In this document: positions 1 to 64,000 of the stretch, one piece after another
How positions within the stretch are numbered: the first letter of the stretch is position 1
Layout: the number at the start of each line of letters is the position of its first letter
NCBI GenBank assembly: GCA_048941015.1
Contig: JBHLNZ010000003.1
Location: 32,001-96,000, forward strand
DNA: 64,000 bases
Reading direction: 5' to 3'
From: Promethearchaeota archaeon
Lineage (GTDB): Archaea; Asgardarchaeota; Lokiarchaeia; Sigyniarchaeales; SOKP01
The notes under the pieces: generated by a model
The model's database searches: none
What the model saw: the letters and a program-made list of their open reading frames with translations, nothing else
What the model was told of the DNA's origin: nothing
Translations under genes and position numbers: made by a program

Positions 1-130
1 TTCTGTACTAAAATACGTGTAAAAATAGAGAAACATATTAGATTTGTTAATCATTTTTGATAAACCATATTTTTTATTAAAAGGTTTAAGAAGAAATTTA
101 AAAACTCATATCTTTAACCACATATCAAAG

Positions 131-164
131 TAAAAAATAAAATAGAGAACCCAAAAAGGATTCT
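131..164 (-). terminator. Hairpin plus U-rich terminator after the micro-ORF
   Basis: AGAATCC-TTTTT-GGGTTCT stem (one G-U) followed by CTATTTTATTTTTT. Confidence 0.5.
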
Positions 165-172
165 ATGATCAT

Positions 173-202
173 CTATGCTCCAGTTTCTCCTGAATATGGC
201 AT
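173..202 (-). CDS. Putative 9-aa micropeptide MPYSGETGA
   Basis: ATG 202 to TAG 173; GAGGAGGT SD 8 nt upstream (218-211); TTTAAAAA box at 259-252; hairpin plus U-tract downstream. Confidence 0.5.
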   Translation of the reverse strand: MPYSGETGA

Positions 203-366
203 AATACCTTACCTCCTCATATGAGTTAGTAGATATTATTCTATAAGTTTGTTTTTAAAGTCCGCTATTATTATATTACAGAAAAAACAAATATAAGATA
301 TGATTATTTAAATTAATAAAAAATTAATAAGATTACATTTTTAATGATATTAAGTAATAGATTTGA

Positions 367-3300
367 ATGCCTGCTCAATTTGACCATGAAACTTTAGAGG
401 AATTATCTAAAGGGAAAAATTTAAAGCAATTAGAAAGTATTTTCAATAATTTAATAGATGAAATAGTTAGTTATATCAAACTAAAGCCATTATATGAAAA
501 ATTTACAATTGAATTGAACAACAAAAATCTTAACCAAAAGGACTATGATGAAGAGATTCTTGATTTTGGGGTTAGAAGAGTTGTAAATAATAATAATTTA
601 ACAATTATATTTTCTAATAAATATTTAGTGTTTTTACCCTTTCTTTTACTACGAGAGGTATACTATTCATTTCTTCCTATAGACATGAGTGAAGTAATTA
701 AAGTATGTATTAATCAAATTATCGAAAACGACTTAAATCAATTAAGCTATTCTAAAGAATGGAAAAAAATTATTGGAGACGCTTTAGTTAAAAGGGATTT
801 TAGTAAAAAACTTGAACAATTTGACAAAATGCAAAAGTTCTTCAAAATAGAGGCCAAAGAACCATTTGAAGACACAATACAATTTTTTTTTAAATATCTC
901 AGAGAAAATCTAATATTAATTAAAAGTGGTAACGTAAAAGAGTTTTATGAAAGAATTTTCAACCAATATACATACAAGACATCTAAATCCATATTTAATA
1001 ACGAAATAATTGAAACTATAAGAGTATTAATATCCCTGAGAGAGATTTCTAATAATTATATAACATTAGCTGATTATTATTCTTTATTTAGTAAAAACAA
1101 AAACGATATTAAACCAAGTATAAGTCTAAGGCAATTTAAAGAAAATATGAAATGGATTAATAAATGTTCTGCTATTGCTCCATCATATGACACTTTTTAT
1201 GGTAGATTGGGTTTATGTGCATTTTGTTGCTTTTTAAAATTTCATCCTCTTATTGAAAAGAGTAAAATTAAAAAATTACTTGAGCAATGGCAATTTTATC
1301 ACTCTCCTAAATTTACAGAAAATGCTTTTGCGACTGAAATTTCTCTGATTTTTTGGGTACCTAAGATATATTTGAACGATTTATTGAATTACTTTGAAAA
1401 GTTAGAAATTAAAGGATATTTAATTGATAAAGAAATCTATTATTTGCTAGATAATACTAATTTTCTAAATTTGAATTATTTTATTGATCCTTCTAATACA
1501 AAGAAAATCATAGATCCTAATTTTAAAGAATATAATAAAAAAAATGAAATAGAACATAAAATTGAATATGATATAGTTCCTTATTCTTATCCTTTGACTC
1601 TTTTTGAATTTTTAATTTTAGATCGGATTAGATATCTTTCTGTAACGGGATTAACGTTTGATAAAAGAATTGAAACTCTAAATGCAGTTAAAGATGACAT
1701 TGAAAATGAATTAAGAAAACAAAAAAAGTTTATCAATGAATTTAAAACAAATTTTAATTCAGTAATGATTAGTTCAGAATTAAAAGATAAGTTTTTACAA
1801 TTTATTGAAAAGAATCAATCAATAGGATTTTTCGAAACATATCATCGATTAGAAATACTTTTAACCTGCTTAAAAATATTGGAAATTGAAGTCTGGAAGC
1901 AAAATCTAAAGGCTAGTACTCATCTAATGCAGAAATATATAGAGGAGAATACCTTTTCAAAAAATTTAGAAATTAACATCCTCTTAAAAAATAAGTACAT
2001 CAGAGAAGCACTAAAGAAATTTATCACCAGATATTTCAATTCTCCTAAAACCTCAAGAAACTTTATATCTGAAATTCAAAAATTTTATAACATTCTAAAT
2101 TCATGTTTTAATCTTAAGATCTTTAATTTAAGTAATATTGGGAGAATTATCAAAGATAACTTAGTAGAAGATATCTTTAATAAAAAAACTGTAAAAATAG
2201 AAAATCTAAAAAAATCAACAACTTTGTATAAAATAACAAATCAAAAAATTGAATCGACAATAGAATCCTTTTTATCTCAAGATCCTCCCATAATAAAACC
2301 ATATTTAATTAATACTATTATAACAAGTGCTTTTGCAAAATATTATCCTATTTTTGTAATAATTGATAATAAGGAAAATAGAGAAAGGCTTGAAAACTTG
2401 AAATCGTATTTTCCAAGGATTTTTATCTACAAAATGTCAGAATTTACTACTAAAGCTGACTTTATATATATACTCTTTTATCTCGTGAATTTAAAAGAGA
2501 AAAAGCTACTTATAACCGCTTTGTATAATATATTCAAAGAATCAATTCACTTTTTAAAAAGGTATTTCTGGAGAGGAGTTGTAAGTGAAAGAAAATTTTT
2601 GCTAAGAGATTTCTATGACTTTGAAAACAATGAATTCTTTTATACGGATGATTTGTTTAATGAACTTTATAATTATTCTCTAAAAATCCTTGGCGATAAA
2701 TTAGAGTGGCCTAATAATCAAATAAACGAAAACTTAAGAGAATATTTATGGCCGAAAAATAAAAGTTTCAATGATTTAGTAAAAAAAGTAAAAAAAAGAA
2801 TATATCACCAAGAAATTGATTTTAATGTGAATAATCTTAATAATTTATTAGAATTTCAAAAAAATTTAGAGTCAACAATCCTTAATAATTCAAAATTTAG
2901 GGAAATAAAAAATAAACCATTCTTTAAAAAGTATGTAAAGTCAATAAAGTTAATTCCTTTATTTAGTAATTTTGGATTTTCTAATTATTTTTTATATATT
3001 CAACCTTTTGATTATAATTTTATTGATTTTAAACTTCTCTCAACTAATAGCTTTCAAGAAATCAAATATCCTGCTTCTATTGACTCCAATCAAATTATTT
3101 ATTACTCTTACATTTTCCCACATAGAAAGCCTAATAAAACATATCTTAATTGGCTAATTAAGTCTAAGAAGAATATTAGTGAATATTGTTTGTTTTATAA
3201 AAAAAAAATTTATGAATTAATGAATTTCAATCGTAACTTAACCAAACTTGGCTGGGATTATTCTTCCATTCGATTTAAATCTTATGTGGAAAATGTCTTA

Positions 3301-3999
3301 TTTGATCGCTCATACAATCCAAAATTTTCAAATATAAAAGAGTTTAATTTAGATTCAATAAATTTATCAGATATTTTCTATCCTGAGTCTCAAGAATTTA
3401 ATGCTTTGACTCACATATATAATACATATTCAATTGATATTAAATCATATTTGGGCACCAAAAAATACACGACAATAGACCAGATTAAATATCTTCTTAA
3501 GAGGAAATTAATTTTTCCGTATCTTTCATTAAAAAACCTAGATTTTGAAGAAAAAATTTTAATAATTTTACCCAATATTATGAAGAAATTTAATGAGGAA
3601 CTTATTAAAATATTTAGCTTCTTTAATTTATGTCATATATATGAAATCGAAGGTGAATTTTTCATTTATGGATTTGAAGATATCAAACAATTTGAAAATG
3701 GTCTTTTAATTGAAATTTGGTTTCCAAAGTGTGAATTGGATGAATTTTTTGAAGTTTTTGACCTTATTTTCGAATATTTCAAAATTAAACATTATCTTAT
3801 CTTAACTGACTTAGTAGATGGAAAACACTTACTTAAGTCCGTTTATGGGAATTTGAAGTTTTTAGAAGAGTACAATCCTTTAAAAAATCTTATTTGGAAC
3901 GATAAAGATAAAATTTGGATGAATCATAAACTATTTAATGAAAAATTTGAACCATTTTATCCAGATTTAATTTATGGAAATAAAAAAGAAGAGACTTAA
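367..3999 (+). CDS. Large hypothetical protein (1210 aa), probably several degenerate Lrp/AsnC-like (wHTH + RAM) modules
   Basis: Long ORF; about four recurring helix / LG-FG / alternating beta-alpha segments; the fold call is inference. Confidence 0.6.
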   Translation: MPAQFDHETLEELSKGKNLKQLESIFNNLIDEIVSYIKLKPLYEKFTIELNNKNLNQKDYDEEILDFGVRRVVNNNNLTIIFSNKYLVFLPFLLLREVYYSFLPIDMSEVIKVCINQIIENDLNQLSYSKEWKKIIGDALVKRDFSKKLEQFDKMQKFFKIEAKEPFEDTIQFFFKYLRENLILIKSGNVKEFYERIFNQYTYKTSKSIFNNEIIETIRVLISLREISNNYITLADYYSLFSKNKNDIKPSISLRQFKENMKWINKCSAIAPSYDTFYGRLGLCAFCCFLKFHPLIEKSKIKKLLEQWQFYHSPKFTENAFATEISLIFWVPKIYLNDLLNYFEKLEIKGYLIDKEIYYLLDNTNFLNLNYFIDPSNTKKIIDPNFKEYNKKNEIEHKIEYDIVPYSYPLTLFEFLILDRIRYLSVTGLTFDKRIETLNAVKDDIENELRKQKKFINEFKTNFNSVMISSELKDKFLQFIEKNQSIGFFETYHRLEILLTCLKILEIEVWKQNLKASTHLMQKYIEENTFSKNLEINILLKNKYIREALKKFITRYFNSPKTSRNFISEIQKFYNILNSCFNLKIFNLSNIGRIIKDNLVEDIFNKKTVKIENLKKSTTLYKITNQKIESTIESFLSQDPPIIKPYLINTIITSAFAKYYPIFVIIDNKENRERLENLKSYFPRIFIYKMSEFTTKADFIYILFYLVNLKEKKLLITALYNIFKESIHFLKRYFWRGVVSERKFLLRDFYDFENNEFFYTDDLFNELYNYSLKILGDKLEWPNNQINENLREYLWPKNKSFNDLVKKVKKRIYHQEIDFNVNNLNNLLEFQKNLESTILNNSKFREIKNKPFFKKYVKSIKLIPLFSNFGFSNYFLYIQPFDYNFIDFKLLSTNSFQEIKYPASIDSNQIIYYSYIFPHRKPNKTYLNWLIKSKKNISEYCLFYKKKIYELMNFNRNLTKLGWDYSSIRFKSYVENVLFDRSYNPKFSNIKEFNLDSINLSDIFYPESQEFNALTHIYNTYSIDIKSYLGTKKYTTIDQIKYLLKRKLIFPYLSLKNLDFEEKILIILPNIMKKFNEELIKIFSFFNLCHIYEIEGEFFIYGFEDIKQFENGLLIEIWFPKCELDEFFEVFDLIFEYFKIKHYLILTDLVDGKHLLKSVYGNLKFLEEYNPLKNLIWNDKDKIWMNHKLFNEKFEPFYPDLIYGNKKEET

Positions 4000-4046
4000 T
4001 ATTTACCTAAGAATATATGTCCTAAAATTTAGTAAAATCCAAATAT

Positions 4047-4496
4047 TCATTTAAAATAATTAGGAAGAAGCACGATACAGTTAAATTTATTAAGATAAGC
4101 AATTAAATAATTAATTAATCGTTTAATATCGCGTTTAGTTTCGGTAGCATTTGCATTAATGTAATCTGCGAAAGCTTTTGGTCCAATTGCTACTAATAAG
4201 CCAGATAGATCGCTTTCTCTCTTTATAAAATACCAAAAGGTATTATCTTTTTCATTATCCTTTACCAAAAGTAGCATCCAAGGATTTAGAGTCCAATCTT
4301 CTCCCTCAGGATTAATTACCTTTTCTATTGCGTTTCCAGTTGTATATTTTTTAGACATTTTAATAGCTTTTATAAGACTATTAAAGAAGCTTCTTTTAAT
4401 CTTTAAATATCCATCAAAGTAACTACTTGCATCATATAAATCTAAATTCTCAATGTTTTCATCTGAATATTTAATCAAAACTTTCCATGTCTTCAT
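4047..4496 (-). CDS. Hypothetical protein
   Basis: 149-aa ORF, co-oriented at the end of the rnp3-rnp2 run. Confidence 0.75.
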   Translation of the reverse strand: MKTWKVLIKYSDENIENLDLYDASSYFDGYLKIKRSFFNSLIKAIKMSKKYTTGNAIEKVINPEGEDWTLNPWMLLLVKDNEKDNTFWYFIKRESDLSGLLVAIGPKAFADYINANATETKRDIKRLINYLIAYLNKFNCIVLLPNYFK

Positions 4497-4513
4497 GAGT
4501 TCATATTTTAAAA

Positions 4514-4939
4514 TTATTTTGTACTAATTTCTTCTATATCTGTTACCTTGGATATATTTTTAAATTTATCTAAAGCGATTTTTAAATCTTTATATCTTTC
4601 ATCATTAGAGTTTAAATTAAGGTAGCATTCATAGATAATTTCATTTCCTTTGAGAATTAAACCAGAAGTATGGATTATTTCAAATTTTTGAAGCTCTTCA
4701 ATAAATTTTTCTAACTCTTTACTTTTTATATTTACTCCCATTGAAAAGATCTTAATAATTCTTTCTTTTTTAACTGGATATATCGTTAATCTCATGAACT
4801 TCTTAATATTTGATTGAATTATTAATAAAAATGGAAACCCAACTGAAGTATTCTTTTTTGGCAGATCTATTAATAAATTTAAAGGTAAAGACTTATCATA
4901 TCGTTTAATATAGGCTTTAGAAAAATGTTGTTTCTCCAT
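4514..4939 (-). CDS. Hypothetical protein, possible C-terminal ACT-like domain
   Basis: 141-aa ORF; beta-alpha-beta-beta-alpha-beta hydrophobic pattern in the C-terminal half. Confidence 0.65.
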   Translation of the reverse strand: MEKQHFSKAYIKRYDKSLPLNLLIDLPKKNTSVGFPFLLIIQSNIKKFMRLTIYPVKKERIIKIFSMGVNIKSKELEKFIEELQKFEIIHTSGLILKGNEIIYECYLNLNSNDERYKDLKIALDKFKNISKVTDIEEISTK

Positions 4940-4971
4940 TTTTTTGTTAACTCTTTCTTTTTCAAATTTTA

Positions 4972-5316
4972 TTAAATCTTTTTATTAATTATTAAATCTT
5001 TCCATCTTTTTATAACTTTAATAGTACCTGAAGTTTTTATTGGAGAAAATATTACCCGCTTTCCAGATATCTCTTGTATCAAAGTTAAGGAAGATATTAT
5101 AATTTCTTTAGTTTTATTTGAGCATCTTATTATACCATAATTCTTTATTAAATCTAATTCTAATAACCATAACCCTGCTTTATTTGCTCCTTTTAATCCA
5201 AAATATCTCCATATTGATGTCCAAATTGATTTTAAAATTTCATTTCGCTCTAATTTGTCCTTTTCTTCTTTGATAATTATAAAAAGTATATATCTACTAC
5301 GTTCTAATTTTCCTAT
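4972..5316 (-). CDS. rnp2: RNase P protein component 2 (Pop5/Rpp14 family), non-canonical ATA/ATT start; absent from the ORF track
   Basis: Translated by hand: IGKLERSRYILF...IWRYFGLKGANKAGLWL...GIIRC...IKTSGTIK, the Pop5 motifs; directly after rnp3; SD GAGGGGA; no in-frame ATG/GTG/TTG back to the stop at 5353-5355. Confidence 0.9.
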   Translation of the reverse strand: MGKLERSRYILFIIIKEEKDKLERNEILKSIWTSIWRYFGLKGANKAGLWLLELDLIKNYGIIRCSNKTKEIIISSLTLIQEISGKRVIFSPIKTSGTIKVIKRWKDLIINKKI

Positions 5317-5318
5317 AA

Positions 5319-6041
5319 TTAATCCCCTCTCTCTATAATTCGGACCCCTGTCTCAATTGAATTTTTATCTAGACGTGAATTTACTTTATCTAACAGTTTC
5401 AACACGTTGTCAGAGAATCCTTGCTTTGCTCTGTTTAACGACATCCCTAATAAAGTATTACAAATGCTAATTAGAGCCCTTGGATTACGTATATCAAAGG
5501 GATCATCGAAATTTCCACAGATAATATAGTTATCTTTTAATTTTGCGATAAATTGAGTAAAGCGATATAAATTTCTGAAATGCTTTGACTGTATTGCCTT
5601 ATTTTTAACCAAAAGTGGAGCCAATGCAAATTCTATAAAACTTTTATTTTGATTCGCTAAAGAAATCACTCCAGGAGTTATTGTTTTGAGTAATTCTGGT
5701 TCTGAAAAAGAAATCACATCAATTCTAGAATCTTTAGCAGCTTGAAGTTGAATTTCTTTTTCCTGGGTCTCAACCGATAAGATATATGGAAAGGCTTTAA
5801 AACGCTCTAGCTCTTTCTTAAATTCACGTAATGAATTTGGCTTTAAATTAAAACGGTAAAAAATATTTATTGAGGTTGCATTTTCAATTTTGTTCATTAA
5901 ATCATGATCTATTCTTTCGTTACTATTTTCAGGTTCTAAAATTAAATTTTTTATACCTAAAATTTCACAAAATTCAATCTTTTTCTTAATCTCATTGAAG
6001 TTGCTAAAATCTACTCTTAATCTAGACTCAAAATAAGACAA
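5319..6041 (-). CDS. rnp3: RNase P protein component 3 (Rpp30/Rpp1)
   Basis: AAKDSRIDVI, IEF, DPFDIRNPRALIS motifs; adjacent to Pop5. Confidence 0.88.
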   Translation of the reverse strand: MSYFESRLRVDFSNFNEIKKKIEFCEILGIKNLILEPENSNERIDHDLMNKIENATSINIFYRFNLKPNSLREFKKELERFKAFPYILSVETQEKEIQLQAAKDSRIDVISFSEPELLKTITPGVISLANQNKSFIEFALAPLLVKNKAIQSKHFRNLYRFTQFIAKLKDNYIICGNFDDPFDIRNPRALISICNTLLGMSLNRAKQGFSDNVLKLLDKVNSRLDKNSIETGVRIIERGD

Positions 6042-6177
6042 TTAATTTGAAACCTCTGAGATACTTTTAAATCATTAAAACATTAGTTAAAGAATGGTAA
6101 GTATTGTTATAATAATAAAATTTTATTATAAATGAATATTTTGCATGATTAAAGATTCTAACAATTGAGTAGTTTTA

Positions 6178-7467
6178 TTGCCTAAACAAAGAAAGCTTTC
6201 TGAAATCAGGAAAAAGATTAAAAGTGGAACTGCTAATGTAATTACGGTACAAGAATTTATAGATCGTATAGACAGTGGTGAAAAAGTTAAATTTGAAGAT
6301 GTAGATGTAGTAACTACCGCAACGAAAGGATTAATGAGCGGTATAATGGGCGTTTTCTCATTTCGATTGTCGCCTCCAAAGACATTAAGAAAATTTACTG
6401 AAATTACTATAAATGGAATTCCATCATTTCCCGGACCATGCCCGAATGAATATCTCGGTATTGCTGATTTAATAGTGTATGGTACCGCACAAAGTAGAAC
6501 AAGGGAGAATTATTGTGGTGGTTCTCTTTTTAGGGAGTTGGTCGAAGGGAAGACCGTAGAGATAATAGCAAAAAGTAGTGAGGGTGAAAGAGTTGAAATG
6601 TCTTTAACCTTAGAAGAAATGCAATTTGCTAAACTCATGGGAACCCGTCAAGCGATAAAGAATTATAACGCAATGATCAACTGTGAAACTTATAAAGTAG
6701 ATACTATATTTTCTTGTCTCCCGTTTCAACCGAATAAAACTGAAATCACCTTTTCTGGGTGTGGTGCTTTGAATCCTTTTGAAAATGATCCAGATTTTCT
6801 CTCATATGGTGTTGGTACACCTATCTTAGTTAATGGAAGTATTGGTTATCTTATGGGCCCAGGAACTCGAAATTATATTGAAAAGCCTAATATGATGACT
6901 ATTGCTCCAATGCTGAACATGCAACCAAGATTTATGGGAGCTTTTAAGACTTCATACGGTTTAGAGCCAATTTGTAGTATTGCTGTACCTATTCCAATAT
7001 TAAATGAAAAAATTTTTAATAACATTATCAAATCTGATAAAGATGTGAAATTAACTATTCTAAGTCTTGTTGGAAGAGAAAAGGTTGGTGAAATTACTTA
7101 TGGAGATGTTTGGGACAATAATTTCCTATTAAAATTTGATCCTGAGGCATGTAAAAATTGTGAACAATGTAAAGTAATAGATTTTTGCCCAACAAATGCT
7201 TTTATTGTTAAAAAGGGCTTAGTTTCAGCAATAGATAGAGCTCGTTGTTTCAATTGCGGTACCTGCATTAAATTATGTCCTGATGCTTTCAAATTAAATT
7301 TAAAATCAGTTAAATTTGAAGGCAAAGATGTTCCAATTGTACTTAGACAATCAGATAGGTATGGTGCAATCATTTTAGCAGAAGAATTAAAATCTCAAAT
7401 TCTTAAAGGAGAATTTCCAATAAGAAAGCCTACGGGAAAATTAGATTTCGCTGAGTATATAAAATAA
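6178..7467 (+). CDS. DUF39/HcyBio-family sulfurtransferase with C-terminal 2[4Fe-4S] ferredoxin (methanogenesis marker 16-like)
   Basis: DVDVVTTAT, GPCPNEYLG, SGCGALNP; CxxCxxC...CP and CxxCxxCxxxCP motifs. Confidence 0.85.
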   Translation: MPKQRKLSEIRKKIKSGTANVITVQEFIDRIDSGEKVKFEDVDVVTTATKGLMSGIMGVFSFRLSPPKTLRKFTEITINGIPSFPGPCPNEYLGIADLIVYGTAQSRTRENYCGGSLFRELVEGKTVEIIAKSSEGERVEMSLTLEEMQFAKLMGTRQAIKNYNAMINCETYKVDTIFSCLPFQPNKTEITFSGCGALNPFENDPDFLSYGVGTPILVNGSIGYLMGPGTRNYIEKPNMMTIAPMLNMQPRFMGAFKTSYGLEPICSIAVPIPILNEKIFNNIIKSDKDVKLTILSLVGREKVGEITYGDVWDNNFLLKFDPEACKNCEQCKVIDFCPTNAFIVKKGLVSAIDRARCFNCGTCIKLCPDAFKLNLKSVKFEGKDVPIVLRQSDRYGAIILAEELKSQILKGEFPIRKPTGKLDFAEYIK

Positions 7468-7590
7468 ATTGATTATTGATACTTATAGAACACTTAGATT
7501 TTGTTTAGGATTGTTCTCTTTTTATTTAGATATAAATGTAAAAAATCTTTTTATAATAAAATTTAACTTTCATTATTAATACTCGTTTAT

Positions 7591-9327
7591 ATGTCAAAAC
7601 AAGTTAGCAATGGCGGAGATTTATTAGTCAAATGCCTTATAAATGAAGGAATTACCAAAATGTTTGGAATTGTTGGCGGAGAACTAACCCGAATTTACGA
7701 TGCTATTGAACGATGGGGGAGAGAAGAGGGCATAGATACTGTAATGGTTCGACATGAACAAGCGGGAGGTCATATGGCAGACGCTTGGGCTAGAACAACA
7801 GGAAAAATTGGAGTTTGCCTTGGCACTGCGGGACCAGGTGTTTCTCATCTTATTCCTGCCGTAGCAGCAGCAAATGCAGACTCAATTCCAATGCTAGTTA
7901 TAGGAGCACAAATTGCACGTATGTTTGATGATTCAGGAATCCTGCAGGGTGGATTGGATCAGATGAGTTTAATGAGACCAATAACAAAATTACAAATTTC
8001 TGTTGAGGAACCTTATGAAATTCCATTTGCTGTACAAAGATGTGTTAAAACAGCAATCTCAGGAAGAAAAGGCCCTGTTTTTCTAGAATTAAGAGAAACT
8101 GCTTTAGTTAGGACTGCTACGGAGGAAGATATGAATAAGATATTGAAACCAGAAAAATATAGACCTAATAACAGACCTTATGGAGATCATGAGATGATAA
8201 ATAATGCATTAAAAATTCTAAAAAATGCTAAGAGGCCCATCATAATTGCTGGAGGAGGAACGATCGCAGCGGAAGCTTCAGAGGATTTAATTAAGCTTTC
8301 TGAAGCCTATAAGATTCCTGCTTTAACTACAGTTATGGGTATTGGTGCGATTAGTTACAATCACAATACATATGCCGGGTCCTATCCCTTATCTAGTACT
8401 TACCGTAGAGCTGCTTCAGAAGCAGATGTTGTTGTAGCGATTGGTTGTAAATGGGATTACACTACAATATATGGGACAGCTCCGGTATGGAATCAAGAGC
8501 AGAAAATTGTACAAATTGATATAGATCCTAAAGAAATTGGAAAAAATAGACCCGTTGAAGTTGGCATTATTGGAGATGCGAAGGCAGTTATAAATCAATT
8601 TCTTAATAGTATGGAAAAAAATCTACCTAAAGAAAAAATAACTGAATGGTCTGAATGGAATGAATATTTACAGGCAGCTCGTGAGAATGATCGAACCATT
8701 ATCCAAAACCTTAAACAATCAAACAAAATTCCAATGAAACCTGAGAGACTTATTGTTGAAATATTAGAATTTATTCCACCCGAGACTCAGTTAGTTATTG
8801 ATGGGGGTGATATTGCTCTTTTTGCTTATGGTCTTATTTCAAATTATCATAGATATCCTAGGAGCACTTTCACTTCTATAGGAATGGGACATTTGGGTGT
8901 AGGAGTTTGTTATGCTATTGCAGCAAAATTAGCTAATCCTGATAAACCTGTAGTATGTATCAATGGGGATGGTAGTTTCTTATTCAATGTCCAGGAATTA
9001 GAAACAGCAGTAAGACTTAATTTACCCATAATTATTATAATTGGAAATAATTGCGCATGGGGGATGCTAAAAACATATCAAAAAAACAACCTAAAAAGAC
9101 GTTATTGTGATGTAGATCTTCCTTCCATTAATTACGCTGAGTTAGCTAAAGGTTTCGGCTGTTATGGTGAGAAAGTGGAGAAGCCAGAAGATATTAAACC
9201 TGCATTAAAAAGAGCAATTGCGTCAAAGAAACCTGCTGTGATTGATGTTAGCATTGCCTTCGGATCACCACCGGCCGGAAAATTTCTAGGATTATATAAA
9301 AAGAATAAGGGTTTATTCGGGAACTAA
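7591..9327 (+). CDS. Thiamine pyrophosphate-dependent enzyme (acetolactate synthase / 2-hydroxyacyl-CoA lyase-like)
   Basis: VRHEQAGGHMADAWAR, GPG and GDGSF...NN TPP motifs. Confidence 0.92.
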   Translation: MSKQVSNGGDLLVKCLINEGITKMFGIVGGELTRIYDAIERWGREEGIDTVMVRHEQAGGHMADAWARTTGKIGVCLGTAGPGVSHLIPAVAAANADSIPMLVIGAQIARMFDDSGILQGGLDQMSLMRPITKLQISVEEPYEIPFAVQRCVKTAISGRKGPVFLELRETALVRTATEEDMNKILKPEKYRPNNRPYGDHEMINNALKILKNAKRPIIIAGGGTIAAEASEDLIKLSEAYKIPALTTVMGIGAISYNHNTYAGSYPLSSTYRRAASEADVVVAIGCKWDYTTIYGTAPVWNQEQKIVQIDIDPKEIGKNRPVEVGIIGDAKAVINQFLNSMEKNLPKEKITEWSEWNEYLQAARENDRTIIQNLKQSNKIPMKPERLIVEILEFIPPETQLVIDGGDIALFAYGLISNYHRYPRSTFTSIGMGHLGVGVCYAIAAKLANPDKPVVCINGDGSFLFNVQELETAVRLNLPIIIIIGNNCAWGMLKTYQKNNLKRRYCDVDLPSINYAELAKGFGCYGEKVEKPEDIKPALKRAIASKKPAVIDVSIAFGSPPAGKFLGLYKKNKGLFGN

Positions 9328-9347
9328 AAATTGTAAGGTGGGAAATT

Positions 9348-10151
9348 GTGTCAAAAGAACAATTTTTAAAAGGAAAAGTTGCTCTGATAACGGGAGCTGG
9401 AAGTGGTTTTGGTAGGGAAATGGCAAAAAAATTCGCCAGAACAGGAGCTGATTTAGTGTTAAACGACATTAATATGTTAGGATTAGAGGAAACTCAGGAA
9501 ATTATATTAAAAGATTGTGATGTTGATATCCTTTTAGCAAAAGCAGACATTTCAAATTCAAATGAAGTAAAACAAATGGTAGATGATGTTTTTAAGAAGT
9601 TTGATAACATTTTTCTATTGGTTAACAATGCAGGTATCGATAGTGGATTGTATACTTCATTAAAATCTAAAGAAGAATCTTATGATAAAGTTATGGCGGT
9701 AAATGTTAAGGGAGCTTGGAATGTAACAAAAGCATTTTTTAGAAGGATGAAAAGACAAAAACAATTTAAGCCTATTGTCGGAAAAATTATTAATATAGCA
9801 TCATGTGCAGGAACCGAAAATGGTTTAAATCCTTATTTTGGAATATACAGTGCAAGTAAAGCTGCGCTTATTGCTTTCACTAAATTATGGGCTCTTGAAT
9901 TAGGATCTAGCAATATTACAGTAAATGCAATTTCACCGGGGATTTTCTTGACTCCTATATATAAAAATGATCCAAAGCTAATAAGAATGCTTATGGAAAC
10001 AAGAGGAATAAAATTGCCCATAGATAGAATAGGAGAAGCTAAAGATGTAGCTGATGTTGCTTTATTTTTAGCATCACCCGCAGCGGATTATATTACAGGA
10101 CAAAATATCATTTTAGATGGAGGAATGACCTTAAGTATAAATAAATTATAG
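9348..10151 (+). CDS. SDR family NAD(P)-dependent oxidoreductase
   Basis: TGAGSGFG, NNAG, YSASK, NAISPG. Confidence 0.95.
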   Translation: MSKEQFLKGKVALITGAGSGFGREMAKKFARTGADLVLNDINMLGLEETQEIILKDCDVDILLAKADISNSNEVKQMVDDVFKKFDNIFLLVNNAGIDSGLYTSLKSKEESYDKVMAVNVKGAWNVTKAFFRRMKRQKQFKPIVGKIINIASCAGTENGLNPYFGIYSASKAALIAFTKLWALELGSSNITVNAISPGIFLTPIYKNDPKLIRMLMETRGIKLPIDRIGEAKDVADVALFLASPAADYITGQNIILDGGMTLSINKL

Positions 10152-10619
10152 ACTAATCTTTAAGTAATACTAATTCTAACTTATAATTTAATTTCAAGAA
10201 ATTATTTCGGAGTTTAAAAACATATTTTCATATTTATTATTGTTTTTTTTAGATTTGTATAATCAAGAGAAAGTTGAGAAGGCGTTTGTTTCATTAAAAC
10301 TCCATTCAATAAATCTAATGTGGTTTTTTATAGATCAATACTTCTCAATTATTCTCTAACTTTAAGAGATCTATTAATTTATGTCAGAGTTCTTAACTTA
10401 TCATGTATATAAATCTTTTTGATCATAATTAACATTTAACGAATTTAAGATTGATTAACAATATAATTTAATATCCTAACTTAATATAAAATTAGAATTG
10501 TGTCCTATTATCCTTAGTCTTCTTATAGGATTATACAAAAATTAAAATACCAAATTTAATTATCATTTTTATAATTTATCGCAAAACTGAAAATAATATA
10601 GATAAGTGGCTTTAATAAC

Positions 10620-11447
10620 TTGAGAAATACCTCTTTTAAAATTATAGTTTTCATAATGGTCTGCGTTTTTACTTTCAGTTCAATATTACTTATGGTAGAA
10701 GTGAAAGGTGCTGCTGCTACACTAGACCCTGCTATTGGTAAAGCACCCATTATTGATGGAATTATTGATGGTAATATTAACGAGTGGGAAGAAGCTAGCC
10801 CTGTTTCTATACAATTATATCAAAACCTATCAAATCCACAAAATGGGCTTCCAATTGAGATTAAATGCTTACAACAAGGTGAAGATCTTTATATCTGTGT
10901 TCAATTTGAATTAGAACCTGAAGATTTCAAGGATGATGAATTTTTAGGAATCTTAGTATCAAAAAGCCAATCCGAAGCTGAAGAAGATTTCTTTGATGCA
11001 AAAATAGTGCAATTTTCGAATATCACAACAGGGGAATTTGAATTCAAAGATTATTATATTAACAATTCGATATTTAAAGAGGATGATGACTCAATAATTA
11101 ATGGGAATGGTGCAGCAAATCTAATTAATAATAAAATGACTTATGAATTTTCTTTGCCTGTAATAGATTATGATTATGATATCTATGACCAAGTAATAGA
11201 AGCTCTAAGAACTCGTGCTTTCAAAATAATTTTTGGTAATTCCCCATCATATCCAGAAGGAATTTCACATCAAAATATCATATTAATCAATGTCAAATAC
11301 CCCCCAGAAGAAGATAATACACTTGATATAGACTTAATTTATTTAATTCTAACCATTATTATATTTAGTTTCGTTTTTGTAATATTTGGGTTTCAAGTTT
11401 ACAAGATTGCTTTATTAAAATCACAAATTAAAAGAATTGGGGGATAA
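10620..11447 (+). CDS. Secreted, C-terminally anchored surface protein, possible DOMON/CBM9-like domain
   Basis: N-terminal hydrophobic signal, APIIDG...EW motif, C-terminal TM helix with basic tail. Confidence 0.7.
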   Translation: MRNTSFKIIVFIMVCVFTFSSILLMVEVKGAAATLDPAIGKAPIIDGIIDGNINEWEEASPVSIQLYQNLSNPQNGLPIEIKCLQQGEDLYICVQFELEPEDFKDDEFLGILVSKSQSEAEEDFFDAKIVQFSNITTGEFEFKDYYINNSIFKEDDDSIINGNGAANLINNKMTYEFSLPVIDYDYDIYDQVIEALRTRAFKIIFGNSPSYPEGISHQNIILINVKYPPEEDNTLDIDLIYLILTIIIFSFVFVIFGFQVYKIALLKSQIKRIGG

Positions 11448-11448
11448 T

Positions 11449-11868
11449 ATGTCGAAGATCAGAAAAAATAATAATATAAATAATAAAAATTCGAAAAAAT
11501 CATCCAATTCTGATCAGAAATTCGCTTATAGGACTGTCATTCTATCTGTTATTTTAGCCGGAATTTGCTTAATAGTTTCTTTACTCTTTAATGCTGAAAT
11601 CATTACAATCTTTATGGATCAAGGACTTTTTATGGATATTATAGATATTACAATTAAAGTTGTTTCAATACTATTATTTTTTCTATTCATGATTATAAGT
11701 TTAGGGAATTATAAGGAACTTATAGGTGAGCCTCTCAAATTGGGAAATATAATTATAATTTTTATTATCTCATTATTACAAGCATTTAGGAATTCAATAG
11801 TATTTGGTTTTACCTTAACGGGTTTATTATTTTTGTTAATTTATCTCTATTTTGCCCATGAAGGTTAG
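11449..11868 (+). CDS. Hypothetical membrane protein (about 4 TM)
   Basis: Hydrophobic segments; ATG just after the upstream stop, preceded by GGGGA. Confidence 0.75.
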   Translation: MSKIRKNNNINNKNSKKSSNSDQKFAYRTVILSVILAGICLIVSLLFNAEIITIFMDQGLFMDIIDITIKVVSILLFFLFMIISLGNYKELIGEPLKLGNIIIIFIISLLQAFRNSIVFGFTLTGLLFLLIYLYFAHEG

Positions 11869-11911
11869 AAAATGAAAAATTATAATTAATTTTCAAAAAG
11901 TTGATTAGACA

Positions 11912-12622
11912 ATGTTTTTAATCGGTCATCGGGGTACTAGACTCGATTTTGATGAAAACACAATTGAAGCTTTTAAAATCGCGTTAAAATTTGGTGCAAA
12001 AATCATAGAATTTGATGTTAGAAAATTAAAAGATGATAATTTTGTGATATTTCATGATCATTCCCTTGAAAGAACCACAAACTCTAACGGTTTATTGAAG
12101 AATTTTACTTACCAAGAGATTAAGACAATAAAGACTAAAAAACAAGAACGTAAAATACCATTATTATCTGAAGTATTTGAAAGTTTTAAAGGAAAATGTA
12201 AATTCTTAATTGATCTGAAAGATGAAGGAATTTTTGAAGATATAATCAACCTAATTAATAATTATGATTTATTAGATGATTGTATTTTCAGTGGGAGAAA
12301 TTTAAAGGAGTTAATGATGATTAAACACCAATTACCAAATACTCAAGTATGTTATAATATAACAAAAGGTAGAGATTTAAGCTTATCAGAGTTTTCTAAA
12401 TTAGCCAGTAATGGTAGTTTAATTTTTAAACCGGACTTAATCAGTCTAAAGTCAAATCTAATTGATCTTATATTTATCCAAACTTGTCATAAAAATAATA
12501 TTATGGTTCTAGCTTGGGATTTTATAAATTATTCCAATCCTATTAAAGTTATTAAAGATATTATCAAGATGGGTATTGATGGAATTTTATTTGATAACTA
12601 TAAAAATATTTCTCTCATTTAG
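11912..12622 (+). CDS. Glycerophosphodiester phosphodiesterase family protein
   Basis: IGHRG, ENT, IEFDV, FHD, GIDGILFD. Confidence 0.93.
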   Translation: MFLIGHRGTRLDFDENTIEAFKIALKFGAKIIEFDVRKLKDDNFVIFHDHSLERTTNSNGLLKNFTYQEIKTIKTKKQERKIPLLSEVFESFKGKCKFLIDLKDEGIFEDIINLINNYDLLDDCIFSGRNLKELMMIKHQLPNTQVCYNITKGRDLSLSEFSKLASNGSLIFKPDLISLKSNLIDLIFIQTCHKNNIMVLAWDFINYSNPIKVIKDIIKMGIDGILFDNYKNISLI

Positions 12623-12644
12623 GAGTGGATATAAAGAAAAAATC

Positions 12645-14693
12645 CTATTTTTCGATTTCAGTAGAACCTGAGGGTAAATAAAGGGCAATTTCTGTTTCAG
12701 GTAAAGCTTTTATCCATTTTTTTAAATCTTCCTTAGTTTTTCTAATGAAAAAGGATTTTATCTCTTTTACTAACTTACCTTTTGAAACACCCCCCCTTGA
12801 AGGTTTTATAATTAGATAATTAGAATCTTGTGCTTTAACAGCCTCAATCGGCCCACATATAATTTTAGGATAAAATCTTTTTTTGTCAGGCTCTAAATCT
12901 ACAACCTTTATACTTATTGCTAATTTAGTTTTAGCATTTTTTATAAAATTCTTCTTTCCTATTATCATAAATGATCCTTTTGATAGATATTCACCTGAAG
13001 GTGGACTTTTTGAAACTTGATCAGGTGTTACATAAAATACGTCTACTACATTCCAAGATTCTTTCCAAGCTTTAGAGTAACTGGCGACGAAATCTGCTGT
13101 TTCTTTAATAGTTGTTTCAGGAATTTCTTTAGAATCAGGATTTTTTATAACTGTTAATGGTGAACCTGAAAAATTGGTATGAAAAACTAAATCATCTTGT
13201 TCCAAATATTTTTTATAAATTAGCTCATTCGTGCTAGCATCTCTTCCTCCAATAATTAAAAATCCATCCGAAGATCTAAACCAATGAAATTTTTGATACC
13301 ATTTCTTCTTTGGTTTTTTAATCAAATATTCAAATTCACTCTCCATCGATTCTTTTTCAAGCTTTAAACTTTCTATTTTTTCTTTAGTTTTTTCAATTGC
13401 AGTTAATGTTCCCTTAATTTTTTTTTCTGCTTTCTTTCCCTTTGAATAAATCAAATTCGCATTTTCACCAACACTTTTATATAAATCTAAATAGACTTCC
13501 TCATCATTAATTCTAATAACCAATTGTTGGGTAGCGGATAAGACTCTATCAAAAAATTTCAAACTCTCTAAATTATTAGTTTTAGCTACTATCAATTTGT
13601 TATTTATTTCATCCCAATTATAACCTTTATCCCTTGCATCTTTGATAACAGTAAACAATTTTTCAAGTTGGTTAAAATTAGCATAAATAAAATCTCCAGA
13701 TTCATAATATTTCTTCTTTTTTTTTTTAAGCTCTTCCAAATATTCTAATTGATTTTTTAGTATTTTTTTTTGAGATTTAATACTTTGAATTACCTTTTGA
13801 TCTGAAGGTTTAAAGATTTTAGAAGAATCAATTTTAGAATAATATTCATCAATTGCTTCATTAAAAGAAGGAAAATATATTTTCTTATAATCTTTAAATA
13901 GATTAAGTTCAAATGGAAAAACACCAAGTTCATTATTTTCCTTGTCAAATAAAATGTAACCCTTAATATCTCCAAATAGTAACTTATTTCTCAAATTATT
14001 GAATTCTTTGAATAATCGATTTAATTCTTCACTTTTTAATTCTTTTCCCTTCTTATTCTTATCAATTCTTGCGCTAAAACAAATTTCTTCACTATATAAA
14101 CCAGCTATTGAAATCTTCCTTGCTAAAATTCTCACAACCTCATCATTTGAATTATAAATGATACTTTTGAAGGTTTCTTCATCTATAGTTAAAAAGTTCT
14201 CTCCTCTTAGAGTTGGAAACGAATATGCTCTATTAGGTAAAATGTCTCTCTCTCTTAATCTAGTGTAATTTTTCGCTACTTTCACTATATCATTCTCATC
14301 TAAAATGATATAATTACCTTTATTAAATAATTCTATAACTAAATTCCAATTTTTACCTTCAAAACTACTTAATTCTAAGACTATAATTCTATCAAAATCA
14401 TGTTGAAAAATACGTAAAATTTTTCTATTTTTTAAAAATTTTCTCATTGAAATTACGAATTGAGAGGGATATTTAGGAATAGGATAATCATAATTTGTTA
14501 AATTGATTCTAGAATCATTTTCAATAATTAAATTTCTTTTACCTAATGAAGGGCTATTAATTTTTAAAAGTAATAGATCATCAATTTCATATATATTTAT
14601 TATTGTTCCATCAGAAAGTTTTTTATCTAATTCTCTTGTAATTGTATATACATCAAAGTTAGAAAAATTAGTAATCCTTTTCATATTCACCAT
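12645..14693 (-). CDS. rqcH: Ribosome quality control protein RqcH/NEMF (NFACT family)
   Basis: FDRII, ELFNKGN, KKWYQKFHWF, GGRDA, VSKSPPSGEYL.KGSFMI. Confidence 0.93.
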   Translation of the reverse strand: MVNMKRITNFSNFDVYTITRELDKKLSDGTIINIYEIDDLLLLKINSPSLGKRNLIIENDSRINLTNYDYPIPKYPSQFVISMRKFLKNRKILRIFQHDFDRIIVLELSSFEGKNWNLVIELFNKGNYIILDENDIVKVAKNYTRLRERDILPNRAYSFPTLRGENFLTIDEETFKSIIYNSNDEVVRILARKISIAGLYSEEICFSARIDKNKKGKELKSEELNRLFKEFNNLRNKLLFGDIKGYILFDKENNELGVFPFELNLFKDYKKIYFPSFNEAIDEYYSKIDSSKIFKPSDQKVIQSIKSQKKILKNQLEYLEELKKKKKKYYESGDFIYANFNQLEKLFTVIKDARDKGYNWDEINNKLIVAKTNNLESLKFFDRVLSATQQLVIRINDEEVYLDLYKSVGENANLIYSKGKKAEKKIKGTLTAIEKTKEKIESLKLEKESMESEFEYLIKKPKKKWYQKFHWFRSSDGFLIIGGRDASTNELIYKKYLEQDDLVFHTNFSGSPLTVIKNPDSKEIPETTIKETADFVASYSKAWKESWNVVDVFYVTPDQVSKSPPSGEYLSKGSFMIIGKKNFIKNAKTKLAISIKVVDLEPDKKRFYPKIICGPIEAVKAQDSNYLIIKPSRGGVSKGKLVKEIKSFFIRKTKEDLKKWIKALPETEIALYLPSGSTEIEK

Positions 14694-14754
14694 TTTATTA
14701 TAAGAATATGATATATAATCATTTTTATAATAAATAATATTTATAACAATAACG

Positions 14755-15171
14755 ATGGTTAAAAAAGAAAAGCGTTTAAAAAGAGTTAATATTAAAAGAG
14801 AGCGTCAAAAGTTAATAAAAGAAAAGAAAAAACAATTTCAAATACAAGATCTACAAGTAGATAAAAAGTCTGAAAAAAAAATAGACATTAGACTTCAGAA
14901 AGAAACAAAGTTGTATTGGATAAGGGCAATTTCAGGTGCTTTAAGTGCGTTCATTGGAATCTTGATAGGTCTCGTAGGCTGGATATTATTGATATGGATG
15001 TTATGTTTTTGGTTTATAACGCCCTTTTTCGTAAGTTTTTTAATATTTAGGTATAAATATAATAAAGAAGAATGGAATTGGAAGAATATCATAAAACCTG
15101 GTTTGGGAATATTTTTCTTCTTATTTATGATTGTGGGTGTAATTACTTTTACTTTTTTAGCTTTTCTTTAG
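14755..15171 (+). CDS. EMC6/RAB5IF(OPTI)-like 3-TM membrane protein
   Basis: Basic N-tail, then LYWIR...GILIGLVG and final GLGIFFFLFMIVGVITFT, resembling the Rab5ip/EMC6 pattern. Confidence 0.6.
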   Translation: MVKKEKRLKRVNIKRERQKLIKEKKKQFQIQDLQVDKKSEKKIDIRLQKETKLYWIRAISGALSAFIGILIGLVGWILLIWMLCFWFITPFFVSFLIFRYKYNKEEWNWKNIIKPGLGIFFFLFMIVGVITFTFLAFL

Positions 15172-15172
15172 T

Positions 15173-15685
15173 TTATTTATTTAATTGAATTATTTGTTTA
15201 ACTTTTTTCTCGACTTTTTCTCCAGAGCTAAAAACAATTTCTTCTAATTTATAAATCCGATTACAATAGACACACTGAATTTTTAATGGTTTTTCTTCTA
15301 ATACTATAAATTCAGTTTCAATAGGTTCTTTATCTGAATTAGAAATGCATGTTTTATTCTGACATAAAATTAATCTCTCAATAATTTTTGGAATCTTTAC
15401 TTTTTTCTTTTCTATAACATGATAATCTTCTATTAATGAAATAGTTGCATTCGGGGAAAGAATAGAAATTTGCTGCATTTGAATTTCATTAAGGAAAGCG
15501 CCTTCTATCTTAATTATATCTTTCTTTTGATATTTTTTAGATGATACATTTACTCCTATTGTCATAAGGTCTGGGGATTCATCTAAACCTGTCAAATTAA
15601 GGATAGTTAAAGCATAACCTGCATCAATATGGTCAATAACGGTTCCCTTCTTTATTTTATCAATTTTAAGTTTTTCTTCTAACAT
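15173..15685 (-). CDS. pyrI: Aspartate carbamoyltransferase regulatory chain
   Basis: IKKGTVIDHI, KKDIIKIE, CxNxxCIS, CxYC; start moved to ATG 15685. Confidence 0.95.
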   Translation of the reverse strand: MLEEKLKIDKIKKGTVIDHIDAGYALTILNLTGLDESPDLMTIGVNVSSKKYQKKDIIKIEGAFLNEIQMQQISILSPNATISLIEDYHVIEKKKVKIPKIIERLILCQNKTCISNSDKEPIETEFIVLEEKPLKIQCVYCNRIYKLEEIVFSSGEKVEKKVKQIIQLNK

Positions 15686-15746
15686 AATTCTGTAGATTAA
15701 ATTATTTTTTAATTGAAAAAATTTTTGAAAAAATCTTATTCTTTCT

Positions 15747-16829
15747 CTATATAATAATGAATGATACAAAAAATAAAATAGTTGATAAAACAAAATTATA
15801 AGATAAATTATCATCAATTTCTAAATCTAAATAATCTAAAAGTCCTATTATTAGGGCGCCAATGGTTGGTATTAGAAAAAATCCTAAAAGACTTGTAATA
15901 AAAAATTCTCTTAATAAGATTAGTATGATAATCCCTGAGATAAAGGCTGTTATCATTCCTGCAAATAATCCCTCATAGGTTTTGTTTGTTTTTCGAATCT
16001 TTTTCTTCCCCAACAACCTACCAATAAGATTTGAATTTGTATCTCCAAAAATCCCCATAGTCATAGATGTGCATATTATTAAAGGCCCAATTGGTTGAAA
16101 TAATCCATATAAAATAATAATAGAAAAACAACCAATACTCATAGAAATATGAGGGCCAAGTCTCATATGTAATTCTTTTTCTCTTAAAATTCGATTTACA
16201 GGTTTTAATGGATAAATATTAGGTTTTAAAATTCTAACAAAATCTACTGTCAATAAACTTATTAGAGAAATTCCTACTAAAGAAACCACTAAGTATTGAG
16301 TAAAGATCATTTTATCTCCCTCAATATTATAAACAGAAAAAAATAAATCTGAAAAAAAATCAGGTAGTAATTGAAATATATAAATAAAAAAATGTTGGAC
16401 CAAAAATCCTAGAGTAAAATAAAAAAAAATAATGGTTAAAACGACAAGATGACTCAACTTTCTATAAATTTCGTATTTTAAGGGTAATTGTTTAATAACC
16501 TGTTTTTCAGAAATCATTTCCAAATTCTTACTTAATTTGACCTTTTTGCGTTCCCTAGAAATTAAAAAATAAAAAAAGGGTAAAAAAAGTAGTATAAAAG
16601 TAATAATAAAAATGTCAAATGGAAAAATAATAAAATCAATTGATGATAAATGTGAAAAATTAACAATTATCAAATTGACGGTTATACTTAACAATAAAAT
16701 GAGTCCATTAACAATGTTATTTTGATACGCTCCTTTCTCATCTTTTTTCTTTGCTAAAAAACCAACGTATAAAATCATTAATCCATAAGCATAAAAAGCG
16801 CTTACGATTATAACCGATAATATATTCAA
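15747..16829 (-). CDS. CTP-dependent polyprenol/dolichol/phytol kinase family membrane protein (SEC59/DGK1/VTE5-like)
   Basis: EIYRKLSH, LREKE, GD..S.LIG, KTYEG, DDN motifs. Confidence 0.85.
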   Translation of the reverse strand: MNILSVIIVSAFYAYGLMILYVGFLAKKKDEKGAYQNNIVNGLILLLSITVNLIIVNFSHLSSIDFIIFPFDIFIITFILLFLPFFYFLISRERKKVKLSKNLEMISEKQVIKQLPLKYEIYRKLSHLVVLTIIFFYFTLGFLVQHFFIYIFQLLPDFFSDLFFSVYNIEGDKMIFTQYLVVSLVGISLISLLTVDFVRILKPNIYPLKPVNRILREKELHMRLGPHISMSIGCFSIIILYGLFQPIGPLIICTSMTMGIFGDTNSNLIGRLLGKKKIRKTNKTYEGLFAGMITAFISGIIILILLREFFITSLLGFFLIPTIGALIIGLLDYLDLEIDDNLSYNFVLSTILFFVSFIII

Positions 16830-16924
16830 ATATAAACAAACTCTCGAATTATTAATTATGAAAATTCAATCATTAATATTAACATTTCCATTGAATAAAA
16901 AAAAAGAAATTGAAATATTAAATA

Positions 16925-18337
16925 TTAAAAATTACTCTCATCGATTTTTGGCATTTCTGGAGAATTTAACGCTATTCTAATCTCTTCATCAGGTAATTCA
17001 TAATCTTCTAAATTCCCTGCCATGAACTCCTTATATGCAAGTAAATCAAAATAACCATGTCCACTAAAATTGAACACTATAACCTTCTTTTCGTTGTTTT
17101 CATGAGCTATTAACGCTTGATCCATTACTTCTTTTATTGCATGACATGTTTCAGGAGCAGGAAGTATTCCTTCTGCTTTAGCAAATCTTATTCCTGCTTC
17201 AATAACTTCAGTTTGGTAATGCATATTAGAAGAAATGATTTTATTGTTATGTAAAATCGAAACCAATGGAGCAATTCCGTGATATCTCAATCCTCCTGCA
17301 TGAATCGGATTTGGGATAAATGAATGCCCTAATGTATGCATTTTTAAAATAGGTGCTTGTTTCGCAGAATCACCATAGTCCCAACGGTAATTCCCTTTAC
17401 ATACACTTGGACAAGCACGAGGTTCAACACCTATTATTTCAACATCGGGGAGAATTCCGTGTATCTTTTCTCTAACAAAAGGAAGTGCAAATCCCATAAA
17501 GTTAGAACCGCCCCCCATACAACCGATTAAAATATCAGGTTCCTCTATCCCTGCTTTTTTTAATTGAATCTTAACTTCTTGCCCAACAATCGTTTGATGT
17601 AGACAAACAAAGTTAACCACGCTTCCTAAAGAATACCGTGCTTTATCACTCCTTAAACTATGCTCTATAGCTTCAGATATAGCAATTCCTAAACTACCGG
17701 GATGATCTGGATTGTTATTGTAAAATAATCTTCCCGATGATGTAAATTCTGATGGACTAGGGAGAACTTCAGCATTATAAGATTGCATTAAAATTTTCCT
17801 GCCCGGTTTTTGAAGAAAACTTGCTCTTACCATATATACTGTGCATTTAATATCAAACAAGTTGCATCCGAAAGACAATCCAGATCCCCATTGCCCCGCT
17901 CCCGTTTCAGTAACCAACTCTTCAATTCCATCTTTTTTAGCATAATAAGCTTGAGCTAATGCAGTATTTGGTTTATGTGATCCGGTTGGAGAAACAGATT
18001 CATTTTTGTAAAAAATTTTAACTTTATCATTAAAAATCCCGAGTTCTTTTTCTAAACCAATAGCACGATGGAGCGGTGTAGGTCTATAAGATCTAGCATA
18101 AATTTCACGTAATTCTGCAGGAATAGGTATAATTGGGTCTTGAGAGACTTCTTGAAGGACACATTCTTTCGGAAAAATTGAGAAAGCCATTTCTGGGGGA
18201 GCAGGTTTGCCATCCATTGGATTTATTAATGGTGTCATAGGAGTTGGTAAATCAGGTAAAATATTTACCCATTCTTTTGGAACTTCACTTGGATCCAATA
18301 AAATTCTTGTATTGAAAATATCTACTATTTTAATCAC
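16925..18337 (-). CDS. trpB2: Tryptophan synthase beta, TrpB2 type (true start possibly ATA 18328)
   Basis: YRPTPL, SPTGSHKPN, TETGAGQWG, GGGSN, IHAGGLRYHG, NFSGHG. Confidence 0.95.
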   Translation of the reverse strand: MIKIVDIFNTRILLDPSEVPKEWVNILPDLPTPMTPLINPMDGKPAPPEMAFSIFPKECVLQEVSQDPIIPIPAELREIYARSYRPTPLHRAIGLEKELGIFNDKVKIFYKNESVSPTGSHKPNTALAQAYYAKKDGIEELVTETGAGQWGSGLSFGCNLFDIKCTVYMVRASFLQKPGRKILMQSYNAEVLPSPSEFTSSGRLFYNNNPDHPGSLGIAISEAIEHSLRSDKARYSLGSVVNFVCLHQTIVGQEVKIQLKKAGIEEPDILIGCMGGGSNFMGFALPFVREKIHGILPDVEIIGVEPRACPSVCKGNYRWDYGDSAKQAPILKMHTLGHSFIPNPIHAGGLRYHGIAPLVSILHNNKIISSNMHYQTEVIEAGIRFAKAEGILPAPETCHAIKEVMDQALIAHENNEKKVIVFNFSGHGYFDLLAYKEFMAGNLEDYELPDEEIRIALNSPEMPKIDESNF

Positions 18338-18434
18338 CTTTTAAAATTGTTTTTTTTTAAATTAAATGTGTATCATTCTTATATTGGAGTTCAATATAAT
18401 CAATGCCCATTTGGCACTCAGAAAGATATCTCTT

Positions 18435-18465
18435 TTTTAAATTAAAAGTAAAAAAGGGAAAAATA
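18435..18465 (-). terminator. Oligo-U tract between leader peptide and trpB2 (candidate attenuator terminator)
   Basis: Minus strand TCTATTTTTCCCTTTTTTACTTTTAATTT about 20 nt after the leader stop. Confidence 0.5.
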
Positions 18466-18482
18466 GATAATCTAAATATGAT

Positions 18483-18557
18483 TTAAACCAATGAAAAGAG
18501 CGTTCTTTTACGCCATTGCCACTGCCAACGCCAAAAAGACTTAATTTCAGTAGCCAT
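18483..18557 (-). CDS. Trp-rich leader peptide MATEIKSFWRWQWQWRKRTLFSLV (trpL-like)
   Basis: 24 codons with four TGG within 7 codons; 146 nt upstream of trpB2 on the same strand. Confidence 0.85.
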   Translation of the reverse strand: MATEIKSFWRWQWQWRKRTLFSLV

Positions 18558-18606
18558 GATAAAAAATCATATTTTTATTTAATAAAATTACAACATGCTC
18601 GTTAAC

Positions 18607-18620
18607 TTATAAATTTATTC
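18607..18620 (-). promoter_or_regulatory. BRE/TATA for the leader-trpB2 transcript
   Basis: GAATAAA-TTTATAA on the minus strand, about 50 nt upstream of the leader ATG. Confidence 0.5.
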
Positions 18621-18641
18621 TTCAAAATAGTCAAAAATAAT

Positions 18642-19046
18642 TTATCTTCCTTCAAATATTTTACCTAAATTTTTTGATGCAACGCGCATTACTTTAACAG
18701 TTTTCATTAAAGTATCTATTATCGTTCCGGCACAAACTATAACTAACCGACCGGCATTACTAATTACTATATATCCATTTTCAGCTCTTACTATAATTTC
18801 GCTTAATTCCTCTTGAAATAAACTCTGAATTGTCGAACTTCCAGTCATCAATAAAGCACTAGCAAGTCCACAGAATTGATCCCCATCGACATGATATTGG
18901 GGCAGTGCGGAAAATGCTATTTGATATCCTTCTTGAGAGACTAAAGCAATAGCTTCGATATCTGCGTTTGAAGTAATAAAAGTAATCTGAGGGCTAATTT
19001 TTTCAATATCTTCATTGGTAATTCCTAAATCCGACCCAAACTGCAT
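18642..19046 (-). CDS. Roadblock/LC7 domain protein
   Basis: IEAIALVSQEGYQI, LASALL, EIIVRAENGYIVI. Confidence 0.9.
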   Translation of the reverse strand: MQFGSDLGITNEDIEKISPQITFITSNADIEAIALVSQEGYQIAFSALPQYHVDGDQFCGLASALLMTGSSTIQSLFQEELSEIIVRAENGYIVISNAGRLVIVCAGTIIDTLMKTVKVMRVASKNLGKIFEGR

Positions 19047-19412
19047 TTTATTTTAAACCATTTTGATTAATTAAAATTTAAAAATTTAACTTTATTATAG
19101 AATTAATTAAAATGCATTTATTTATTTATTTTCAAAAAAAAAAATTTATCTAATTAATCAAATTACCTAAATTCTCATAAGAATACCCAAATATTTAGTA
19201 CTATTGATTAAAATTTACTTCTAATCTTTTTCTAACTTGTAAATCATTCAAATAAAACTCTAGAATAAAATTATTTTCCTTTCATTGAAAGATAATGCTT
19301 TTTCGTTTCAAAACAACCAAAAAAACAGATCCAAAAAATTATTTTCAGATTGCTAAAAATTAAAATTAATTAATTTTATTTTTTATAAAATCAAATTAAA
19401 AAAAATAAAAAA

Positions 19413-21719
19413 ATGATAACTACTCGAGAATCAATTAATTATCAATTTTCCCTAATTTTTGGTTATTCATCTCCTAAAGAAATAACAGTTGGCGATGTTA
19501 TTGGCCCAGGAAAATTGACTAGAGAGAAGCTAAACGAGCTCTCTAAAGCTGTTATTAAGTTTCTAAGGATGTATAACGCAATATTGCGAGATTATGCTGG
19601 ATCTGAAGTTTTTAGTATTGAATATGAATTATATAATTATGATGAAAATGATGCTAAGATAAAAATATATCCCAAATCTATGATTTTAATACCGGGGAGA
19701 TATAAAGATTGTGAATGCCTGTTACTCGCCTTGAAACCTGACACTGGTTATTTAGATCCACATAAATCAAGAAAAGCTGTTAATGATGTTAGTAAATTAT
19801 TTTACGAAATAGAAGAATTTACAGATCATCCTGAATTAGGACTTGATGGGAAAAAACAAGTTTTAAATAAATTCTCAAATCGCTTTAGTAAAAAATTATA
19901 TGGGGATTTGATTGAAGATAAATGGAATAAAAAGTTAATAGGAGTTAGTATTTCGCTCCCCACAGAAAAGGAAATGTTAAATTCATATGGTTCAATAAAA
20001 TCGGATGTAAAATTTTTATGGAGTAAAAGACCAATTGAAATTATTTTTACCAATTCAATATACGATAAAAATCGAACTCCTTTTGAAGCCCAAGCTTCAA
20101 TTGAGCATCTTAAATATATAATATCAGAACCAAGCGCTAAATTCATAGTTAATAAATCCTTGAAATTGGGTACTGATCTCATCAAACTAGCAAACACAGG
20201 GACTATTGATGAATCTCAAGAAAAGATTATTCGATTTATTATTGAAAAAATTAAAGAAAAAGTAAAAAACATTAATGAGTATCATTCTGCTTTATGGTTG
20301 ATTAGTTATATTGAAGAAATCATTCAAGATCTAGAAAATCATTTTGATTTATTTATTAGATATTCAAGTGAATTTACTTCTTCGGGAGAAAATGGCAATC
20401 TCGGAATTTTATTACAAAAATATAAAAAATATCTTTATAGCTCTACTGTTAATAATCCTCAAATTTTTTATGAAATTTTTGATATAGCAGAGTTTTCAAT
20501 TTCTCAATCAATAGTTGAAAATAAAAATTTAAGGGCGATAGAATTAACTTCTGCGATTAAATATTTTTCAGAATTAACTAAAGGTTGCATTAATTCAATT
20601 AGAAGCGCGTTTCCAAGGTTTCTCTCTCTTCGTCGAATGAAAACATTAACTTTTGGTTTCTTTCAGAATTTAATAGAAAAACTTGAAATGGAACAGAAAC
20701 CTTCTAAAATTTTAGGAACAACAATATTAAATAAATTTAAAGAACTTTTATTAGATCAAATTGAGGTAAACCCTTTAATTTTATCAAAAAAAATTGAATT
20801 CAATGAGGATAAATTAATTAAAGAATTTAAAAAAATCATAATAAGTAATTTAGAATCTTTTTTTAATAATTTTCAATTAAATATCGGTGATTTAATTGGA
20901 TTCATAGAAGTTCAAATGGAAAGAGATTCAAATACTATAAAAAGTTATTTGGAGAATTTTAAGAAATTTTCAATAGAACTTGATTTCCTTTTAAGCTATA
21001 TTTTAAGATATAGTACTATAAACCGATTTTTAAAAGATGAAAAAATTATTGAAATTGCAGATCCCGTTACTTTTGTAAATCGATTTCATCGTTTCTTAGA
21101 AAAGAGAATAGGAGGTATTAATTTGGTCTGGAAATCATATATTTTTGAATGGATTAAAGATTATGCAAAAAGATTTTTTAATATTAAAGAAAAAAGAGAT
21201 TGGGTATTAAATGAAACTTATTCTGATTTTTTAAATTATATTGAAGAAAGGGAGATAATCGAACAGAAACCTGAGAATTTTTTAAAATTTCTGGATAGTT
21301 TTATTAGAAAAGTTACCGATGAATATGAGAGAGAAGCTCTATTAGAATTCTTTGGAAAATTTGAACAATCTATTGGCATTAAAACAGAATTTCCGAAATA
21401 TATTCGAAATTTAGTCCAAAAGGATATAAATTTATTAAGTTTAAATGAAGAACTGCTTAAACCAATCGATTTTTTCACTGTTGATCAAGTAGAAACCTTT
21501 TATGAATACGTTATAGAGACAGATATAAAGTATTTCTCAAAATTAATTCCTAGACCGTTATCAATTATTCTTAAACATGAATTAACCAGCGAAGAGAAAG
21601 AATCGTTTAAAGGAGATTTATTTCATATTTTCAATTTTAAATATTGGCATAAAAAATCTAAATATGATGTATTAGATAATTTTAAAGAGGTTTATAGGGA
21701 ATGGTTAAAAGAAATCTAA
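19413..21719 (+). CDS. Large hypothetical protein (768 aa)
   Basis: Long ORF, largely helical; no motif recognised. Confidence 0.8.
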   Translation: MITTRESINYQFSLIFGYSSPKEITVGDVIGPGKLTREKLNELSKAVIKFLRMYNAILRDYAGSEVFSIEYELYNYDENDAKIKIYPKSMILIPGRYKDCECLLLALKPDTGYLDPHKSRKAVNDVSKLFYEIEEFTDHPELGLDGKKQVLNKFSNRFSKKLYGDLIEDKWNKKLIGVSISLPTEKEMLNSYGSIKSDVKFLWSKRPIEIIFTNSIYDKNRTPFEAQASIEHLKYIISEPSAKFIVNKSLKLGTDLIKLANTGTIDESQEKIIRFIIEKIKEKVKNINEYHSALWLISYIEEIIQDLENHFDLFIRYSSEFTSSGENGNLGILLQKYKKYLYSSTVNNPQIFYEIFDIAEFSISQSIVENKNLRAIELTSAIKYFSELTKGCINSIRSAFPRFLSLRRMKTLTFGFFQNLIEKLEMEQKPSKILGTTILNKFKELLLDQIEVNPLILSKKIEFNEDKLIKEFKKIIISNLESFFNNFQLNIGDLIGFIEVQMERDSNTIKSYLENFKKFSIELDFLLSYILRYSTINRFLKDEKIIEIADPVTFVNRFHRFLEKRIGGINLVWKSYIFEWIKDYAKRFFNIKEKRDWVLNETYSDFLNYIEEREIIEQKPENFLKFLDSFIRKVTDEYEREALLEFFGKFEQSIGIKTEFPKYIRNLVQKDINLLSLNEELLKPIDFFTVDQVETFYEYVIETDIKYFSKLIPRPLSIILKHELTSEEKESFKGDLFHIFNFKYWHKKSKYDVLDNFKEVYREWLKEI

Positions 21720-24112
21720 TAAGCGGTATAAAAAGGAAAACTACTGCTATAGAAAGTGCTTATAGATATTTTCAGACAGTTGATCAAATAATCAATCATT
21801 TTAAGAGAGATGCTGATAAACAAAAAATCTTCCAACTAATTCAAGATAAATTTACTCTTAAGAATTTATTGAAAGCTACAGCTGCAATTCATTTATATCA
21901 CAACATGGGAATAAGAATACAAGAAGTGGTTCAATCAGAACAGTTTACATATGATTCCACAACTAAATTAGAAAAAAGTCAAAAACAAGTATTGTTTGAG
22001 GAAATTACATCTCTACTAAAGGATTCTTTCTCGTTAGAGATTGATTTACTTTATAAGATAATTGAATTAGAAAACCTTTTTATTAATTTATTAATTGAAG
22101 AGAGAGAATTAGATTTTCAAGAGATCATAAAAACAAAAAGGATTAAAGCTATCGAGGATAAGATTGAAAACCAATTATTAGAGATTGTTTCAAGTTATCC
22201 TCAATTCTATTTTTATGACTTCATTGGTGATTTAATAGGGTTAATTAACGAAATCAAAGGAGAAATTTTAGAACAGAGCTCTGCTTTTAGAGATTTATCA
22301 GTAGCCGTTGAAAAAAAGTTAGAAAGTGAAGAAAAAGAAGATAAATTCATTGAAGTCTCTACATTAAATAGGTTAATTCTAAAATTAAAAGAAAATTTTG
22401 AATTTAAATCTCATAAAGAACTACAAGTACAAACTATGCCAGTAAGAATGATAAAAAGAAAAATTATTAATTATGAGTTTAACAAATTTCCGATTTCTGT
22501 TCCAGGCTTGAAAGCATTTTTAAAAGGAAATTTACTGAAAAAAAATTTAATTGAAAAAATAGAATCAATTTTAAAAGATGAAATAAGAATTGATTATGAC
22601 CAATTTGAAGAAAAAATAGTTAGTTATTTGAAAAAGGAAATAATAACACAATTAAAAACGAATCCCAACGATTTTATTTACTTTTTACAAAGCTTGAATG
22701 AATCTAAATTTGAAGATATAATTTTTTCAATTAATAAAAGAGGCATTTATGATCTTTTACATTTAATTAATATGGATAACGAAATTGTAAAAAAAATAAA
22801 AACCAATATGATTCGATATAACATCAAAAAGCAAGATCTGCTCATATTAAATGATGATTCAAAAAATCCAATAAGTTTAGTAAAAAAAGTAATATCTACT
22901 AAAAAAATTTCTTCCCTAAATACCGCATTAAAGAGTTTTGATAATATAGAGCTATTAAAACAAATATATAAAAATGATTCTGATCTTGAAAGCTTATGGA
23001 GCGTATTAGAATCTGAAATAGGTTATTCGATTAATGAATTAAGAGAATTTATAAGAAAGCAACAAATAATAAATAAGATTTTTTTCCAAGAAATGCAATT
23101 AAGTAATTACTCACAACTCATTTTATTACTGAATTTTGAAGAAATCTTAAATAATATCGTTAAGGACACTTTTTTCTATGTTTTATCGAAAATATTTAGA
23201 CAACTAAGCAGAATAATTGAATTATATGGGAAACTAACGAATGATAAAACTCTAATTCTGCTAGCTATTAGAAATATTGATGAAACTTCAGGTTTTGAAG
23301 ACTGGGTCAAAATAAAACTTGAAGAATTAATTATTCAAAGATTAATTAAACGACAGAGAGAATTGATCATTGTTTTTAATGCAGCGAATCAAGTTTTTCT
23401 CGTAAATGGTTTTATTTTATCTCGTTTAACAGATATACCATTAAAAGTAAGTATTAATAAATTAAGAAATGAAAATAGTCATATTTATGAAGGAATTTCT
23501 ACATTAAAGCTTCGAGCTGATTTGATTTCTCCTACTTCCTATTGTTTAGCTTATGATTTATTAAAACGTTTTGAAATATTTGAAAAGGAACGTAAATCCA
23601 AGGTAAAGAAATTTATAGAATCTGAACAGAAAGAAAAAGAAATAAAGCAAAAAACTTTAAGGGAGAAACAAGAAAAGAGTACATTTAATTGGATTGAACG
23701 CAGGATAACTTCGTCATTAATGGGAATTAATCGCCCTGGAATTAATCCTAACCAGTTCTATTGGCAGGAAAAAGATACAAAGATAGTTGTAGATAATATT
23801 AAATTACATAGTGAATTGGGTGACAATCCTTTTGAAGGATTCTATGAATTCTTTCAATTTGCAGTCCAAAAAATAAGAGATTTAGAATCTGAGGTTAATT
23901 TACCTGATCCTGCTAAAATTAGGAACAACTTAGAATTAATTATTTCTGATATTATGATTAAGAGACTAAACTATCCACCAAAAAAGGAAGATATGCAGAA
24001 TCTGTTGGATGGCGAAAGATATGAAATATCTAAACGTATAGCGATAAAATTAGGAGAATTTTTGGATAAGGCACTTTACTTAAAATTTAAAAAGAAAAGT
24101 AGAGGTAAATAA
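21701..24112 (+). CDS. Large hypothetical protein (803 aa)
   Basis: Long ORF overlapping the upstream gene by 19 nt; no motif recognised. Confidence 0.8.
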   Translation: MVKRNLISGIKRKTTAIESAYRYFQTVDQIINHFKRDADKQKIFQLIQDKFTLKNLLKATAAIHLYHNMGIRIQEVVQSEQFTYDSTTKLEKSQKQVLFEEITSLLKDSFSLEIDLLYKIIELENLFINLLIEERELDFQEIIKTKRIKAIEDKIENQLLEIVSSYPQFYFYDFIGDLIGLINEIKGEILEQSSAFRDLSVAVEKKLESEEKEDKFIEVSTLNRLILKLKENFEFKSHKELQVQTMPVRMIKRKIINYEFNKFPISVPGLKAFLKGNLLKKNLIEKIESILKDEIRIDYDQFEEKIVSYLKKEIITQLKTNPNDFIYFLQSLNESKFEDIIFSINKRGIYDLLHLINMDNEIVKKIKTNMIRYNIKKQDLLILNDDSKNPISLVKKVISTKKISSLNTALKSFDNIELLKQIYKNDSDLESLWSVLESEIGYSINELREFIRKQQIINKIFFQEMQLSNYSQLILLLNFEEILNNIVKDTFFYVLSKIFRQLSRIIELYGKLTNDKTLILLAIRNIDETSGFEDWVKIKLEELIIQRLIKRQRELIIVFNAANQVFLVNGFILSRLTDIPLKVSINKLRNENSHIYEGISTLKLRADLISPTSYCLAYDLLKRFEIFEKERKSKVKKFIESEQKEKEIKQKTLREKQEKSTFNWIERRITSSLMGINRPGINPNQFYWQEKDTKIVVDNIKLHSELGDNPFEGFYEFFQFAVQKIRDLESEVNLPDPAKIRNNLELIISDIMIKRLNYPPKKEDMQNLLDGERYEISKRIAIKLGEFLDKALYLKFKKKSRGK

Positions 24113-24191
24113 TTCCTAAATTTAATCATTTTAAATTACAAAAATATTAAAATAATTTTAATTTACATTATTTACAAATAAAGGATAACAT

Positions 24192-24461
24192 TTGAAGAAT
24201 TTCATGTCGTGGATTAAAAAAGAATTAAGATATTTGAAAGATTCATTCTCACTGTTAATTAAAGGTTTCGTGTTATTTATTTTAGCTTTTTCAGGTTTAG
24301 GGCTCTCTTTATTTCTTAGATACCTACAATATAATGGTACTATTATTGCATTTTTAGGAATAATTACAGAAGCTATTGCATTAATACTCTGCTATTTTAT
24401 TTTTCGAAAATATATATCCTCAAAAGAGGAATCAAAATCTCCACATATGGAAAAAAAATAA
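24192..24461 (+). CDS. Small 2-TM membrane protein
   Basis: Two hydrophobic helices; start may be the ATG at 24204. Confidence 0.65.
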   Translation: MKNFMSWIKKELRYLKDSFSLLIKGFVLFILAFSGLGLSLFLRYLQYNGTIIAFLGIITEAIALILCYFIFRKYISSKEESKSPHMEKK

Positions 24462-24463
24462 AA

Positions 24464-25219
24464 TTACACTAAATTATTAAAAAAATCCTCCCAGTGTCTT
24501 TCTTTTACATTCAAGGAGATTAAATAATCTTTTACTTCATTTAATAGAATTTCTGGTTTAAATTCCCATGCTTCTTTTTTATTAAAAGAAACGCATATGA
24601 GTTTATCTAAATTAAATATTGACTTTAATAATAGTCCATATCCAGCAACTTGTGGAATAGAAAGTAAAAATTTTCCTTCTGGTTTATAATCAATAACTTT
24701 AATTGTATTTTTTTCAACTTGTATTAAATCTATATGACCAGTTATAAAATTATGTTTATTATATCTTTTCCAGATAGGAATTTCGATTGCAATCGAATCC
24801 TTATCTTTAATTAAGATATTTTTTAAAATTGGTTCATGACCTGGATCCTTTCTAATTTTATTCTCTTTAAAATTTTCATAAACTTCTTGAGTGAATCTTG
24901 GGAGTTTTGATTGCGAACTTTTATATGTTATCACACCTTCTCGTATCAAATTTTTACTAAAACTTGAGATAAATGCAGATTTAAGCCCCCTTATTTTAAA
25001 TTGAGAAATTCGAGGGAATTCATGTGAATTAAATACATTATTGGGGATGGTTCCCTTGTAAATTCTCTTTAAGTAAGTTCCTAATCTAATAACATTCTCT
25101 CTATTAACATTCAATTGAGATATTTTTGCTTTATGGTTAACTATGTTCCAATTAAATGCATAAGAAATATTTTGATGTATAAAGACCTTCTTCTTTAACA
25201 AATTCCTATCACTCTTCAA
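24464..25219 (-). CDS. PD-(D/E)XK nuclease family protein (RecB-like motifs)
   Basis: EIPIW, GHIDL, IDYK, QVAGY. Confidence 0.8.
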   Translation of the reverse strand: MKSDRNLLKKKVFIHQNISYAFNWNIVNHKAKISQLNVNRENVIRLGTYLKRIYKGTIPNNVFNSHEFPRISQFKIRGLKSAFISSFSKNLIREGVITYKSSQSKLPRFTQEVYENFKENKIRKDPGHEPILKNILIKDKDSIAIEIPIWKRYNKHNFITGHIDLIQVEKNTIKVIDYKPEGKFLLSIPQVAGYGLLLKSIFNLDKLICVSFNKKEAWEFKPEILLNEVKDYLISLNVKERHWEDFFNNLV

Positions 25220-25353
25220 GAGATTAACATATTAATTCAAATCTTCTCAATTAATAGTGCTTACAAAGGAAAAAAATGAATAATATCTAAAAAGAGTTCA
25301 TATTAATGATTTATTAAGTAATTTATCCAAAAAACATAGATATAAAATATATG

Positions 25354-25488
25354 CGGACCCGGCAGGATTTTCGATCGAATTTTAATTCAATTCAAATTTT
25401 CGAACCTGCGACTTTTGGATTAGAAGTCCAACGCCCTATATGCTTAGATTCTATAAAAATAGAATCTTCCAGGCTAGGCTACGGGTCC
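25354..25488 (-). tRNA. tRNA-Arg(TCT) with two introns: 19/20 (25440-25468) and 59/60 (25368-25398)
   Basis: Spliced: GGACCCG TA GCCT AGCCTGGAT AGGGC G TTGGA CT-TCT-AA TCCAA AAGTC GCAGG TTCGAAT CCTGC CGGGTCC G; BHB motifs at both introns. Confidence 0.92.
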
Positions 25489-25584
25489 AAATATCGCTGA
25501 TTATTTTTCCATCAAATCAAACTTGTTTAACTTGTATTAAATTTTAAAAAATTAAAATTTTATCTTTATTCTTCTGATATTAAA

Positions 25585-26760
25585 CTAAGTAAAATTATTC
25601 CCATTCTTTTTAATTAATATATCAACAACAACTAAATCAGATTTAGGTGAAAAAGCTTTAACAATTCTGGATTCTAAAATATTAATGATAGACCTGTTTA
25701 AATTCTTCAATGTTTCTCTTATATTGGATATAGCATTTTTTATTGAGTCAGGTTTTTCGCAAAACTGATAAACATGAAGAATACCAGATTGTGGTTTTAA
25801 TAAGAAACACGCTATCTCAAGATAATCAATAGAATTTTCTGGTAAGTTCATTATGATACGATCTGCTTTATTCCTTAAATCTTTACCCATGATATTTGAA
25901 GGGCTAAGTAATTCTTTTACATTAAGATTATAGGCATAAACTGTTCCCTTCAATTTATTAATATTAATATTTTCTTTAAGGTAATTATAAGCAAAGGGAT
26001 TAAAATCAAATGAATATATTAAAACATCGTGTTTTTTAGCAATTTGAATTGAAAACGGACCAACCCCGGCGAATAAATCTATAATTACTTCCTTTTTTTT
26101 AATCTCAAGTGAGCTTATCCGTTTGTGTTCATAAATTAATCGTGGTGTAAAATAGGTCTTTTTCACATCTAGCTTAAATAAACAATTGTTTTCCTTATAT
26201 ATGGTTTCCGAAGAATCATTTCCATATAGAAGTTTTAAATCTCTTAATCTAAAATCACCTTTTATTTCAGATTTTTTTTCATAAACGGTTTTAATATTCT
26301 TATTAACACTAATTATCGCGCTTGCAATTTCTCTTTTTACTTTTTCCGCTTCATCAAGATTTTTTTGATTAATTTGATCAAATTCAACTATTGCGATTTC
26401 ACCGATAATATCATAAGATTTTGGAGTTAAATTAATAAAACTTTCCGATAAATTATTTTTTATAACTTCTTCTATAGTCCTAAACTTATAATTCGGCTTT
26501 TCAAATCCTCTTTTTTTTATTATCTCAATATTAAATTGTTCTCTAAACATTTTAAAAAGTTCATTATCACTAAATTTCAAATTTTCAGAAATAGGAAAAA
26601 AGACAAAATCGTTTTCATGTAATACCTTCTTTTTCTTATCAATAATACTTACTTTATTTGAAATAGACCTTAATAACTTTAGTAGATCATTTGCATTTCT
26701 ACGCTCTATTTTAATGTAATTAGATTTTTTAATATGTAATTTTTTCATTTGATCCATCAA
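25585..26760 (-). CDS. trm5: tRNA m1G37 methyltransferase, Trm5/Taw22 family
   Basis: SYDIIGEIAI, YFTPRL, DLFAGVGPF, RIIMNLP. Confidence 0.9.
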   Translation of the reverse strand: MMDQMKKLHIKKSNYIKIERRNANDLLKLLRSISNKVSIIDKKKKVLHENDFVFFPISENLKFSDNELFKMFREQFNIEIIKKRGFEKPNYKFRTIEEVIKNNLSESFINLTPKSYDIIGEIAIVEFDQINQKNLDEAEKVKREIASAIISVNKNIKTVYEKKSEIKGDFRLRDLKLLYGNDSSETIYKENNCLFKLDVKKTYFTPRLIYEHKRISSLEIKKKEVIIDLFAGVGPFSIQIAKKHDVLIYSFDFNPFAYNYLKENININKLKGTVYAYNLNVKELLSPSNIMGKDLRNKADRIIMNLPENSIDYLEIACFLLKPQSGILHVYQFCEKPDSIKNAISNIRETLKNLNRSIINILESRIVKAFSPKSDLVVVDILIKKNGNNFT

Positions 26761-27181
26761 CGCTAAAAATTATTGAAAATTTCTTTTCTTGATTTCTTAA
26801 CTTACTTACTAAGTCACGATTTAGTTCTGATGAGGATTTTGAACAATTAATTAAGACAGTTCTATCACAGATAAAGTTACTTTTTCTAAAAACAATTGAA
26901 TCTTTATTTAATAATCTAAGATCTGGATGCCCGTATCCAAAAAAAGAATCTTTTATATGTTCAAGCTCAATAGTAATATCGATTTTTTGACCATTATGTA
27001 ACCTTTTTTTCAAATCTTCATTAAGATCAAAACATCCTTTAGAGGCATTAATACCTAATATACATGTACCTTTTCTTGTCAAATAATTTTCTTTAGTAAT
27101 CTCTATAGTGCTACTATGAGAACATCTAACATTTTCATGACCAAATGCGTAAATTTTTTCTAAAATAGTCATTTTAAACAA
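26729..27181 (-). CDS. DUF371 family protein
   Basis: GHENV...H..TIEITK...LT..G.CI.GI, VFRKS.FIC.RT. Confidence 0.85.
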   Translation of the reverse strand: MFKMTILEKIYAFGHENVRCSHSSTIEITKENYLTRKGTCILGINASKGCFDLNEDLKKRLHNGQKIDITIELEHIKDSFFGYGHPDLRLLNKDSIVFRKSNFICDRTVLINCSKSSSELNRDLVSKLRNQEKKFSIIFSVDGSNEKITY

Positions 27182-28818
27182 TCTTTTTTAAAGAATTCAA
27201 TTACTTGTTCGATATGATTAAATATTGAAATATTAAAACCAGAACTAGATTTAGTTAACTCTTTAAGCTCTTTCAATAGAAAACTTTCAAAAAATTCTTC
27301 AACTTCACCAAATTGGTTAATATAAGATTTTGGGATTAACAAAGCACCTTTTTTATATTCCTTACTATACTTTTTAAGAAAGAATTCGGTATTTTTTAAA
27401 GAATTGCGACAAGAAGAAAGATCTAAAGGAGTTATTGATTCGTATTGTCCCATAGGAAAAGTTTCAGCTAATTCAAGAGGAATTATTCCATAAGGTAAAG
27501 AAAAAAAAACAACGTGAATTTGTTTTCTATTGACTTGTTTATTTTCATCCAAAAAATCCATCCAATGATTAAAAGTCGGTGAATTTTTCCCTTTTACATC
27601 TAATTCCGGTAAAATTAATAAGTATTTTATTCCTTCTGGGCATCTATAATCATTTGAAATCCGATTCAAATATCTATATATCAAGGGTCTATTAAAGCTT
27701 TCAATGCTAGAATATAGACGTCCATGATTTTTGTATAATTTTTCATATTTTTCGATAAAAGGATTATACTCTTTTATTATTTGTAGTGCTTTCACTAAAT
27801 TTGGGTGAATACGAACTCTTTGCTCAATAAGTTCCCAAAGATTTCCTTCTCTTATTGATTGTCTAATTGTTTTTAATTCTGAAAAAGAAAGATACAGATT
27901 ATGTCTAGCTAACAGTTCGATTCTACGATCTCTATCACATTCTTTGAGTTCCTTTGGCGTATAATCTGAACATATTGGACAATGACATGGAAATTCTTCT
28001 AATTCATTAAGATGTTTTGTCCCGGTTGATAACGTAAAATACCGTTCTTCCCTTGCAAATAGAATATATGCTGCTGAATCCATGAGATCACATCCACACC
28101 CTACTGCTAATGAGAAAAATTGAGGCAATCCTAAACCAAACATATGTATTGGTTTGTTAGGAGGGCTTTTACTCTTCACAGTTAGCAAATTTTTTAAGAC
28201 AAAATCAAATCTATAATCAAGTAGTAATTTAACTAGACCTCCTAAAGCATAAACAGAAAAATCTAATTTACTCATCTCTATAATGCTTTTTTCCAATAGA
28301 TCCTGAAAATAACCGCCGTGAATTGGTCCGAACCAATAACAATCATTTCTTGCTCTCCTTTTAACATTATCTTTTGCTCTATTTATTGTAGTTATTACTT
28401 TTGACTTAGCAGTTTCATAATTATCATTTATTTGTACAGGAACATCTAAGATTACTGGAAAATCAGAGCCAATCTCTTCTTGAAAAGTTTCAATTGTTTC
28501 TGCATCAAGGTCAAATTTTTTATTATTATACATATATTGTTGAAAAGCTCCGCTATCGGTAGCAATAAGTCCATTGAAATTTAAAGATTTATGAATTCCC
28601 TTATTCAGCACTTCTTTTCTTAATTCAGTGTTTTGATATAATATGAAAGCGTTTGTAAAAATACACTCAGCACCGAATTTTTCCAATTCTGCTGCGGAAA
28701 TTAAATTTGAAGTTGGATGAATAACAGGTAAAAGATTTGGAGTTACTATTCTTTTATTATTAACTTCGATTAGACCCAATCGACCCAATACATCAACATC
28801 AAAAATTTCAAATTTCAT
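27169..28818 (-). CDS. tgtA: Archaeosine tRNA-guanine(15) transglycosylase
   Basis: TDSGAFQ, HMFG, DLMDSAAY, CxCxxC...HN, LWELIEQR; no obvious C-terminal PUA domain. Confidence 0.93.
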   Translation of the reverse strand: MKFEIFDVDVLGRLGLIEVNNKRIVTPNLLPVIHPTSNLISAAELEKFGAECIFTNAFILYQNTELRKEVLNKGIHKSLNFNGLIATDSGAFQQYMYNNKKFDLDAETIETFQEEIGSDFPVILDVPVQINDNYETAKSKVITTINRAKDNVKRRARNDCYWFGPIHGGYFQDLLEKSIIEMSKLDFSVYALGGLVKLLLDYRFDFVLKNLLTVKSKSPPNKPIHMFGLGLPQFFSLAVGCGCDLMDSAAYILFAREERYFTLSTGTKHLNELEEFPCHCPICSDYTPKELKECDRDRRIELLARHNLYLSFSELKTIRQSIREGNLWELIEQRVRIHPNLVKALQIIKEYNPFIEKYEKLYKNHGRLYSSIESFNRPLIYRYLNRISNDYRCPEGIKYLLILPELDVKGKNSPTFNHWMDFLDENKQVNRKQIHVVFFSLPYGIIPLELAETFPMGQYESITPLDLSSCRNSLKNTEFFLKKYSKEYKKGALLIPKSYINQFGEVEEFFESFLLKELKELTKSSSGFNISIFNHIEQVIEFFKKDCLK

Positions 28819-28840
28819 ACTTATTTACTTTTTAGAAAAA

Positions 28841-29452
28841 TTATTTAAAAAATTCAGTTAATCGATTCTCATTAAAAAGTTTTTCTAACCAATCAATTTT
28901 ACCAGCTCGATAACTTTCGATATGTTTCTTTTCAAGAATTATTTCGATAATAATATCAGTTATAGTTTTAATATCTAAATCTGTCGTATCAATTTCTAAT
29001 AAGGGAATTTTAATTCTTTTTTTCATAAAATAGTTAATAGAGTTACCTAAGATTTCAGATTGTATGTTTTCTAATATTTTTTCTTTTCTATAGCCTCTCT
29101 TCTCTAATCTTTCAAGTAAAACATCAGGATGACATCTTAAAACAATTGCTAAGTCAATATACTTATCGGGGACGATATCTGAGAAATGGCTTTCAACTAT
29201 AAGAATTTCTAAACCTTCTTTATTCAGGATTTTTATCTGCTTCTCTAAGTAAGAAATTATCTTTTTTTCATCTATTATTGAAGTTTCTCTTTGTTGATCA
29301 TAGCTTAATATAAAATTTTTTGATACAGCTAATTCATTTAATGTGATTACCTTAGCTTTAATTAATTTAGCGATTCTATTTGAAATAGTTGTTTTACCAG
29401 TTCCAGGTGTTCCTGATAATACAATTACATTCATTATTGATTCATAGATCAT
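28841..29452 (-). CDS. Adenylate kinase, AK6/Fap7 type
   Basis: SGTPGTGKT, VESH, RLEKRGY..EKI.EN..SE. Confidence 0.9.
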   Translation of the reverse strand: MIYESIMNVIVLSGTPGTGKTTISNRIAKLIKAKVITLNELAVSKNFILSYDQQRETSIIDEKKIISYLEKQIKILNKEGLEILIVESHFSDIVPDKYIDLAIVLRCHPDVLLERLEKRGYRKEKILENIQSEILGNSINYFMKKRIKIPLLEIDTTDLDIKTITDIIIEIILEKKHIESYRAGKIDWLEKLFNENRLTEFFK

Positions 29453-29487
29453 ACATTATTTGAAAGAAAATAGATAAATTGCTATAG

Positions 29488-29591
29488 TGGGAAAGGGGGG
29501 CTTCGAACCCCCGACCTCACGGTTATCAGCCGTGCGCTATACCAGGCTAAGCCAATGGAGAGAAGCCTTAAAAAAAGGTTTCTACTCTCCC
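29488..29591 (-). tRNA. tRNA-Ile(GAT) with a 30-nt intron predicted at position 7/8 (29555-29584)
   Basis: Spliced: GGGAGAG TG GCTT AGCCTGGT ATAGC G CACGG CT-GAT-AA CCGTG AGGTC GGGGG TTCGAAG CCCCC CTTTCCC A; helix GGAG/CTCC with AGT and ATT bulges. Confidence 0.88.
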
Positions 29592-29822
29592 TAGCCACAT
29601 TCCCGTTTCAGAGCTTGATATTTAATTTAATAAATCTACTATTTAACAACTAATCGATTTATTTAAATTTTAAATAATTAAAAAATTTTTTGTATTAAAG
29701 AAGAGATAAGACTAATTTTCAAGAAAATATCAATTTTAGCATAGAAAAAAATTAATTACTTCTCGATTAAATTTTAATAGTACAATAATCAAAGTTTTAA
29801 TTAAGAATTATCATAGATCCCG

Positions 29823-30254
29823 ATGCCTCAAATTTTAAATTTTTCTATAACTGGACTAGAAGATTACACAATTAGCTTTGAGACTTACTGTTCTACATGT
29901 GATATTCAAAAGTACTGTAAGTATGGTAAAGAAACCCCTTTCAGTATATCAATAAATTGTGGGGATTTAAACCGAGCTAAAGAAAAGATTAAATTTGATC
30001 AACTTCAAAAATTACAAAAAAAAGAAGATGTGTCAGTCACATATGAAGAACTAGTAAAGAAGGTAAAAATTAATCTTCAAAATATTTTTAGTCAGATTTG
30101 GAAAGATAAAATTAAAGCTCAAAAAGAAGAACTTAGGTGTCTGGATTCTAGAAAAACAGATTCTATGCTTGTAGCTCAGCAAGGTCAGGATTGGTGGCAA
30201 GATTTCAATATAACTATGAAAGAAATTAATAATGAATGTGAAAAAATTGTCTAA
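29823..30254 (+). CDS. Hypothetical protein with N-terminal Cys cluster
   Basis: CSTC-x5-C...C, probably metal binding. Confidence 0.75.
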   Translation: MPQILNFSITGLEDYTISFETYCSTCDIQKYCKYGKETPFSISINCGDLNRAKEKIKFDQLQKLQKKEDVSVTYEELVKKVKINLQNIFSQIWKDKIKAQKEELRCLDSRKTDSMLVAQQGQDWWQDFNITMKEINNECEKIV

Positions 30255-30270
30255 AAAGGTTAAATAAAAA

Positions 30271-30855
30271 TTATTTTCCACGACCTTTATTAGCTCTTAT
30301 ACTAGGTCGCGTTTTTTCAGATCCCCATCCTCTCTTTCGTAATCCTCTAGCACGTTTCCCAGCAGAAGTTAAACCACGGGTAACTCTCTTGTTATGGGGG
30401 TTTTTAGATATCCAATTTATTTTAGGATCTGCTTTAATAACAGGATGATGAGGATCGACCATAATTACTTCGTAATACCAATTTTTTCCATCTGAATAAA
30501 CTTTATAGCTGTTTAAAACTTGCATATTAGGATATTTTCTTTGCACTCGTTCTTCAGCAATCCATTGTAAATTTTTTCCAGTAGTATATTTAGAAACACC
30601 CATAGCACGAGGCTTTCTTCCTCCTTTGGGTCTAACTTTATGCATTCCACCTTTTCTAACTCTCGCTCTAACAACTATATACCCTTGCTTAGCTTTATAA
30701 CCTAAAGATCTCGCGCGATGGAGTTTAGTGGGTCTCTCTACTCTCTCAACTGACTTTCCCTTTCTAAATTCAATTCCTCTTTTCCAATGAGGTGTTTGAT
30801 ACCCAGTATCATGTTTTTCAAAAGTTTCTTTTAAGTAATTATATCCAGACTTCAT
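30271..30855 (-). CDS. rpl15e: 50S ribosomal protein eL15
   Basis: [29 protein letters not shown]. Confidence 0.98.
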
Positions 30856-31057
30856 TTTTTGAGGATTATTATTTAGTATTAAATACTGAAATTATCAAAA
30901 ATTAATTAATTTTATTATTTTATTTACTGAATTGATTCTAATTTATTTTTGAAATTATAAAGATCTTAGGGATTTCTATATTCAATAACAAATAACTATA
31001 TAATTTCAATTAAACTTATTTATTTTAAGTTGAAACATAGATATCATCAAATTTATT

Positions 31058-31522
31058 ATGCAAAATGATCAAGATAAAAAGAAGAAACCTTTTGATAAAC
31101 TTAAAATAACTAACAATGATGGATTAAATATTTCTTATGATCAAAAGCAACTTGAAGATCTTTATCCTAATTTAATGTCAGAAATTTCGAATAAAAAGAA
31201 AGCCTTAAAAATAAATTCAATAAGTTCTGTTCCTCAGGAGAATAAAAAAAAAGAAAATCATTTTAATAATTATAACGAAGATCTGAGTAATCCAGGTGCG
31301 ATAGACTTTATCCGACGATGTGAGAATGAAGAACAAGCGATCGAAATATTGAATTATCTTTTAAAAAGAAATGAAATTACAAATGATAAGTTTAACTTAT
31401 TAATGAATCAAATTGTTAAAAAAGACGGATTAAAAAGGCTTATAATCGAAAGTGGTGGTAAAAAAACTCCAGGTTATTATGAGAGAAACTATTATAAGAA
31501 CAAAAAATATAATCAATCATAA
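31058..31522 (+). CDS. DUF2095 family protein
   Basis: YPNL..E, NP.AIDFIRRC...EQA.EI..YL, KK.PGYY. Confidence 0.8.
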   Translation: MQNDQDKKKKPFDKLKITNNDGLNISYDQKQLEDLYPNLMSEISNKKKALKINSISSVPQENKKKENHFNNYNEDLSNPGAIDFIRRCENEEQAIEILNYLLKRNEITNDKFNLLMNQIVKKDGLKRLIIESGGKKTPGYYERNYYKNKKYNQS

Positions 31523-31541
31523 ACCACTGTAATTAATGATT

Positions 31542-31620
31542 TAGATTAATGATGAACTTATGACAAGTGTTTAGAGCTACTGCTCGTAGCAATGACGTTG
31601 TCGCCCCAATCTGAAATTTA
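31542..31620 (+). ncRNA. Box C/D guide sRNA, predicted target 23S rRNA G2251 equivalent
   Basis: Box C ATGATGA 31549-55; box D CTGA 31611-14; terminal stem TAGATT/AATTTA; guide TGTCGCCCCAA complementary to the P-loop UGGGGCGGCA. Confidence 0.85.
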
Positions 31621-31875
31621 AATTAAAGAAGCATTATTAATTTTTTTTATAAAATCAAAACCTTTTTGGGTTAAATTATACCCGTTTTCATTTTTAAATA
31701 TTAAATTCAGATCTAATAGCACTGGTATTCTACCCTTTATGCATTCTAAAGGAACTCCTGAGAAGATCTTTATCGTTTCAAAATCTCTAGCACCTTGACT
31801 AATAGCAATAAAAATTTCAACTCCCATATTTCCGAGTAAGTACTTAAGATTCGCGTAGTTATCTTCTTTAATCAA
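31618..31875 (-). CDS. Small winged-helix protein
   Basis: ...LLDLNLI...GYNLTQKG wing signature. Confidence 0.7.
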   Translation of the reverse strand: MIKEDNYANLKYLLGNMGVEIFIAISQGARDFETIKIFSGVPLECIKGRIPVLLDLNLIFKNENGYNLTQKGFDFIKKINNASLI

Positions 31876-31917
31876 TTTATCATACCTAATTTTAATTTTA
31901 TTTTAAAATATTTGAAA

Positions 31918-33078
31918 TTAAATCTTTTTAGGTTCATATTTCTTCGCAACTACGGGTTTCGATTCTTTTGGTAATAATTTCCTTAAATACTCTGGAAAAG
32001 AAGTTGTTATTTGAATATTTGTTTTTAAAACAATATATCTTTCACTTTTATATTTTAATTCTTCAATAACATCATATTTTTTAAGAAAATCTAGAGAAGA
32101 ATTTAAATATTCTAATGTTCTTTTTGAAACTAAATTAGGTAATTTATCTCTAGGAATTAATCCATTTCTTAATTCGGATAAGACATTATATTTTTTAGGA
32201 TCTGATACTATTTGAAATAAAGTAAACGTATCTTCCTCCAACTTTTCTTTACCCATATTTTCATATTGACTAAAATATTCTTGAACCTTTGGAAGTAAAA
32301 TATCTATTAAATCTCTCTCAACTTGCTCTGAAGCTTCTTCCAGATATTCAATCACACTATCAGGAGGTATTCTTTCAGCATTTACTTCTTTTAATAATAA
32401 AACGTATTTTTCAACAATCCCAATTTGATTAATAAAAATGAACTGTTTTTCAACCAAAATATCAATTAATTCATTAAAGCTCAATTTAGGGAAATTTTCA
32501 ATAAACCATTCTCTCAGACCTTCTGATGTGATAGGACCCTTAGACAATTTTTTTAGGGTTAAAAAAATATGTTTTTTATTCAATAATGCTGCAATTTTTT
32601 CTTCTTCACTTTTTTCTCTAGTTTCTTCAACAGCACCCCAGTACAACTCTTTTACCCATAATTTGACCAATGAATTATTCGTATGAATAATTTCTTTATC
32701 TTTTTCTTCAAAATTATTTATATCATTAATATAAAAAGCGGTAAATATCTCCTCATTAGATTTAAGCCTTTCGGAAAATTCTTCGAGCAAACCTAAAATG
32801 CTTTGTTCGATTTCTGGATTTGTTTGTTGGTTGAAAATTAATGATACCATTAACATGTCTTGATTTCCTCTTGCCCAATCAGAATGAATTTCGAAATAAT
32901 AATTCATTGAATTTTTGCTTTCGAAAGAATGAGTAAAAAAACCTTCACTAACAGTCTGATCCATAATGTTTGCTATTCTAAGTGATAATGCATCATCTAG
33001 CATTGATTCAGGATATGAATAAAATACGATAGGTCCAATTTTTCGATGAAAGTATGAAAGAGCGGCAATGGTTTTCAA
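31918..33078 (-). CDS. Longin/uDENN-like domain protein (FLCN/SMCR8/NPRL2-like) with C-terminal winged-helix-like repeats
   Basis: F...IGP.V...YP start, FFTHSF...NYYF..DWARG..L.VSLI; two wHTH-like segments. Confidence 0.7.
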   Translation of the reverse strand: MKTIAALSYFHRKIGPIVFYSYPESMLDDALSLRIANIMDQTVSEGFFTHSFESKNSMNYYFEIHSDWARGNQDMLMVSLIFNQQTNPEIEQSILGLLEEFSERLKSNEEIFTAFYINDINNFEEKDKEIIHTNNSLVKLWVKELYWGAVEETREKSEEEKIAALLNKKHIFLTLKKLSKGPITSEGLREWFIENFPKLSFNELIDILVEKQFIFINQIGIVEKYVLLLKEVNAERIPPDSVIEYLEEASEQVERDLIDILLPKVQEYFSQYENMGKEKLEEDTFTLFQIVSDPKKYNVLSELRNGLIPRDKLPNLVSKRTLEYLNSSLDFLKKYDVIEELKYKSERYIVLKTNIQITTSFPEYLRKLLPKESKPVVAKKYEPKKI

Positions 33079-33293
33079 TTAAGAGATCTCCACCAAAAAT
33101 TTGTATTTTTTTCCAAATAAATATGTTAATTTTTTATAATAAGACCCAAATTAAATTAATATTAAAGATTATATATTCTTAAAGATAAATAAATTTATCT
33201 TGACCAAATCCCTGTTAACAATAGAAAAGGATTTAAGTTAATAATAGAATTCAATAATTTATAATTAGAAATTAATCAATTTTGTAAATAGGA

Positions 33294-34037
33294 ATGAGTT
33301 CAATAAAACTGGTAGCATTCGATCTTGATGATTGCCTTTTTGACTCAACTGGCTTATCTGAGCGCGCAAGAGTTAAAGGAATAGATGCTATGATTAATCT
33401 GGGATTAAATGTTGAACGTGAGAAGGCAATAGATATGATTCAAGAAATAGTTCAAGAATATGGATCCAACTCTTCTAAACACTACAATTATTTTATAAAA
33501 AGGCTTAATGAACTTGAAAATATGGAGGTTTCTTTTAATAATCAAGTAAAATACATAGCTGTAGCAGTCATGGCCTATCATCAAGAAAAAATTGATTCTA
33601 TAAAACTTTTTGATGATGTAAGACCATGTTTAAACAAATTAAAATTATTGGGATTAAAATCAGCAATAATTACCGACTCACCCTTACCAATAAAACAATA
33701 TGAAAAAATATTAAGATTAAATATTGATAATCTTATTGATTCAGTAATAATATCTGATGAAATAGGAATAAGAAAGCCAAATCCAAAGTTATTCTCTTTT
33801 TGTTTAAAAAAGTTTAATGTAAAAGGTTCTGAAACACTTTATATAGGGGATAACTTAAATAATGATATTACTCCTGCGAAAATCAATTCTATTCATAGCA
33901 TTTATATTCATCGTGGAGGAAAATATGATTTTGATAAAACAAGTGAAGAACCTAATCAAAAAAATAAACCAGATTATGAGATTTATAACCTTGATGAAAT
34001 TTTTAAAATAATTGAGCAAATAAATAAAAAATCATAA
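33294..34037 (+). CDS. HAD-IA family hydrolase
   Basis: FDLDDCL, ITD, KPNP, IGDN..NDI. Confidence 0.92.
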   Translation: MSSIKLVAFDLDDCLFDSTGLSERARVKGIDAMINLGLNVEREKAIDMIQEIVQEYGSNSSKHYNYFIKRLNELENMEVSFNNQVKYIAVAVMAYHQEKIDSIKLFDDVRPCLNKLKLLGLKSAIITDSPLPIKQYEKILRLNIDNLIDSVIISDEIGIRKPNPKLFSFCLKKFNVKGSETLYIGDNLNNDITPAKINSIHSIYIHRGGKYDFDKTSEEPNQKNKPDYEIYNLDEIFKIIEQINKKS

Positions 34038-34049
34038 TTTTAATAAAAA

Positions 34050-34865
34050 ATGCTAAAAATTGCTTGTATACAACCTAAAGTATATAATACTAAGAAGGAA
34101 TGCTATAAAGAAATCGAACTTCTATTAAAAAATTTATTAGAAGAATTTCATAGCTGTGAAATTATTTGCCTACCTGAAAGATGGGTTCCGATTAATGATA
34201 GTTTAGCAAAAAATATTCAGGAAGAAAAGGGAGAAGATTACAATTTTATCAAAAATTTAGCTAAGGAATACAATATTAGTATTATTTCTGGAGGAATCTG
34301 GGAAAAAAGAAAAAAGAATAATAAATCAAAAATAACAAGTTACTTTTTCAATGAGCATGGTGAAGAGATAGGAAGACAGGATAAAATTCATCTCTACTCA
34401 TATGAAAAAGAGCAATTTGAACCCGGAAATGAATTAATAATATTCAAATATAATCATTTTAATTTTGCTATATTAATTTGTTTTGATATGGCATTTTTCG
34501 AAACGCCAAGATTAGCTATTGAAAACGGCGCCGATTTTCTAATTTCCCCTACTCAAATCAGAAAAGAGGGCATGGAAAATTGGGACATTTATTTAAGAGC
34601 ACGAGCTCTTGAGAATAGAGTACCTATTATAGGGTGTAATACTTTTGGGAACTTTTTTAAAAGAACTTTCACAGGAAATAGCAAGATAATTTCTTTTATT
34701 GAAGGCTATATTTCCCCATCTAAATTGAGAATAATTCAGGCACCAAAAAATAAAAGTGGAATAATTTATGATAAAATAGATCTAAATTTTCCGAGGAAAT
34801 TAAGAAAACTAAGACTAGTTGAAACTATTGAAAAGAATATAATAAAAGTGAGAAAAATTTTTTAA
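34050..34865 (+). CDS. Carbon-nitrogen hydrolase (nitrilase) family
   Basis: LPE, KIHL, ICFD catalytic triad, RALEN. Confidence 0.92.
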   Translation: MLKIACIQPKVYNTKKECYKEIELLLKNLLEEFHSCEIICLPERWVPINDSLAKNIQEEKGEDYNFIKNLAKEYNISIISGGIWEKRKKNNKSKITSYFFNEHGEEIGRQDKIHLYSYEKEQFEPGNELIIFKYNHFNFAILICFDMAFFETPRLAIENGADFLISPTQIRKEGMENWDIYLRARALENRVPIIGCNTFGNFFKRTFTGNSKIISFIEGYISPSKLRIIQAPKNKSGIIYDKIDLNFPRKLRKLRLVETIEKNIIKVRKIF

Positions 34866-34994
34866 AAATTTATTAATTTGAAATTATTCATTCGATTTTT
34901 TAATAATTTTATATTCAATCATTTTTAATTTTACTTCCAATGACCTCTCTCTGTGGGGGGGTTTAAATACTTCTATCTAAATTAAAATTAAAAA

Positions 34995-36164
34995 TTGAAA
35001 ATTAATATGATTGTAGAACCAAATCATTCTAAAAGCTATATTGGTCCTAAAGCCATTTTTGATCCTAATTATGTCCCTAAACAAATTCTCTTCAGAAGTC
35101 AAGAAGTTCACTCTTTATACTCTATTCTAAATGATTCCTTTTCGGATAATTTTTGTTTAAATATTTTATACCAGGGAATTCAAGGGATTGGAAAAAAAGT
35201 AATTGTTAATAGGGTACTCAAAGATCTTTCAATTCAAAATAGTAATGATTTAAGTCTTAAACAAATTACAGTTGACTGTAAACAAAAGAGTTTTGAAGAA
35301 ATACTCGTTGCAATATTAACTGAGATTAATGGAATCTGTAATTTTAGTTTAAATTTCAATTGTTTAATAAATTCAAATATTTCCAATCTATGGAATTTAT
35401 TTAAATTAGCATGTACAAAGATTAATTCAAATTTACTCTTTGTATTCAATAATATAGAAACCTTGTCTCCAGAACTTTTGAAAAAGCTTTTGCAATATGG
35501 AAAAGAGAAGAAAATAAGTTTTATTTCAACTATTAATAAAGTTTTAAAACCATCAAGTTTAGATCTTCTGAATAATTTTGATTTAACTAAAAAATTAGGA
35601 TATTATTCTTATCAACAATTATTTGAAATCCTAAAGCAAAGAGCATCAATAACTTTTTTAAATCAAATTGATAAAGAAATCATTGAAATTATAACAGATT
35701 TAATCTTTGAGCACTATGTACCAGTTCCTGGAAAGGGTATAGAGATTTTAAAAGAGATATACCCCGTTTTAAATGAAAAAAGTAAGTATAATAATCTTGA
35801 AATCCTTGAAATTATAAAAAACCAATTTGATTCTATCCAGTTATCAGATGAATTTAATTTACTCACCTATATTTCAGACGAAGAATTATTAACTATTCTC
35901 TTTTTAGATAATATTTCGAGTTATTTTTTAAAGAATAGTCATTATTATATAACTTCAAAGAAATTAAAAGAGCTTTATTATATTTCATGTGAAACTATAG
36001 AATACGACAAAATTTTAGAACATTTTTATGATATTGTAAAAAAGTTTCAAAATATTGGTATACTTAGTTTATCTAAAAGAAATTTTAGCGGTAAATTATT
36101 TTTCTTGGTAATAAACCCTAAAAGATTAAAAACAATTGTTGACACAATCTTCAAGAATTTTTAA
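34995..36164 (+). CDS. Divergent Orc1/Cdc6-like protein, probably ATPase-dead
   Basis: FDPNYVP...FR..E N-terminus; Walker A GIQGIGKK; Walker B FVFNNIE; Y...L.EIL..R; C-terminal wHTH. Confidence 0.8.
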   Translation: MKINMIVEPNHSKSYIGPKAIFDPNYVPKQILFRSQEVHSLYSILNDSFSDNFCLNILYQGIQGIGKKVIVNRVLKDLSIQNSNDLSLKQITVDCKQKSFEEILVAILTEINGICNFSLNFNCLINSNISNLWNLFKLACTKINSNLLFVFNNIETLSPELLKKLLQYGKEKKISFISTINKVLKPSSLDLLNNFDLTKKLGYYSYQQLFEILKQRASITFLNQIDKEIIEIITDLIFEHYVPVPGKGIEILKEIYPVLNEKSKYNNLEILEIIKNQFDSIQLSDEFNLLTYISDEELLTILFLDNISSYFLKNSHYYITSKKLKELYYISCETIEYDKILEHFYDIVKKFQNIGILSLSKRNFSGKLFFLVINPKRLKTIVDTIFKNF

Positions 36165-36377
36165 TAATTTGATTCCAACAATTAGAGATCAGAATCGAAA
36201 CTTTGACGCTTCAAAAACCATTACAACTATTAATAAGTAAAAACGTTGTGATTCTTTTTTTAGAAATGAAATCTATTATTGAAGGTAAAACCTTATCTTT
36301 TCAATTACTCACTACATATATATAGACGTAATAACTCTTTATTTTTAAATAAAACATCAATAAATGGAGATTAAAAT

Positions 36378-39300
36378 TTGACACACATAAAGAAAATTTC
36401 TATGACGGGATTTAAATCATTTGGAGATCGGACAGTTACAATTAGACTTTCAAGCGGATTTACTTGTATTGTAGGACCAAATGGAGCTGGAAAGTCTAAC
36501 ATCATTGATGCCTTAACTTTTGCTTTAGGAAGATTAAGTAAAAAAACCATGCGAGCGAAATCATTAGAGGATCTTATTTTTGCAGGATCAAGAGGAAAGA
36601 ATCCTTCCAATAGAGCTACTGTAACCTTGTATTTCGATAATTCTGATAAAGAATTTCCAGGGGATTCTGACACTTTTGAAATATCACGAACAATTAAAAG
36701 AGGGGGAGGCGGAGGATATAAAATGAACGGGGAAAAAACAACTAGACAGCAAATTCTAAATGCTTTGGCTGCAGCAAATATAGATCCTGATGGTAGTAAT
36801 CAATTTGTACTTCAAGGAAAAATAGTTGAATTAACCCACATGAATCAAGAAGAAAGAAGAACTTTTATTGAGGATCTTATCGGGTTACAGAAGTATGATG
36901 AAATGAAGGATGCAACAATGAAAGAATTAGAAAAAGCAGAACGCGATTTGGGACAGTTTGAAGCGATTTTCAAGGAGGTCTCATCACAATTGAAAAAAGT
37001 TGAAAAAGAGAAAAATGATGCTATTGCTTGGAAAGAACTTGATGAAAAAATTAAACATTATAACGCCCAATTAATCGCACTAAAAATATCTAAATTAAGA
37101 AACGAAGAACAAGAAATAGAGGTTAAGATAGAAGAGTCAAATAAAGTAATCGAAGAATTAGAAGAAAGAATAACAAGACAAGAAGACGTATTAAAACAAG
37201 AATCACTTATCATGGAAAATATTCAAAAGACTATTACGGAAAAGGAAAAAGAGAGAGAAATCATAAATGAAAATATAACGCAATATAAAACTCAACTCTC
37301 TTCAAACCAGACAACCTTAAAATTAGCTCAAAAATCAATTGACAAATTAAGTCTAGAAATTAAGAACTTAGAAACTATGCTAATGGAGCTTGAGGACGGT
37401 CAGACATTTGAATTATTAATCGATGAAAAAAAAAGTGAAATCTCAAAGACCGAAAGTCTTATAGAAGATTCTAAAAAGGAAATAGAATTAAGACAACAAA
37501 ATCAATCTGAACTCGATCTTAAAATTAAAAATAATGAGGATATGAAATCCTCTCATAAGGCAGAAATTTCGAATATTAAACAAAATATCTCTTCAAATAA
37601 AGCCCAAATAAAATTACTAAGGGATTCAATAAAGAAAAATGAAGAAAAAAGGAAAAAGTTAGAAATAGATTTAAATAAATTAAAGGGTGAAGCAGAAAGC
37701 ATTGATGACGCAATTGTCAATACGAAGAAGGAAGAGAACGAAGCTAGAAGTAAAATTGACGATTTAAAATCTAAAATTTCCGAAGAGAACAAGAAACAAA
37801 AGGATTTAGAAAATAAAATTAAAGATTTTCAAGATCAAAAATATCAATTGAATACCAAACTTGTTGATTTACAATCTTCTTTATCTTCCTTAAATACTGA
37901 AATTAAAATGAATAGGGATAGAATTGATAAGCTAAATTCTAAGAAAGGATTAATAGAAAATAAAATTAAAGAATTGAGTAAAGGAAAAGATACTGAAGAA
38001 GTCATTAAAGACCTATTGAAAGAGAAAGACAAGATAATTAAAGATCTGAATGAGTTAAAGAAAGAATCCAAAGAAGAAGATTCAAAATACAGGCAAAATG
38101 AACAAAATTTAGATCTATTAATCATGAAACAAGATTCTATTCAATCAGAAATAATTGACAATAAATCTAAAATTGAAAATATAAAGACTAAATTAAAATT
38201 ATCTAAAAGAGAACTAACAAACTTAGAAAGAGAAAAACGAGATTTGGAATTAAAAGTTAATACTTTAAAATCTAATATTAAGAAAGATGAAAATGAAATC
38301 CAGAATTTAGATAGTAAAAAAGATAATATTTTAAGACGTTTAGATGATCTCTCTTCAGAAAAAGATAATTTAATATCGAAGATTGAAAATACTGAGAAGG
38401 AATATGAAAGGAATACTGAAGATGTTACTGGAATCCTCCAAATTTTAAACATGCTAACTCAAAATATTAATATCTCTGTTGAATCGATTAAAAGTAATAT
38501 TCAGCAATCAAATGCAGAAGCAATTGAAACTTCTGCTGAAGATTTTAGAAAATTTGTGTTAGATATAGTAGATATAATGAAATCTGTAGAAGATGTAAGT
38601 GAAGAAGGAGAAAAATCATCAGAAATGTCCGAAATGCTAAATTCAATATTACAAACATTAAAACTTTTTACCGAAAATGTTGATTCAACAATCGGTCAAC
38701 TAATAGGTAAGGTAAAAGAATCTGCTGATGTTGAGATACAACAATCAACCGCAACTTTTGATAGTTTTGTTCAAGATTTAATGGAAATACTGGAAAATGT
38801 ATATCTTTCTCTAAGAAAGTTAACCATGTCTAAAAGTCAAGAATTATATCAACAATTAGAAGAAATTTCGGATAATATTGGTTCTCAAACAAATGATTTA
38901 AATAATCTTGAGAAAAGTCTTACGAAACTGGACACTGAAAAAAAGCATAACACCGAAAGTCTTAATTTAAATTCAAAAAGGCTTGAAATAGTTAATACAA
39001 GAGTTATTGAATTAAAAAATAATATTGAAAAATTTGATAAAGAAATCGATCAAAGAAATAAAATTATTGATGAAAAGCTAAAACAAAATTTTGAGAAGGA
39101 GATTCTAGACTTAAAAAGGAATAAAGAGCTATATTGGGAAAATGTATCTAAAATCCAAGAAGAGATAGATCTTAAACAAAAGAATCTCGATGAATTACAA
39201 GAAAAACATCAAGAATTAAGAGGTATTCAAAATTTATTTGAAAATGTATTAGAGATTGAAAATAATATCCAAGATTTAAATAGCTCGATAGAAGAGAAGA

Positions 39301-40826
39301 AAAATTCAATATTATCTGCAGAAGAAATTATAAAAAATCATCATATAGAGCAAAATGCATTAGATTCTAAAATTGAAAAGTTAATATCTGAAAAGGATAA
39401 TTTCTGGGAAAGTACCGAAAAAATTCAAGCTGAAATTGATGACTACAATAAAAATTTAGAAGAGATTATGGATCGAATGAGAGCACTTGAAAATATTATG
39501 ATGATTATTAATTCTATTGAAGATTTAGTCAAAGAAAATGAGGATGCCAATAATAATATTGATTTATGTGACAAAAATATACAAACTTACAACTCCCAAG
39601 TAGAAGAAATCCAAAAGAAAGTTGATGAAGTTCAACAAATCATTGATGCACTAAGAGAAGAAAAAAATAATGAAATTGAAGAACAAAAGAAATCACAAAA
39701 AGATTTAAATAAATTAAACAAAGACTTACAAAAGATTCAAGGAAAATTAAATGAACTTAACCAAAATAAAGAAAGGCAACAAAAGATTCTTTCATTAAAT
39801 GAAGATATTAAAGATACAGAAAAACAAATTGAATCGATTTTAGCAGATATAGAAAAAATAGAAAAAGCATTATCTACGGAAAACGATAAGAAACAACTAA
39901 AACAAGATGAAATAGATAAGTTTATCCAAGAAAAAGATGAATCATGGAAAAAACAGAAAACTTATCAAAAACAACTAAACGATTTAAAATCTGATCTCTC
40001 TATGGAAAATTCAAAATTGAATAATTATGAGTCTAAAAAAATTATTACTACAGACCAGATTGAAACCTTATATCAAAGATCAAAAGATTATGGGGCTTTA
40101 CCCCCTGTTACAGATGAATTATCTGAATCAGGATTACAATCTGATATCAATGAAGCTTCTAAAAAGAAAGTTGCTCTTGAACCCGTAAACCTAAAAGCAA
40201 TAGAACAATATGACAATGTTAAAGAAAGATTCGATGAAATAGATATGAGAAGACAGACAATTCAGAGAGAAAGGAAGTCTATATTGGATGCTATTGATAA
40301 AATTGAGTTAGAAAAAACTAGAACTTTTATGAAAGCGTATCATGAAATAAACAGAGAATTTAGCAGAATCTTCCAAAAATTAAGTCCTGGAGGATCAGCA
40401 AAAATGATTCTTGACAGACCAGACAAACCATTTGAGGGGGGTGTTAGTATTGAAGCAAGACCGAGAGGAAAGAAGATTTCAAGTTTAGAGATTTTAAGTG
40501 GTGGAGAAAAAACATTAGTAGCGTTATCTTTTATTTTTGCAGTTCAAGAGTTTTATCCTGCACCTTTTTATATTATGGATGAAATAGATGCAGCCCTTGA
40601 CGGTCCAAATGTTCATCGAACATCAATGGTTATAAAAGAATTCGCAGAACAGGCTCAATTCTTAGTTATTAGTCATCGAGAGGAGAATATTGTTAATGCC
40701 GATCGTATATATGGGGTTTCAATGCAACAAAGCGGTATTACTGATATATTTAGTGTAGATTTAGAAGAAGAGGCTAAGAGACTTCTTGAACTGCCAGATG
40801 TACCAACAAATATAGAAGAAAGCTAA
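36378..40826 (+). CDS. smc: SMC chromosome segregation ATPase (atypical centre, long arms)
   Basis: GFKSF, GPNGAGKSN, LQG, PVNLKAI, LSGGEK, MDEIDAALD, ISH; upstream of scpAB. Confidence 0.95.
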   Translation: MTHIKKISMTGFKSFGDRTVTIRLSSGFTCIVGPNGAGKSNIIDALTFALGRLSKKTMRAKSLEDLIFAGSRGKNPSNRATVTLYFDNSDKEFPGDSDTFEISRTIKRGGGGGYKMNGEKTTRQQILNALAAANIDPDGSNQFVLQGKIVELTHMNQEERRTFIEDLIGLQKYDEMKDATMKELEKAERDLGQFEAIFKEVSSQLKKVEKEKNDAIAWKELDEKIKHYNAQLIALKISKLRNEEQEIEVKIEESNKVIEELEERITRQEDVLKQESLIMENIQKTITEKEKEREIINENITQYKTQLSSNQTTLKLAQKSIDKLSLEIKNLETMLMELEDGQTFELLIDEKKSEISKTESLIEDSKKEIELRQQNQSELDLKIKNNEDMKSSHKAEISNIKQNISSNKAQIKLLRDSIKKNEEKRKKLEIDLNKLKGEAESIDDAIVNTKKEENEARSKIDDLKSKISEENKKQKDLENKIKDFQDQKYQLNTKLVDLQSSLSSLNTEIKMNRDRIDKLNSKKGLIENKIKELSKGKDTEEVIKDLLKEKDKIIKDLNELKKESKEEDSKYRQNEQNLDLLIMKQDSIQSEIIDNKSKIENIKTKLKLSKRELTNLEREKRDLELKVNTLKSNIKKDENEIQNLDSKKDNILRRLDDLSSEKDNLISKIENTEKEYERNTEDVTGILQILNMLTQNINISVESIKSNIQQSNAEAIETSAEDFRKFVLDIVDIMKSVEDVSEEGEKSSEMSEMLNSILQTLKLFTENVDSTIGQLIGKVKESADVEIQQSTATFDSFVQDLMEILENVYLSLRKLTMSKSQELYQQLEEISDNIGSQTNDLNNLEKSLTKLDTEKKHNTESLNLNSKRLEIVNTRVIELKNNIEKFDKEIDQRNKIIDEKLKQNFEKEILDLKRNKELYWENVSKIQEEIDLKQKNLDELQEKHQELRGIQNLFENVLEIENNIQDLNSSIEEKKNSILSAEEIIKNHHIEQNALDSKIEKLISEKDNFWESTEKIQAEIDDYNKNLEEIMDRMRALENIMMIINSIEDLVKENEDANNNIDLCDKNIQTYNSQVEEIQKKVDEVQQIIDALREEKNNEIEEQKKSQKDLNKLNKDLQKIQGKLNELNQNKERQQKILSLNEDIKDTEKQIESILADIEKIEKALSTENDKKQLKQDEIDKFIQEKDESWKKQKTYQKQLNDLKSDLSMENSKLNNYESKKIITTDQIETLYQRSKDYGALPPVTDELSESGLQSDINEASKKKVALEPVNLKAIEQYDNVKERFDEIDMRRQTIQRERKSILDAIDKIELEKTRTFMKAYHEINREFSRIFQKLSPGGSAKMILDRPDKPFEGGVSIEARPRGKKISSLEILSGGEKTLVALSFIFAVQEFYPAPFYIMDEIDAALDGPNVHRTSMVIKEFAEQAQFLVISHREENIVNADRIYGVSMQQSGITDIFSVDLEEEAKRLLELPDVPTNIEES

Positions 40827-40850
40827 ATTATTAGTAAGAGAAGGTGTTTA

Positions 40851-41864
40851 ATAATCCCTGAAAATGAAGAAAATAAAATAAAGTATAATTTTAAAGAGTG
40901 GACTGTTAAACAATTAAGAGAGTTTGCTGGAAAGAATAATATAACTATCCCCTCTAAATCTAAAAAAGTAGAAATAATAAAATTATTAAAGGAAATAACT
41001 TCTCACCCCGAATTTGTTGATAGAACTAAATCTGAAGATAAAGAAGATGAACAGGAAGAAGAACTTGAAATTGAACTGATTGCTGGAGAAGAAGAACCAG
41101 AGCTTATCAAAAGAGAAAAAATAGAATTAAAGTTTTGGCAAAAACCACCTTATTCTAGTTTATTAGATTCTGAATTAGCCAAACAATCAAATGTCGCATT
41201 TTATGATTTAGCTTCATTAGTTGATAAATTTTTTGATAATATGCTTCATGAAGATATCATTAATTACAAAATTTCTGGTATTGCGCTTAAAACTTCGGCA
41301 TCATTACACCATTATAAAATCTCAAGTATTATTAAAGAAGAAGAAGAAATACAAAAAAAACAAGAACTTGAGGAATTTAGAAGAAAACATGGCCGTACAA
41401 TTCCAAAAACTTTACCTCAACCAATTTCTCCTAAAATGATGATATCTACAAAAGAAGAATTATTTGAAGCAATGAGATCAGCAATAATCGAAACAATGCA
41501 ACAAAAAGAAAAATTAAGAAGGCGACGTTTACGTAGAGAGCAATTAAAGCAAGAAAGAATTCAAATGCAGTCAAAAGCACAATTACCTAAAGAACTTTTA
41601 AAACATATTAGTGGAAAAGAACAAACGATTGAAGAATTGCTTGAATCATGGTATAATCGCATCAAAGCAAGTATTAACCTTGATAATGAAGATACTAGCC
41701 TTTTTAGTATGGTCAATGTCATAAAAACCGAAGAAGAAAGCGATATTGGCAGAAAATTTGCGTTTGTAAGATTGTTTTTAGCATTAATGTTTTTGTCAAC
41801 GGGGAATAAATTAGTCTTATCTCAAGATGAGGATTTCAAAGATTTAATGATTAGTGTAAAATAA
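40851..41864 (+). CDS. scpA: Kleisin ScpA (about 337 aa) with N-terminal HeH/SAP-like module; non-canonical ATA/ATC start
   Basis: Frame open from 40827 to the track's ATG at 41241; the N-kleisin motif (PPY.SLLD...YDLASLVDKF...ISGIAL..SA.L...K) spans that ATG; C-terminal FLALMFL...L.Q.E.F.D; AAGGTG SD. Confidence 0.88.
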   Translation: MIPENEENKIKYNFKEWTVKQLREFAGKNNITIPSKSKKVEIIKLLKEITSHPEFVDRTKSEDKEDEQEEELEIELIAGEEEPELIKREKIELKFWQKPPYSSLLDSELAKQSNVAFYDLASLVDKFFDNMLHEDIINYKISGIALKTSASLHHYKISSIIKEEEEIQKKQELEEFRRKHGRTIPKTLPQPISPKMMISTKEELFEAMRSAIIETMQQKEKLRRRRLRREQLKQERIQMQSKAQLPKELLKHISGKEQTIEELLESWYNRIKASINLDNEDTSLFSMVNVIKTEEESDIGRKFAFVRLFLALMFLSTGNKLVLSQDEDFKDLMISVK

Positions 41865-41895
41865 TAATAATAATTTATAAATTTGAGTTGATTAA

Positions 41896-42660
41896 ATGAG
41901 TGAAGAGCATGAAAGTTTGAACGAAAATGAAAATTCAAATTCTGAGGGAGATTCGAATGAGAAACTTGAAATAATATCTAAAGAGAAATTGAATATAAAC
42001 AACCAATCTCATGATAACCTTCAAATCGACAATGAACAACAAGTTGATGAAACAATACGAGAACAGGAGAATATTTCTTTAGATGAAATTATAAAAGAAG
42101 GTGAAATTTCTCAAAAGGATGATGAAGAAGCTGTAGATGTACAATTAAAAGATTTACAAAAAAATTTAATAGAAGGAGCTCTTTATGCTGCTGGTAGACC
42201 TTTAGATATTGAAGAGTTATCAATAAAATTAGAGATTTCTAAAAAAATAGTAGAAGAGTTAGTCATGGAAGTAGCTTATGATTATTTGGAACGATCTAGT
42301 GCTTTAATTATAGCACAAATCGGAGATAAGTTCCAAATGCAAATTAGACCGGAATATACTGAAAAAGTATCAAAATTTGCAAAAGGAGGTGCGATTGCAG
42401 AACGATATTTACGAACTTTAACAATAATCGCTTTAAAGCAACCTATATTAAAATCTACTGTAATTAAATTAAGAGGAACCGGTGCTTATGAACATATTAA
42501 ATATTTATTAGATAATGATCTAATCTCTGCAGTAAAAAAAGGTAGGACTCATGAATTATCAACAACAGATAAATATGCAGAGATGTTTGGATTGCCAAAA
42601 AATAAGGAAGAATTACGAAAGGCAATGATACTACAGCTAGGATTAGAAAGTCAAGAATAA
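41896..42660 (+). CDS. scpB: SMC-Scp complex subunit ScpB with acidic N-terminal extension
   Basis: IEGALYAAGRPL, LRTL.IIA.KQPI, RG, TT.KY.E.FGL. Confidence 0.95.
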   Translation: MSEEHESLNENENSNSEGDSNEKLEIISKEKLNINNQSHDNLQIDNEQQVDETIREQENISLDEIIKEGEISQKDDEEAVDVQLKDLQKNLIEGALYAAGRPLDIEELSIKLEISKKIVEELVMEVAYDYLERSSALIIAQIGDKFQMQIRPEYTEKVSKFAKGGAIAERYLRTLTIIALKQPILKSTVIKLRGTGAYEHIKYLLDNDLISAVKKGRTHELSTTDKYAEMFGLPKNKEELRKAMILQLGLESQE

Positions 42661-42671
42661 ATCTATTTTCT

Positions 42672-43400
42672 TTAACAATTTTTTAATATAAATTTCATTT
42701 TAAAATAAGTTCTAAAACTAATTCCTAAAATTCTAAATATATGAATTAATGGATTTCTTATCAATCTTGATCTTCCATTGTTTCTTCTATAACAATCGAC
42801 AGGAATTTCCTTCACGTTAAATCCAAATAATTTAACTAATATAAACATTTCTTGAGCATAGTTATATTTACCAAAAAGCAATTTACTGAGAATTTTGCAG
42901 AGTTTTCTATTAAATGCTCTAAATGAACATTGTATATCATAAGTTTTATCAAGGCTTAATAAAATCTTGGAGATAAATATCGATAAAATCTTATTTCCTA
43001 ATTTTTTCATAAAATTTGTTTCATTTATCGTTCTATATTTGAATCTATTTCCAATCACTAAATCTGCTTTATTATTTAGTATTGGTAAAATTAAACATTC
43101 TATCTTTTTTGGATTATATTGTCCATCTGCGTCTAATATAGCTATAACATCTGCTTTATGTTTTAAACAATAGTTTAAACCAGTTTTTATAGCCTCACCT
43201 AAACCTAGATTTCTTTGGTGAGTAATTACCTTTGCTCCTGCATTTTTAGCTATTAAAGAAGTATTGTCTAAACTTCCATCATTAATTACAATGATTTCTT
43301 GTTTTATATTATGTATTTGAGGGATATTTTTGATTAAATTGGCAATATAGTTCTTCTCATTAAAAGCAGGAATCATTATAATTAAGGTTTTATTAAACAT
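42672..43400 (-). CDS. Glycosyltransferase family 2 (DPM synthase-like)
   Basis: IPAFNE, NDGS.D.T, DADGQ, GNRF. Confidence 0.92.
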   Translation of the reverse strand: MFNKTLIIMIPAFNEKNYIANLIKNIPQIHNIKQEIIVINDGSLDNTSLIAKNAGAKVITHQRNLGLGEAIKTGLNYCLKHKADVIAILDADGQYNPKKIECLILPILNNKADLVIGNRFKYRTINETNFMKKLGNKILSIFISKILLSLDKTYDIQCSFRAFNRKLCKILSKLLFGKYNYAQEMFILVKLFGFNVKEIPVDCYRRNNGRSRLIRNPLIHIFRILGISFRTYFKMKFILKNC

Positions 43401-43426
43401 AACTATAATTAAATGAAGGATAGATT

Positions 43427-46027
43427 TTACTTAAAAAAGAAGATTTTTAAATTTAAATCTTCCATCTCTTCTATTAGGTCTGGCTTCTCTTTAATTGACT
43501 CTTGTTTTGATCTTTCCAATATCTCTAAAGTTTTTATTCTTAAAGTTTGTTTAATATCTTCTTTTAAATCCCCAATTTCATTAACATGATCCCTGGGTAC
43601 TAATATAGTAATTCTTTTTATTTCTTGATTTAAGGGAATTTGAAGTTTAGATTTAAAGTTTCTTACATTCTTGATTAGTTCAATTCCTAATTTACCTTTA
43701 TCAGCAAGATCTTGAGGGATTTTATCATAAATCGTTGCCCACTTTTCTAAATGGACTGATTTTAATTTGGTATATTTTTTAAATAAAATCGAATAAATCT
43801 CTTCACTAATAAAGGGCATTATGAATGAAAATATGATGATGAGCTTATAAAATAGGTTTAATGCATTTTTTAAAGAAATTTGCTGGATTTTTTCGTCTTC
43901 CGAATAAAATTTATACTTAATTGCTTCAATATAGTTATCACATATCTCATTCCAAAAAAAAATCCTTGATTGCATGAATCCTTCATGCCAATTATACTCA
44001 TTATAATATTTCGTAATCTGTTCTAAATTTTTATTAAATTCAGTGAAAAAGTAACAATCTATAGGTGAGAGTTTATTAATATCAATTTCAAGATCCGGGA
44101 TTTGGATTTTTTTAGAATTAAGATATAAAAATCTGTAAGCATTCCACATCTTTGTTAAGAATCGGGACGAACCAATTAATTGTTCAAACCTTCTACTGTA
44201 CTTTTTATTAAATTTAACTTCTGAAAGAACTGTTTTCTCCTTTATTATTTTTTCATTATCAACTGGTTGTTTTGTCTGATTATTTATCCAAGTAAATTCA
44301 AAAGGATAATCATCACCTAGTGAACCTAAGGCTGCCCATTGTCTAATAGAGTCCGCTCCAAAATCAGGCATAACTTCATCTGGAGAAACAATATTGCCAT
44401 AACTTTTTGACATGTGTCTTCCATCCGGACCAGCCACCATTCCATTTATCATGGCTTCTGAAAAAGGAGCTTTTCCGGTTAATAATTTGCATCGAAAAAG
44501 AGTATAGAATAGCCAGGTACGTATAATTTCATACCCTTGAGGACGATGAACTTCAGCCTCTAAATATGTTCTTTTAAAAAAATATTCATCATCTAACCAC
44601 TTAGAAATAACTAATGGAGTAATACTGGAGTCAATCCAGCAATCACAGACATCTTTTTCACCAACAATCTGCTTACTTTTACATTTTGGGCAGGAGGTGA
44701 CTGGTGGCGCAATCTTGACAGGATCTATTGGTAAATCTTCTTTTTTCGGACTAATTATCTCTCCACATTCTTTACAATACCAAAATGGTATAGGGGTTCC
44801 AAAAACACGCTGACGTGAAATAACCCAATTCCAATCCAACCCATTAGCCCAATCTAGCAATCTTTGTTTATGTTTTTTGGGATACCAATTCATAACTTCA
44901 GCAGATTGGATTATATCTTCTGTAAAATCTTTTACATTAATAAACCATTGATAAACAGGTAAAAATTCAATTGGCCTTCGGCAAGAAGAACGTTCTGAAT
45001 GAATAATAATACTATGTTCATAATCTTCAATTTTCTCAATTAATCCCATTTTATCAAGATCTTTAACAATTTGTTCTCGAGCTTCTAAAATAGTAAGTCC
45101 TTTATATTTAGAGTTTTCATTCATAACTCCGCTTTCTGTGAAGATCTGAATTTCATCGAGATCATAATCGATTTTCCATTTTATATCCATTTCATCCCCA
45201 TATGTGCATACATAAACTACTCCCGTGCCAAAATTCATATCAACATTAGAATCCATATAAATACGGACAATTCGGTCAGCAATGGGAAGCTTGACTTCAG
45301 CGGCGGAAAGCTCATAATATCTTTGATCATTTGGATTAATTAAAACAGCAACACAAGCTTCCATGTATTCTGGTCGAGTGGTAGCAATGGTAATGTACTC
45401 ATTATCTCTTTCTACTAACGGGAGTTTAATATACCATAACTTTCCCAATTCTTCTTGATACCCTACTTCTGCTTTTGCAACAGATGTTTCACAATTTACG
45501 CAAAAATGAGTAGGAAACTTATCTCTATACAATAAGCCTTTTTCATAAAATTCTAAAAGAGAATATTGTACTTTTCGTTTATAATCATCATTCATAGTTC
45601 TATATGTATAATTCCAGTCAGTAGAATATCCTAACTCATCCAATTGTTCAGTCATATTATCTATATTATTTTTTACCCACTCAATACATTTTGCCAGAAA
45701 TGCATCTCTGTTATCTTTAGAAACCCCATAATTTTTTTCAACAGCTAACTCTACTGGAAGTCCATGACAGTCAAATCCTTGTGGGAAATACACGAAATCG
45801 CCCCTCAATTTATGATAACGAGCTACGAAATCAATCCAAGAATGATTTAAAATATGTCCCATATGAAGAGTACCACTTACGAATGGTGGTGGGGTATCAA
45901 TCGAAAATATTTTACCCTTTTGAGTAAAATCAAACTCATAAAGTTTCTCCTCTCGCCAAAATTTTATCCATTTCTGTTGGACTTCGTTGAATTTAAACCG
46001 CTTCGGATAAGTGCTTTCTTGTGCCAT
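43427..46027 (-). CDS. valS: Valine-tRNA ligase (archaeal type)
   Basis: IDTPPP, HMGH, WVISRQR.FG.PIP, HMSKS, PQGYEIIRTW. Confidence 0.96.
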   Translation of the reverse strand: MAQESTYPKRFKFNEVQQKWIKFWREEKLYEFDFTQKGKIFSIDTPPPFVSGTLHMGHILNHSWIDFVARYHKLRGDFVYFPQGFDCHGLPVELAVEKNYGVSKDNRDAFLAKCIEWVKNNIDNMTEQLDELGYSTDWNYTYRTMNDDYKRKVQYSLLEFYEKGLLYRDKFPTHFCVNCETSVAKAEVGYQEELGKLWYIKLPLVERDNEYITIATTRPEYMEACVAVLINPNDQRYYELSAAEVKLPIADRIVRIYMDSNVDMNFGTGVVYVCTYGDEMDIKWKIDYDLDEIQIFTESGVMNENSKYKGLTILEAREQIVKDLDKMGLIEKIEDYEHSIIIHSERSSCRRPIEFLPVYQWFINVKDFTEDIIQSAEVMNWYPKKHKQRLLDWANGLDWNWVISRQRVFGTPIPFWYCKECGEIISPKKEDLPIDPVKIAPPVTSCPKCKSKQIVGEKDVCDCWIDSSITPLVISKWLDDEYFFKRTYLEAEVHRPQGYEIIRTWLFYTLFRCKLLTGKAPFSEAMINGMVAGPDGRHMSKSYGNIVSPDEVMPDFGADSIRQWAALGSLGDDYPFEFTWINNQTKQPVDNEKIIKEKTVLSEVKFNKKYSRRFEQLIGSSRFLTKMWNAYRFLYLNSKKIQIPDLEIDINKLSPIDCYFFTEFNKNLEQITKYYNEYNWHEGFMQSRIFFWNEICDNYIEAIKYKFYSEDEKIQQISLKNALNLFYKLIIIFSFIMPFISEEIYSILFKKYTKLKSVHLEKWATIYDKIPQDLADKGKLGIELIKNVRNFKSKLQIPLNQEIKRITILVPRDHVNEIGDLKEDIKQTLRIKTLEILERSKQESIKEKPDLIEEMEDLNLKIFFFK

Positions 46028-46148
46028 GTTATTTCTAATTCAAATATTAAATTAATATAAAAGTGTATAATTAACCATAAAATTTTAAATTTTTTAATAA
46101 AAATAATGCAATTTAAGATTATAGAGGTAAATTCAAGTAAAATCTTAG

Positions 46149-46281
46149 TGGACCTGGCGGGAATTGAACCCGCGGCCTCGTGAATGCGAATCTCGCGTTG
46201 TATTATTCTTATATATACAATCACGCGTAGCAGTAGAGGTCAGATTTTGAATCCTAACATCTGCGACTAATCTACAGGCCC
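46149..46281 (-). tRNA. tRNA-Ala(CGC) with two introns: 24/25 (46228-46258) and 30/31 (46192-46221)
   Basis: G3:U70 and A73; anticodon arm CGTGA-TT-CGC-AT-TCACG after splicing; BHB helices GCAG/CTGC and CGCG/CGCG; D-loop lacks GG. Confidence 0.82.
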
Positions 46282-46386
46282 ATTAATCTTGACTAAAATA
46301 ACATATTATAAAAAATTGTATAACTAAAAATTTTTTCTTTTTCAAGGTGTTAAAAAATCAATTTTAAGCCTAAGAATTTAAAATTA

Positions 46387-48765
46387 CTAATATTGTGTTC
46401 GAGCGATTATATCATTTTGTGCAATTTCAGATAATTCAGTAAAATAGACAGCATATCCAGCAATTCTTACAACTAAACCACGATAATTATTTGGATTTTT
46501 TTGAGCATCACATAAAGTTTCTTTACCAACAACGTTAAATTGAATATGGAAACCTCCGTTCTTTTTGAAAAATGATCTTATAAGCGGTACAAATGTTTCT
46601 ATTTTAAAGTTTTTAGGATGAAAATCTATTATTATAGAGGTTCCATTAGTAATTAATTTATTTTCTAGTTTCATAATAGAATTTAAGATGGCCGTTGGAC
46701 CCTTTTTATCAAAATTGTGAGTAGGACCAATTCCATTTGAAAGTGGTTCTTTAGATTTTCTTCCATTGGCAGATGCTGCTGTAAAAAAACCAAATACTAA
46801 ATGAAATGAAGTAGAATATATTCCGGGATTATATTTACCACCTCGGTAATTATTATGTTTTAAAATCTCTTCGCAAAATAATTTTGCTACATCATGAGCA
46901 ATCAAATCAACATAATCATCATCATTTCCAAATTTTGGCACTTTATTAATAAAAATCTGACGCCACTCTTCTCCTTTTTTACCATTATAGGATCCCTTAT
47001 AATTTTTTGAAAGCATTTGAACTAATTGGTCATATGTAAGAAGTTTTTCTTCAAAAACTATTTTTTTAATAACAGCCAGACTATCTGCTACAGTTGCTAA
47101 TCCAATCAATTGAGTAGTTGTAAAATCATAAAAAGCACCTCCATTTGTAATATCAAAACCTCTATTAATACAGTCATCGATAGTTGATGATAAAAATGGT
47201 TGGGGGTTTAGTTCAGCAATTGCTCTTTCAAGATTATTCATTGTTTCAACCATCTTTTTAATAAAATATCTTAATTGTAAAGTAAACTCCTCCCATAGAT
47301 CTTTAAATGAAGCGATTTTCTTTGAGTTTTCAATGCCATATTTTCTTTTTATAAACATATCTGTTCCGTTATTTAGTGTTAATTCTAACAACTTTACGAC
47401 GTTTATTTGAGTTGCATTAGTACATCCGAAAGTTTTATGAGGATGTGCAGGTTCAACACAACCGATTGGAGCATATTCTCTAGCATCTTCGAGGGAATAT
47501 CCAAGATTTTTCAAACCAGGTATAATGACTAAATCATTAAATAAAGCAATGCTTGCGCCTGATTTAATTGCTTCCCCTGTCTTTAATATCAAATTATCTG
47601 GAGTTTTATCATGTATACGAACAGAAAATGCTGGTTGAATAGTCTTTAAATGGTTATAGGAATCTAGAAACAAGTATGATAATTCATTTGTTACATTCTT
47701 TCCAAATCGATCAATCCCACCGATTGTCAAATTTTCAGCAATTGGCGGACCTTCTCCAGCAACAATTCCCTTATGCATAACATAATTCCATAATGTACTT
47801 AATTTTATATAAAAACATTCAATAAGGAATTGAACTTCTTCATTAGTAATTCTATCATTTTTTATATCTTTTTTATAATATGGATAAAGAATTTGATCCA
47901 AGCGTCCAATACTTATCGCAAAACCCCCATCTTCTAATCCTGATATAACATGAGTAAAATAAATTAATTGTAAAGCTTCTTTAAAAGATTCTGGGGGATT
48001 TTCTGAAACATTTAAACATATTTTCGAAATTTCAATCAGTTCATTTCTGCGATCGGTGTTATTTTCTTGTTCTGCTAAATTTTTTGCGAGCTTTGAAAAT
48101 CTTTTTATATATTTTTTTACACCTTCTAAAATAATAATAACTGAACGTATAAAATTTAATTTTTCTGGCTCATTTGGGAAATATTTTAACTTTTTTTCTG
48201 CTTTTTGAATTAAATCATTAAAACCTCCTTTTAAAACGTTTTCATGTCCTGGAAAAAAATGTCCGACTCCATTTGTGATATTAACGTCGACAGTATAAGG
48301 TAACAGTACCATTAGTTCTGTTAATTCAGAGTTAAGATAATTATTGAATCGAGATTTCACAGTATCTTCTTCATTTTTCCAATAAGGTATGATCTCTTCT
48401 TTTATAATCCGTTTTTCAGTTTCAGTTAATAAAAATTTCTGAATCTCTCGACTACTGTACAGATCCAAATCAAGTTCAATTGTATCTACCCGAACTTCGG
48501 GATATAAAGGGGTACCAACAAATTTTGTAGTACGATTTCCAACTATGAACTCGTCGGTCCTAATCTGGATTGTCATGTTTGTTAATAAATGGTACATCGC
48601 TTTTGCAAATCGAAGTATTTGTGGTTCTCCTTTTGTTTTTTTATAGGACTCAGTAAATAGTTTAGCTCTCTCTATACAAATTTCGTGTGGTTGAGATAAA
48701 ATCTTCTTTTTCATTTCTAAAGTCCTTTCTTTATAATTTAGAATAAACGATTGTTCTAGTTGCAT
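46387..48765 (-). CDS. Glycyl radical enzyme (PFL superfamily, eliminase-like)
   Basis: IGCVEP Cys loop, PKFGNDD, HIQFNV, LVVRIAGY Gly loop. Confidence 0.93.
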   Translation of the reverse strand: MQLEQSFILNYKERTLEMKKKILSQPHEICIERAKLFTESYKKTKGEPQILRFAKAMYHLLTNMTIQIRTDEFIVGNRTTKFVGTPLYPEVRVDTIELDLDLYSSREIQKFLLTETEKRIIKEEIIPYWKNEEDTVKSRFNNYLNSELTELMVLLPYTVDVNITNGVGHFFPGHENVLKGGFNDLIQKAEKKLKYFPNEPEKLNFIRSVIIILEGVKKYIKRFSKLAKNLAEQENNTDRRNELIEISKICLNVSENPPESFKEALQLIYFTHVISGLEDGGFAISIGRLDQILYPYYKKDIKNDRITNEEVQFLIECFYIKLSTLWNYVMHKGIVAGEGPPIAENLTIGGIDRFGKNVTNELSYLFLDSYNHLKTIQPAFSVRIHDKTPDNLILKTGEAIKSGASIALFNDLVIIPGLKNLGYSLEDAREYAPIGCVEPAHPHKTFGCTNATQINVVKLLELTLNNGTDMFIKRKYGIENSKKIASFKDLWEEFTLQLRYFIKKMVETMNNLERAIAELNPQPFLSSTIDDCINRGFDITNGGAFYDFTTTQLIGLATVADSLAVIKKIVFEEKLLTYDQLVQMLSKNYKGSYNGKKGEEWRQIFINKVPKFGNDDDYVDLIAHDVAKLFCEEILKHNNYRGGKYNPGIYSTSFHLVFGFFTAASANGRKSKEPLSNGIGPTHNFDKKGPTAILNSIMKLENKLITNGTSIIIDFHPKNFKIETFVPLIRSFFKKNGGFHIQFNVVGKETLCDAQKNPNNYRGLVVRIAGYAVYFTELSEIAQNDIIARTQY

Positions 48766-48880
48766 TTTTTATCCCAAAATCATTCAATTTTTCTTTTTAT
48801 AAAGTTTTAAATAAACTAATAATACATTTTTTAATAAATATATCGATTAAAATATTCAATTCTAAAAGGTTTAAAATTTC

Positions 48881-49717
48881 CTAAAGATAAGAAGTAATTC
48901 GATTACTATCTTTTGGATAAAATAAAAGGCTTTCTTTATCTTTATCTTTATATCTTTTTATAGCTAAATCTAAATATTCCTTACTTATATCAATACCAAT
49001 GAATTTTCTTTTTAAAATACTACACACTATTCCTGTTGAACCTGATCCAACAAAAGGATCTAAAATAGTATCTCCTACATTAGAAGATGAAATAATAATT
49101 CTGTTTAACAATTCCAAAGGTTTTTGAGTAGGATGTTTCCCAAATTTTTTTTCTGTTTTTGGTATTAGAGGTATAGACCAAACACTTCTCATTTGTTTAT
49201 CTTTATTTTTTAATTTATCTTTTTGGTTATCCCATATTTTCATTTTTTCATAATTAAAAGTGTGTTGAGAATTTGTATCTTTACGAGCCCATAATAAGAT
49301 TTCATGACTATGGGTGAAATACTTACAAGATAGATTAGGTGGCGCATTTGGTTTATACCAAATAATATCATTAATGATATCAAAATTGTTTTTTTCTAGT
49401 AAATATCCTACCTTAAAAATCACATGAAAAGTCCCTGAAATCCAAATTGTACCATTCTCTTTTAAGACTCGCCTGCAACATTTTAACCAGTTATCAATAA
49501 ATTTTATATCATCTTCAAATCCTTTTGACTTATCCCAATCACCTTTATTGACAGAAACCATTTTTCCCGATGAACATGTAATTCCATCATTTGAAAGGAG
49601 GTATGGAGGATCTGCAAAAATCAAATTAAATTTCTCAGGTTCAATTTGTTCGAGGATTTCTAATGTATCTCCATGGTATAAAATGAAATCTTTTTCTTCA
49701 AAGTATGGTTCAATCAT
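48881..49717 (-). CDS. Orphan beta-class amino-DNA methyltransferase (DpnA-like)
   Basis: FADPPY precedes HPTQKP and DPFVGSGST; SVNKGDWD, W.KPN.PPNLSC. Confidence 0.9.
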   Translation of the reverse strand: MIEPYFEEKDFILYHGDTLEILEQIEPEKFNLIFADPPYLLSNDGITCSSGKMVSVNKGDWDKSKGFEDDIKFIDNWLKCCRRVLKENGTIWISGTFHVIFKVGYLLEKNNFDIINDIIWYKPNAPPNLSCKYFTHSHEILLWARKDTNSQHTFNYEKMKIWDNQKDKLKNKDKQMRSVWSIPLIPKTEKKFGKHPTQKPLELLNRIIISSSNVGDTILDPFVGSGSTGIVCSILKRKFIGIDISKEYLDLAIKRYKDKDKESLLFYPKDSNRITSYL

Positions 49718-49844
49718 GAAAGAATTTTTAAAATTTATATATTTTATTCTTATTCTAAAGGATATAAATCCCCTTTAAATTATTAACTTTAAAGTTAATA
49801 ATTATCAAACCTTTATTATTCACAAAATATAATAAAATTTAATA

Positions 49845-50786
49845 ATGATTAATAAAGAAAGATTTGAAGAACTATTTAACCGACATTTAATAAAAGATAT
49901 TTCTGAAGAAAAAATAGATATTGTATTATCTGGGCAATATGGAAAAGCTTTAGAATTATTAAGGGATGCTGAAGCGACTGGTTTATTTCCTGCTTTAGTG
50001 GGCCCTCCTGGGGTTGGTAAAACAATTTTATGTAGATATTTTGCGAGTTTAAGAGCTAAAGAAAATAAAAATAAGAGTTTTTATTGGTTAACAATGGATG
50101 AATCAATAAAACCATCTCATTTTATAGGTAGTTTTGATCCCGCAATAACTTTGAAAAATGGTTTTGTCATAGAAGCATTCAATCCTGGACCTTTATTAAG
50201 TGCTATGCTGGAAGGAGGAACCTTTCTGGCAAATGAAATAAATAGAGCAACAGAGTATTCACAGAATACACTTTTAGAGCCATTAGAAGAGGCTTCAATA
50301 GGAATTCCTCATTTAGGACGTATTAAAGCGGATAAAGATTTCTTCTTTATTTCAGCGATGAATCCTGAAGAACTTTCTGGGACACACCGTCTCTCAGAAG
50401 CTTTAAAAGATAGGATTAAGGTTTGGATTAAACTTACATATCCTGATAAAGCAACAGAATTAGATATTATAAGAATTAATTTACCTGAGCATTTTGTTAT
50501 AGAAGAATCTGAATTGGAATTGATATATTCAATAATCAATGAAACTCGAAAAAATAAAATAGATATTGAAGTACCTGCTTCAATTAGAGCAGGAATCGCT
50601 ATAGCAAAATTATTAGGAAGACGTCAATTTCTAGAGGAAAAAGGAAAAATCAAGGAAAAAATTTCAGTTTATGAATATCTTTCTGAAATAACTAAGCATG
50701 TTTTGCTTGGAAGTATTAAGCCTAAACCTGGAATAAAAGTTGAAAATGTCATTGAAAACATTATACATAAAACTCTAGGAGCATAG
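49845..50786 (+). CDS. MoxR-family AAA+ ATPase
   Basis: GPPGVGKT, GPL..AM..G, NEINR, AMNP, LSEAL.DR. Confidence 0.92.
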   Translation: MINKERFEELFNRHLIKDISEEKIDIVLSGQYGKALELLRDAEATGLFPALVGPPGVGKTILCRYFASLRAKENKNKSFYWLTMDESIKPSHFIGSFDPAITLKNGFVIEAFNPGPLLSAMLEGGTFLANEINRATEYSQNTLLEPLEEASIGIPHLGRIKADKDFFFISAMNPEELSGTHRLSEALKDRIKVWIKLTYPDKATELDIIRINLPEHFVIEESELELIYSIINETRKNKIDIEVPASIRAGIAIAKLLGRRQFLEEKGKIKEKISVYEYLSEITKHVLLGSIKPKPGIKVENVIENIIHKTLGA

Positions 50787-50804
50787 GAGGTTATTAAATA
50801 GTAG

Positions 50805-53306
50805 ATGGGAATATTTCCAGAAAATCCATGTGAATTTGCAGTTGATTTTATTCGGAAAATGAGAGCTCACCCCGATATAGTTCAAATTCCATCTTCACGT
50901 CAAGTTTTATCTATCCCAAGATTAATTCTATCTAGATATTATAGGAAGGGGATCGTCACTCCAAATGATTATATCGAAATTAGTGAGGTCACTTCTTTTC
51001 CAGATAATCAAAATTTAGCTAAAGATATAGCATTCCAAATACTTTTTCCTAATTATAAAAAAGATATGGTTGATTCTTTTTTTCAAGATGAAATTGGATT
51101 AGAAAAGGATTCTAAAAATGATCTACTAGATCAGGAAATTAAAACTGAATTAGACAAACTTCAAGAGATTTTTGATGAAATTGAAATGTCTAAATCTATT
51201 GATACAGACTCTATTGAAGAGCTAGAAGATTTTTTGGAAGAATTAAATAGAAAACGAGAAGAAGAACCTTATAAATCAGCATTAGAATTTTTTAATGAAG
51301 ATTCGGAGCTGTTTAAAGAAGAGATCTCATCCTTAGAACAATTACTTAAAGAAGCTCAGAAAAGATTAGAACAGCGGATTAATACATTAGAACCTAATGA
51401 AATCAAAGCAGCAGCCAATTTAGGATTAAATGATTTAATCCAACAAAAATCATTGAGAGAATGGGAGAAATTGACAAGTAAGGCACTTGATAATCAAGAT
51501 ATTTCAAAAGATTTAGAAAATCTCCTCCAGTCTGGTAAGTTAGATGATTTATTAAATACTATGAAATTTTTAAATGATGCATCTGAGCAACCTCACATTA
51601 AAGATCAAATACAAAATCTTAAAAATCAATTGCAAAATCATCTCAATAATTTAGATGAATTATTTAATGCCGCTAAAACATTAGGAGAGACTCCCCGATT
51701 CAATCAGGAAGAGCTGATTAAAAATTCATTAACACAATCTTCATTTGAACACAACTTTAACTTAGCTAATTCATTAGACCAATATTTTGGAACAAATCTT
51801 AGAGAAAAGTTACTAAATGAATTCCATCAACAACATAAAAATTCTCAAATGAACTTATCGCTAGAAACCCTCACAAAAAGTGCATTTGCGAATAAAGCAT
51901 GGAATACTCTTTTCAATCAAGCTCTTGAAAATGCAAAAAAAGACGCTATAAATCAAAATATTAAATTTGAAGCCTTTAAATCTCTAACTCACCAATTACA
52001 ACAGTTAATGAATAGCTGTGCTAATATGCATTGTAGTCAAAAAATGTCTCAAAAACTTCCTGAACTCGTTTCTCAAACACTAAATAATTGTGAAAATTCT
52101 GACCAATTAAGAAATGCAACTGAGTTTTTAAGAAAAATAGGACTAAATCCTCAATCTGAGGATATACAGAAAGTCGGAAAGAAATTAAATATGCCTGATG
52201 AGGAGATTTATGAATTAATAGAACCTAATTATCAAATATTAAAAAAGATGATTGAAGAAAACACTGCTGATTTTCAGCGAATTAGTAATTTAATGAACCA
52301 AATTCAGGATCAATTAAACAAAGATAGACTTAAAGAATTGATTAGTAGCGCCTTAGCTAACGAAAATAGAGATGCCTTAGGTGCTCTTGGTCATTTTGAT
52401 TTAACTGAAGCTTTAAAAACAGCACAACAAATTGGAGGCAAAGAAGGCCAAGATAAAATGATTGCTTGCTTATCTGCAGGAAGTGGTGAAAATCTTTTGA
52501 AGCAATGGTTCATGCATCGCAAAAATTTGCCCGATGATGCAAAACAAAAAGTAAAAGAATTAGCAAAAAAAATGTTGATTGAACTTGGGATCTATTATTC
52601 TAGAGCAAGATTAGGTAGTTCTACAACCGGACCTATTCCTATAAATATAGTAAGACCATATACTATAGGAGATGATTTTGAAAATATAGATTTAGAAGAA
52701 ACTATATTTAATTTGTTAGAAAAGGGAAAAGAATTAGACCATATTGATTATGATGATTTTTATGTATATGAAACAGCAAAAGGCTTACGTTCGGCCTGTT
52801 TTGAACTAGATGTTAGCGGGTCAATGTCAGGTGATAAACTTGCATACATGAGTATCTGCGTAACAATGTTATGCTATGGGATGCGTAAAGATGAGCTTGG
52901 GATTGCTTTTTTTGAATCAAACACGCATGTGTTAAAGGAATTAGATAAAAAAGTAGATATGGAAAAGCTAGCAGATGATTTACTTTCTGTTACAGCAAGA
53001 GGCGGTACAAGATTACAAAGTGCAATAGAATGGGCTAATAAGCAATTTAAAGAAAACTCATCTTCACGTGAAAAGTTAAATGTCCTATTTACTGATGCAG
53101 AAATTTTTGATATACAACAAAGTATGCAAGAACTTAGAATAATGCGTTCTCTCGGAGTAGATTTTATTTTAGTTTGTCCAGAAACATCATATAGCTTGAA
53201 AGAAGCTGAAAAAATGGTTAAGATTGCAGGGGGGCAACTACTTACTATAAAGGATTGGAATGAATTTCCTAAGTTGATCTCTGATATTATTAAATCGAGA
53301 TTTTAA
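50805..53306 (+). CDS. VWA domain protein (MoxR partner)
   Basis: MIDAS DVSGS...GGT...TD at the C-terminus; long helical body. Confidence 0.9.
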   Translation: MGIFPENPCEFAVDFIRKMRAHPDIVQIPSSRQVLSIPRLILSRYYRKGIVTPNDYIEISEVTSFPDNQNLAKDIAFQILFPNYKKDMVDSFFQDEIGLEKDSKNDLLDQEIKTELDKLQEIFDEIEMSKSIDTDSIEELEDFLEELNRKREEEPYKSALEFFNEDSELFKEEISSLEQLLKEAQKRLEQRINTLEPNEIKAAANLGLNDLIQQKSLREWEKLTSKALDNQDISKDLENLLQSGKLDDLLNTMKFLNDASEQPHIKDQIQNLKNQLQNHLNNLDELFNAAKTLGETPRFNQEELIKNSLTQSSFEHNFNLANSLDQYFGTNLREKLLNEFHQQHKNSQMNLSLETLTKSAFANKAWNTLFNQALENAKKDAINQNIKFEAFKSLTHQLQQLMNSCANMHCSQKMSQKLPELVSQTLNNCENSDQLRNATEFLRKIGLNPQSEDIQKVGKKLNMPDEEIYELIEPNYQILKKMIEENTADFQRISNLMNQIQDQLNKDRLKELISSALANENRDALGALGHFDLTEALKTAQQIGGKEGQDKMIACLSAGSGENLLKQWFMHRKNLPDDAKQKVKELAKKMLIELGIYYSRARLGSSTTGPIPINIVRPYTIGDDFENIDLEETIFNLLEKGKELDHIDYDDFYVYETAKGLRSACFELDVSGSMSGDKLAYMSICVTMLCYGMRKDELGIAFFESNTHVLKELDKKVDMEKLADDLLSVTARGGTRLQSAIEWANKQFKENSSSREKLNVLFTDAEIFDIQQSMQELRIMRSLGVDFILVCPETSYSLKEAEKMVKIAGGQLLTIKDWNEFPKLISDIIKSRF

Positions 53307-53311
53307 TTAAT

Positions 53312-55678
53312 ATGACAAAAAAAGAATTAGTAGATAAAATTATTGAAAATTTTGGCATTGAATTATATAAAAAAGCAAAAGAATTTCCTAATAATAAAAT
53401 AAATCTTATTTCTTTTAGAAAAACTCCCATAAAAGTAAGGGCACTTATTTTAGATAATGAACGTGAATTCCATCTTATAATAGATGAATATAAAAATGAA
53501 ATTTTTCATGATTGTCCTTCTTTCTTAATTCATAGTAATTTAGATGATAAAATATGTATACATATCATTAAGTTACTTTTATCAATAGACACCTATCTTT
53601 CTTTAAAGATCCTTACAAATCTAAGTAGATATAGTCTAACTTCAGAAGATTTTGGTTCCAAAAAAAAAAGTAAAAATTTTATTAAATTAGCAAACATATG
53701 TTTCGAGAATAATAACTGTGTTGAGGGACTTAATTATCTAAATAAAGCAATTATCAATCAATATGACTGTGAGCCAATAATCGAACGTTATTTTCAAAAC
53801 GCAATAAAAAATGATTTATTTATTGAATTTTTTGAATTTTTAAAAATTGGATTTGAAAATGAGCTTAATAGCTATTTTCTAAAATTCAATGATTATATTG
53901 AAAGAGGATTCAAATTATTTTTAAATTCAGTCTCTCTTTATTCCTTTTTTGATATATTAAGAATTATTGAATATATTGATTATGTATTAGAAAAATACCA
54001 ATTCCAAAGTAATTCCTTTATTTCTTCTATACTTAACAAATTATCAAAAATGGTTAAATCGAATAATTTTAATGAGAGATACTTCTCAATATATTTTATT
54101 AAGAAAAATTTACCAAAATTGATTAACTTTGACTCTAAATTTGAAAATCTAATCACTCAAAACGATTATCAATTATTTAAAGAAGAAATAATTAATTATT
54201 TTTTAAACGAGATTGAAAATTTTTGTATTATTGATAAATTAAAACTAATGAAAAAACATTTTGAAGTATTTGAGATTCCAAAAATTGAATATCAGGAACA
54301 ATATAAGAATTATAAAGAAGAAATAAGAGAATTAGAGAGAAAAGTCTACTTAAAAAAATTTGCTTTTCTTAAACTTCTTATAGAACAATATAATATAAAA
54401 AAAAGTAAAGTAAATTTTAGAAAAAAAAGAAACACTTATGTTGTCAATCATGATAAAGAGAATTTAGAAAATCCTGCTTATAATTATGTTATTAAGCATG
54501 TTGGATTCTTTGGAATAAGTGAATCTACGATAAAATCATCAGAAATTGGAATAAATTATCTAATTATAAAAGAATTGTTCTTAGATGACTTTACAATTTT
54601 TCCTGATATTTTTTACTATAAAAAGCAATTCTGGGGGGAAAATGATAATTATAAAATAAGTTTAATAGAAGGATTTTCTGTTTTAAGCTCTCAAGTTAAT
54701 TATAACTATGAAATAGATCAAAATTATTCGAATATGAATGAGATTTTAATCGTTGAATGGGATCTAGCAAGCAAACCACGACAAGCTAGTTTAGTGAATG
54801 CATATGGTTCTCAAATAATAATTCCAGATCAAAATAATCCCTTATTTCATGACTTAAAACCATTTGACTTATGTTATTGTAAAAAAACCCCTATAAAAAT
54901 GGAAGGTAATATTAAAACCATTAATGTCCTTACCAAATGCTCGTTTAAAGAAGCTATTAATAGTATTTCAAAGGGAATGTTATATATTGAAGGATACTAT
55001 CCTTTATCATTAGTAAATGATGTCTTAAAAAGAAGAATAAGCCCATTTAAAGCAAATGAGCTAGTCATTAATAATCCAAACAAATTATTTGTGCCAAATT
55101 ATAAGCAGTTCATAAAAGCATTTAGAGAATTTTTATTTGAATTTATAAACAAAGAAAAAGATTATATTTACAATGAATTAGTTAAAGATCCTCAAGAAAA
55201 TATTAATCAACTCCTCATTCTACTAAATCTGACAACCGAATTAGCTGGTATAGACCTTCCGTATACTGAAATCATAAAAAAAGCGTTAATTCAAGATATT
55301 CAATTAAAAGAATTAAGAGAAAAGTTGATTAATGAAATTCATTTAAGTATAAGGCAATTACTAAATAAGAAAGAACTTGGATCAACAAAAATATTTAATC
55401 TTAAGAAGATGCGGCATACACCTTTTATCCAATATTCTCAAGAAATAATAAAATTAAGAAAAGAAGAGCTTGAAAAAGCAAGTATCATTAAAAAAATTGA
55501 AGATGATACTATCTGTTATGACTTCTCTGAAGTAAATAATACTTATTATGGAATAAAATTTGCCAAAGCATTGAATATAGGGAGTAGATCAAAAATAAGC
55601 CAAGAAATCTTGAATAAATTTTCTAAATTTTTGTCAAAATTAAATATTGAATTAAATATCATTGATCAAACATCTTAA
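53312..55678 (+). CDS. Hypothetical protein with N-terminal SWIM-like Zn finger
   Basis: HDCPSF...KICIH. Confidence 0.7.
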   Translation: MTKKELVDKIIENFGIELYKKAKEFPNNKINLISFRKTPIKVRALILDNEREFHLIIDEYKNEIFHDCPSFLIHSNLDDKICIHIIKLLLSIDTYLSLKILTNLSRYSLTSEDFGSKKKSKNFIKLANICFENNNCVEGLNYLNKAIINQYDCEPIIERYFQNAIKNDLFIEFFEFLKIGFENELNSYFLKFNDYIERGFKLFLNSVSLYSFFDILRIIEYIDYVLEKYQFQSNSFISSILNKLSKMVKSNNFNERYFSIYFIKKNLPKLINFDSKFENLITQNDYQLFKEEIINYFLNEIENFCIIDKLKLMKKHFEVFEIPKIEYQEQYKNYKEEIRELERKVYLKKFAFLKLLIEQYNIKKSKVNFRKKRNTYVVNHDKENLENPAYNYVIKHVGFFGISESTIKSSEIGINYLIIKELFLDDFTIFPDIFYYKKQFWGENDNYKISLIEGFSVLSSQVNYNYEIDQNYSNMNEILIVEWDLASKPRQASLVNAYGSQIIIPDQNNPLFHDLKPFDLCYCKKTPIKMEGNIKTINVLTKCSFKEAINSISKGMLYIEGYYPLSLVNDVLKRRISPFKANELVINNPNKLFVPNYKQFIKAFREFLFEFINKEKDYIYNELVKDPQENINQLLILLNLTTELAGIDLPYTEIIKKALIQDIQLKELREKLINEIHLSIRQLLNKKELGSTKIFNLKKMRHTPFIQYSQEIIKLRKEELEKASIIKKIEDDTICYDFSEVNNTYYGIKFAKALNIGSRSKISQEILNKFSKFLSKLNIELNIIDQTS

Positions 55679-55791
55679 ATATATTAGAAAACCCTCTAAT
55701 TATGTTTTCATTTTGATAATTTACATTATTTTTATATTTTACATGATCTTCTATTAATTAAGTTCAATTAAAAAATCAAGATTTTAATGAA

Positions 55792-57075
55792 ATGATAAAC
55801 AAAAAATTTCACCATCCTTCAAAAGATATAATAGAAACTAAAGGGACTATTTTAAGAGGAAAAACTATATGTATGTGCTTAACTGGTTCAGTAGCTATAA
55901 TCACTGCTCCAATTATTGCACGAGAATTAATGCGTTTAGGTGCAGAAGTAATTGCTGTAATGTCAAAGGCTGCTACAGAATTAATGAACCCTTCATTGAT
56001 GCACTGGGCTACAGGTAATCCCGTAATTACTAAATTAACAGGAGCAGTAGAACATGTCTTTTTAGCTGGAGATAGACCTAATGAAGTTGGTAAAGCAGAC
56101 CTAATTTTATTATGTCCTGCAACTGCAAACACTATTTCAAAAATTGCAAATGGAATAGATGATACACCAGTAACTACAGTAGTTTCTACAGCGTTTGGTT
56201 CTTCTATTCCTATAGTAATTGTACCGGCAATGCATGAAAGCATGTTCCATCCAATTCTCGAAAAAAATATCCTTTTTTTAAAAAAATATGGTATTGATAT
56301 TTTAGGTCCACGGATCTCAGAGGGGAAGGCAAAAATCGCAAAAGTAGATGATATTATAGATAGGGTTATTGATTTATTAGTTGCAAAGAAAGATCTCGAA
56401 GGCAAAACTATTTTAATTACTACAGGCCCAACTCGAGAATATATTGACGAGATTAGGTTTGTTTCAAATAATTCTTCTGGAAGAATGGGAATTGAAATTG
56501 CTAAAGAAGCTGCTGCTAGAGGCGCCGATGTGTTATTAATTGCTGGTAAATGTATGGTAAAAATTCCTGAGTATATAAAAACTATTAATGTTATCTCAAC
56601 TGATGATTTTATCAAGACGGTGAAAGATGAATTATCATATAAAGACTATGATTTTTTTATCTGTGCTGCTGCAATCAGTGATTATAAACCAGTTGAATAT
56701 ATTCAAGGGAAAATTTCTTCTGATAATGTTAAAGAGTTACAAATTAATATGAGATTAACTCCTAAAATCATAAATGAAGCAAGAAAAAAGAACTATAAGA
56801 CATTTATTGTTGGTTTTAAAGCAGAAATAGATGTTTCAAGAAGTGAATTAATTGAACGTGCTTATAGCAGACTAAAAGCATCAGAAATTGATTTGATTGT
56901 AGCAAACGATGTAGGCAGAGAAGATATTGGATTTGGCAGCAAAGATAATGAAGTTTATATAATAAGTAAAGACAAACACATTACACATGTAGAGAAATCT
57001 ACAAAGAGATATGTAGCTTCAAAAATTTTAGACGCTGCACTGGAAAATTATCGTATAAGAGAGTTTAAATCTTAA
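55792..57075 (+). CDS. coaBC: Bifunctional phosphopantothenoylcysteine decarboxylase/synthase
   Basis: TGSVA, PATANTISK, PAMH, TGPTRE.ID.IRFVSN.SSG.MG, GFKAE, VANDV. Confidence 0.95.
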   Translation: MINKKFHHPSKDIIETKGTILRGKTICMCLTGSVAIITAPIIARELMRLGAEVIAVMSKAATELMNPSLMHWATGNPVITKLTGAVEHVFLAGDRPNEVGKADLILLCPATANTISKIANGIDDTPVTTVVSTAFGSSIPIVIVPAMHESMFHPILEKNILFLKKYGIDILGPRISEGKAKIAKVDDIIDRVIDLLVAKKDLEGKTILITTGPTREYIDEIRFVSNNSSGRMGIEIAKEAAARGADVLLIAGKCMVKIPEYIKTINVISTDDFIKTVKDELSYKDYDFFICAAAISDYKPVEYIQGKISSDNVKELQINMRLTPKIINEARKKNYKTFIVGFKAEIDVSRSELIERAYSRLKASEIDLIVANDVGREDIGFGSKDNEVYIISKDKHITHVEKSTKRYVASKILDAALENYRIREFKS

Positions 57076-57308
57076 ATTGCAATATTATATTGATTTTTAT
57101 TACTTTTAGAAAACATTTAAATAACAAATCAATTTCTTTTCAAAATGAAGGAATATTTACATTTTAAGATGTTGAGATGATTGAATAAATATTGGGATAT
57201 AAATCCTATATCTTTACCATATCTAATAGCTTAACCCATAAATATACATGTATTTATTTATAAATTTGTAATTAAAATATTGAACAAATGTGAAAGTGAG
57301 AAGTAAAA

Positions 57309-60300
57309 ATGACCTCTGAAGATGATGAAGGAAGGATAACCCAAGGTACAATTGCTCAATTCATGCGAAAAAGAACACAGTTAGTTGGATTTGAATTTGG
57401 GTATTGGAAGCACGTACAATATTGTGCCGAGTTCTTAGATAACGCTTTAGATGCTATAGAGTCTTTTCAATGGAACGAAATAGTAAAGGATGATTCAAGT
57501 ATAAAATTTTCTCTAGATCAAGATCTAGCTTTAGAACATTTATCTATTCTTCAAGAAGCAAGAGAAGATGAGGAAATACAACCATTAAATCACGAAGCGA
57601 AATTAACATTAATGAAGGAACTTCATCTAAAATCTGGTGAATCTATAGCTGAAGAAGCAGAAAAATTTGAAGATAAAGAAGAAGAATCGGGAGAAGTAAT
57701 AGACAAAAGTGAATTAGAAGTTGAAGAGGAAGTTAGACTAATTATCGAAGATATGAATGAAATTATCAAACCTGTTGAGGTAATTATTGATATTGAGCCA
57801 ATTGTAATAATTAGATTAAGAGAATCTGAAGCTTCTTCGTTTTTAACTTCTGATATCTCTCAAAAAAATGTAATGAGTTATACTTTCGAAATATTTGATA
57901 ATGGTCTTGGCATGGGAAAAGGAGATTTGCGTAAATTTGGTAAGTACTTAGCATCTTCAAAAAGTGTCGAATTAAAACAAACTCGAGGAAGTCAAGGATT
58001 TGGAGCTCCAAGTGCATTCAGTGATGCTCAAAATACTACAGGAAAACCCATTGTTGCAGTTTCAAAGTCTGCAGAAAGTATTTATGCTACTGTCTCTGAA
58101 TTTTTTACCACATCTAAAAATGAAAAAAGATACCTTGTTCACCCCTCTGAGGTTGATTGCCCATTTATACATGGAACATATATCAAATTACACTATTTAA
58201 ATGTAAAATACATTCGAGGATATTTAGAAACCTATATTAAAGAGACCGCTTTAATGAATCCGCATATTACTATTATTTATATTGATCCTTCCGGTGAGGA
58301 ATGGATTTATCGAAGATTAGTGTCATCTTTCCCTAAAGAACCGAAATATGCTAAACCTCACCCATCTTCCACAAATATAGGAGATTTACAAGATCTTTTA
58401 ACGAAATCAAATAACTTAACAGTTTCAGCTTTTCTGCAAGACAATTTTGTAAGAGTTAGCTCTAAAACAGCAAAAGAAATAATAAATATCGCGGAAAGAG
58501 ATTTACAAGATGAATTAAATCTTCTAATTTTAAAAAACGGATATATCACCAAAATTGATAATAAATCAGATTCAATTTATTATTTAAATTATGAAAAACG
58601 GATTTTTGGACGTTCTGAAAAAGAAAGAGATAAATTAGTTATATATGAATTAACATCTGAAGATATAAAACAGAAATATTTAGAGTTGATATCTAATTAT
58701 AAGAATCTTGACAAAGAGCTGGAAAAAATCAATAAGGAAATAAAAAAACAAAATAATTTAATTGAAAAAGCTGACACGAAGAAGGACACACACAAAATAG
58801 AAAAAAATATTGAAAAGCTATTAAAAGATTTTGAAGTTATTGTAAGAAAAAAAGAAAAAATTAAAGGTGATCTTGATAAAATTATCCAAACTTCTAAAGC
58901 AAGTTTGCAAGAACTTAAAAAGTTTAAAGAAAGGAATGAATTTGAAGATTTAATTAATCAGGTGCAATTATCCAAAGCTAAACCAAAAGAATTATCAAAT
59001 TTACAGTTTAATTCGCTTTTTAATGCATTTAAATCAATAAAATATATGGCCCCTCCAACAGATACGGCGATTCCCGTAGGTGATAGTGTATTAGAAAACA
59101 CATTAATTAAGGAAATAGGCTTAAAAGTTTCAGAAAATTTGGATGAATTTGATGCTCCAATCGAAAGATTAAAAAATTTATCTAATGAATTGGAAAAATT
59201 AAAGAAAAAAGACCTTATTAAAGAAGACCCTTCTATAAAAGAAATTGATATTAAAAAAGAAGATATTATTGATTATAGTAAAAAGATTTTAGTAGGCATA
59301 AATTTTGAAGAGGAAAATACATCGCCTGATGATTTTAAACAATCTATAAAAGATATTGTCCAAACTTCTAAAGAAATATTAAAAGAAAGTTATCAAGATG
59401 TATTCGATTTTTTTTTAGAAACTTATACTAAAGAGGATGATTTTGTTGCCGCTGAGACAAGACCTCCAACAAGCGGGAAAGGGCTTGCCTATATTGTTGA
59501 AGCGGCTTTAGCTTATTGTAATGATCCTAAAAAACTAGAAACTCCAAAACGCTCAAGAGATGTCTTATCAAGGTTTGTGAACAGAACTCCTAAATTGAGA
59601 GATAGTGCAGATTGCGCTATCACAAAAGCTGCTCAATCAGTAAATTGGAAGAATTATAAACTTGATACCTATGATAATAATCTTCCAAAAGGACCTATTA
59701 AATTATTAGTAAATGTTTCAGGTCCATATGTCCATTTAATGTTTAAATCGCAATCTAAAAATGCATTAGCAGATGATGAGGAATTAATTAAGGAGATTAA
59801 ATATTGTCTTGAGGCTATAGGAAGAAGATTAAGAGTATATCTTAATAGAAAAGCCACTATTCATAAAAGCCAGAAAAGAGCTAGTTTAATTGAACAATAT
59901 ATCCCTATTTTTGTAGAAAGTGTATATAATATTGCTTCAAAAGGAAAAACTAAATACAAAGAAAAAATCTCAAAAGAAGATTTAGAAATTTTAATGAAAG
60001 ATGCGATTGGAAAAAAAGCTGTTAAAGTTTCCCCACAAAAAGTTGAAATAACTAAACCAGAAATAAAAAGGAAGGAAATTGAAAAAATAACACCAAAAAA
60101 AGTTGCGATTGAATGGGAAAAAGCGCCTCTTGAACAAACTCCTCTTATTAAATCTACTAAAGTAGAAGAACAAGCATTATCTGTAAAAACGCTTAATAAT
60201 TGGACTATTAAAGAATTAAGAGAGTACTGTGTTGATAACCATATCGATATCCCTTCAAAAATCAAAAAACCTGAAATCATTAAAACCATACAAGAATATT

Positions 60301-60611
60301 ATACTAAGAAAAAGGAAATTAAAATCCCTATTAAACCTATTAAACAAAGAGAAGAACCACCTAAAATTAAACCAGAAATCGCTCCAGTGACCCCCACATT
60401 AACTCAAACAACCCTTCCAGTTATAACAACAGAAAAAATTCTAGCAGTACTATCTCAAGATTGGCAAAATATAACCCATTTAATTTTTAAATTAAAAATA
60501 AAGGATATGATGGATGCAAGATACCTTCAGAATAAATTAAAAGATCTTGTTAGAAAAGAAAAAATCTTAGTAGAAATAAAAAAAGGTAAAAAACATTGGA
60601 AATTAAGGTGA
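57309..60611 (+). CDS. top6B: DNA topoisomerase VI subunit B, expanded (1100 aa)
   Basis: EFLDNALDA, DNGLGM, QTRGSQGFG, NPH, KPHP, RFVNRTP, NWKNY, FKSQSK. Confidence 0.93.
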   Translation: MTSEDDEGRITQGTIAQFMRKRTQLVGFEFGYWKHVQYCAEFLDNALDAIESFQWNEIVKDDSSIKFSLDQDLALEHLSILQEAREDEEIQPLNHEAKLTLMKELHLKSGESIAEEAEKFEDKEEESGEVIDKSELEVEEEVRLIIEDMNEIIKPVEVIIDIEPIVIIRLRESEASSFLTSDISQKNVMSYTFEIFDNGLGMGKGDLRKFGKYLASSKSVELKQTRGSQGFGAPSAFSDAQNTTGKPIVAVSKSAESIYATVSEFFTTSKNEKRYLVHPSEVDCPFIHGTYIKLHYLNVKYIRGYLETYIKETALMNPHITIIYIDPSGEEWIYRRLVSSFPKEPKYAKPHPSSTNIGDLQDLLTKSNNLTVSAFLQDNFVRVSSKTAKEIINIAERDLQDELNLLILKNGYITKIDNKSDSIYYLNYEKRIFGRSEKERDKLVIYELTSEDIKQKYLELISNYKNLDKELEKINKEIKKQNNLIEKADTKKDTHKIEKNIEKLLKDFEVIVRKKEKIKGDLDKIIQTSKASLQELKKFKERNEFEDLINQVQLSKAKPKELSNLQFNSLFNAFKSIKYMAPPTDTAIPVGDSVLENTLIKEIGLKVSENLDEFDAPIERLKNLSNELEKLKKKDLIKEDPSIKEIDIKKEDIIDYSKKILVGINFEEENTSPDDFKQSIKDIVQTSKEILKESYQDVFDFFLETYTKEDDFVAAETRPPTSGKGLAYIVEAALAYCNDPKKLETPKRSRDVLSRFVNRTPKLRDSADCAITKAAQSVNWKNYKLDTYDNNLPKGPIKLLVNVSGPYVHLMFKSQSKNALADDEELIKEIKYCLEAIGRRLRVYLNRKATIHKSQKRASLIEQYIPIFVESVYNIASKGKTKYKEKISKEDLEILMKDAIGKKAVKVSPQKVEITKPEIKRKEIEKITPKKVAIEWEKAPLEQTPLIKSTKVEEQALSVKTLNNWTIKELREYCVDNHIDIPSKIKKPEIIKTIQEYYTKKKEIKIPIKPIKQREEPPKIKPEIAPVTPTLTQTTLPVITTEKILAVLSQDWQNITHLIFKLKIKDMMDARYLQNKLKDLVRKEKILVEIKKGKKHWKLR

Positions 60612-60616
60612 AAAAT

Positions 60617-61804
60617 ATGCCTAATCAAGGAAATAAAAAATTATATGATTTAAAAGCTGCCCGAAATTTATTTGAAAATTATTTAAATGAAGGTCAGAAA
60701 TCTCATAGATTTAAACAAGTTGAAGATACCGTAAAAATAGATGATTTGAATAGAAAACAAGCTTTAAATAGGATTTATACGTTGATAGATAATATTATCG
60801 AACAAATTTATCAAACGGGAAGACCGTCCATTCAACTGCCCTCAAGAGCTTCTTCGAATATTATATGGGATGAGGAAAATGATCTTTTATTATTAGGAAA
60901 ACAAATTATGGAAAAGCAATTTCATACTCTTACTAGTGTCGCAGATATTACAAGATTAATGAGAGTACTTGAAGTAGTATCTGAATTATTATCAGAAGAT
61001 TTACATGCTACAAAAAGAGAAATATTTTATACTGACGTTAATTTATTTGGAGAGCAAAAGAATAGTGATAAAAGTATTGAAGATATTGCCACTATGCTCT
61101 ATACTTCAAGGAATTCCACCCATATAGTTGCTGCACCAAGAGGTTCTTGTGTTGGAAGACTAAGAATAAGAGATAGAACTGATATTATCGATCTTGAAGC
61201 CCAAGGAAGTGGAGGATGGACAATATCTCCATTTTTAGATCAAATTGAAATACTTGAGTCAGATGCAGAATTTATTTTGGTTATTGAAAAAAATGCTGCA
61301 ATGATGAGGCTTGCTGAAGATAGATTTTGGCGTAAGTATCCTTGTATTTTAATAACTGCTCAGGGTGTTGGAAATGTAGCGACTCGGATGTTCTTAAAAC
61401 GCTTAAATAAAGAATTGAATCTGCCAACTTTTACTTTAGTAGATAGTGACCCATATGGTCATTATATACATTCTGTCTATTTGAGGGGTTCTAAAAGATT
61501 GAGTTATGAATCTCCTTTTCTTGCCACTCCCAACATAAAACTTCTAGGAGTTTTAACTAGAGACTTAGATAAATATAAGATACCAAAAGTAGCTAGAATC
61601 AGGATGAATAAACAAGATGAAAAACGAACCAAAGATCTACTGAATGAAGATTTTGTCAAAAAAAATAAAGAATGGGAGAAAGACTTAGCATTAGCTTTGA
61701 AATTGAAGGAGAAGGCTGAAATCCAAGCATTTGCTACTCATGGTTTTAAGTTTCTAACTGATGAATATTTACCAGAAAAACTAACTACAGGTGATTGGAT
61801 ATAA
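60617..61804 (+). CDS. top6A: DNA topoisomerase VI subunit A (Spo11 family)
   Basis: TKREIFY, IEK, DSDPYG, KAEIQA; start placed at the ATG after AGGTGA. Confidence 0.96.
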   Translation: MPNQGNKKLYDLKAARNLFENYLNEGQKSHRFKQVEDTVKIDDLNRKQALNRIYTLIDNIIEQIYQTGRPSIQLPSRASSNIIWDEENDLLLLGKQIMEKQFHTLTSVADITRLMRVLEVVSELLSEDLHATKREIFYTDVNLFGEQKNSDKSIEDIATMLYTSRNSTHIVAAPRGSCVGRLRIRDRTDIIDLEAQGSGGWTISPFLDQIEILESDAEFILVIEKNAAMMRLAEDRFWRKYPCILITAQGVGNVATRMFLKRLNKELNLPTFTLVDSDPYGHYIHSVYLRGSKRLSYESPFLATPNIKLLGVLTRDLDKYKIPKVARIRMNKQDEKRTKDLLNEDFVKKNKEWEKDLALALKLKEKAEIQAFATHGFKFLTDEYLPEKLTTGDWI

Positions 61805-62319
61805 AACTATTTTATAAAAAAGATGGTAAAGTAATTCAACTAATTGATAAAGAAAAAATGAATGACTGGCCAGTTGAATTACCATTTTTATTTGTGGAAT
61901 ATATTAGAGAGAAAAAATTAGATAGTTATGAAGAAGCAACAGTTAAGAGGGAAATAGAAAATTATCTTGATGATATTATGAAAGAAATTGCTATACCACG
62001 ATTAATTAAGCTATTAGAAAGTGAAGATGATGAAGAAATATTATTATCACTAACTAGAATTGAAGAAATTGCTAAGAAAAATATTGATATGGCAAAACCC
62101 ATCCAAAAATATCTAAAGGATCTAGAATCCAAAAAAAATTCTAAAATTGTTGAACTAGCAACCAAAATTTCCAATATTTTTATTAAAGCAGAAAGAAAAA
62201 AAGAGTTAGCAAATAAAAGAAAAATCATGCAGCAAAAAGAAAAAGACTTCTTAGCTGGAAAAATTAATTCTGAAGAGTATGCAAAAATTAGAAAAGAATA
62301 TCTTCTCTTAAAGGAATAA
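61801..62319 (+). CDS. Hypothetical protein (HEAT-like helices, C-terminal SHOCT-like motif); start ATA 61801 or TTG 61795
   Basis: AIPRLIKLL; GKINSEEY; coupled to the top6A stop. Confidence 0.7.
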   Translation: MKLFYKKDGKVIQLIDKEKMNDWPVELPFLFVEYIREKKLDSYEEATVKREIENYLDDIMKEIAIPRLIKLLESEDDEEILLSLTRIEEIAKKNIDMAKPIQKYLKDLESKKNSKIVELATKISNIFIKAERKKELANKRKIMQQKEKDFLAGKINSEEYAKIRKEYLLLKE

Positions 62320-62321
62320 AT

Positions 62322-62996
62322 ATGAAATGGAAGACTATTAAGAAATCTTTTAATGATTTCATTATAGAGAATAATATTATTGGAATTTTTGAAGAACCTA
62401 TTATTTTGAAATCAGGTAGGGAATCTTATTGGTATGTTAATTGGAGAAATATCGCCGAAGATGTATATTTAATTGATATCTTGACGGATTATATTATCTC
62501 ATTTGTCAAATATTTAGAATTAAACCCTGATTGTTTTTATGGAGTTCCTGAAGGAGCTACTAAATTAGGAGTCATAACTCAATATAAGTGGGCAAAACAA
62601 CACAAAAATTATGGAAAAGGTATATTTCCTCTACCAATGGGTCGTGCATTACCAAAAAGACATGGAGATCCAAAAGATAAGTTTTTTGTAGGAGCTCCAA
62701 AAGGTAAAGTCATAATTCTCGAAGATACAACAACAACTGGGGGATCATTAATCGAGTGTATAGAGAACCTCCAAATTTTGAATTTAAATATAATAGCTGC
62801 AATAGTTTTAACTGATAGAAATGAAAAAAGAAATGATGGAAAAACCGTAAAGCAAGTAATAAATGAAAGAGGAATAAAATACTTTCCAATGAGTAACGCA
62901 ATCGAAATTTTACCTTATTTGAAACCAAAGAGAATATTAGCTAATCATATTGAAGATTATTTTAAAATGTACGGAAGTTCTAATTTAAGATTTTAA
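62322..62996 (+). CDS. pyrE: Orotate phosphoribosyltransferase
   Basis: LKSGRES.WY.N.R, K.HG, ILEDTTTTGGS. Confidence 0.9.
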   Translation: MKWKTIKKSFNDFIIENNIIGIFEEPIILKSGRESYWYVNWRNIAEDVYLIDILTDYIISFVKYLELNPDCFYGVPEGATKLGVITQYKWAKQHKNYGKGIFPLPMGRALPKRHGDPKDKFFVGAPKGKVIILEDTTTTGGSLIECIENLQILNLNIIAAIVLTDRNEKRNDGKTVKQVINERGIKYFPMSNAIEILPYLKPKRILANHIEDYFKMYGSSNLRF

Positions 62997-62998
62997 AA

Positions 62999-63577
62999 TT
63001 ATTCATTATCACCAAGAAAGAAATTTCTCCATACCTTTATAATATTAAATAAGCGTGCATAAAGAACTTTTTCAGATTTCGTTAATTTCCGTTCATCATC
63101 TAAAGTTAAGTCTGATTTTGCTAACTTCAAAACTTTCAACAATCGACTGTCGATAATGTTTGTTGTAAAAGAATTAAATCTATCCAAATCAATTTTTGGT
63201 TTGATTTTACTCTTTACTTCTTTTTGCATCAACATTTTTGATTCTTTTATTTTATTTAAGAAATATCTCTCTTCTCTTAGAATTAGCTTTTGATCATCTC
63301 TTTCACTAATTGCATACCTCTGAACATCTACATTATCACATTTTTCAGTAGCACTTAATTTTAAAATATCATTTTGAATAAATGGAATGGCTTCAAAATA
63401 TTTTAATTTATACTTCTTGCCTTTTTCAAAAGGTCCAAACTTTTCTCCTAAAATTGAAAATCCTGCATAGTTTTTTATGCACTCTGTTATTGTTTCTTCA
63501 TTTTTAAAAATAAAATTTTGTCGAATTAAAGAATTTAAAAAAGTTTCTTCAATAGTCATCATGCCTTCTCTTGTCAT
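62999..63577 (-). CDS. gins23: GINS subunit, Gins23 (Psf2/Psf3) type
   Basis: N-terminal B domain (GPFEKG...L...EA), C-terminal RL.K.LKLA...LT.SE..LY...I..WR. Confidence 0.75.
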   Translation of the reverse strand: MTREGMMTIEETFLNSLIRQNFIFKNEETITECIKNYAGFSILGEKFGPFEKGKKYKLKYFEAIPFIQNDILKLSATEKCDNVDVQRYAISERDDQKLILREERYFLNKIKESKMLMQKEVKSKIKPKIDLDRFNSFTTNIIDSRLLKVLKLAKSDLTLDDERKLTKSEKVLYARLFNIIKVWRNFFLGDNE

Positions 63578-63665
63578 ATTTAATAAATTAATATACTTTT
63601 ATATACTATCTAATGTAAATCAACAGAAATAAACTCATATTAGAATATTAATAATTAATTATATC

Positions 63666-64000
63666 GTGGATTATTTGATAGCAGAACTCATTTTATTGAT
63701 ATTTTTCTTTATCTTCTTTCTATTTGGCTTTTGGATAATTTATAGACAAGTAGCTCTTGTCAAGAAGGGGGAATTTAATATCAAGGATCGGCTTCAATGT
63801 CTTATCTATGGATTCATTTTTAGTTCTGCTGTTATGATTGTTATTGCAATGGGTTTTATCTTTACTGTTAAAACACCGGAGTTTTGGGAAAACAGTTCTA
63901 TAATACCTCAAGATATTAATCCTCTTGCGATCCTTCTACCATTTTTTATTTGTATACTGTATATTTCTTTTTATCCGTTAATTGATTTCTTATTTATTGC
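63666..64000 (+). CDS. Membrane protein, 5' part (runs off the window)
   Basis: GTG-started frame open to the window end with three hydrophobic helices. Confidence 0.7.
   Translation, partial: MDYLIAELILLIFFFIFFLFGFWIIYRQVALVKKGEFNIKDRLQCLIYGFIFSSAVMIVIAMGFIFTVKTPEFWENSSIIPQDINPLAILLPFFICILYISFYPLIDFLFI

Follow-up and report, generated by a model that had tools for sequence, protein, structure and literature searches.

Probable translation initiation at AUA, AUU and AUC codons behind Shine–Dalgarno motifs in an AT-rich Loki-type Asgard archaeon

The window (the whole 64,000-nt stretch of DNA that was analysed) comes from the 144-contig draft genome of an AT-rich Loki-type Asgard archaeon. 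It carries four genes that appear to begin at a near-cognate codon behind a Shine–Dalgarno (SD) motif: the RNase P subunit gene pop5 (ATA 5316), the TrpB-like gene trpB2 (ATA 18328), the putative kleisin gene at the scpA position (ATC 40854) and an ORF following top6A (ATA 61801) (Table 1). An earlier note on this DNA had listed the sequence contexts of these four genes as instances of ATA-type initiation and had suggested ortholog alignments and a genome-wide tally as checks; all four contexts are present as given. Judged from sequence comparison, ATA, ATT and ATC (ATH) starts behind an SD are very probably genuine, both in the four window genes and in some 80–110 genes genome-wide.

Table 1. 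Features at and around the four proposed near-cognate starts in the window
Feature	Position	Strand	Details
Pop5/Rpp14 (RNase P subunit) gene	4972–5316	-	Proposed start ATA 5316–5314; stop 4974–4972
SD-like GAGGGGA	5323–5329	-	6 nt 5′ of the pop5 ATA (GAGGGGA-TTAATT-ATA)
Rpp30 (RNase P p30) gene	5319–6041	-	PF01876; canonical TTG start 6041; directly upstream of pop5
trpB2, TrpB-like PLP enzyme	16925–18328	-	Proposed start ATA 18328–18326
SD AGGTGA	18334–18339	-	5 nt 5′ of the trpB2 ATA (AGGTGA-TTAAA-ATA)
SMC gene	36378–40826	+	TIGR02168/TIGR02169; TTG start; TAA stop 40824–40826
SD AGGTG	40842–40846	+	Ahead of the scpA-position gene; conserved in same-genus orthologs
Putative kleisin (ScpA-position) gene	40854–41864	+	Likeliest start ATC 40854
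ScpB gene	41896–42660	+	PF04079; ATG start
Top6B gene	57309–60611	+	PF09239; ATG start
Top6A gene	60617–61804	+	PF21180, PF04406; AGGTGA-AAAAT-ATG start; stop TAA 61802–61804
SD AGGTGA	61789–61794	+	Within the top6A 3′ end; 6 nt 5′ of ATA 61801 (AGGTGA-TTGGAT-ATA)
Conserved 172-aa ORF, no assigned function	61801–62319	+	Proposed start ATA 61801

The Pop5 protein matches PF01900 (1.6e-20, 73.6 bits, cut-off 23) over profile positions 1–101 of 104, position 1 falling on residue 8, and the first in-frame ATG, GTG or TTG is a TTG 78 codons downstream of ATA 5316, so that no canonical codon precedes the conserved sequence, as the earlier note had claimed. The stop codon of rpp30 (TAA 5321–5319) sits within the spacer between the pop5 SD and its ATA, 2 nt ahead of the latter. 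Across 30 genomes of the family, the pop5 start column holds ATA in about eight and ATC in three (non-canonical in about 11/30), with mostly ATG, TTG or GTG in the others, and the purine-rich motif and its 6-nt spacing recur in the orthologs. One ortholog (G008) is stop-bounded, a TAA directly preceding ATA-ATA, and another (G002) has GTC at the start column, which is neither canonical nor ATH. The rpp30 start column is TTG in four genomes and ATG in one.

TrpB2 matches the equivalog profile NF009057 (NF009057/TIGR01415; 9e-190, 630.9 bits, cut-off 366), residues 6–450 aligning with profile positions 3–440. Its ATA stands at the same 5-nt distance from AGGTGA as the ATG of top6A, an observation of the earlier note that the sequences confirm, and the ATA column is ATG in three relatives (G002, G008 and G017). 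In-frame canonical alternatives are a GTG three codons upstream, the sole upstream one, which lies within the SD and is an unlikely start, and a TTG at +10.

The protein encoded between SMC and ScpB returned no ScpA match with Pfam and NCBIfam profiles; JGI names its orthologs ‘Rec8/ScpA/Scc1 (kleisin family)’. The earlier note was right that GAAGGTG-TTTA-ATA is present and that 130 codons pass before the first canonical in-frame codon, an ATG; however, the ATA that it proposed (40851; SD spacing S=3) is probably not the start, and ATC 40854 (S=6), which has the optimal SD spacing and aligns with ATG in orthologs, is more likely. About 18 genomes share a conserved N-terminus (residues 3–345 are ~74 % identical), full-length orthologs begin MPEE… and the codon before ‘PE’ is ATC, ATT or ATG. 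Two orthologs have ATC immediately after a TAA stop, while those of four genomes have GTT at S=6, again neither canonical nor ATH. The scpB start is CTG in G002 and G008, 6 nt past GGTGA. Here the smc TAA and the scpA ORF share a reading frame, which prompted us to consider a smc–scpA read-through fusion. Relatives do not keep this frame relation, the stop being in frame in this genome only, and the fusion was therefore rejected.

For genes of this kind, translation might instead begin at the next canonical codon, the upstream open frame remaining untranslated. This is the choice that gene callers make, public scpA orthologs being called from internal TTG, GTG or ATG codons, and trpB2 has its TTG at +10. 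However, with a downstream start Pop5 would lose 70 of its 104 Pfam positions and the scpA product 130 conserved residues, among them a HeH-like domain, and by chance alone an AT-rich frame runs on average only ~12 codons before a stop. The points at which the public scpA calls are truncated also differ between orthologs, despite conserved upstream sequence. We regard downstream starts as highly improbable; the many different internal codons at which the public scpA calls begin agree instead with the expectation of the earlier note that gene callers truncate such genes.

The 172-aa protein encoded after top6A has no Pfam or NCBIfam match. Its ATA overlaps the top6A stop as ATAA, as had been noticed earlier, and the alternative in-frame TTG at 61795, which follows GGTGA with no spacer at all, is an unlikely start. 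In relatives the start column reads ATG (G017), TTG (G002 and G008), ATT (G003) and ATA (G024). At the top6B start column, which is ATG here, five relatives carry ATT; three of these five lack an upstream canonical codon, and in the other two, G017 and G024, a GTG lies in frame 3–4 codons upstream.

The alignments therefore place ATG, GTG or TTG of relatives in the column of the ATA (trpB2, pop5 and the ORF after top6A) or ATC (scpA) of this genome. Sequencing or assembly error could in principle have made ATA, ATT or ATC out of ATG in a draft of 144 contigs, but the probability of this is negligible: dozens of genomes, each assembled independently, have identical non-canonical codons in matching columns, and more than 100 sites show the correct frame and SD spacing. 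Base-call error was further excluded because orthologs assembled separately have ATG, GTG or TTG where this genome has ATA.

In the window, three of the four genes stand in close linkage with the gene upstream (Rpp30/Pop5, the ATAA of top6A/ORF 61801 and the in-frame TAA of smc/scpA), as might be expected if the downstream proteins arose by recoding, that is, by stop read-through, frameshift or termination–reinitiation without a proper start codon. We consider recoding very unlikely, given that the smc/scpA frame relation varies between orthologs, that no same-strand gene lies upstream of trpB2 and that the SD spacing signature indicates de novo positioning. Genome-wide, 19 % of the 110 ATH starts lie ≤20 nt from an upstream ORF end, compared with 36 % of SD-led canonical starts, and with so few near an upstream end, termination–reinitiation was rejected as a general mechanism.

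The genome-wide tally counted codons 5–7 nt past an SD 5-mer near ORF N-termini with no canonical start nearby, and compared the reading frame with the two other frames. In-frame and out-of-frame counts were 61 and 20 for ATT, 42 and 8 for ATA and 9 and 8 for ATC, giving 112 in frame vs 36 out of frame (both frames summed), where 18 would be expected in frame (binomial p = 7e-26). Calibration of SD spacing on ATG starts gave a peak at S=5–7; in-frame ATT and ATA likewise peak at S=4–7, AAA and AAT show no peak, and the window sites have S=6 (Pop5), 5 (trpB2), 6 (scpA ATC) and 6 (ORF 61801). The 16S 3′ end was located in the genome (…GGATCACCTCCT), and the SDs are complementary to it. After an ATH site, the next canonical codon is a median of 21 codons away, as expected within coding sequence. 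In all, the tally gave 110 probable ATH-start genes, beside 503 in which a canonical start follows an SD; the ATH class amounts to ~3 % of ORFs of ≥100 codons and ~15 % of SD-led starts. By frame and by spacing, then, SD-led use of ATT, ATA and ATC is very probably routine in this genome, as the earlier note had proposed.

Several other estimates were set aside. A first tally of post-SD codons against gene interiors was dropped, AAA being likewise enriched; frame counts and spacing profiles replaced it because A-rich spacers confounded it. The tail of the distances from upstream stop to first canonical codon gave 250–300 ORFs (8–10 %) without a canonical start, a figure that includes short, doubtful ORFs and was not relied on; as this tail is about equally heavy in a sister-family genome, the figure is not specific to the ATH habit. 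Tallies on 400-kb samples of other genomes were too small to use, and G033 (53 % GC) was uninformative.

The class of starts is AUH rather than ATA specifically: ATT is commoner than ATA (61 vs 42 in frame), ATC follows, and a few CTG and ACG occur. The ATA-type initiation of the earlier note thus stands as SD-led non-canonical initiation and falls as a rule about ATA. An ‘AUH only’ rule is itself incomplete, because the G002 pop5 (GTC) and four scpA orthologs (GTT) carry neither canonical nor ATH codons; GTA is weakly enriched in the tally (10 in frame vs 6 out of frame). The lines of support for these starts are the lack of a canonical start at hand, conserved N-terminal protein, ATG-like SD spacing, exchange of ATG, GTG or TTG with ATH in ortholog columns and enrichment specific to the family.

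Pairing of the SD with the 16S rRNA 3′ end (…GGAUCACCUCCU) would place the small subunit with AUA, AUU or AUC, 5–7 nt downstream, in the P site, where the ordinary initiator tRNA(CAU) would have to tolerate a mismatch at codon position 3; we infer that tRNAi-Met initiates at these AUH codons. A pattern search found one initiator tRNA, with a normal CAU anticodon, A1:U72 and three G–C pairs in the anticodon stem. No CAU anticodon was returned by ARAGORN (25 tRNAs) or Rfam RF00005 (23 tRNAs), the tRNA set being incompletely detected. Many tRNAs in this genome bear introns. A dedicated decoding device, i.e. a further initiator tRNA whose anticodon differs, an agmatidine-type C34 modification of tRNAi or mRNA editing, might go unseen among 23–25 detected genes in a genome with so many intron-containing tRNAs, yet the search found a single initiator-like anticodon arm (GGGCUCAUAACCC), its anticodon being CAU, and three third bases (U, A and C) as well as CTG and ACG are in use, so general near-cognate tolerance fits better than one new anticodon. 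We hold a dedicated device to be very improbable.

The ATH-start habit is strong in this family and weak or absent in its sister family, the two being similar in GC content. The pop5 start column is non-canonical in 0/12 sister-family genomes vs ~11/30 here. In this family, the aIF1 gene of 32 out of 36 genomes lacks a canonical codon ahead of the Cys knuckle and has a conserved ATT or ATC behind AAAGGTTGTGA, whereas ATG, GTG or TTG precedes the knuckle in 10/12 sister-family genomes and ATA in the other two. Near-cognate tolerance may reflect a low setting of start-codon stringency in this family, perhaps via the AUU/AUC-started aIF1; the relaxed aIF1/aIF2 fidelity suggested by the earlier note would then stand alongside a normal tRNAi(CAU) and an ATT/ATC-started aIF1. 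Such an aIF1 would suit, without proving, an infC-like feedback on stringency. More tentatively, it is possible, if rather doubtful, that one Loki-type Asgard family has evolved lowered stringency, in which SD-guided AUH (sometimes CUG, ACG or GUH) is accepted and the level is set by AUU/AUC-translated aIF1, as an archaeal counterpart of the IF3/eIF1 loops. In that case weak starts would act across the whole genome as a further level of expression control, and a considerable fraction of the Asgard N-termini published so far would be wrong.

Starts at ATA, ATT or ATC behind an SD would lead standard gene callers to cut proteins short, and callers restricted to ATG, GTG and TTG probably truncate or lose a few genes in every hundred in this Asgard family, among them core machinery (RNase P Pop5, the putative kleisin, TrpB2 and aIF1, with Top6B in relatives). 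Wrong N-termini matter because the proteins of these MAGs are in wide use for structure work and for inferences on eukaryote origin. Such a frequency of starts other than AUG, GUG and UUG is unusual for a prokaryote, and two sister families that contrast at similar GC, one of them with an AUU-started aIF1, make a natural setting in which to ask how an archaeal, eukaryote-like initiation apparatus fixes its stringency.

SD-led initiation at AUU, AUA and AUC is known in bacteria, as in E. coli infC and pcnB, and these codons are alternative initiators in NCBI translation table 11; to our knowledge, the bacterial cases are isolated and usually regulatory. Another is ebpA of E. faecalis, with an ATT start (PMC4447247). 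The starts proposed here are alike in their third-base near-cognate codons, normal SD spacing and, presumably, ordinary initiator tRNA. They differ in extent (~3 % of genes and ~15 % of SD-led starts), in falling on housekeeping genes (RNase P, the putative kleisin and TrpB2, and Top6B in relatives) and in an archaeal host that uses aIF1/aIF1A/aIF2, not IF3. Stop/start overlap coupling (ATGA, TAATG) is familiar from archaeal and bacterial operons, and the ATAA at top6A/ORF 61801 and the Rpp30 TAA 2 nt ahead of the pop5 ATA resemble it; the start codon here is ATA, however, and most ATH starts genome-wide lack an overlap.

For GUH starts, Streptomyces sigR, with a GTC start reported to be repressed by IF3 (PMC5472188), offers a precedent for the GTC of pop5 in G002 and the GTT at S=6 of scpA in four relatives, although unlike in sigR the GUH starts here are only candidates and the GTA enrichment is weak (10 vs 6). 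Autoregulation of infC (IF3) through its AUU and of eIF1 through poor context, as reported (Ivanov 2010, via PMC6237735), likewise involves a poor start on the gene of a factor that rejects poor starts; aIF1 would here be the candidate for such feedback, its AUU start being less distinctive than that in E. coli given the frequency of AUH starts in this family. Our literature search found no genome-wide description of such starts, only a single remark on AtubA from a Kariarchaeaceae (Heimdall-type) MAG, for which a ‘rare ATT start codon’ was proposed (PMC13394414). That case is alike in being an Asgard gene with an N-terminally truncated public call and an RBS that fits an upstream ATT; it was, however, noted for one gene only, in the course of cloning, and belongs to another Asgard class, whereas the present tally is lineage-wide.

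The genome studied here (GCA_048941015.1) is a draft assembly of 144 contigs (3.59 Mb, GC 29 %). It belongs to a Loki-type Asgard archaeon, given that its protein hits fall in MAGs labelled 'Promethearchaeota / Candidatus Lokiarchaeota archaeon'. Its 16S rRNA has the 3′ end ...GGATCACCTCCT, which gives AGGAGGTGATCC as the full SD; a review describes SD sequences as rare in Lokiarchaea (PMC12993045). We examined 3001 non-overlapping stop-to-stop ORFs of ≥100 codons, using as anchors the SD 5-mers found between −22 and +45 nt relative to the ORF beginning (n=898) and measuring the spacing (S) from the base aligned to the A of GGTGA to the start codon. On ATG starts, which served as calibration, S peaks at 5–7. 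In-frame canonical codons (ATG, GTG or TTG) at S=2–13 accounted for 533/898 anchors. Among the remaining anchors, ATT, ATA and ATC (together ATH) at S=5–7 occurred 112 times in frame and 36 times out of frame (ATT 61/20, ATA 42/8, ATC 9/8), against an expectation of 1:2 (p=7e-26); the corresponding counts were 5/2 for CTG and 6/0 for ACG, and the control codons showed no in-frame bias (AAA 21/37, AAT 10/37, TTA 14/44). A codon-usage null predicted only ~17 ATT and ~11 ATA. By spacing, in-frame ATT numbered 16, 32, 17 and 12 at S=4–7 (~4–6 elsewhere) and in-frame ATA 6, 14, 13 and 15, peaks that agree with that of ATG/TTG/GTG, while out-of-frame ATH were depleted at those spacings. A second in-frame ATT bump was seen at S=13–14 (16, 13; ~2–8 at S=8–12), behind SDs without a canonical start.

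The tally behind GGTGA that the earlier note had suggested returned ATG 39, TTG 20, ATA 13, ATT 12, GTG 8, ATC 6 and ACG 4. Genes combining an SD with ATH number 110, as compared with 503 with a canonical codon; after background subtraction, ~80–95 ATH genes are left (~3 % of ORFs, ~15 % of SD-led starts), a lower bound since only exact SD 5-mers and S=5–7 were counted. The median distance from ATH to the next in-frame canonical codon is 21 codons, as expected within coding sequence.

Features discussed in the text (window coordinates unless a contig is named)
Feature	Coordinates	Strand	Remarks
Pop5	4972-5352	-	stop-to-stop; proposed start ATA 5316
trpB2		-	proposed start ATA 18328
scpA-position gene (SMC/ScpB interval)	40827-41864	+	stop-to-stop frame
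ORF after top6A		+	proposed start ATA 61801
aIF1/SUI1 gene	G000:C101:18498-18839	-	outside window; likely ATT start after AAAGGTTGTGA

Through synteny, N-termini of ~45 window genes could be aligned with those in five genomes of the same genus. Canonical starts are conserved in most; the exceptions are the four genes for which the earlier note had proposed ATA-type initiation and whose sequence contexts all read as it described. In the ortholog check that it had suggested, relatives carry canonical codons at the ATA columns of trpB2, Pop5 and the ORF after top6A. Because these ATH and canonical columns come from independent assemblies, base-call error can be excluded as a source of the ATH starts. 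In trpB2 (NF009057, 631 bits, profile positions 3-440), the ATA does lie 5 nt behind AGGTGA, and the sole canonical codon upstream is a GTG within that SD; three relatives (G002, G008 and G017) have ATG at this column (N-termini MTDFYNTRILL vs IVDIFNTRILL). The ATA of the ORF after top6A likewise follows AGGTGA by 6 nt, in an ATAA overlap with the top6A stop, and TTG 61795 adjoins the SD at zero spacing. Its start column reads ATA also in G024, ATT in G003, TTG in G002 and G008, and ATG in G017.

Canonical starts in this genome also have non-canonical counterparts. Top6B starts with ATG here and has ATT at that column in five relatives, three of which have no upstream canonical codon; in the other two, G017 and G024, a GTG stands in frame three or four codons before it. 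ScpB, also ATG here, has CTG 6 nt after GGTGA in G002 and G008. Top6B itself (57309-60611) is 1100 aa, ~2x the usual archaeal length, with its transducer domain at residues 709-856.

Pop5 had been claimed to have no in-frame canonical codon ahead of its conserved RY motif, and the first such codon is indeed a TTG 78 codons past the ATA; with the ATA start, position 1 of the PF01900 profile aligns to residue 8. Among 30 genomes from 7 genera of the family, the column preceding V/G-K-x-E-R-x-R-Y is ATG, TTG or GTG in ~2/3 and ATA (~8) or ATC (3) in the others, always with a purine-rich SD ~6 nt upstream of the ATA or ATC. In the closest relative (87 % identity) this column is ATC, and in G008 ATA-ATA lies directly 3′ of a TAA stop. 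G002 Pop5 (L021-L024, G002:C84) reads GGGTGA-AGA-GTA-GTC-GTA-AAA, with GTC at the conserved column, GTA on both sides and no ATG/GTG/TTG/ATH/CTG upstream of the RYILF motif.

The scpA-position gene is a kleisin-like gene whose stop-to-stop frame shares ~74 % identity over residues 3-345 across ~18 same-genus genomes, most of which run for 22-138 codons without a canonical codon. The claimed non-canonical start stands, there being no canonical codon in the 130 codons following ATA 40851; the exact codon probably does not. The codon ahead of the conserved P-E is ATC, ATT or ATG in the orthologs (in two genomes an ATC immediately after a TAA stop), and public full-length orthologs open MPEE.... 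Given that the matching codon here is ATC 40854 at S=6, as opposed to S=3 for ATA 40851, we place the putative start at ATC 40854. Four orthologs (L002, L004, L005 and L011) have GTT at S=6 and ATC at S=3; this GTT and the GTC of G002 Pop5 are possible GUH (GTA/GTT/GTC) starts, or else shorter-spacing starts. A 432-aa gene opens GTN-GTN-TTA-TTG (6169-6180), its first codon being GTG in three relatives, and may start at TTG (codon 4) or at a GUH codon.

Within 40824-40856, the smc stop TAA (40824-40826) is in the scpA frame, 8 codons 5′ of ATA 40851, such that one read-through event would yield an SMC-kleisin fusion; the two frames differ in relatives, so their sharing here looks accidental. 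The kleisin N-terminus (40851-41000) carries a HeH/SAP/Rho-N-like helix-hairpin module of ~45 aa (PF12949, E=7e-4, under cut-off; precomputed PF10281, PF07498 and PF12949 in orthologs), which also matches other proteins encoded in this genome, among them Top6B at residues around 60189-60320.

Gene callers had been suspected of truncating such genes, and public scpA calls bear this out: they open at varied internal codons (LREFAGKNN..., LLEDVVAHPDF..., LKFWQKPP...) and span 245-319 aa, as opposed to 329-338 aa in orthologs whose true start column is ATG. Our full-text literature search found no genome-wide account of ATH starts, only a one-gene remark on a 'rare ATT start codon' for AtubA in a Heimdall-type MAG (PMC13394414).

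In 1.2 Mb sampled from the closed sister-family genome G032, of similar GC, ATH occurred 18 times in frame vs 15 out. For each canonical SD start this amounts to an excess of 0.054, compared with 0.11-0.18 in four samples of 1.2 Mb drawn at random from our genome. Pop5 starts are non-canonical in ~11/30 family genomes vs 0/12 in the sister family, where all 12 are canonical. On both counts, the ATH-start habit appears strongly raised in the family and no simple consequence of AT richness.

Coupling to an upstream gene is ruled out as a general cause, since 19 % of ATH starts lie ≤20 nt from an upstream same-strand ORF end vs 36 % of SD-led canonical starts. SD run length does not differ (mean 5.56 vs 5.52). 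The initiator tRNA (~C10:11,612-11,725) has A1:U72, a GGG/CCC anticodon stem, anticodon CAU and a T-loop intron of ~33 nt; the tRNA census, which is incomplete, revealed no further anticodon arm of initiator type. As ARAGORN and Rfam detect only ~25 tRNAs in a 95 % complete genome, many tRNAs probably have unusual introns. The genome also encodes a tRNA-Sec (TCA).

The initiation factor aIF1 itself lacks a canonical codon ahead of its Cys knuckle in 32/36 family genomes, where its frame opens at a TGA/TAA inside or directly after the conserved AAAGGTTGTGA and a conserved ATT stands three codons in (ATC in one genus). The ATA directly 3′ of the TGA in our genome is unconserved (AAA in most relatives), so the start is likely the ATT at codon 4. 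In the sister family, 10/12 genomes have TTG, ATG or GTG ahead of the Cys knuckle and the other two (one genus) have ATA. Such a start would fit a lowered set-point of start-codon stringency in the family, as a correlation only; it parallels bacterial infC and, as cited in PMC6237735, eukaryotic eIF1.

Follow-up and report, generated by a model that had tools for sequence, protein, structure and literature searches.

The analysed window is a stretch of 64,000 nt from a Promethearchaeota archaeon (Lokiarchaeia; Sigyniarchaeales; SOKP01), corresponding to positions 32,001-96,000 of contig JBHLNZ010000003.1 in assembly GCA_048941015.1. All coordinates given here are those of the window. Its minus strand carries trpB2 (16925-18337), a gene for a TrpB-like PLP enzyme, preceded by a leader whose parts all lie on the same strand in the order TATA box, upstream open reading frame (uORF), hairpin, T-runs and trpB2. 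The TATA box (TTTATAA, 18607-18613) marks the leader promoter and has an A-rich, BRE-like stretch immediately upstream. With the usual archaeal spacing between TATA box and transcription start site, transcription is predicted to start at ~18584, ~27 nt ahead of the uORF start. The uORF (18483-18557) contains 24 codons plus a stop, and its translation is MATEIKSFWRWQWQWRKRTLFSLV. Four Trp codons within it (TGG CGT TGG CAG TGG CAA TGG, 18513-18533) are candidate sensing codons that alternate with Arg/Gln codons; the TGG codons begin at 18533, 18527, 18521 and 18515, and the stretch encodes WRWQWQW. The hairpin, P1 (GGCGT-AAAAGA-ACGCT, 18499-18514), has a 5' arm that begins in the last Trp codon, and a T4 run (18494-18497) lies directly 3' of it. 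Further T5, T6 and T4 runs (18444-18463), candidate archaeal termination signals within the leader, begin 19 nt past the uORF stop (19-39 nt range). This layout bears out a preliminary description of the DNA, which had noted a TATA-like box, a 24-aa ORF with four TGG in 7 codons, a GCGT/ACGC hairpin after the Trp codons and an oligo-U tract ~20 nt after the stop.

The trpB2 product matches Pfam PALP and is identified as TrpB2 by the NCBIfam models NF009057 (631 bits, cut-off 366) and TIGR01415 (579 bits, cut-off 519), while the canonical trpB model TIGR00263 gives 148 bits, below its cut-off of 392. Neither trpA nor trpC nor trpE was found in the focal genome (95% complete), and trpB2 is therefore the sole Trp-pathway gene detected there. 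A scan for further cognate leaders in this genome detected none ahead of the his operon (C44) or ahead of the two HMGL-type genes, and argG was not detected. The Leu and Ile cognate-leader scans of this genome are noisy at its 29% GC.

The density of Trp codons in the uORF is exceptional at several scales. TGG makes up 0.9% of codons in the window (all frames), and four Trp per 7 codons occur at this single site across the 64 kb. When 13,727 small ORFs from intergenic regions of the genome are compared, the uORF is the one genuine case of a Trp cluster; a second Trp-rich small ORF (C126:683-757) is an artefact, antisense to a Pro-rich small gene. Under a strict criterion, a Trp-codon uORF precedes 48 of the 62 trpB2 genes sampled in the class of the host, and equivalent small ORFs lie upstream of 1.9% of genes in the focal genome. 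A chance origin of the uORF is ruled out by its uniqueness in the window, the genome-wide scan of small ORFs and the enrichment at trpB2 over this background. The uORF is present ahead of trpB2 in 21/21 congeners examined, in most families of the class, and in four further Asgard families. Similar leaders also precede canonical trp operons, one of which we verified as trpD-C-F-B-A. The leader has clearly been lost in g15, g16, G080 and G043, all of them genomes with a full trp pathway. The earlier proposal of a Trp-codon leader peptide serving Asgard trpB2 is thus supported, as the element is kept from genus to phylum and recurs before canonical trp operons.

Comparison of the leaders shows which parts of the uORF are retained. 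The W-x-W pattern is kept across 67 leaders, with 135 of 155 successive Trp spacings being exactly one codon, and the last Trp sits 1-2 codons ahead of the stop in 51 of these leaders. The aligned start position holds ATG in 29/39 sequences and GTG in 4/39, and the conserved TGG follows the start at a distance of 24, 27 or 30 nt, in frame in 32/32 testable sequences. A TATA-like octamer lies upstream of the uORF in 39/39 aligned leaders, and its consensus (TAAnTTTnTAA) is among the best-kept blocks of the leader family alignment. These observations indicate that start, frame and stop of the uORF are maintained downstream of a conserved promoter, and we predict that the uORF is translated. The focal uORF is atypical in this respect. 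In relatives, the stop comes 0-4 codons past the last Trp; in the focal genome this nearby stop is lost and 9 further codons follow in frame. The focal uORF consequently runs through P1, so its geometry is unlike that of its relatives.

The residues around the Trp codons bear on what the uORF may encode. Those between Trp residues are of restricted types (Q, R, P, A and H), which, together with the near-invariant W-x-W spacing, may reflect a constraint on the peptide itself. Such a constraint would be expected if the uORF made a functional Trp-rich micropeptide or a TnaC-like arrest peptide that senses free tryptophan, with codon hunger not being the signal. However, F, V, I and S also occur between Trp residues in the leaders of canonical operons, and only the Trp residues are kept between families, the N-terminal portion being free to vary, as is the length (12-70 aa). 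A TnaC-like peptide would also induce genes at high Trp, the opposite of what trpB2 and trpDCFBA would need. We consider a peptide function of this kind very improbable.

A hairpin is found at the P1 position in all leaders examined, always beginning at the last Trp or at the stop codon. In nearly all leaders the offset of its 5' arm relative to the last Trp codon is -3 to +9 nt, placing the putative regulatory codons within one ribosome footprint of the hairpin. The P1 loop of relatives contains the uORF stop codon. P1 is the sole helix predicted by RNAalifold on the whole leader alignment. Pair counts for P1 give 88% of cells paired and 3/5 pairs varying on both sides. For P1 and P4 (a helix downstream, described below) together, 85.7% of cells are paired, compared with 77.4% in shuffled alignments (0/500 shuffles reach the observed value) and 36-61% when the helices are slid. 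The stability of P1 is unremarkable in the focal genome (z = -1.2), and leader hairpins are mildly more stable than shuffles overall (mean z = -0.76, 54 leaders). P1 is a real hairpin, conserved in position and supported by covariation.

P1 with its T4 run is called terminator-like, and a scan of the minus strand finds 2 terminator-like sites versus 0.1 expected from shuffles. With a strict bacterial terminator scan, the focal P1 is called and no leader hairpin is called in three relatives. Leaders of the family are richest in T at 30-50 nt past the stop (T fraction 0.51-0.54, background 0.37). A T5 run is present in the first 60 nt past the stop in 67% of leaders versus 37% of background, and a third of leaders lack it. 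Two families show more pronounced forms: in family f9, a GCCTG/CAGGC hairpin and a T tract of ~35 nt separate the uORF and trpB2, and family f2 has T5-T6 runs after long hairpins of -13 to -27 kcal/mol. Of the two features whose conservation the preliminary description had proposed to check, the Trp-codon uORF stands and the U-tract is enriched but not universal. Read-through of the U-tract is a plausible output of the leader.

Additional conserved elements lie between P1 and trpB2. The motif TTCATTGG (18488-18495) adjoins P1 on its 3' side; its family form, T[GT]CANNGG, is found 15-23 nt past the last Trp codon in 35/65 leaders versus 1.7% of background and spans several families and both operon types. 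Pairing of this motif with the CCAAT arm of P4 was considered and rejected, as alignments judged by eye show no covariation. The long hairpin P4 (18374-18405) comprises an outer helix, CATT/AATG, and an inner helix, TTATATTG / CAATATAA, closed by the loop AACTC. In the inner helix, 6/8 pairs vary on both sides, and the outer helix, which has CGTT/AACG variants, is recovered by an unbiased covariation scan. An ACACAT block (18366-18371) corresponds to the 5' arm of P5 (CACAT/ATGTG) in relatives, and its 3' partner is absent in the focal genome. Compensatory variants of P5 (CATC/GATG, CACC/GGTG and CAAC/GTTG) appear in the family alignment, judged by eye and with varying loop lengths. P4 and P5 sit immediately upstream of the Shine-Dalgarno-like sequence of trpB2 (AGGTGAT, 18333-18339; AAGGA or AGGTAA in relatives), which is outside P5 in most sequences. 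Three other pairings put forward in the preliminary description are not shared features of the leaders. The hairpin AGTGCC-AAATG-GGCATT (18402-18418), suggested as a competitor, is specific to the focal genome, being absent in relatives including the closest one (L053), and it competes with the conserved outer P4 helix over CATT. The CTCTTTT/AAAAGAG pairing across the U-tract and the TGCCAA/TTGGCA pairing with the Trp codons are likewise restricted to the focal or a few genomes.

The conserved blocks might also be read as protein-binding sites, either operators for a transcription factor at a second promoter or evenly spaced UGG triplets for a TRAP-like RNA-binding protein, with the uORF being incidental. 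P4 and an ATGnGCAT block form palindromes, TGG recurs every 6 nt, and AT-rich blocks such as ATTATATT could serve as a second TATA box. However, compensatory changes and G-U pairs on the sense strand favour RNA helices over operators, the start codon and reading frame are kept, and the same Trp-codon design is found in leaders that otherwise share no sequence. TRAP requires 9-11 (G/U)AG repeats, whereas the leaders hold 2-6 UGG repeats, and no TRAP homologue (PF02081) was found in the focal genome by a search whose control was positive in B. subtilis. We give protein binding in place of a translated sensor even less credence than a peptide function.

The Trp-codon uORF, its frame and promoter, P1, the other helices and the link to Trp genes are conserved in the sequences themselves, and we build the following model on them. 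We propose that the element is a ribosome-read Trp sensor, namely a leader-peptide attenuator that would control trpB2 via transcription termination, and we assign this reading a probability of roughly one half. Transcription would begin ~27 nt ahead of the 24-codon uORF. When charged tRNA-Trp is scarce, the ribosome would dwell on the alternating Trp codons, and the mRNA channel of the stalled ribosome would cover the 5' arm of P1, which begins in the last Trp codon. P1 would be held open, and the polymerase would proceed into trpB2, whose product would make Trp from salvaged indole. When Trp is plentiful, the ribosome would complete the uORF and depart, allowing P1 to form, and the polymerase would terminate or be cleaved off in the following T-rich stretch, leaving little trpB2 mRNA. 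Translation of the uORF, stalling as the signal and termination as the output are the inferred steps of this model. Hairpin-enhanced termination is known in archaea (2026 review, PMC13675443), which counts in favour of the model, as does the loss of the leader in genomes with a full trp pathway. The passage of the focal uORF through P1 counts against it; trpB2 may also have an internal promoter downstream of the uORF, which would count against it too.

The switch does not appear to follow the classical design. An all-against-all covariation scan of 39 sequences recovers just P1, P4 and its outer helix, with no antiterminator helix, and the candidates for an alternative pairing span 4 bp and do not vary. 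No classical antiterminator, with mutually exclusive covarying pairings, is thus found among these sequences, and the model would have to work by kinetic occlusion and not by the classical 1:2/2:3/3:4 switch. An alternative helix that exposes or masks the U-tract, as had been suggested, does not emerge from this unbiased scan. A search of Rfam with cmscan (E up to 10) finds no Trp_leader (RF00513), T-box or other curated family, and its three matches are at chance level and to unrelated families.

Folding of the leader with a ribosome-masked window, as proposed earlier, did not reveal a switch at the ribosome-binding site (RBS). Under an equilibrium model of 54 orthologues, the predicted unpaired probability of the trpB2 RBS is 0.43 when the leader is free, 0.43 when the ribosome is stalled on the Trp codons and 0.41 when it is at the stop. 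RBS sequestration is unsupported, since modelled stalling leaves RBS accessibility unchanged. This result bears on a related explanation, in which the same Trp-codon sensor has another output and stalling changes how translation starts on a full-length leader-trpB2 mRNA, or how this mRNA is processed or how stable it is, for instance by way of P4/P5. The position of these covarying hairpins immediately upstream of the Shine-Dalgarno-like sequence would suit such an output, as would the lack of T-runs in some leaders and the existence of compact leaders with just 55-100 nt separating the uORF from the gene. A possible precedent is provided by mycobacterial Cys uORFs, which reportedly act at the translational level. 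One study describes these uORFs as attenuating operonic gene expression (bioRxiv 10.1101/834739). On the other hand, besides the unchanged RBS accessibility under the masked footprint, the Shine-Dalgarno-like sequence is outside P5 in most sequences, and no long-range helix in the covariation scan joins the Trp region to the RBS. We regard an output on the full-length mRNA as doubtful, and we retain termination as the preferred output of the sensor.

The Asgard leaders share several features with the attenuators of enterobacteria. Like trpL, hisL, leuL, pheL, thrL and ilvL, they have a short leader ORF with cognate codons clustered a few codons before the stop; E. coli TrpL ends with WWRTS before the stop, and Asgard relatives end with WPWRS or WRWQ. 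In the E. coli trp leader, the 1:2 pause hairpin covers the regulatory codons and has the stop codon in its loop, and the Asgard hairpin is built alike, its 5' arm spanning the putative regulatory codons and its loop containing the stop. A U-rich stretch after the hairpin and the presence of the element on more than one Trp unit are also common to both. Unlike trpL, the Asgard leaders belong to an archaeal host whose RNA polymerase is eukaryote-like and whose termination is of the oligo-U/aCPSF1(FttA) type, have no Rfam Trp_leader match, and have yielded neither a 2:3 antiterminator nor a 3:4 terminator pair with covariation. Their Trp codons alternate (W-x-W) rather than being in tandem, their extra hairpins (P3-P5) and conserved motif are without bacterial counterpart, and the regulated gene in the focal case is a stand-alone trpB2. 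In Methanothermobacter and Thermococcus, Trp-dependent control of archaeal trp genes, the same regulatory aim, is achieved by TrpY, a repressor that binds DNA at promoters, whereas the Asgard element is a predicted translated uORF with RNA helices. Actinobacterial and mycobacterial cognate-codon uORFs (predicted Trp, Cys and other leaders in Actinobacteria; leaderless poly-Cys uORFs) also precede amino-acid genes and likewise lack the canonical enterobacterial set of terminator and antiterminator; they may act translationally or through occlusion (PMC1262725, bioRxiv 10.1101/834739). These uORFs differ from the Asgard element in being bacterial, partly leaderless and concerned with other amino acids as well, and modelled RBS sequestration is not found here.

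Ribosome-mediated attenuation is a textbook bacterial mechanism, and our full-text literature search found no report of leader-peptide attenuation in archaea. The 2026 termination review nowhere mentions attenuation (PMC13675443), and an article on archaeal transcription calls promoter recruitment the sole target at which archaea are known to regulate transcription (PMC8448881). We tentatively suggest that leader-peptide attenuation is ancient in Asgard archaea, with a ribosome on alternating Trp codons directly determining what becomes of a eukaryote-like RNA polymerase at terminators of the U-tract or aCPSF1(FttA) type, without a bacterial antiterminator. If the element operates as modelled, a phylum-wide cognate-codon leader on two Trp units would mean that Asgard archaea steer transcription or mRNA fate by translation, and the leader would provide a defined element, open to mutation, on which to study archaeal transcription-translation coupling and conditional termination. 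It would also provide in-vivo-style evidence that stand-alone TrpB2 serves Trp supply through indole salvage where the rest of the pathway is absent. If attenuation is ancient in this phylum, transcription-translation coupling would serve gene control in the prokaryotes most closely related to eukaryotes, and this could foreshadow uORF-based amino-acid control.

On the minus strand of the focal genome, a Roadblock/LC7 gene (19046-18642) directly precedes the leader, in which a TATA box, TTTATAA (18613-18607), is followed by a uORF of 24 codons encoding MATEIKSFWRWQWQWRKRTLFSLV (18557-18483). Hairpin P1 (GGCGT-AAAAGA-ACGCT, 18514-18499) has its 5′ arm starting within the last Trp codon and is followed by a T4 run and the motif TTCATTGG (18488-18495). 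Next come T5, T6, and T4 runs (18463-18444), more hairpins, a Shine-Dalgarno sequence, AGGTGAT (18333-18339), and trpB2 (18337 down to 16925). Synteny is kept here, since the Roadblock/LC7 neighbour, which ends in KNL.QIFEGR, is shared by loci from several other genera (L037-L039, L046).

The trpB2 product is of the TrpB2 type, exceeding the cut-offs of NF009057 (631 bits) and TIGR01415 (579 bits), and the canonical trpB model scores far under its own. Neither trpA, trpC, and trpE nor a second trpB was found in the focal genome (29% G+C, 95% complete), which makes trpB2 the sole Trp gene detected there; this fits indole salvage. The sole canonical trpB2 start, GTG at 18337-18335, sits within the Shine-Dalgarno sequence. 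In relatives, trpB2 begins with an ATG located 9 nt 3′ of where this GTG stands. At that place (18328-18326), the focal genome and L053, the relative closest to it, carry ATA instead, 4 nt beyond a perfect AGGTGAT. Judging from the sequence, focal trpB2 may initiate at AUA, or at the GTG without a Shine-Dalgarno sequence. In a congener, G141, trpB2 is present twice on contig C50 (67336-68742 and 83532-84941), at a distance of 15 kb; one copy has an in-frame TAA near its start. Between trpB2 and pyrI, a 360-aa minus-strand ORF (15747-16829) overlaps the pyrI ORF by ~70 nt and has no match in Pfam or NCBIfam.

Over all frames, 0.9% of codons are TGG, and nowhere in the 64-kb window except in the leader uORF do four Trp fall within seven codons. 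The small intergenic ORFs of the focal genome number 13,727, and just one other (on contig C126) reaches equal Trp density; it was rejected, being antisense to a small Pro-rich gene. That gene (G000:C126:600-830, L031) is unannotated, lies on the minus strand, and encodes a product with a coiled N-terminal part and a tail rich in Pro (MSIENPNLLERIIEIEKRL...PPHPPGPPGPPPEP); read in antisense, it resembles a Trp-rich small ORF.

A Trp-codon leader peptide upstream of trpB2 had been proposed in the preliminary description; the underlying observation is confirmed, and comparison with relatives widely extends it. Orthologues of trpB2 occur in 137 of 161 Lokiarchaeia genomes. Small ORFs running from start to stop upstream of a gene, with W-x-W at most 5 codons from the stop, precede 48 of the 62 sampled trpB2 genes of the class vs 56 of 2966 long ORFs of the focal genome (1.9%). 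Each of the 21 congeners examined has the uORF, as do most other genera, with endings such as FCWQWPWRS, FWRWQWPWRF, and SWQWPWRWQ. Endings in other families of the order or class are WPWH, WAWH, WPWQ, FFWCWQ, and LFWRWQWCWRWQ. Trp-codon uORFs also lie upstream of trpB2 in four Asgard families beyond the class; other Asgard families outside it, including the large family f12, have none. One locus (L037, G063:C76) was left unscored, with ~100 N where the leader is expected.

The same type of leader stands right before the first gene of canonical trp operons in the class, with endings KAWPWHKL, FFWSWSWHY, TWFWVWCWHA, TWFWAWRWRA, IWIWAWRWHA, GWQMPWRY, and EWPWCWRN; for one such operon, the gene order trpD-trpC-trpF-trpB-trpA was confirmed. 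The trpB2 and trp-operon leaders of one genome (G049) are paralogues. Genus g16 lacks a leader at trpB2 and instead has a complete leader of the family type before its trp operon. Wherever the trpB2 leader is clearly lost (g15, g16, G080, G043), the genome carries trpA, though these are few cases among non-independent relatives.

The uORF is kept as a reading frame. Of the 39 sequences in the family alignment, 29 have ATG at the aligned start and 4 have GTG. From there, the conserved TGG lies 24, 27, or 30 nt away, which is in frame for 32/32 testable sequences, and a TATA-like octamer lies ~45 nt 5′ of the start in 39/39. Across 67 leaders (L001-L117), 2-6 Trp codons fall within the last 16 codons, and successive Trp pairs are spaced W-x-W in 135/155 cases and adjacent in only 4/155. 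The middle residue is mostly Q, R, P, A, or H, and its codons are GC-rich although the genomes are ~30% G+C. The stop codon follows 1-2 codons past the last Trp in 51/67 leaders. The usual stop is lost in the focal uORF, an outlier that extends by 9 codons through P1 to a TAA, which also serves a second lineage of the genus. We consider this element a Trp-responsive cis-regulatory leader peptide, with a probability of roughly 85%.

In essentially all leaders, there is a hairpin whose 5′ arm starts no more than a few nt away from the last Trp codon. In 39 aligned sequences, P1 and P4, a longer hairpin nearer trpB2, have 85.7% paired cells vs 77.4% after shuffling (0/500 shuffles reach 85.7%) and 36-61% in slid registers, with both-side changes in 9/13 pairs. 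RNAalifold predicts P1 as its sole helix; when all column pairs were scanned without bias, P1 and P4 emerged again, together with an outer helix that closes P4 (CATT/AATG, variants CGTT/AACG). The stability of focal P1 is unimpressive alone (z = -1.2); for position-anchored hairpins, the mean z is -0.76, with 48/54 values negative. Two architectures were found. In type A, P1 is short, holds the stop codon in its loop, and is followed by T[GT]CANNGG; in type B (families f2 and f4), a long hairpin (-13 to -27 kcal/mol) extends from the stop codon, with T4-T6 behind it, or T5-T6 in f2. The motif T[GT]CANNGG occurs in 35/65 leaders vs 1.7% in background, directly 3′ of the stop-codon hairpin and 15-23 nt past the last Trp codon. 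It is kept across several Asgard families in trpB2 and trp-operon leaders alike (L065, L076-L079, L098); a search for its pairing partner found none.

How the leader acts was assessed against three models. Sequestration of the ribosome-binding site is not supported: in a ribosome-footprint model, predicted accessibility at trpB2 is 0.43 free, 0.43 with the Trp codons masked, and 0.41 with the stop codon masked. A classical terminator/antiterminator switch is not supported either, as the scan of all column pairs contains no covarying alternative helix. The leader resembles enterobacterial trpL in that its cognate codons lie a few codons short of the stop and the stop falls in a hairpin loop, but it lacks the defining alternative pairings; an RNA family search does not place it in the trpL family. 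Searches of the focal genome detected no TRAP gene and no cognate leaders before the his operon or HMGL-type genes, and full-text literature searches returned no report of an archaeal leader-peptide attenuator.

Kinetic occlusion is the simplest reading in line with the conserved geometry. When stalled at hungry Trp codons, a ribosome would hide the 5′ arm of the stop-codon hairpin, and one finishing the uORF would free this hairpin to fold while the polymerase is still within the U-rich stretch. Hairpins are able to boost archaeal termination (2026 review, PMC13675443). We infer that the output is transcription termination, and attenuation through ribosome occlusion is our leading model, at about even odds. 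In favour of termination within the leader, the third model assessed, T-runs are enriched past the uORF stop: T5 occurs within 60 nt of it in 67% of leaders vs 37% of background, and the T fraction is 0.51-0.54 vs 0.37. A consensus scan also calls two terminator-like elements in the focal leader (P1 with T4, and a second hairpin; 0.1 expected), and the long f2 hairpins with their T5-T6 runs point the same way. Against it, one third of leaders have no T5 in this range, and the strict bacterial terminator pattern was not found in three relatives. In a leader of family f9 (L099, G162:C56), ~60-130 nt upstream of trpB2 and past the uORF, the hairpin GCCTG-TTTTT-CAGGC is followed by ~35 nt of nearly pure T, a further point for termination that would make it a good substrate for tests of conditional termination in archaea.

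Follow-up and report, generated by a model that had tools for sequence, protein, structure and literature searches.

A long SMC protein of one Lokiarchaeial order lacks the hinge domain and may pair through a predicted helical tip

In every SMC–kleisin complex the hinge is regarded as a defining part, mechanistically important for dimerization, DNA binding and possibly DNA entry. We know of no characterized SMC–kleisin complex without a stable dimer contact at the head-distal end of the arms. In the Bacillus subtilis chimera Smc(Zh), the hinge was swapped for the zinc hook of Pyrococcus Rad50 and the protein was functional, which shows that an unrelated apex dimerization module can support Smc function (PMC5344682). 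In the same study, the natural distribution of SMC arm lengths showed a mode at 515 aa, and changes in arm length made a difference in discrete steps (PMC5344682). The only report of natural hinge-less SMCs in the literature that we searched concerns a cluster from marine Actinobacteria, seen in metagenomes only; the passages of that report on the cluster describe coiled-coil proteins with heads of the SMC type that have neither a hinge nor a CxxC (PMC12153180). Full-text searches on the Asgard or Lokiarchaeal SMC hinge and on hinge-less SMCs found no description of the family presented here.

The family came to our attention in a 64,000-nucleotide stretch of a Promethearchaeota archaeon contig (the window), where a long SMC gene is followed by genes for a kleisin and a ScpB. 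The features are as follows:

36378..40826, + strand: long SMC gene without a hinge; 1482 aa, TTG start, TAA stop (from the open reading frame list and translation)
36378..36887, + strand: N-terminal half of the ATPase head, aa 1–170; Walker A GPNGAGKS and Q-loop (from the translation)
36888..38423, + strand: N-terminal arm, aa 171–682 (512 aa); helix breaks at intervals of ~97 aa, internal repeat offset by 195 aa
38415..38588, + strand: apex repeat A, aa 680–737; predicted ascending tip helix, helical in both AF2 models
38607..38621, + strand: predicted tip turn, aa 744–748, within a variable acidic loop (aa 740–752)
38628..38801, + strand: apex repeat B, aa 751–808; predicted descending tip helix, homologous to repeat A
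38853..40082, + strand: C-terminal arm, aa 826–1235; about four 90-aa modules, with K-x3-W at aa 916, 1006 and 1186
40083..40823, + strand: head-proximal joint and C-terminal half of the head, aa 1236–1482; VNL motif, LSGGEK, Walker B, D-loop and H-loop
40827..41864, + strand: ScpA-like kleisin with an N-terminal HeH/SAP-like module; a 345-codon stop-to-stop frame directly after the SMC stop
41896..42660, + strand: ScpB (kite), 254 aa; PF04079 at 110.5 bits

Like the Smc–ScpAB type (the proteins of TIGR02168 and TIGR02169 and the ~1200-aa Asgard SMCs), the long SMC combines an ABC head and antiparallel arms with an adjacent kleisin and kite. Unlike that type, it has no hinge, its arms span ~512–575 aa rather than ~344 aa, and its apex is predicted to be a duplicated acidic helical hairpin. 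It shares with Rad50/SbcC a long coiled-coil hairpin with a non-globular apex, and the Rad50 coiled coil 7zr1 was among the best structural matches to its model; it differs from Rad50/SbcC in having no CxxC, with two Cys in the protein, in its low Rad50 scores and in having kleisin and ScpB rather than Mre11/SbcD as neighbours. Whereas the hook of Smc(Zh) is artificial and metal-dependent, the apex of the long SMC is natural, metal-free and helical. The actinobacterial cluster resembles the long SMC in its heads, its coiled coil and the lack of both hinge and CxxC, and it too comes from metagenomes only; it is bacterial, however, and its kleisin and kite context goes unreported in the passages that describe it (PMC12153180).

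The 1482-aa protein is a true SMC with a canonical ATPase head. Its translation contains GPNGAGKS (Walker A), LSGGEK (signature), YIMDEIDAALD (Walker B and D-loop) and ISHR (H-loop), and it matched SMC_N at 141 bits. TIGR02168 scored 592.9 bits, above its cut-off of 567.35, and TIGR02169 scored 602 bits, below its cut-off of 729, with the best-matched stretch at aa 1050–1462. The motifs, SMC_N and TIGR02168 together identify an ABC ATPase head of the SMC type, with one half at either end of the protein, and bear out the original prediction that the heads are fully canonical. Mean pairwise identity among the orthologues of family f1 was 82% for the N-terminal and 91% for the C-terminal half of the head. 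Models of other SMC-like families scored far below their cut-offs: Rad50 models gave ~105 bits or less against cut-offs of 700–1087 (the best, 105 against 1000), the RecN model gave 26 bits on the heads against 408, and the model of archaea-specific SMC-related proteins (ASRP, NF045487) gave 136.9 bits against 300. The genes flanking the SMC gene are an Orc1/Cdc6-like gene, the kleisin and ScpB, with no Mre11/SbcD gene among them.

The kleisin frame has no ATG, GTG or TTG ahead of a conserved KFWQKPPY block. Its product is 56% identical to a 329-aa kleisin encoded 3′ of the long SMC gene in genome G147, and this alignment begins as early as codon 102, ahead of the first ATG, which lies at 41241. 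Six of twelve orthologous kleisins matched PF02616 (best E 5e-6) and nine of twelve matched HeH; the best PDB profile matches were the N- and C-domains of ScpA and Scc1, all of them weak (E 0.02–0.2). We considered read-through of the SMC stop codon into the kleisin and rejected it: the two genes are in frame here, but in only 4 of 21 orthologous loci, and chance predicts about one-third. ScpB scored 94 bits with TIGR00281, above the cut-off of 89.2, and is the lone PF04079 match in the whole assembly. The order Smc–kleisin–ScpB occurs both in the window and in G147, 11 more orthologous loci have a kleisin directly 3′ of the SMC stop codon, and at the long-SMC locus of G089 an unassigned 382-aa ORF takes the kleisin position and is followed by ScpB. 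Gene order and profiles point to a kleisin and a kite as partners, as in the Smc–ScpAB type, and agree with the original prediction that scpA and scpB follow the SMC gene (40827–41864 and 41896–42660). The long SMC therefore probably forms an Smc–ScpAB-type complex with the kleisin and ScpB encoded beside it.

The SMC hinge domain is absent. The original prediction placed a helical apex without hinge motif, beta-strands or zinc hook at 38400–38850, which corresponds to aa 675–825 of the SMC ORF. This stretch contains 4 Gly, no Pro and no Cys, and the longer region of aa 171–1235 contains no Pro, 12 Gly and 1 Cys. Neither the GX6GX3GG hinge motif nor a CxxC was found anywhere in the protein, whose sole Cys residues are at aa 30 and aa 1064; the zinc hook of Rad50/SbcC is therefore missing as well. 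Pfam SMC_hinge (PF06470) did not match the whole protein at E ≤ 0.01 and did not match any of 20 apex orthologues even at E ≤ 10, as the original prediction had expected. An hhalign comparison of the apex with a profile of 18 Asgard hinges gave a probability of 0.1%, whereas the divergent hinge of an SMC5/6-like protein from the same genome, used as a positive control, gave 90%. No strand was present in either of two single-chain AF2 models, the larger of which covers 831 residues, and a profile search of PDB sequences with the apex found only designed or generic helical proteins and bundles (E ≥ 0.0095). A central alpha/beta hinge was thus found neither by Pfam, nor by hhalign, nor in the AF2 models, and the SMC_hinge match or hinge fold at aa 680–820 that would have spoken against the original prediction did not appear.

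These results rule out a divergent hinge of the kind that Pfam at E ≤ 10, hhalign with its control and AF2 can reveal. A hinge that escapes sequence methods altogether, or a decayed or misassembled SMC gene, seems to us very improbable. Very divergent hinges do exist, and the SMC5/6-like paralogue of this genome scores just 31–37 bits against PF06470; yet that hinge was still recovered in the profile comparison in which the apex was not, and the apex region has no predicted strand, no Pro and almost no Gly. Against decay or misassembly stand the intact ATPase motifs and 170 homologues of equal length with an apex conserved at the level of the heads.

Between the heads and the apex, a long antiparallel intramolecular coiled coil is indicated by the AF2 models (aa 590–910 and 330–1160) and by the absence of Pro from aa 171–1235. 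Up to the conserved apex the arm spans ~512 aa, and as far as the turn ~575 aa, compared with ~344 aa in Bacillus Smc, or about 1.5 times the normal length. The N-terminal arm is self-similar at an offset of 195 aa (z 7.8 against shuffles that preserve heptad phase), and its helix is broken in AF2 at aa 436–441 and 534–539; its distal part is 49% identical among f1 orthologues. The C-terminal arm is self-similar at offsets of 90 aa (z 6.4) and 180 aa (z 4.6) and is helical in AF2, with breaks at aa 902–905 and 945–947. The arms have apparently been lengthened through duplication of coiled-coil modules of ~90–97 aa.

We then turned to the apex itself. Two single-chain AF2 models were made, model 1 of aa 590–910 (pLDDT 86) and model 2 of aa 330–1160 (pLDDT 80), in both of which confidence at the tip was lower than in the arms (78–82 in model 1 and 61–72 in model 2). 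Both predict a continuous, all-helical antiparallel two-helix hairpin that turns at aa 744–748; the sole non-helical apex residues, numbered 155–158 in model 1 and 415–419 in model 2, are those of the tip turn, and repeat B is helical in both models with a single kink at aa 766/767. BLASTP aligned repeats A and B without gaps over 58 aa (28% identity, 60% positives, E 1e-7), and by this alignment the apex is a tandem duplication of one 58-aa helical unit (aa 680–737 and 751–808). The models match the expectation of an apex without obvious beta-strands. The further proposal that the hinge has been replaced by a helical bundle stands in part: the apex is all-helical and conserved, but AF2 gives a two-helix hairpin and not a globular bundle. 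A monomeric four-helix bundle was rejected on the same grounds, as the four conserved segments form two long helices in both models.

Structure searches with the predicted hairpin by Foldseek and VIA returned only long helical hairpins (the chemoreceptor 2ch7, PrgA, and arms of Rad50, Smc and MukB) and no hinge fold. The best match was the methyl-accepting chemotaxis protein (MCP) signalling hairpin 2ch7 (Foldseek E 8e-4; VIA Z 14.5 over 303 residues), which is likewise a long helical hairpin whose tip is its most conserved part; at 7–12% identity there is no sequence relation, and it serves as an analogy only for how two tips could pack. Such matches reflect generic hairpin geometry and say nothing about function. 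The best ESM Atlas scores for aa 670–835 (0.87–0.88, to unnamed clusters) fell under the level of a meaningful match. An already solved type of apex was rejected, since the PDB profile search and Foldseek/VIA gave only designed bundles and generic hairpins.

Conservation peaks at the tip. Among f1 orthologues, identity was 88% over aa 684–712, the most conserved segment, which lies within repeat A, and 80% over aa 785–825, compared with 46–49% in the distal and adjacent arms and 27% in the tip loop (aa 740–752). Across the family, almost no residue of aa 684–712 varies, even at polar surface positions. The apex has a net charge of −13; its hydrophobic fraction is 0.37 compared with 0.27–0.28 in the arms, and its charged fraction 0.24 compared with 0.39–0.44. 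The hydrophobic stripe is modestly wider at the tip, at 2.24 heptad positions in the ascending helix, 1.6 and hence weak in the descending helix, and 1.3–1.4 in the arms. Conserved like the heads, more hydrophobic than the arms and duplicated, the tip looks functional.

The long SMC has 170 homologues of the same length (~1474–1487 aa) from independent metagenomes. A chance or assembly artefact is rejected because of these homologues and because conservation is much higher in the apex than in the arms on either side of it. All members of the family come from metagenome-assembled genomes. The apex was found in 38 of 40 f1 genomes and in all three f2 genomes, and elsewhere on one short contig; it had 37 matches among 1.84 billion representative proteins, and the named homologues returned by a word-indexed search were all labelled Asgard. 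Public records call the genes of this family merely "chromosome segregation protein SMC" or "AAA family ATPase".

Several relatives carry a canonical SMC in addition. Genera g4, g6 and g8 and genome G089 encode a further SMC of ~1200 aa with a strong hinge (~112–121 bits), and at the two loci examined, in G147 and G089, the canonical hinge SMC is followed by its own ScpB. Hinge SMC and second ScpB thus coexist with the long SMC in sister genera and in a sister family. No canonical hinge SMC was found in the source genus (~30 assemblies, 81–100% complete), and a search of the source genome for hinges and ScpB recovered only one weak SMC5/6-like hinge and a single ScpB. The weak hinge belongs to another gene, a 1168-aa SMC5/6-like paralogue on contig C32 (PF06470 31.5–36.7 bits, SMC_N 52 bits). 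The long SMC does not itself fall among the SMC5/6-related archaeal SMCs, which have divergent heads, a weak hinge and a kleisin/kite operon of their own. Because a hinge Smc with its ScpB was not found in the genus, the long-SMC complex is probably the only condensin-type SMC there, beside the SMC5/6-related one.

A head-domain phylogeny, one of the checks named in the original prediction, placed the heads of the long SMCs in a clade of their own (support 98/100), outside all sampled Asgard canonical SMCs and with the SMC5/6-like sequence as a distant outgroup; this tree contains Asgard SMCs only and is rooted on that single, very long branch. The long SMC differs in this from the canonical Asgard SMC, with which it coexists in some genera. 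We rejected the reading that the long SMC arose by recent duplication of the canonical SMC of its own order, as the long family lies outside the canonical Asgard clade, subject to the weak rooting. Judged by its heads and its distribution, the long SMC is a lineage-specific paralogue family of one order of Lokiarchaeia and not a mutated canonical SMC. The idea that the hinge "has been replaced" accordingly needs amending: the hinge is missing, but from a separate family that coexists with hinge SMCs in its relatives.

With neither hinge fold or motif nor zinc hook, and with an all-helical, conserved apex, any dimerization at the apex must work differently from that of the Smc–ScpAB hinge or the Rad50 hook. 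We infer a new dimerization or DNA-gate mechanism, in which dimerization may run through the tip. MCP hairpins pair with a second hairpin to form a four-helix bundle. The account we favour, and consider rather more probable than its competitors combined, is that this lineage-specific Smc paralogue acts with kleisin and ScpB, lacks a hinge and pairs its tips in the same manner. Two tips would pack side by side, by analogy with chemoreceptor hairpins, and the resulting bundle would join the arms permanently, a task that elsewhere falls to the hinge or to the zinc hook of Rad50. An Smc dimer with kleisin would still enclose DNA as a ring or rod and would translocate by the usual head ATPase cycle. 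The tip would probably be without the DNA-binding role of the hinge because it is acidic, and it may additionally dock a partner.

Docking could also be the main role of the tip. It might bind another protein or, after folding at an elbow, the heads or kleisin of its own complex, with self-dimerization weak or absent and the Smc chains joined only via head engagement and kleisin. We regard this as unlikely, though it is the alternative to be taken most seriously. The near-invariance of aa 684–712, polar surface included, resembles the partner-binding tip of the chemoreceptor hairpin, the top structural match, and such a conserved polar surface would fit partner binding as well as it fits self-association. 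The periodic helix breaks of the arms could serve as elbows, and a homologous module occurs twice in unrelated proteins of ~1000–1180 aa with a Lys-rich tail, as a portable interaction module might. However, the higher hydrophobicity of the tip relative to the arms suggests burial; the protein family with the homologous module was not found in the source genome, where the apex has a single match; and a role in docking alone would set this complex apart from every characterized one known to us in its arm-distal contact.

Pairing of the tips need not be side by side. End-to-end antiparallel overlap has been proposed for the coiled coil of RecN, and tips that overlapped in this way would form, rather than a kleisin-closed ring, an extended rod that carries heads at both ends and bridges two DNA segments. 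Homology between the two sides of its tip gives the hairpin pseudo-two-fold symmetry, so that it would present similar surfaces in parallel and antiparallel packings, and without a hinge nothing enforces a V or rod geometry. Yet a dedicated kleisin and ScpB are conserved beside the gene, which is sensible only if the heads of a dimer can meet, and the heads score as Smc and not as RecN. We therefore think the end-to-end arrangement quite improbable and retain side-by-side pairing as the working model.

In its fullest form, the proposal is of a natural Smc–kleisin–ScpB motor without a hinge, whose ~70–85-nm arms are joined by a metal-free, duplicated helical tip as a third solution beside hinge and zinc hook, and which is the sole condensin-type complex in many species; taken as a whole, we see the case for this as evenly balanced. 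If it is true, the hinge, which binds DNA and serves as a gate, would be dispensable for SMC function in nature, and a new dimerization module would exist in the closest prokaryotic relatives of eukaryotes. With a natural family that has canonical heads, kleisin and kite but no hinge, one can ask which functions of the hinge DNA loading and loop extrusion really require, and also how arm length is tuned. Its Asgard hosts have two, and in some genera three, coexisting SMC complexes, which bears on the multiplication of SMCs before eukaryotes. In this order of Lokiarchaeia, it seems, evolution has produced a condensin-type machine that does without the hinge.

The gene for the long SMC lies on contig C64 of a 3.59-Mb assembly (completeness 95%, contamination 5%), in a very AT-rich window (G+C ~ 25–30%). 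It and its two partners are arranged as follows:

36378–40826, + strand: long SMC gene, 1482 aa (ORF translation)
40827–41864: kleisin frame, 345 codons, open directly after the SMC stop
41896–42660: ScpB, Pfam match of 110 bits

In all membership tests except that for the hinge, the protein is an SMC. SMC_N matched with 141 bits, TIGR02168 with 592.9 bits (above its cut-off of 567.35) and TIGR02169 with 602 bits (under its cut-off of 729), and Walker A, signature, Walker B/D-loop and H-loop are all intact; the canonical heads of the original prediction are thus borne out. The Rad50, RecN, SbcC and ASRP models all scored far under their cut-offs, and a Rad50/SbcC, RecN, ASRP or SMC5/6-type identity was rejected. 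The complex is of SMC type with a non-hinge apex.

The expected scpA and scpB genes do follow. From codon 102, the kleisin frame shares 56% identity with the kleisin encoded downstream of the orthologous SMC gene of genome G147; PF02616 (ScpA) matched six of 12 kleisin orthologues, and the top matches of a PDB profile search, although weak, were all kleisin N- or C-domains. An end-to-end, RecN-like rod fits poorly with a conserved kleisin, and we regard it as improbable. For 138 codons past the SMC stop (40827–41241), the kleisin frame contains no ATG, GTG or TTG, and the conserved sequence begins inside this stretch, which implies a non-canonical start (ATT, ATA or ATC) or translational coupling. 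The frame of the closest relative (G065, locus L028) likewise has no standard start; remoter orthologues have a GTG or ATG immediately after the SMC stop. The kleisin N-terminus carries a HeH/SAP-like module (40890–41000; HeH in nine of 12 orthologues, Rho_N in five of 12), replaced in genus g4 (L023, L038) by a short zinc finger-like motif, CPYCGK...H..C. Directly upstream of the SMC gene is a divergent Orc1/Cdc6-like gene (34995–36164; TIGR02928 60 bits, cut-off 181); the nearest upstream ORF in G147, of 141 aa, differs from it in size.

We then looked for a hinge. The apex (38400–38850) corresponds to aa 675–825. Between aa 171 and 1235, there are no Pro, 12 Gly and one Cys, and neither CxxC nor GX6GX3GG occurs in the entire protein. 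PF06470 did not match the whole protein at E ≤ 0.01 or any of 20 apex orthologues even at E ≤ 10. When a profile made from the hinge regions of 18 canonical Asgard SMCs (A3) was compared with the apex profile (A2), hhalign returned a probability of 0.1% over seven columns; as a positive control, the same hinge profile found the very divergent hinge of a second SMC of this genome (90% probability, E = 1.5e-6, 127 columns). An AF2 model of aa 590–910 (32-sequence alignment, mean pLDDT 86) consists of a helix (591–743), a four-residue turn and a second helix (748–909), with no strands. A separate run on aa 330–1160 (pLDDT 80) again placed the turn at aa 744–748, in a single uninterrupted antiparallel coiled coil with short helix breaks at aa 436–441, 534–539, 902–905 and 945–947. 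Foldseek and exhaustive VIA searches matched solely long helical hairpins (chemoreceptor 2ch7, PrgA, Rad50/Smc/MukB arms). By profiles and models together, the apex thus has no hinge fold; we consider it very improbable that a hinge lies concealed there or that the finding is an artefact. The original description of a midpoint with almost no Gly, no hinge motif, no CxxC and no strands between canonical heads stands in every point.

The tip consists of two mutually homologous sides: aa 680–737 and 751–808 align ungapped, with 28% of positions identical and 60% positive (E = 1e-7). The variable acidic loop between these repeats contains the hairpin turn. Mean pairwise identity inside family-level group f1 was distributed as follows:

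aa 684–712: 88%
aa 785–825: 80%
Heads: 82–91%
Adjacent distal arms: 46–49%
Loop: 27%

The hydrophobic fraction is 0.37 in the apex versus 0.27–0.28 in the arms, and the charged fraction 0.24 versus 0.39–0.44, with a net apex charge of −13. Hydrophobic heptad positions reach 2.24 in the ascending tip helix versus 1.3–1.4 in the arms; the excess in the descending helix is weak. The hairpin tip is hydrophobic, acidic and as constrained as the heads.

The N-terminal arm spans 512 aa from head to conserved apex and ~ 575 aa to the turn. Bacillus Smc has an arm of 344 aa, and natural prokaryotic arm lengths have modes of 238, 341 and 515 aa (PMC5344682), so the long SMC is close to the longest known mode. 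Against heptad-preserving shuffles, the C arm was self-similar with a 90-aa period (z 6.4; offset 180, z 4.6) and the N arm when shifted by 195 aa (z 7.8). These repeats, and the ~ 97-aa spacing of predicted N-arm breaks, support lengthening of the arms by duplication of coiled-coil modules. The ~ 97-aa and 90-aa modules of the two arms are out of register (37400–40000), a difference that the predicted 4–6-residue N-arm breaks (aa 436–441, 534–539) may take up.

Of 1.84 billion representative proteins, no more than 37 matched the apex (aa 665–835) at E ≤ 0.001; 170 near-full-length relatives (1474–1487 aa) came from a word-indexed search. Every named homologue in public records carries the label Lokiarchaeota/Promethearchaeota or that of a different Asgard group, and all family members are known from metagenomes. 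We scanned 201 genomes sampled across the phylum for the apex and PF06470. The apex was present in 38 of 40 f1 genomes and in all three of family f2; a single f22 genome had it, on a contig of 8.6 kb, and it was not found in the remaining families searched. This contig (C70 of G193, L040) carries the sole long-SMC match beyond f1 and f2; its near-identity to that of the f2 genome G165 in the head tree makes mis-binning or recent transfer likely. In most of the other families, PF06470 picked up an SMC of ~ 1200 aa whose hinge is strong (E about 1e-32 to 1e-39), and many have a weak-hinge SMC5/6-type protein in addition. In f1 genera g1, g2, g3, g5 and g7, PF06470-matching genomes carry a weak hinge only, and three f1 genomes had no PF06470 match. 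A strong-hinge SMC (1196–1205 aa) also occurs in six of seven genomes of g4, g6 and g8 and in the f2 genome G089. The long SMC is followed in G147 by a 329-aa kleisin and a 332-aa ScpB, and in G089 by a 382-aa ORF of no assigned family in the kleisin position and a 296-aa ScpB; in both, the canonical SMC is on a separate contig with its own shorter ScpB downstream (197 and 189 aa, respectively).

In the genome studied here, the searches found a single hinge match and a single ScpB, and the canonical hinge profile had no match. The hinge match, weak at 31–37 bits, is in the 1168-aa second SMC (contig C32, L010:4249–10132), which has weak heads and a divergent Walker A (GPNWSGKT). Two ORFs of 216 and 169 aa, neither with a Pfam match, lie downstream, and the three genes probably form an SMC5/6-related SMC–kleisin–kite operon as described for Asgard and TACK archaea (bioRxiv 10.1101/2024.01.07.573240). 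In three closed or nearly closed genomes of f5 and f14 (G026, G074, G054), TIGR02169 had no match at E ≤ 1e-10 and PF06470 matches were absent or very weak; certain Asgard lineages may be without any canonical SMC. Apex-like modules also occur in ~ 1000–1180-aa non-SMC proteins (P0138, P0144, P0146; G089 L026:6178–9255), one matched at aa ~ 70–220 and a second seen by eye at aa ~ 330–470, followed by a middle stretch that looks non-helical and a Lys-rich histone H1-like tail. This family, not found in the genome studied here, might be related to the SMC tip module or act as its partner.

In a maximum-likelihood head-domain tree (41 sequences, all Asgard, LG+C20, rooted on one very long SMC5/6-like branch), long SMCs formed one clade (support 98/100; stem 0.59 substitutions per site, internal branches very short). 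The canonical Asgard SMCs sampled, including those of the same order, formed another (89/85). In this weakly rooted, Asgard-only tree, the separate clades identify the long SMC family as a distinct paralogue; recent derivation from a local canonical gene was rejected on the same grounds. Full-text searches found no description of the family. Within the literature searched, a natural "hinge-less SMC" is reported solely for a marine actinobacterial cluster (PMC12153180).

The long SMC is thus an intact SMC ATPase with very long arms and a dedicated kleisin and kite. A Smc chimera with the hinge exchanged for a zinc hook is functional (PMC5344682). By analogy with chemoreceptor hairpins and Rad50 hook-proximal coiled coils, we favour, with some reservation, a dimer in which two tips would pair side by side as a four-helix bundle standing in for the hinge. 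In the main rival, considerably less probable, the tip would serve mostly for docking. Polar surface positions of the tip are invariant, which suggests an additional partner; its acidic surface argues against a hinge-like role in DNA binding. As a constitutive dimer contact at the distal ends of the arms, the side-by-side bundle would leave the complex able to close round DNA and use its head cycle.

Follow-up and report, generated by a model that had tools for sequence, protein, structure and literature searches.

A SAP/HeH-type module is fused to the kleisin ScpA and to topoisomerase VI subunit B in an Asgard archaeal family

The window analyzed here, a 64,000-nucleotide stretch of the genome of a Promethearchaeota archaeon, contains an smc-scpA-scpB locus and, further downstream, the genes for both subunits of topoisomerase VI (Topo VI). 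The scpA and top6B genes each encode a copy of the same short module. The features discussed below are as follows.

36378-40826, + strand: smc, 1482 aa (Pfam SMC_N, E 5e-41)
40840-40846, + strand: Shine-Dalgarno site GAAGGTG for scpA (GGTG/GGAG motif kept in relatives)
40854-41864, + strand: scpA (kleisin) coding region as proposed, 336 codons including the stop, with a non-canonical ATC start
40890-40994, + strand: SAP/HeH-type module copy 1, ScpA residues 13-47 counted from the ATC
41001-41123, + strand: acidic linker joining the module to the kleisin N-domain, predicted to be disordered from its sequence and from an AF2 pLDDT of 30-41 at residues 60-89
41896-42660, + strand: scpB, kite subunit (Pfam SMC_ScpB, E 7.7e-32)
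57309-60611, + strand: top6B, 1100 aa, roughly double the usual length (Pfam Topo-VIb_trans, E 2e-29, residues 709-856)
60192-60296, + strand: SAP/HeH-type module copy 2, Top6B residues 962-996, within a K/P/E-rich tail
60426-60608, + strand: putative terminal winged-helix-like domain of Top6B, with approximate bounds taken from the sequence (conserved in relatives)
60596-61804, + strand: top6A (Pfam TOP6A-Spo11_Toprim, E 6.6e-59; TP6A_N, E 9.4e-19)

The scpA product is a divergent archaeal kleisin. Its open reading frame lies between smc and scpB, JGI labels its orthologues as kleisins, and in Foldseek searches the C-terminal winged helix of its AF2 model matched the C-terminal winged-helix domains of ScpA, Scc1, and Brn1. 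The top rows were 4i99_C, 5xg3_C, 6qj2_B, and 1w1w_E, with target-normalized TM-scores of up to 0.77 and a probability of 1.00; because Foldseek E-values were weak for both the ScpA and the module models (none at or below 0.001), we used ranking, TM-scores, and VIA-align Z-scores instead. Pfam SMC_ScpA (PF02616) gave no match to the window ScpA at E <= 0.1 and reached only E 0.0018, below its cut-off, on the orthologue from a genus designated g14, and the ScpA profile, run against PDB sequences, returned only a weak match to the Scc1 C terminus (E 0.51).

In Top6B, the transducer domain was recognized by PF09239, and top6A directly adjoins the gene. The putative GHKL ATPase domain, which is interrupted by an acidic insert, scored only 17.9 bits against HATPase_c_3 (E 0.003; cut-off, 25). 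The terminal winged-helix-like sequence is also kept in g14, where Top6B lacks the module. The module itself is kept in Top6B-sized open reading frames (1050 to 1150 aa) of about 29 of the 42 genomes of the genus, as well as in other genera. Between scpAB and top6BA lie genes for a GT2 glycosyltransferase, a class I aminoacyl-tRNA synthetase, a pyruvate formate-lyase-like enzyme, a DNA methylase, MoxR and VWA proteins, an uncharacterized protein, and CoaBC. These are functionally unrelated, and we saw no functional clustering between the two loci.

Translation of 40890-40994 and 60192-60296 exactly reproduced the two peptides that an earlier note on this DNA had proposed to be one module. BLASTP with compositional adjustment confirmed that these 35-residue stretches are homologous (E 3e-9), with 19 of 32 residues identical (59%) over an ungapped alignment of 32 residues. 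Searched against all six reading frames of the entire 3.59-Mb genome, the ScpA module matched, besides itself, only the Top6B copy (E 1.2e-7) and a third copy, which lies on a different contig and belongs to a GIFT/GldG-like protein; the similarity is thus not an artefact of composition. Each copy adjoins a low-complexity linker, as the earlier note had described: in ScpA the linker is acidic (AF2 pLDDT below 50 at residues 60-89), and in Top6B it is rich in K, P, and E. The further claim that canonical ScpA and Top6B lack the module agrees with the Pfam models of ScpA and of the Top6B transducer, both of which exclude it.

The module copy of ScpA shares the frame of the open reading frame ending at 41864, and this frame has no ATG, GTG, or TTG from the preceding stop (40824-40826) up to ATG 41241. 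That stop, the TAA of smc, is in frame with scpA by chance, and the arrangement is not kept in relatives. A GGTG/GGAG motif is conserved 4 to 12 nt upstream of the aligned scpA start in about 30 relatives (the 16S rRNA 3' end in the same genome is GGATCACCTCCT), and in many relatives in-frame stops just upstream bound the start together with the Shine-Dalgarno site. The ATC-CCT-GAA at 40854 aligns with ATG-CCA-GAA (M-P-E) in relatives, the ATC being the positional equivalent of their ATG. Based on these alignments, translation of ScpA in the genus most likely begins at a non-canonical AUC, AUU, or AUA codon, here ATC 40854; ATA 40851 could also serve but is less likely. Readthrough of the smc stop codon to give an SMC-ScpA fusion was rejected, as relatives do not share this frame relationship and several of them carry stops inside or just after the Shine-Dalgarno site. 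So was initiation at the out-of-frame ATG 40865 followed by a frameshift, because this ATG is not conserved in relatives, and the GTG within GGTG is out of frame in most genomes.

Judged from its sequence, the module is clearly a coding and translated part of ScpA. Comparison with the closest relative gave a dN/dS of 0.12, with pN far below pS, and the module was present in 80 of 120 database ScpA homologues, many of which have it behind a true ATG. That the extension is instead untranslated in the genus, with ATG 41241 as the start and the module as a decaying remnant, is very improbable: alignment A3 has invariant columns from residue 21 onward, closely spaced from residue 93, so that a start at 41241, which is residue 130, would cut the conserved kleisin N-domain. 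In addition, a strong, conserved Shine-Dalgarno site precedes the ATH codon and none precedes 41241, and the frame is open in all 30 aligned relatives despite saturated synonymous sites, with purifying selection on the extension like that on the core. These observations outweigh the two points in favor of this reading, namely, the missing in-frame ATG, GTG, or TTG and the shortening of many orthologues by automatic gene callers. The earlier suggestion of a hidden but real ScpA N terminus is therefore upheld by conservation, dN/dS, the Shine-Dalgarno site, and the ATG-equivalent position, and the module appears hidden because scpA starts at an AUC, AUU, or AUA codon after a strong Shine-Dalgarno site.

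Sequence and structure models together place both copies in the SAP/HeH/LEM/Rho_N clan, with a predicted helix-extended loop-helix of about 35 residues. The AF2 model of the module only had a pLDDT of 87.7, with helices at 9-18 and 29-41, and the module also formed a helix-loop-helix (pLDDT of about 79) in the model of full-length ScpA. In Pfam, HeH was the best match of the ScpA copy (E 7e-4, 19.6 bits; gathering cut-off, 28.9) and Ish1 that of the Top6B copy (E 0.026, 15.3 bits; cut-off, 26.6), which also gave sub-threshold Rho_N and SAP matches. Both window copies thus stayed below the gathering thresholds, their sub-threshold matches including HeH, Rho_N, and Ish1. Paralogous copies of the subfamily in relatives did pass: the tandem paralogue L039 scored 38.2 for HeH, 33.6 for SAP, 30.4 for Ish1, and 27.7 for Rho_N, and L044, in a relative, scored 35.3 for Rho_N. 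Our module profile (A2) retrieved 2961 cluster representatives, and all 10 high scorers scanned, picked from the top 63, matched SAP, Rho_N, or HeH, most of them far above the Pfam cut-offs. VIA-align superposed the module on the Rho N-domain 1a62 (Z 6.0, 1.5 Å over 42 residues) and on SAP domains (1zrj, 1h1j, PIAS1, Ku70, and SLX4; Z 4.3 to 5.8 at 1.3 to 1.9 Å), and LEM domains were also among its neighbors. Rows at Z 4 to 6.3 were mostly Rho_N, SAP, and LEM, and the top row was T4 endonuclease VII (Z 6.7); since a Z below 8 alone could reflect a common arrangement, the clan assignment rests on fold and sequence together. The Foldseek list for the module was headed by the MANF/CDNF SAP-like domain, which binds the BiP nucleotide-binding domain, and the profile matched 3l0o (Rho). 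The earlier description of a SAP/HeH/Rho_N-like domain is consequently supported by Pfam, the AF2 model, and structural matches.

Going by the genomes sampled, the module subfamily is a lineage-specific expansion in one Asgard family. It was found in 22 of 25 sampled genomes of this family and in 1 of 125 elsewhere in the phylum; within the order, 95 of 101 genomes of family f1 carried it, compared with 2 of 19 in other families. Different genera of the family share the fusions on ScpA and on Top6B. Other carriers, which the earlier note had overlooked, are the GIFT/GldG-like protein, with the module at its C terminus; a gelsolin-like protein laid out much like 1DGelX, in most members of the genus; RadA, in one genus; and a NOV_C nuclease-like protein, a SWIM-finger protein, and uncharacterized proteins. 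A JGI ribbon-helix-helix label on some GIFT-domain carriers was not reproduced by Pfam. In a tree of the module, copies clustered by carrier, and those of ScpA and Top6B were not closest relatives; each fusion is therefore old and independent. In g14 the module is absent from every carrier: ScpA has a zinc-finger-like CPYC..H..C motif in its place, and Top6B has nothing there. ScpA orthologues of family f2 have a basic low-complexity N-terminal tail instead. These N-terminal elements of module-less ScpA orthologues look like nucleic-acid binders.

We therefore favor, with a probability of roughly 0.6, a reading in which a subfamily of the known SAP/HeH/LEM/Rho_N-type domain expanded in one Asgard family and serves as an auxiliary DNA-binding accessory domain. 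It would have been fused independently, through flexible low-complexity linkers, to the N terminus of ScpA (translated in the genus from AUC, AUU, or AUA behind the strong Shine-Dalgarno site), to the C-terminal tail of Top6B, and to the C terminus of the GIFT/GldG-like protein, and in relatives also to the gelsolin-like protein, RadA, the NOV_C protein, and others. The module would most likely act as a largely sequence-independent anchor on double-stranded DNA and would locally enrich each carrier on the AT-rich chromosome; its predicted position is close to the neck and heads of SMC in the SMC-ScpAB complex and, in Topo VI, close to the DNA gate of Top6A. Beyond the homology, fold class, coding status, distribution, and carriers established above, DNA binding and these consequences are the most likely outcome, as suggested by the fold family, the basic loop, and the second helix. 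That several carriers act on DNA fits this role. Speaking against it, the acidic linkers beside several copies could mask a basic DNA-binding face, and the two window copies themselves score below the Pfam gathering thresholds.

The earlier note had proposed a shared address tag, in which the ScpA and Top6B modules recognize one and the same DNA feature or partner protein and so unite loop extrusion with decatenation. The shared module and its conservation on both proteins stood up; dedicated coupling was not supported. SMC complexes and type II topoisomerases cooperate in other organisms, and the 59% identity of the copies, the retention of both fusions across genera, and the joint lack of the module from both proteins in g14 and outside the family would suit such a tag. 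However, that joint absence extends to all carriers in g14, the copies group by carrier rather than as sisters, and the genes between the two loci are unrelated. Nor was coordinated tag replacement seen in g14, where ScpA gained the zinc-finger-like motif and Top6B gained nothing. The note had named occurrence on many unrelated proteins, with no enrichment for chromosome functions, as an outcome that would count against the tag; the presence of the module on gelsolin-like and GIFT-domain proteins, beside RadA, NOV_C, SWIM, and uncharacterized proteins, partly bears this out. We regard a tag specific to ScpA and Top6B as distinctly unlikely. A broader version, a common address tag tethering SMC-ScpAB, Topo VI, RadA (in some genera), and the gelsolin-type actin regulator to one chromosomal or scaffold site, is likewise unlikely; if true, it would be an Asgard-specific chromosome-cytoskeleton link built on the fold of eukaryotic SAP/LEM/HeH chromatin and nuclear-envelope tethers.

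Somewhat less improbable is a docking role, in which the module, in the manner of LEM or of the MANF SAP-like domain, would bind one common scaffold protein and so gather chromosome enzymes, RadA, and the actin regulator at one cellular site. No candidate partner was identified, and the basic loop, the second helix, and the mostly DNA-transaction carriers fit DNA binding more simply, as does the fact that most characterized SAP/HeH domains bind nucleic acid; still, the carriers are functionally diverse, and the module is always terminal or in a tail, attached by a flexible linker. SAP-like folds also bind proteins (MANF/CDNF with BiP, the emerin LEM domain with BAF), and the gelsolin-like and GIFT-domain proteins are well-conserved carriers that are not obviously DNA proteins, observations that also speak against a DNA anchor. 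Nothing points to a single DNA feature or partner common to the carriers. As a probable DNA-binding accessory domain, the module looks like a general add-on and not a dedicated link between two chromosome machines.

In eukaryotes, domains of the SAP, LEM, and HeH types are hallmarks of chromatin tethering. One family of Asgard archaea, which are close relatives of eukaryotes, has here added such a domain to its kleisin, to Topo VI-B, to a recombinase, and to an actin regulator, a case of lineage-specific shuffling of domains around chromosome maintenance. We found no description of these fusions in the literature on Asgard archaea with SAP domain, kleisin, Topo VI, and archaeal non-canonical starts. 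The module copies are concrete constructs for DNA-binding tests. Because scpA in the genus seems to start at AUC, AUU, or AUA, standard gene callers shorten it, so that the module is lost from view along with some of the kleisin N-domain; this affects comparative studies of archaeal SMC complexes.

Among known systems, the module shares with SAP (PF02037; Tho1, Ku70, PIAS1, SAF-A, SLX4) the helix-extended loop-helix, the L..L/V..LR pattern in helix 1, K/R-K followed by hydrophobics at the start of helix 2, and tethering by flexible linkers to DNA-transaction proteins. It differs in that single window copies score below the Pfam gathering cut-off, which only tandem paralogues pass, and in its carriers, which are an archaeal kleisin, Top6B, RadA, and a gelsolin-like protein, with DNA binding predicted. 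HeH/LEM (PF12949, Heh2/Src1/MAN1; emerin, LAP2) and Ish1 (PF10281) are the best Pfam matches, and LEM structures are fold neighbors; the carriers found here, however, are soluble enzymes or regulators of the cytoskeleton, and neither a membrane protein nor a nuclear-envelope setting is among them. The Rho N-terminal domain (PF07498) is alike in pattern and fold (1a62, 3l0o, and L044), but the window module is not joined to the Rho RNA-binding or ATPase core. With canonical ScpA (PF02616) and Scc1/Brn1, the window protein shares the order smc-scpA-scpB and a superposable C-terminal winged helix; it differs in its N-terminal SAP/HeH module, acidic linker, non-AUG start, and lack of a PF02616 match. 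In MukB-Topo IV (ParC) and condensin-Topo II, the link is direct protein contact or functional interplay. SMC and a type II topoisomerase could be functionally linked here too, but what they have in common is only an accessory domain that unrelated proteins also bear. Finally, the scpA start resembles the AUU start of bacterial infC, likewise a conserved non-AUG/GUG/UUG codon behind a good Shine-Dalgarno site, which suggests low or regulated translation; here, in contrast, the system is archaeal, without IF3, and the codon varies between AUC, AUU, and AUA among close relatives.

The earlier note had pointed to a shared stretch of about 35 residues in the kleisin ScpA and the Topo VI subunit Top6B, and translation of the window gives precisely the two peptides it quoted (40890-40994 and 60192-60296). 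The homology it proposed is borne out by a gap-free BLASTP alignment with 19/32 identical residues (E 3e-9). We searched the window's own genome (3.59 Mb, 29% G+C, 144 contigs; the window is C64:32001-96000) in six frames with the ScpA module, and besides the query only two matches came up: the Top6B copy and a further one at C135:16256-16360. Because only three copies were found genome-wide, the similarity is not a by-product of AT-rich composition. The net charges of the three copies, counted from their sequences, are +6, +2 and +1.

The ORF ending at 41864 is flanked by smc (SMC_N, E 5e-41) and scpB (E 7.7e-32), as identified with Pfam. The smc gene (36378-40826) encodes 1,482 aa, above the usual ~1,200 aa, and only in the window's genome does its TAA stop fall in the scpA frame. 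The Pfam ScpA model gave no match on the window ScpA, which is therefore a divergent kleisin. In its AF2 model (45 aligned sequences as input, mean pLDDT 69.6), the best PDB matches of the C-terminal winged helix were the C-terminal domains of ScpA, Brn1 and Scc1 bound to SMC heads (target-normalised TM of at most 0.77). Top6B contains a clear transducer domain (E 2e-29), with top6A next downstream, and carries its module in a tail rich in K, P and E that separates the transducer from a terminal winged-helix-like domain. This last domain (60426-60608) is conserved: module-free relatives keep it, and a second family of the order has it with weaker conservation.

As the earlier note had recognized, the ScpA copy is hidden: it lies in frame with the ORF ending at 41864, upstream of the first canonical start, ATG 41241. 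No ATG, GTG or TTG occurs in the scpA frame between the stop at 40824-40826 and this ATG. The whole N-terminal extension is nevertheless kept in same-genus genomes at 67 to 75% identity and is present wherever the scpA 5' end was assembled (roughly 32/42 genomes). Module and linker evolve as coding sequence does, judging from pN of 0.13-0.2 against saturated pS of 0.6-1.1 and from dN/dS relative to the closest relative (0.12, compared with 0.08 for the ScpA core). A start at 41241 would, according to the alignment, remove part of the strongly conserved kleisin sequence. Many database homologues begin M-P/S-E-E at a genuine ATG, some 15 codons ahead of a conserved Trp, and ATC-CCT-GAA at 40854 in the window matches the ATG-CCA-GAA of such relatives codon for codon.

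We then compared 30 loci with a readable start region (within L005-L037). The start position holds ATG in 4 of them and one of ATC, ATT and ATA in about 25; an in-frame GTG lies just upstream in four of the latter, and locus L007 has neither codon type. An in-frame stop lies no more than 5 codons upstream in at least 11 loci, and a GGTG or GGAG motif precedes the start position by 4 to 12 nt in the 30 loci. The corresponding site in the window is as follows:

40840-40846, putative Shine-Dalgarno site GAAGGTG, assigned from the GGTG/GGAG motif conserved before the start position in relatives

In this genome the 16S rRNA has the 3' end GGATCACCTCCT, and Shine-Dalgarno-like motifs are enriched genome-wide: when the first ATGs of long ORFs are taken, 17.6% have one upstream, versus 6.6% of random positions. 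From these comparisons, scpA is most likely initiated at AUC 40854. Readthrough of SMC and a frameshift, considered as alternative sources of the N-terminus, were both ruled out by the comparative data from relatives. Because ATC, ATT or ATA stands at the start position in about 25/30 relatives, automatic annotations truncate ScpA: the module is found on 80 of 120 database homologues, and 40 are truncated inside or after it. We found no description of a non-AUG scpA start in the literature.

The HeH/SAP-like assignment made in the earlier note agrees with the profile and structural evidence. Although the window copies gave only sub-threshold Pfam matches (HeH, Rho_N, Ish1), tandem copies from relatives, which belong to this subfamily, pass the gathering scores of HeH, SAP, Ish1 and Rho_N. 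Folded alone, the module forms a helix, a ten-residue loop and a helix (pLDDT 87.7). Structural comparison pairs it with the Rho N-domain, LEM domains, the MANF/CDNF SAP-like domain and the SAP domains of E1B-AP5, Tho1, PIAS1, Ku70, SLX4, FAN1 and MKL1. A 21-sequence profile run against 1.84 billion proteins (E <= 1e-3) retrieved 2961 cluster representatives; ten high-scoring representatives, chosen from the top 63, contained repeated SAP, Rho_N or HeH domains, with phage Mu-F domains also on four of them.

Four carrier classes recur among 42 genus genomes, and further carriers were found in this genome and its relatives.

Carriers of the module. Counts are approximate and were tallied as ORF size classes across the 42 genus genomes.
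ScpA: ~32/42
Top6B: ~29/42
GIFT/GldG-like protein, 412-450 aa, module at the C-terminus: ~33/42
Gelsolin-like protein, one or two C-terminal copies: ~30/42
L053:919-2244 (-), also L055: RadA/Rad51 recombinase of genus g16, N-terminal module (Pfam Rad51, E 3.9e-93)
L040:1377-2954 (+): NOV_C protein of a relative, 526 aa, internal module
Two proteins of unknown function, 782 aa and 246 aa
G000:C121:544-1488: SWIM-finger protein of the window's genome, 315 aa, divergent N-terminal Rho_N/SAP-like copy (E 4.6e-5)

The GIFT/GldG-like protein bears the third copy of the window's genome. Modules occur on the gelsolin-like protein in L038, L039, L041-L043, L054 and L056-L059, and the orthologue in the window's genome (C6:2846-3799) has none. 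In the g16 RadA, an acidic linker separates the module from the HhH and ATPase core downstream. The L040 protein ends in a restriction-endonuclease-like NOV_C domain (E 1.2e-14), and the SWIM-finger protein, with its CxC..CxH zinc-finger motif, is conserved in several relatives, again at a length of ~315 aa. A tree built from 149 copies, of low resolution given a domain of 35 residues, groups the copies by carrier, and those of ScpA and Top6B are not sisters. This grouping indicates that each fusion is old and vertically inherited.

With a narrow profile, the module was detected in 95/101 genomes of the window's family versus 2/19 of the order's other families, both marginal matches; a broader profile found it in 22/25 family genomes versus 1/125 genomes drawn from 28 further families in the phylum. 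The close relatives are Asgard MAGs labelled by NCBI as Promethearchaeota, Hodarchaeota, Lokiarchaeota or Thorarchaeota. Together, these searches show that homologous SAP/HeH-type domains are attached by flexible linkers to ScpA, Top6B and further proteins, and that they are confined to one family.

The module probably acts as an accessory, largely non-specific DNA anchor, because DNA binding is typical of SAP and HeH domains, because helix 2 opens with a conserved K/R-K that, together with a basic loop, gives positive net charge, and because DNA-acting proteins are found among the carriers several times. The ScpA copy would be positioned close to the SMC neck and heads, the site of DNA clamping, and the Top6B copy close to the Top6A gate. 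The gelsolin-like and GIFT-domain carriers, together with precedents of protein-binding SAP and LEM domains, would fit a protein-docking domain, which we consider less likely. Least supported is a dedicated device coupling SMC to Topo VI. The part of the earlier note that stands is the homologous domain on both proteins; the dedicated coupling is not supported as stated, since other proteins carry the module too. The scpAB and top6BA loci share a contig, 16 to 28 kb apart, in many family members, and the genes between them showed no functional relation. Nor does genus g14, the only one of the family in which the module is absent (0/5 genomes), point to a shared tag, since the two proteins have not switched to a common replacement there: ScpA (L045:1501-2490 (-), L046) carries at its N-terminus a CPYC..H..C zinc-finger-like motif and then an acidic linker, and Top6B (L060, L061) keeps its P/K-rich tail and terminal winged-helix-like domain with nothing in the module's place. 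In family f2, the N-tail of ScpA is instead basic and of low complexity. Small elements resembling nucleic-acid binders thus seem to come and go at the kleisin N-terminus.

No description of these module fusions was found in the literature. The module is a member of a known fold class and not a new one, and domain shuffling is ordinary; what appears to be new is the fusions to ScpA, Top6B and the other carriers. Among these, the layout of the gelsolin-like carrier recalls 1DGelX, an actin-severing protein of Thorarchaeota (PMC7444086).
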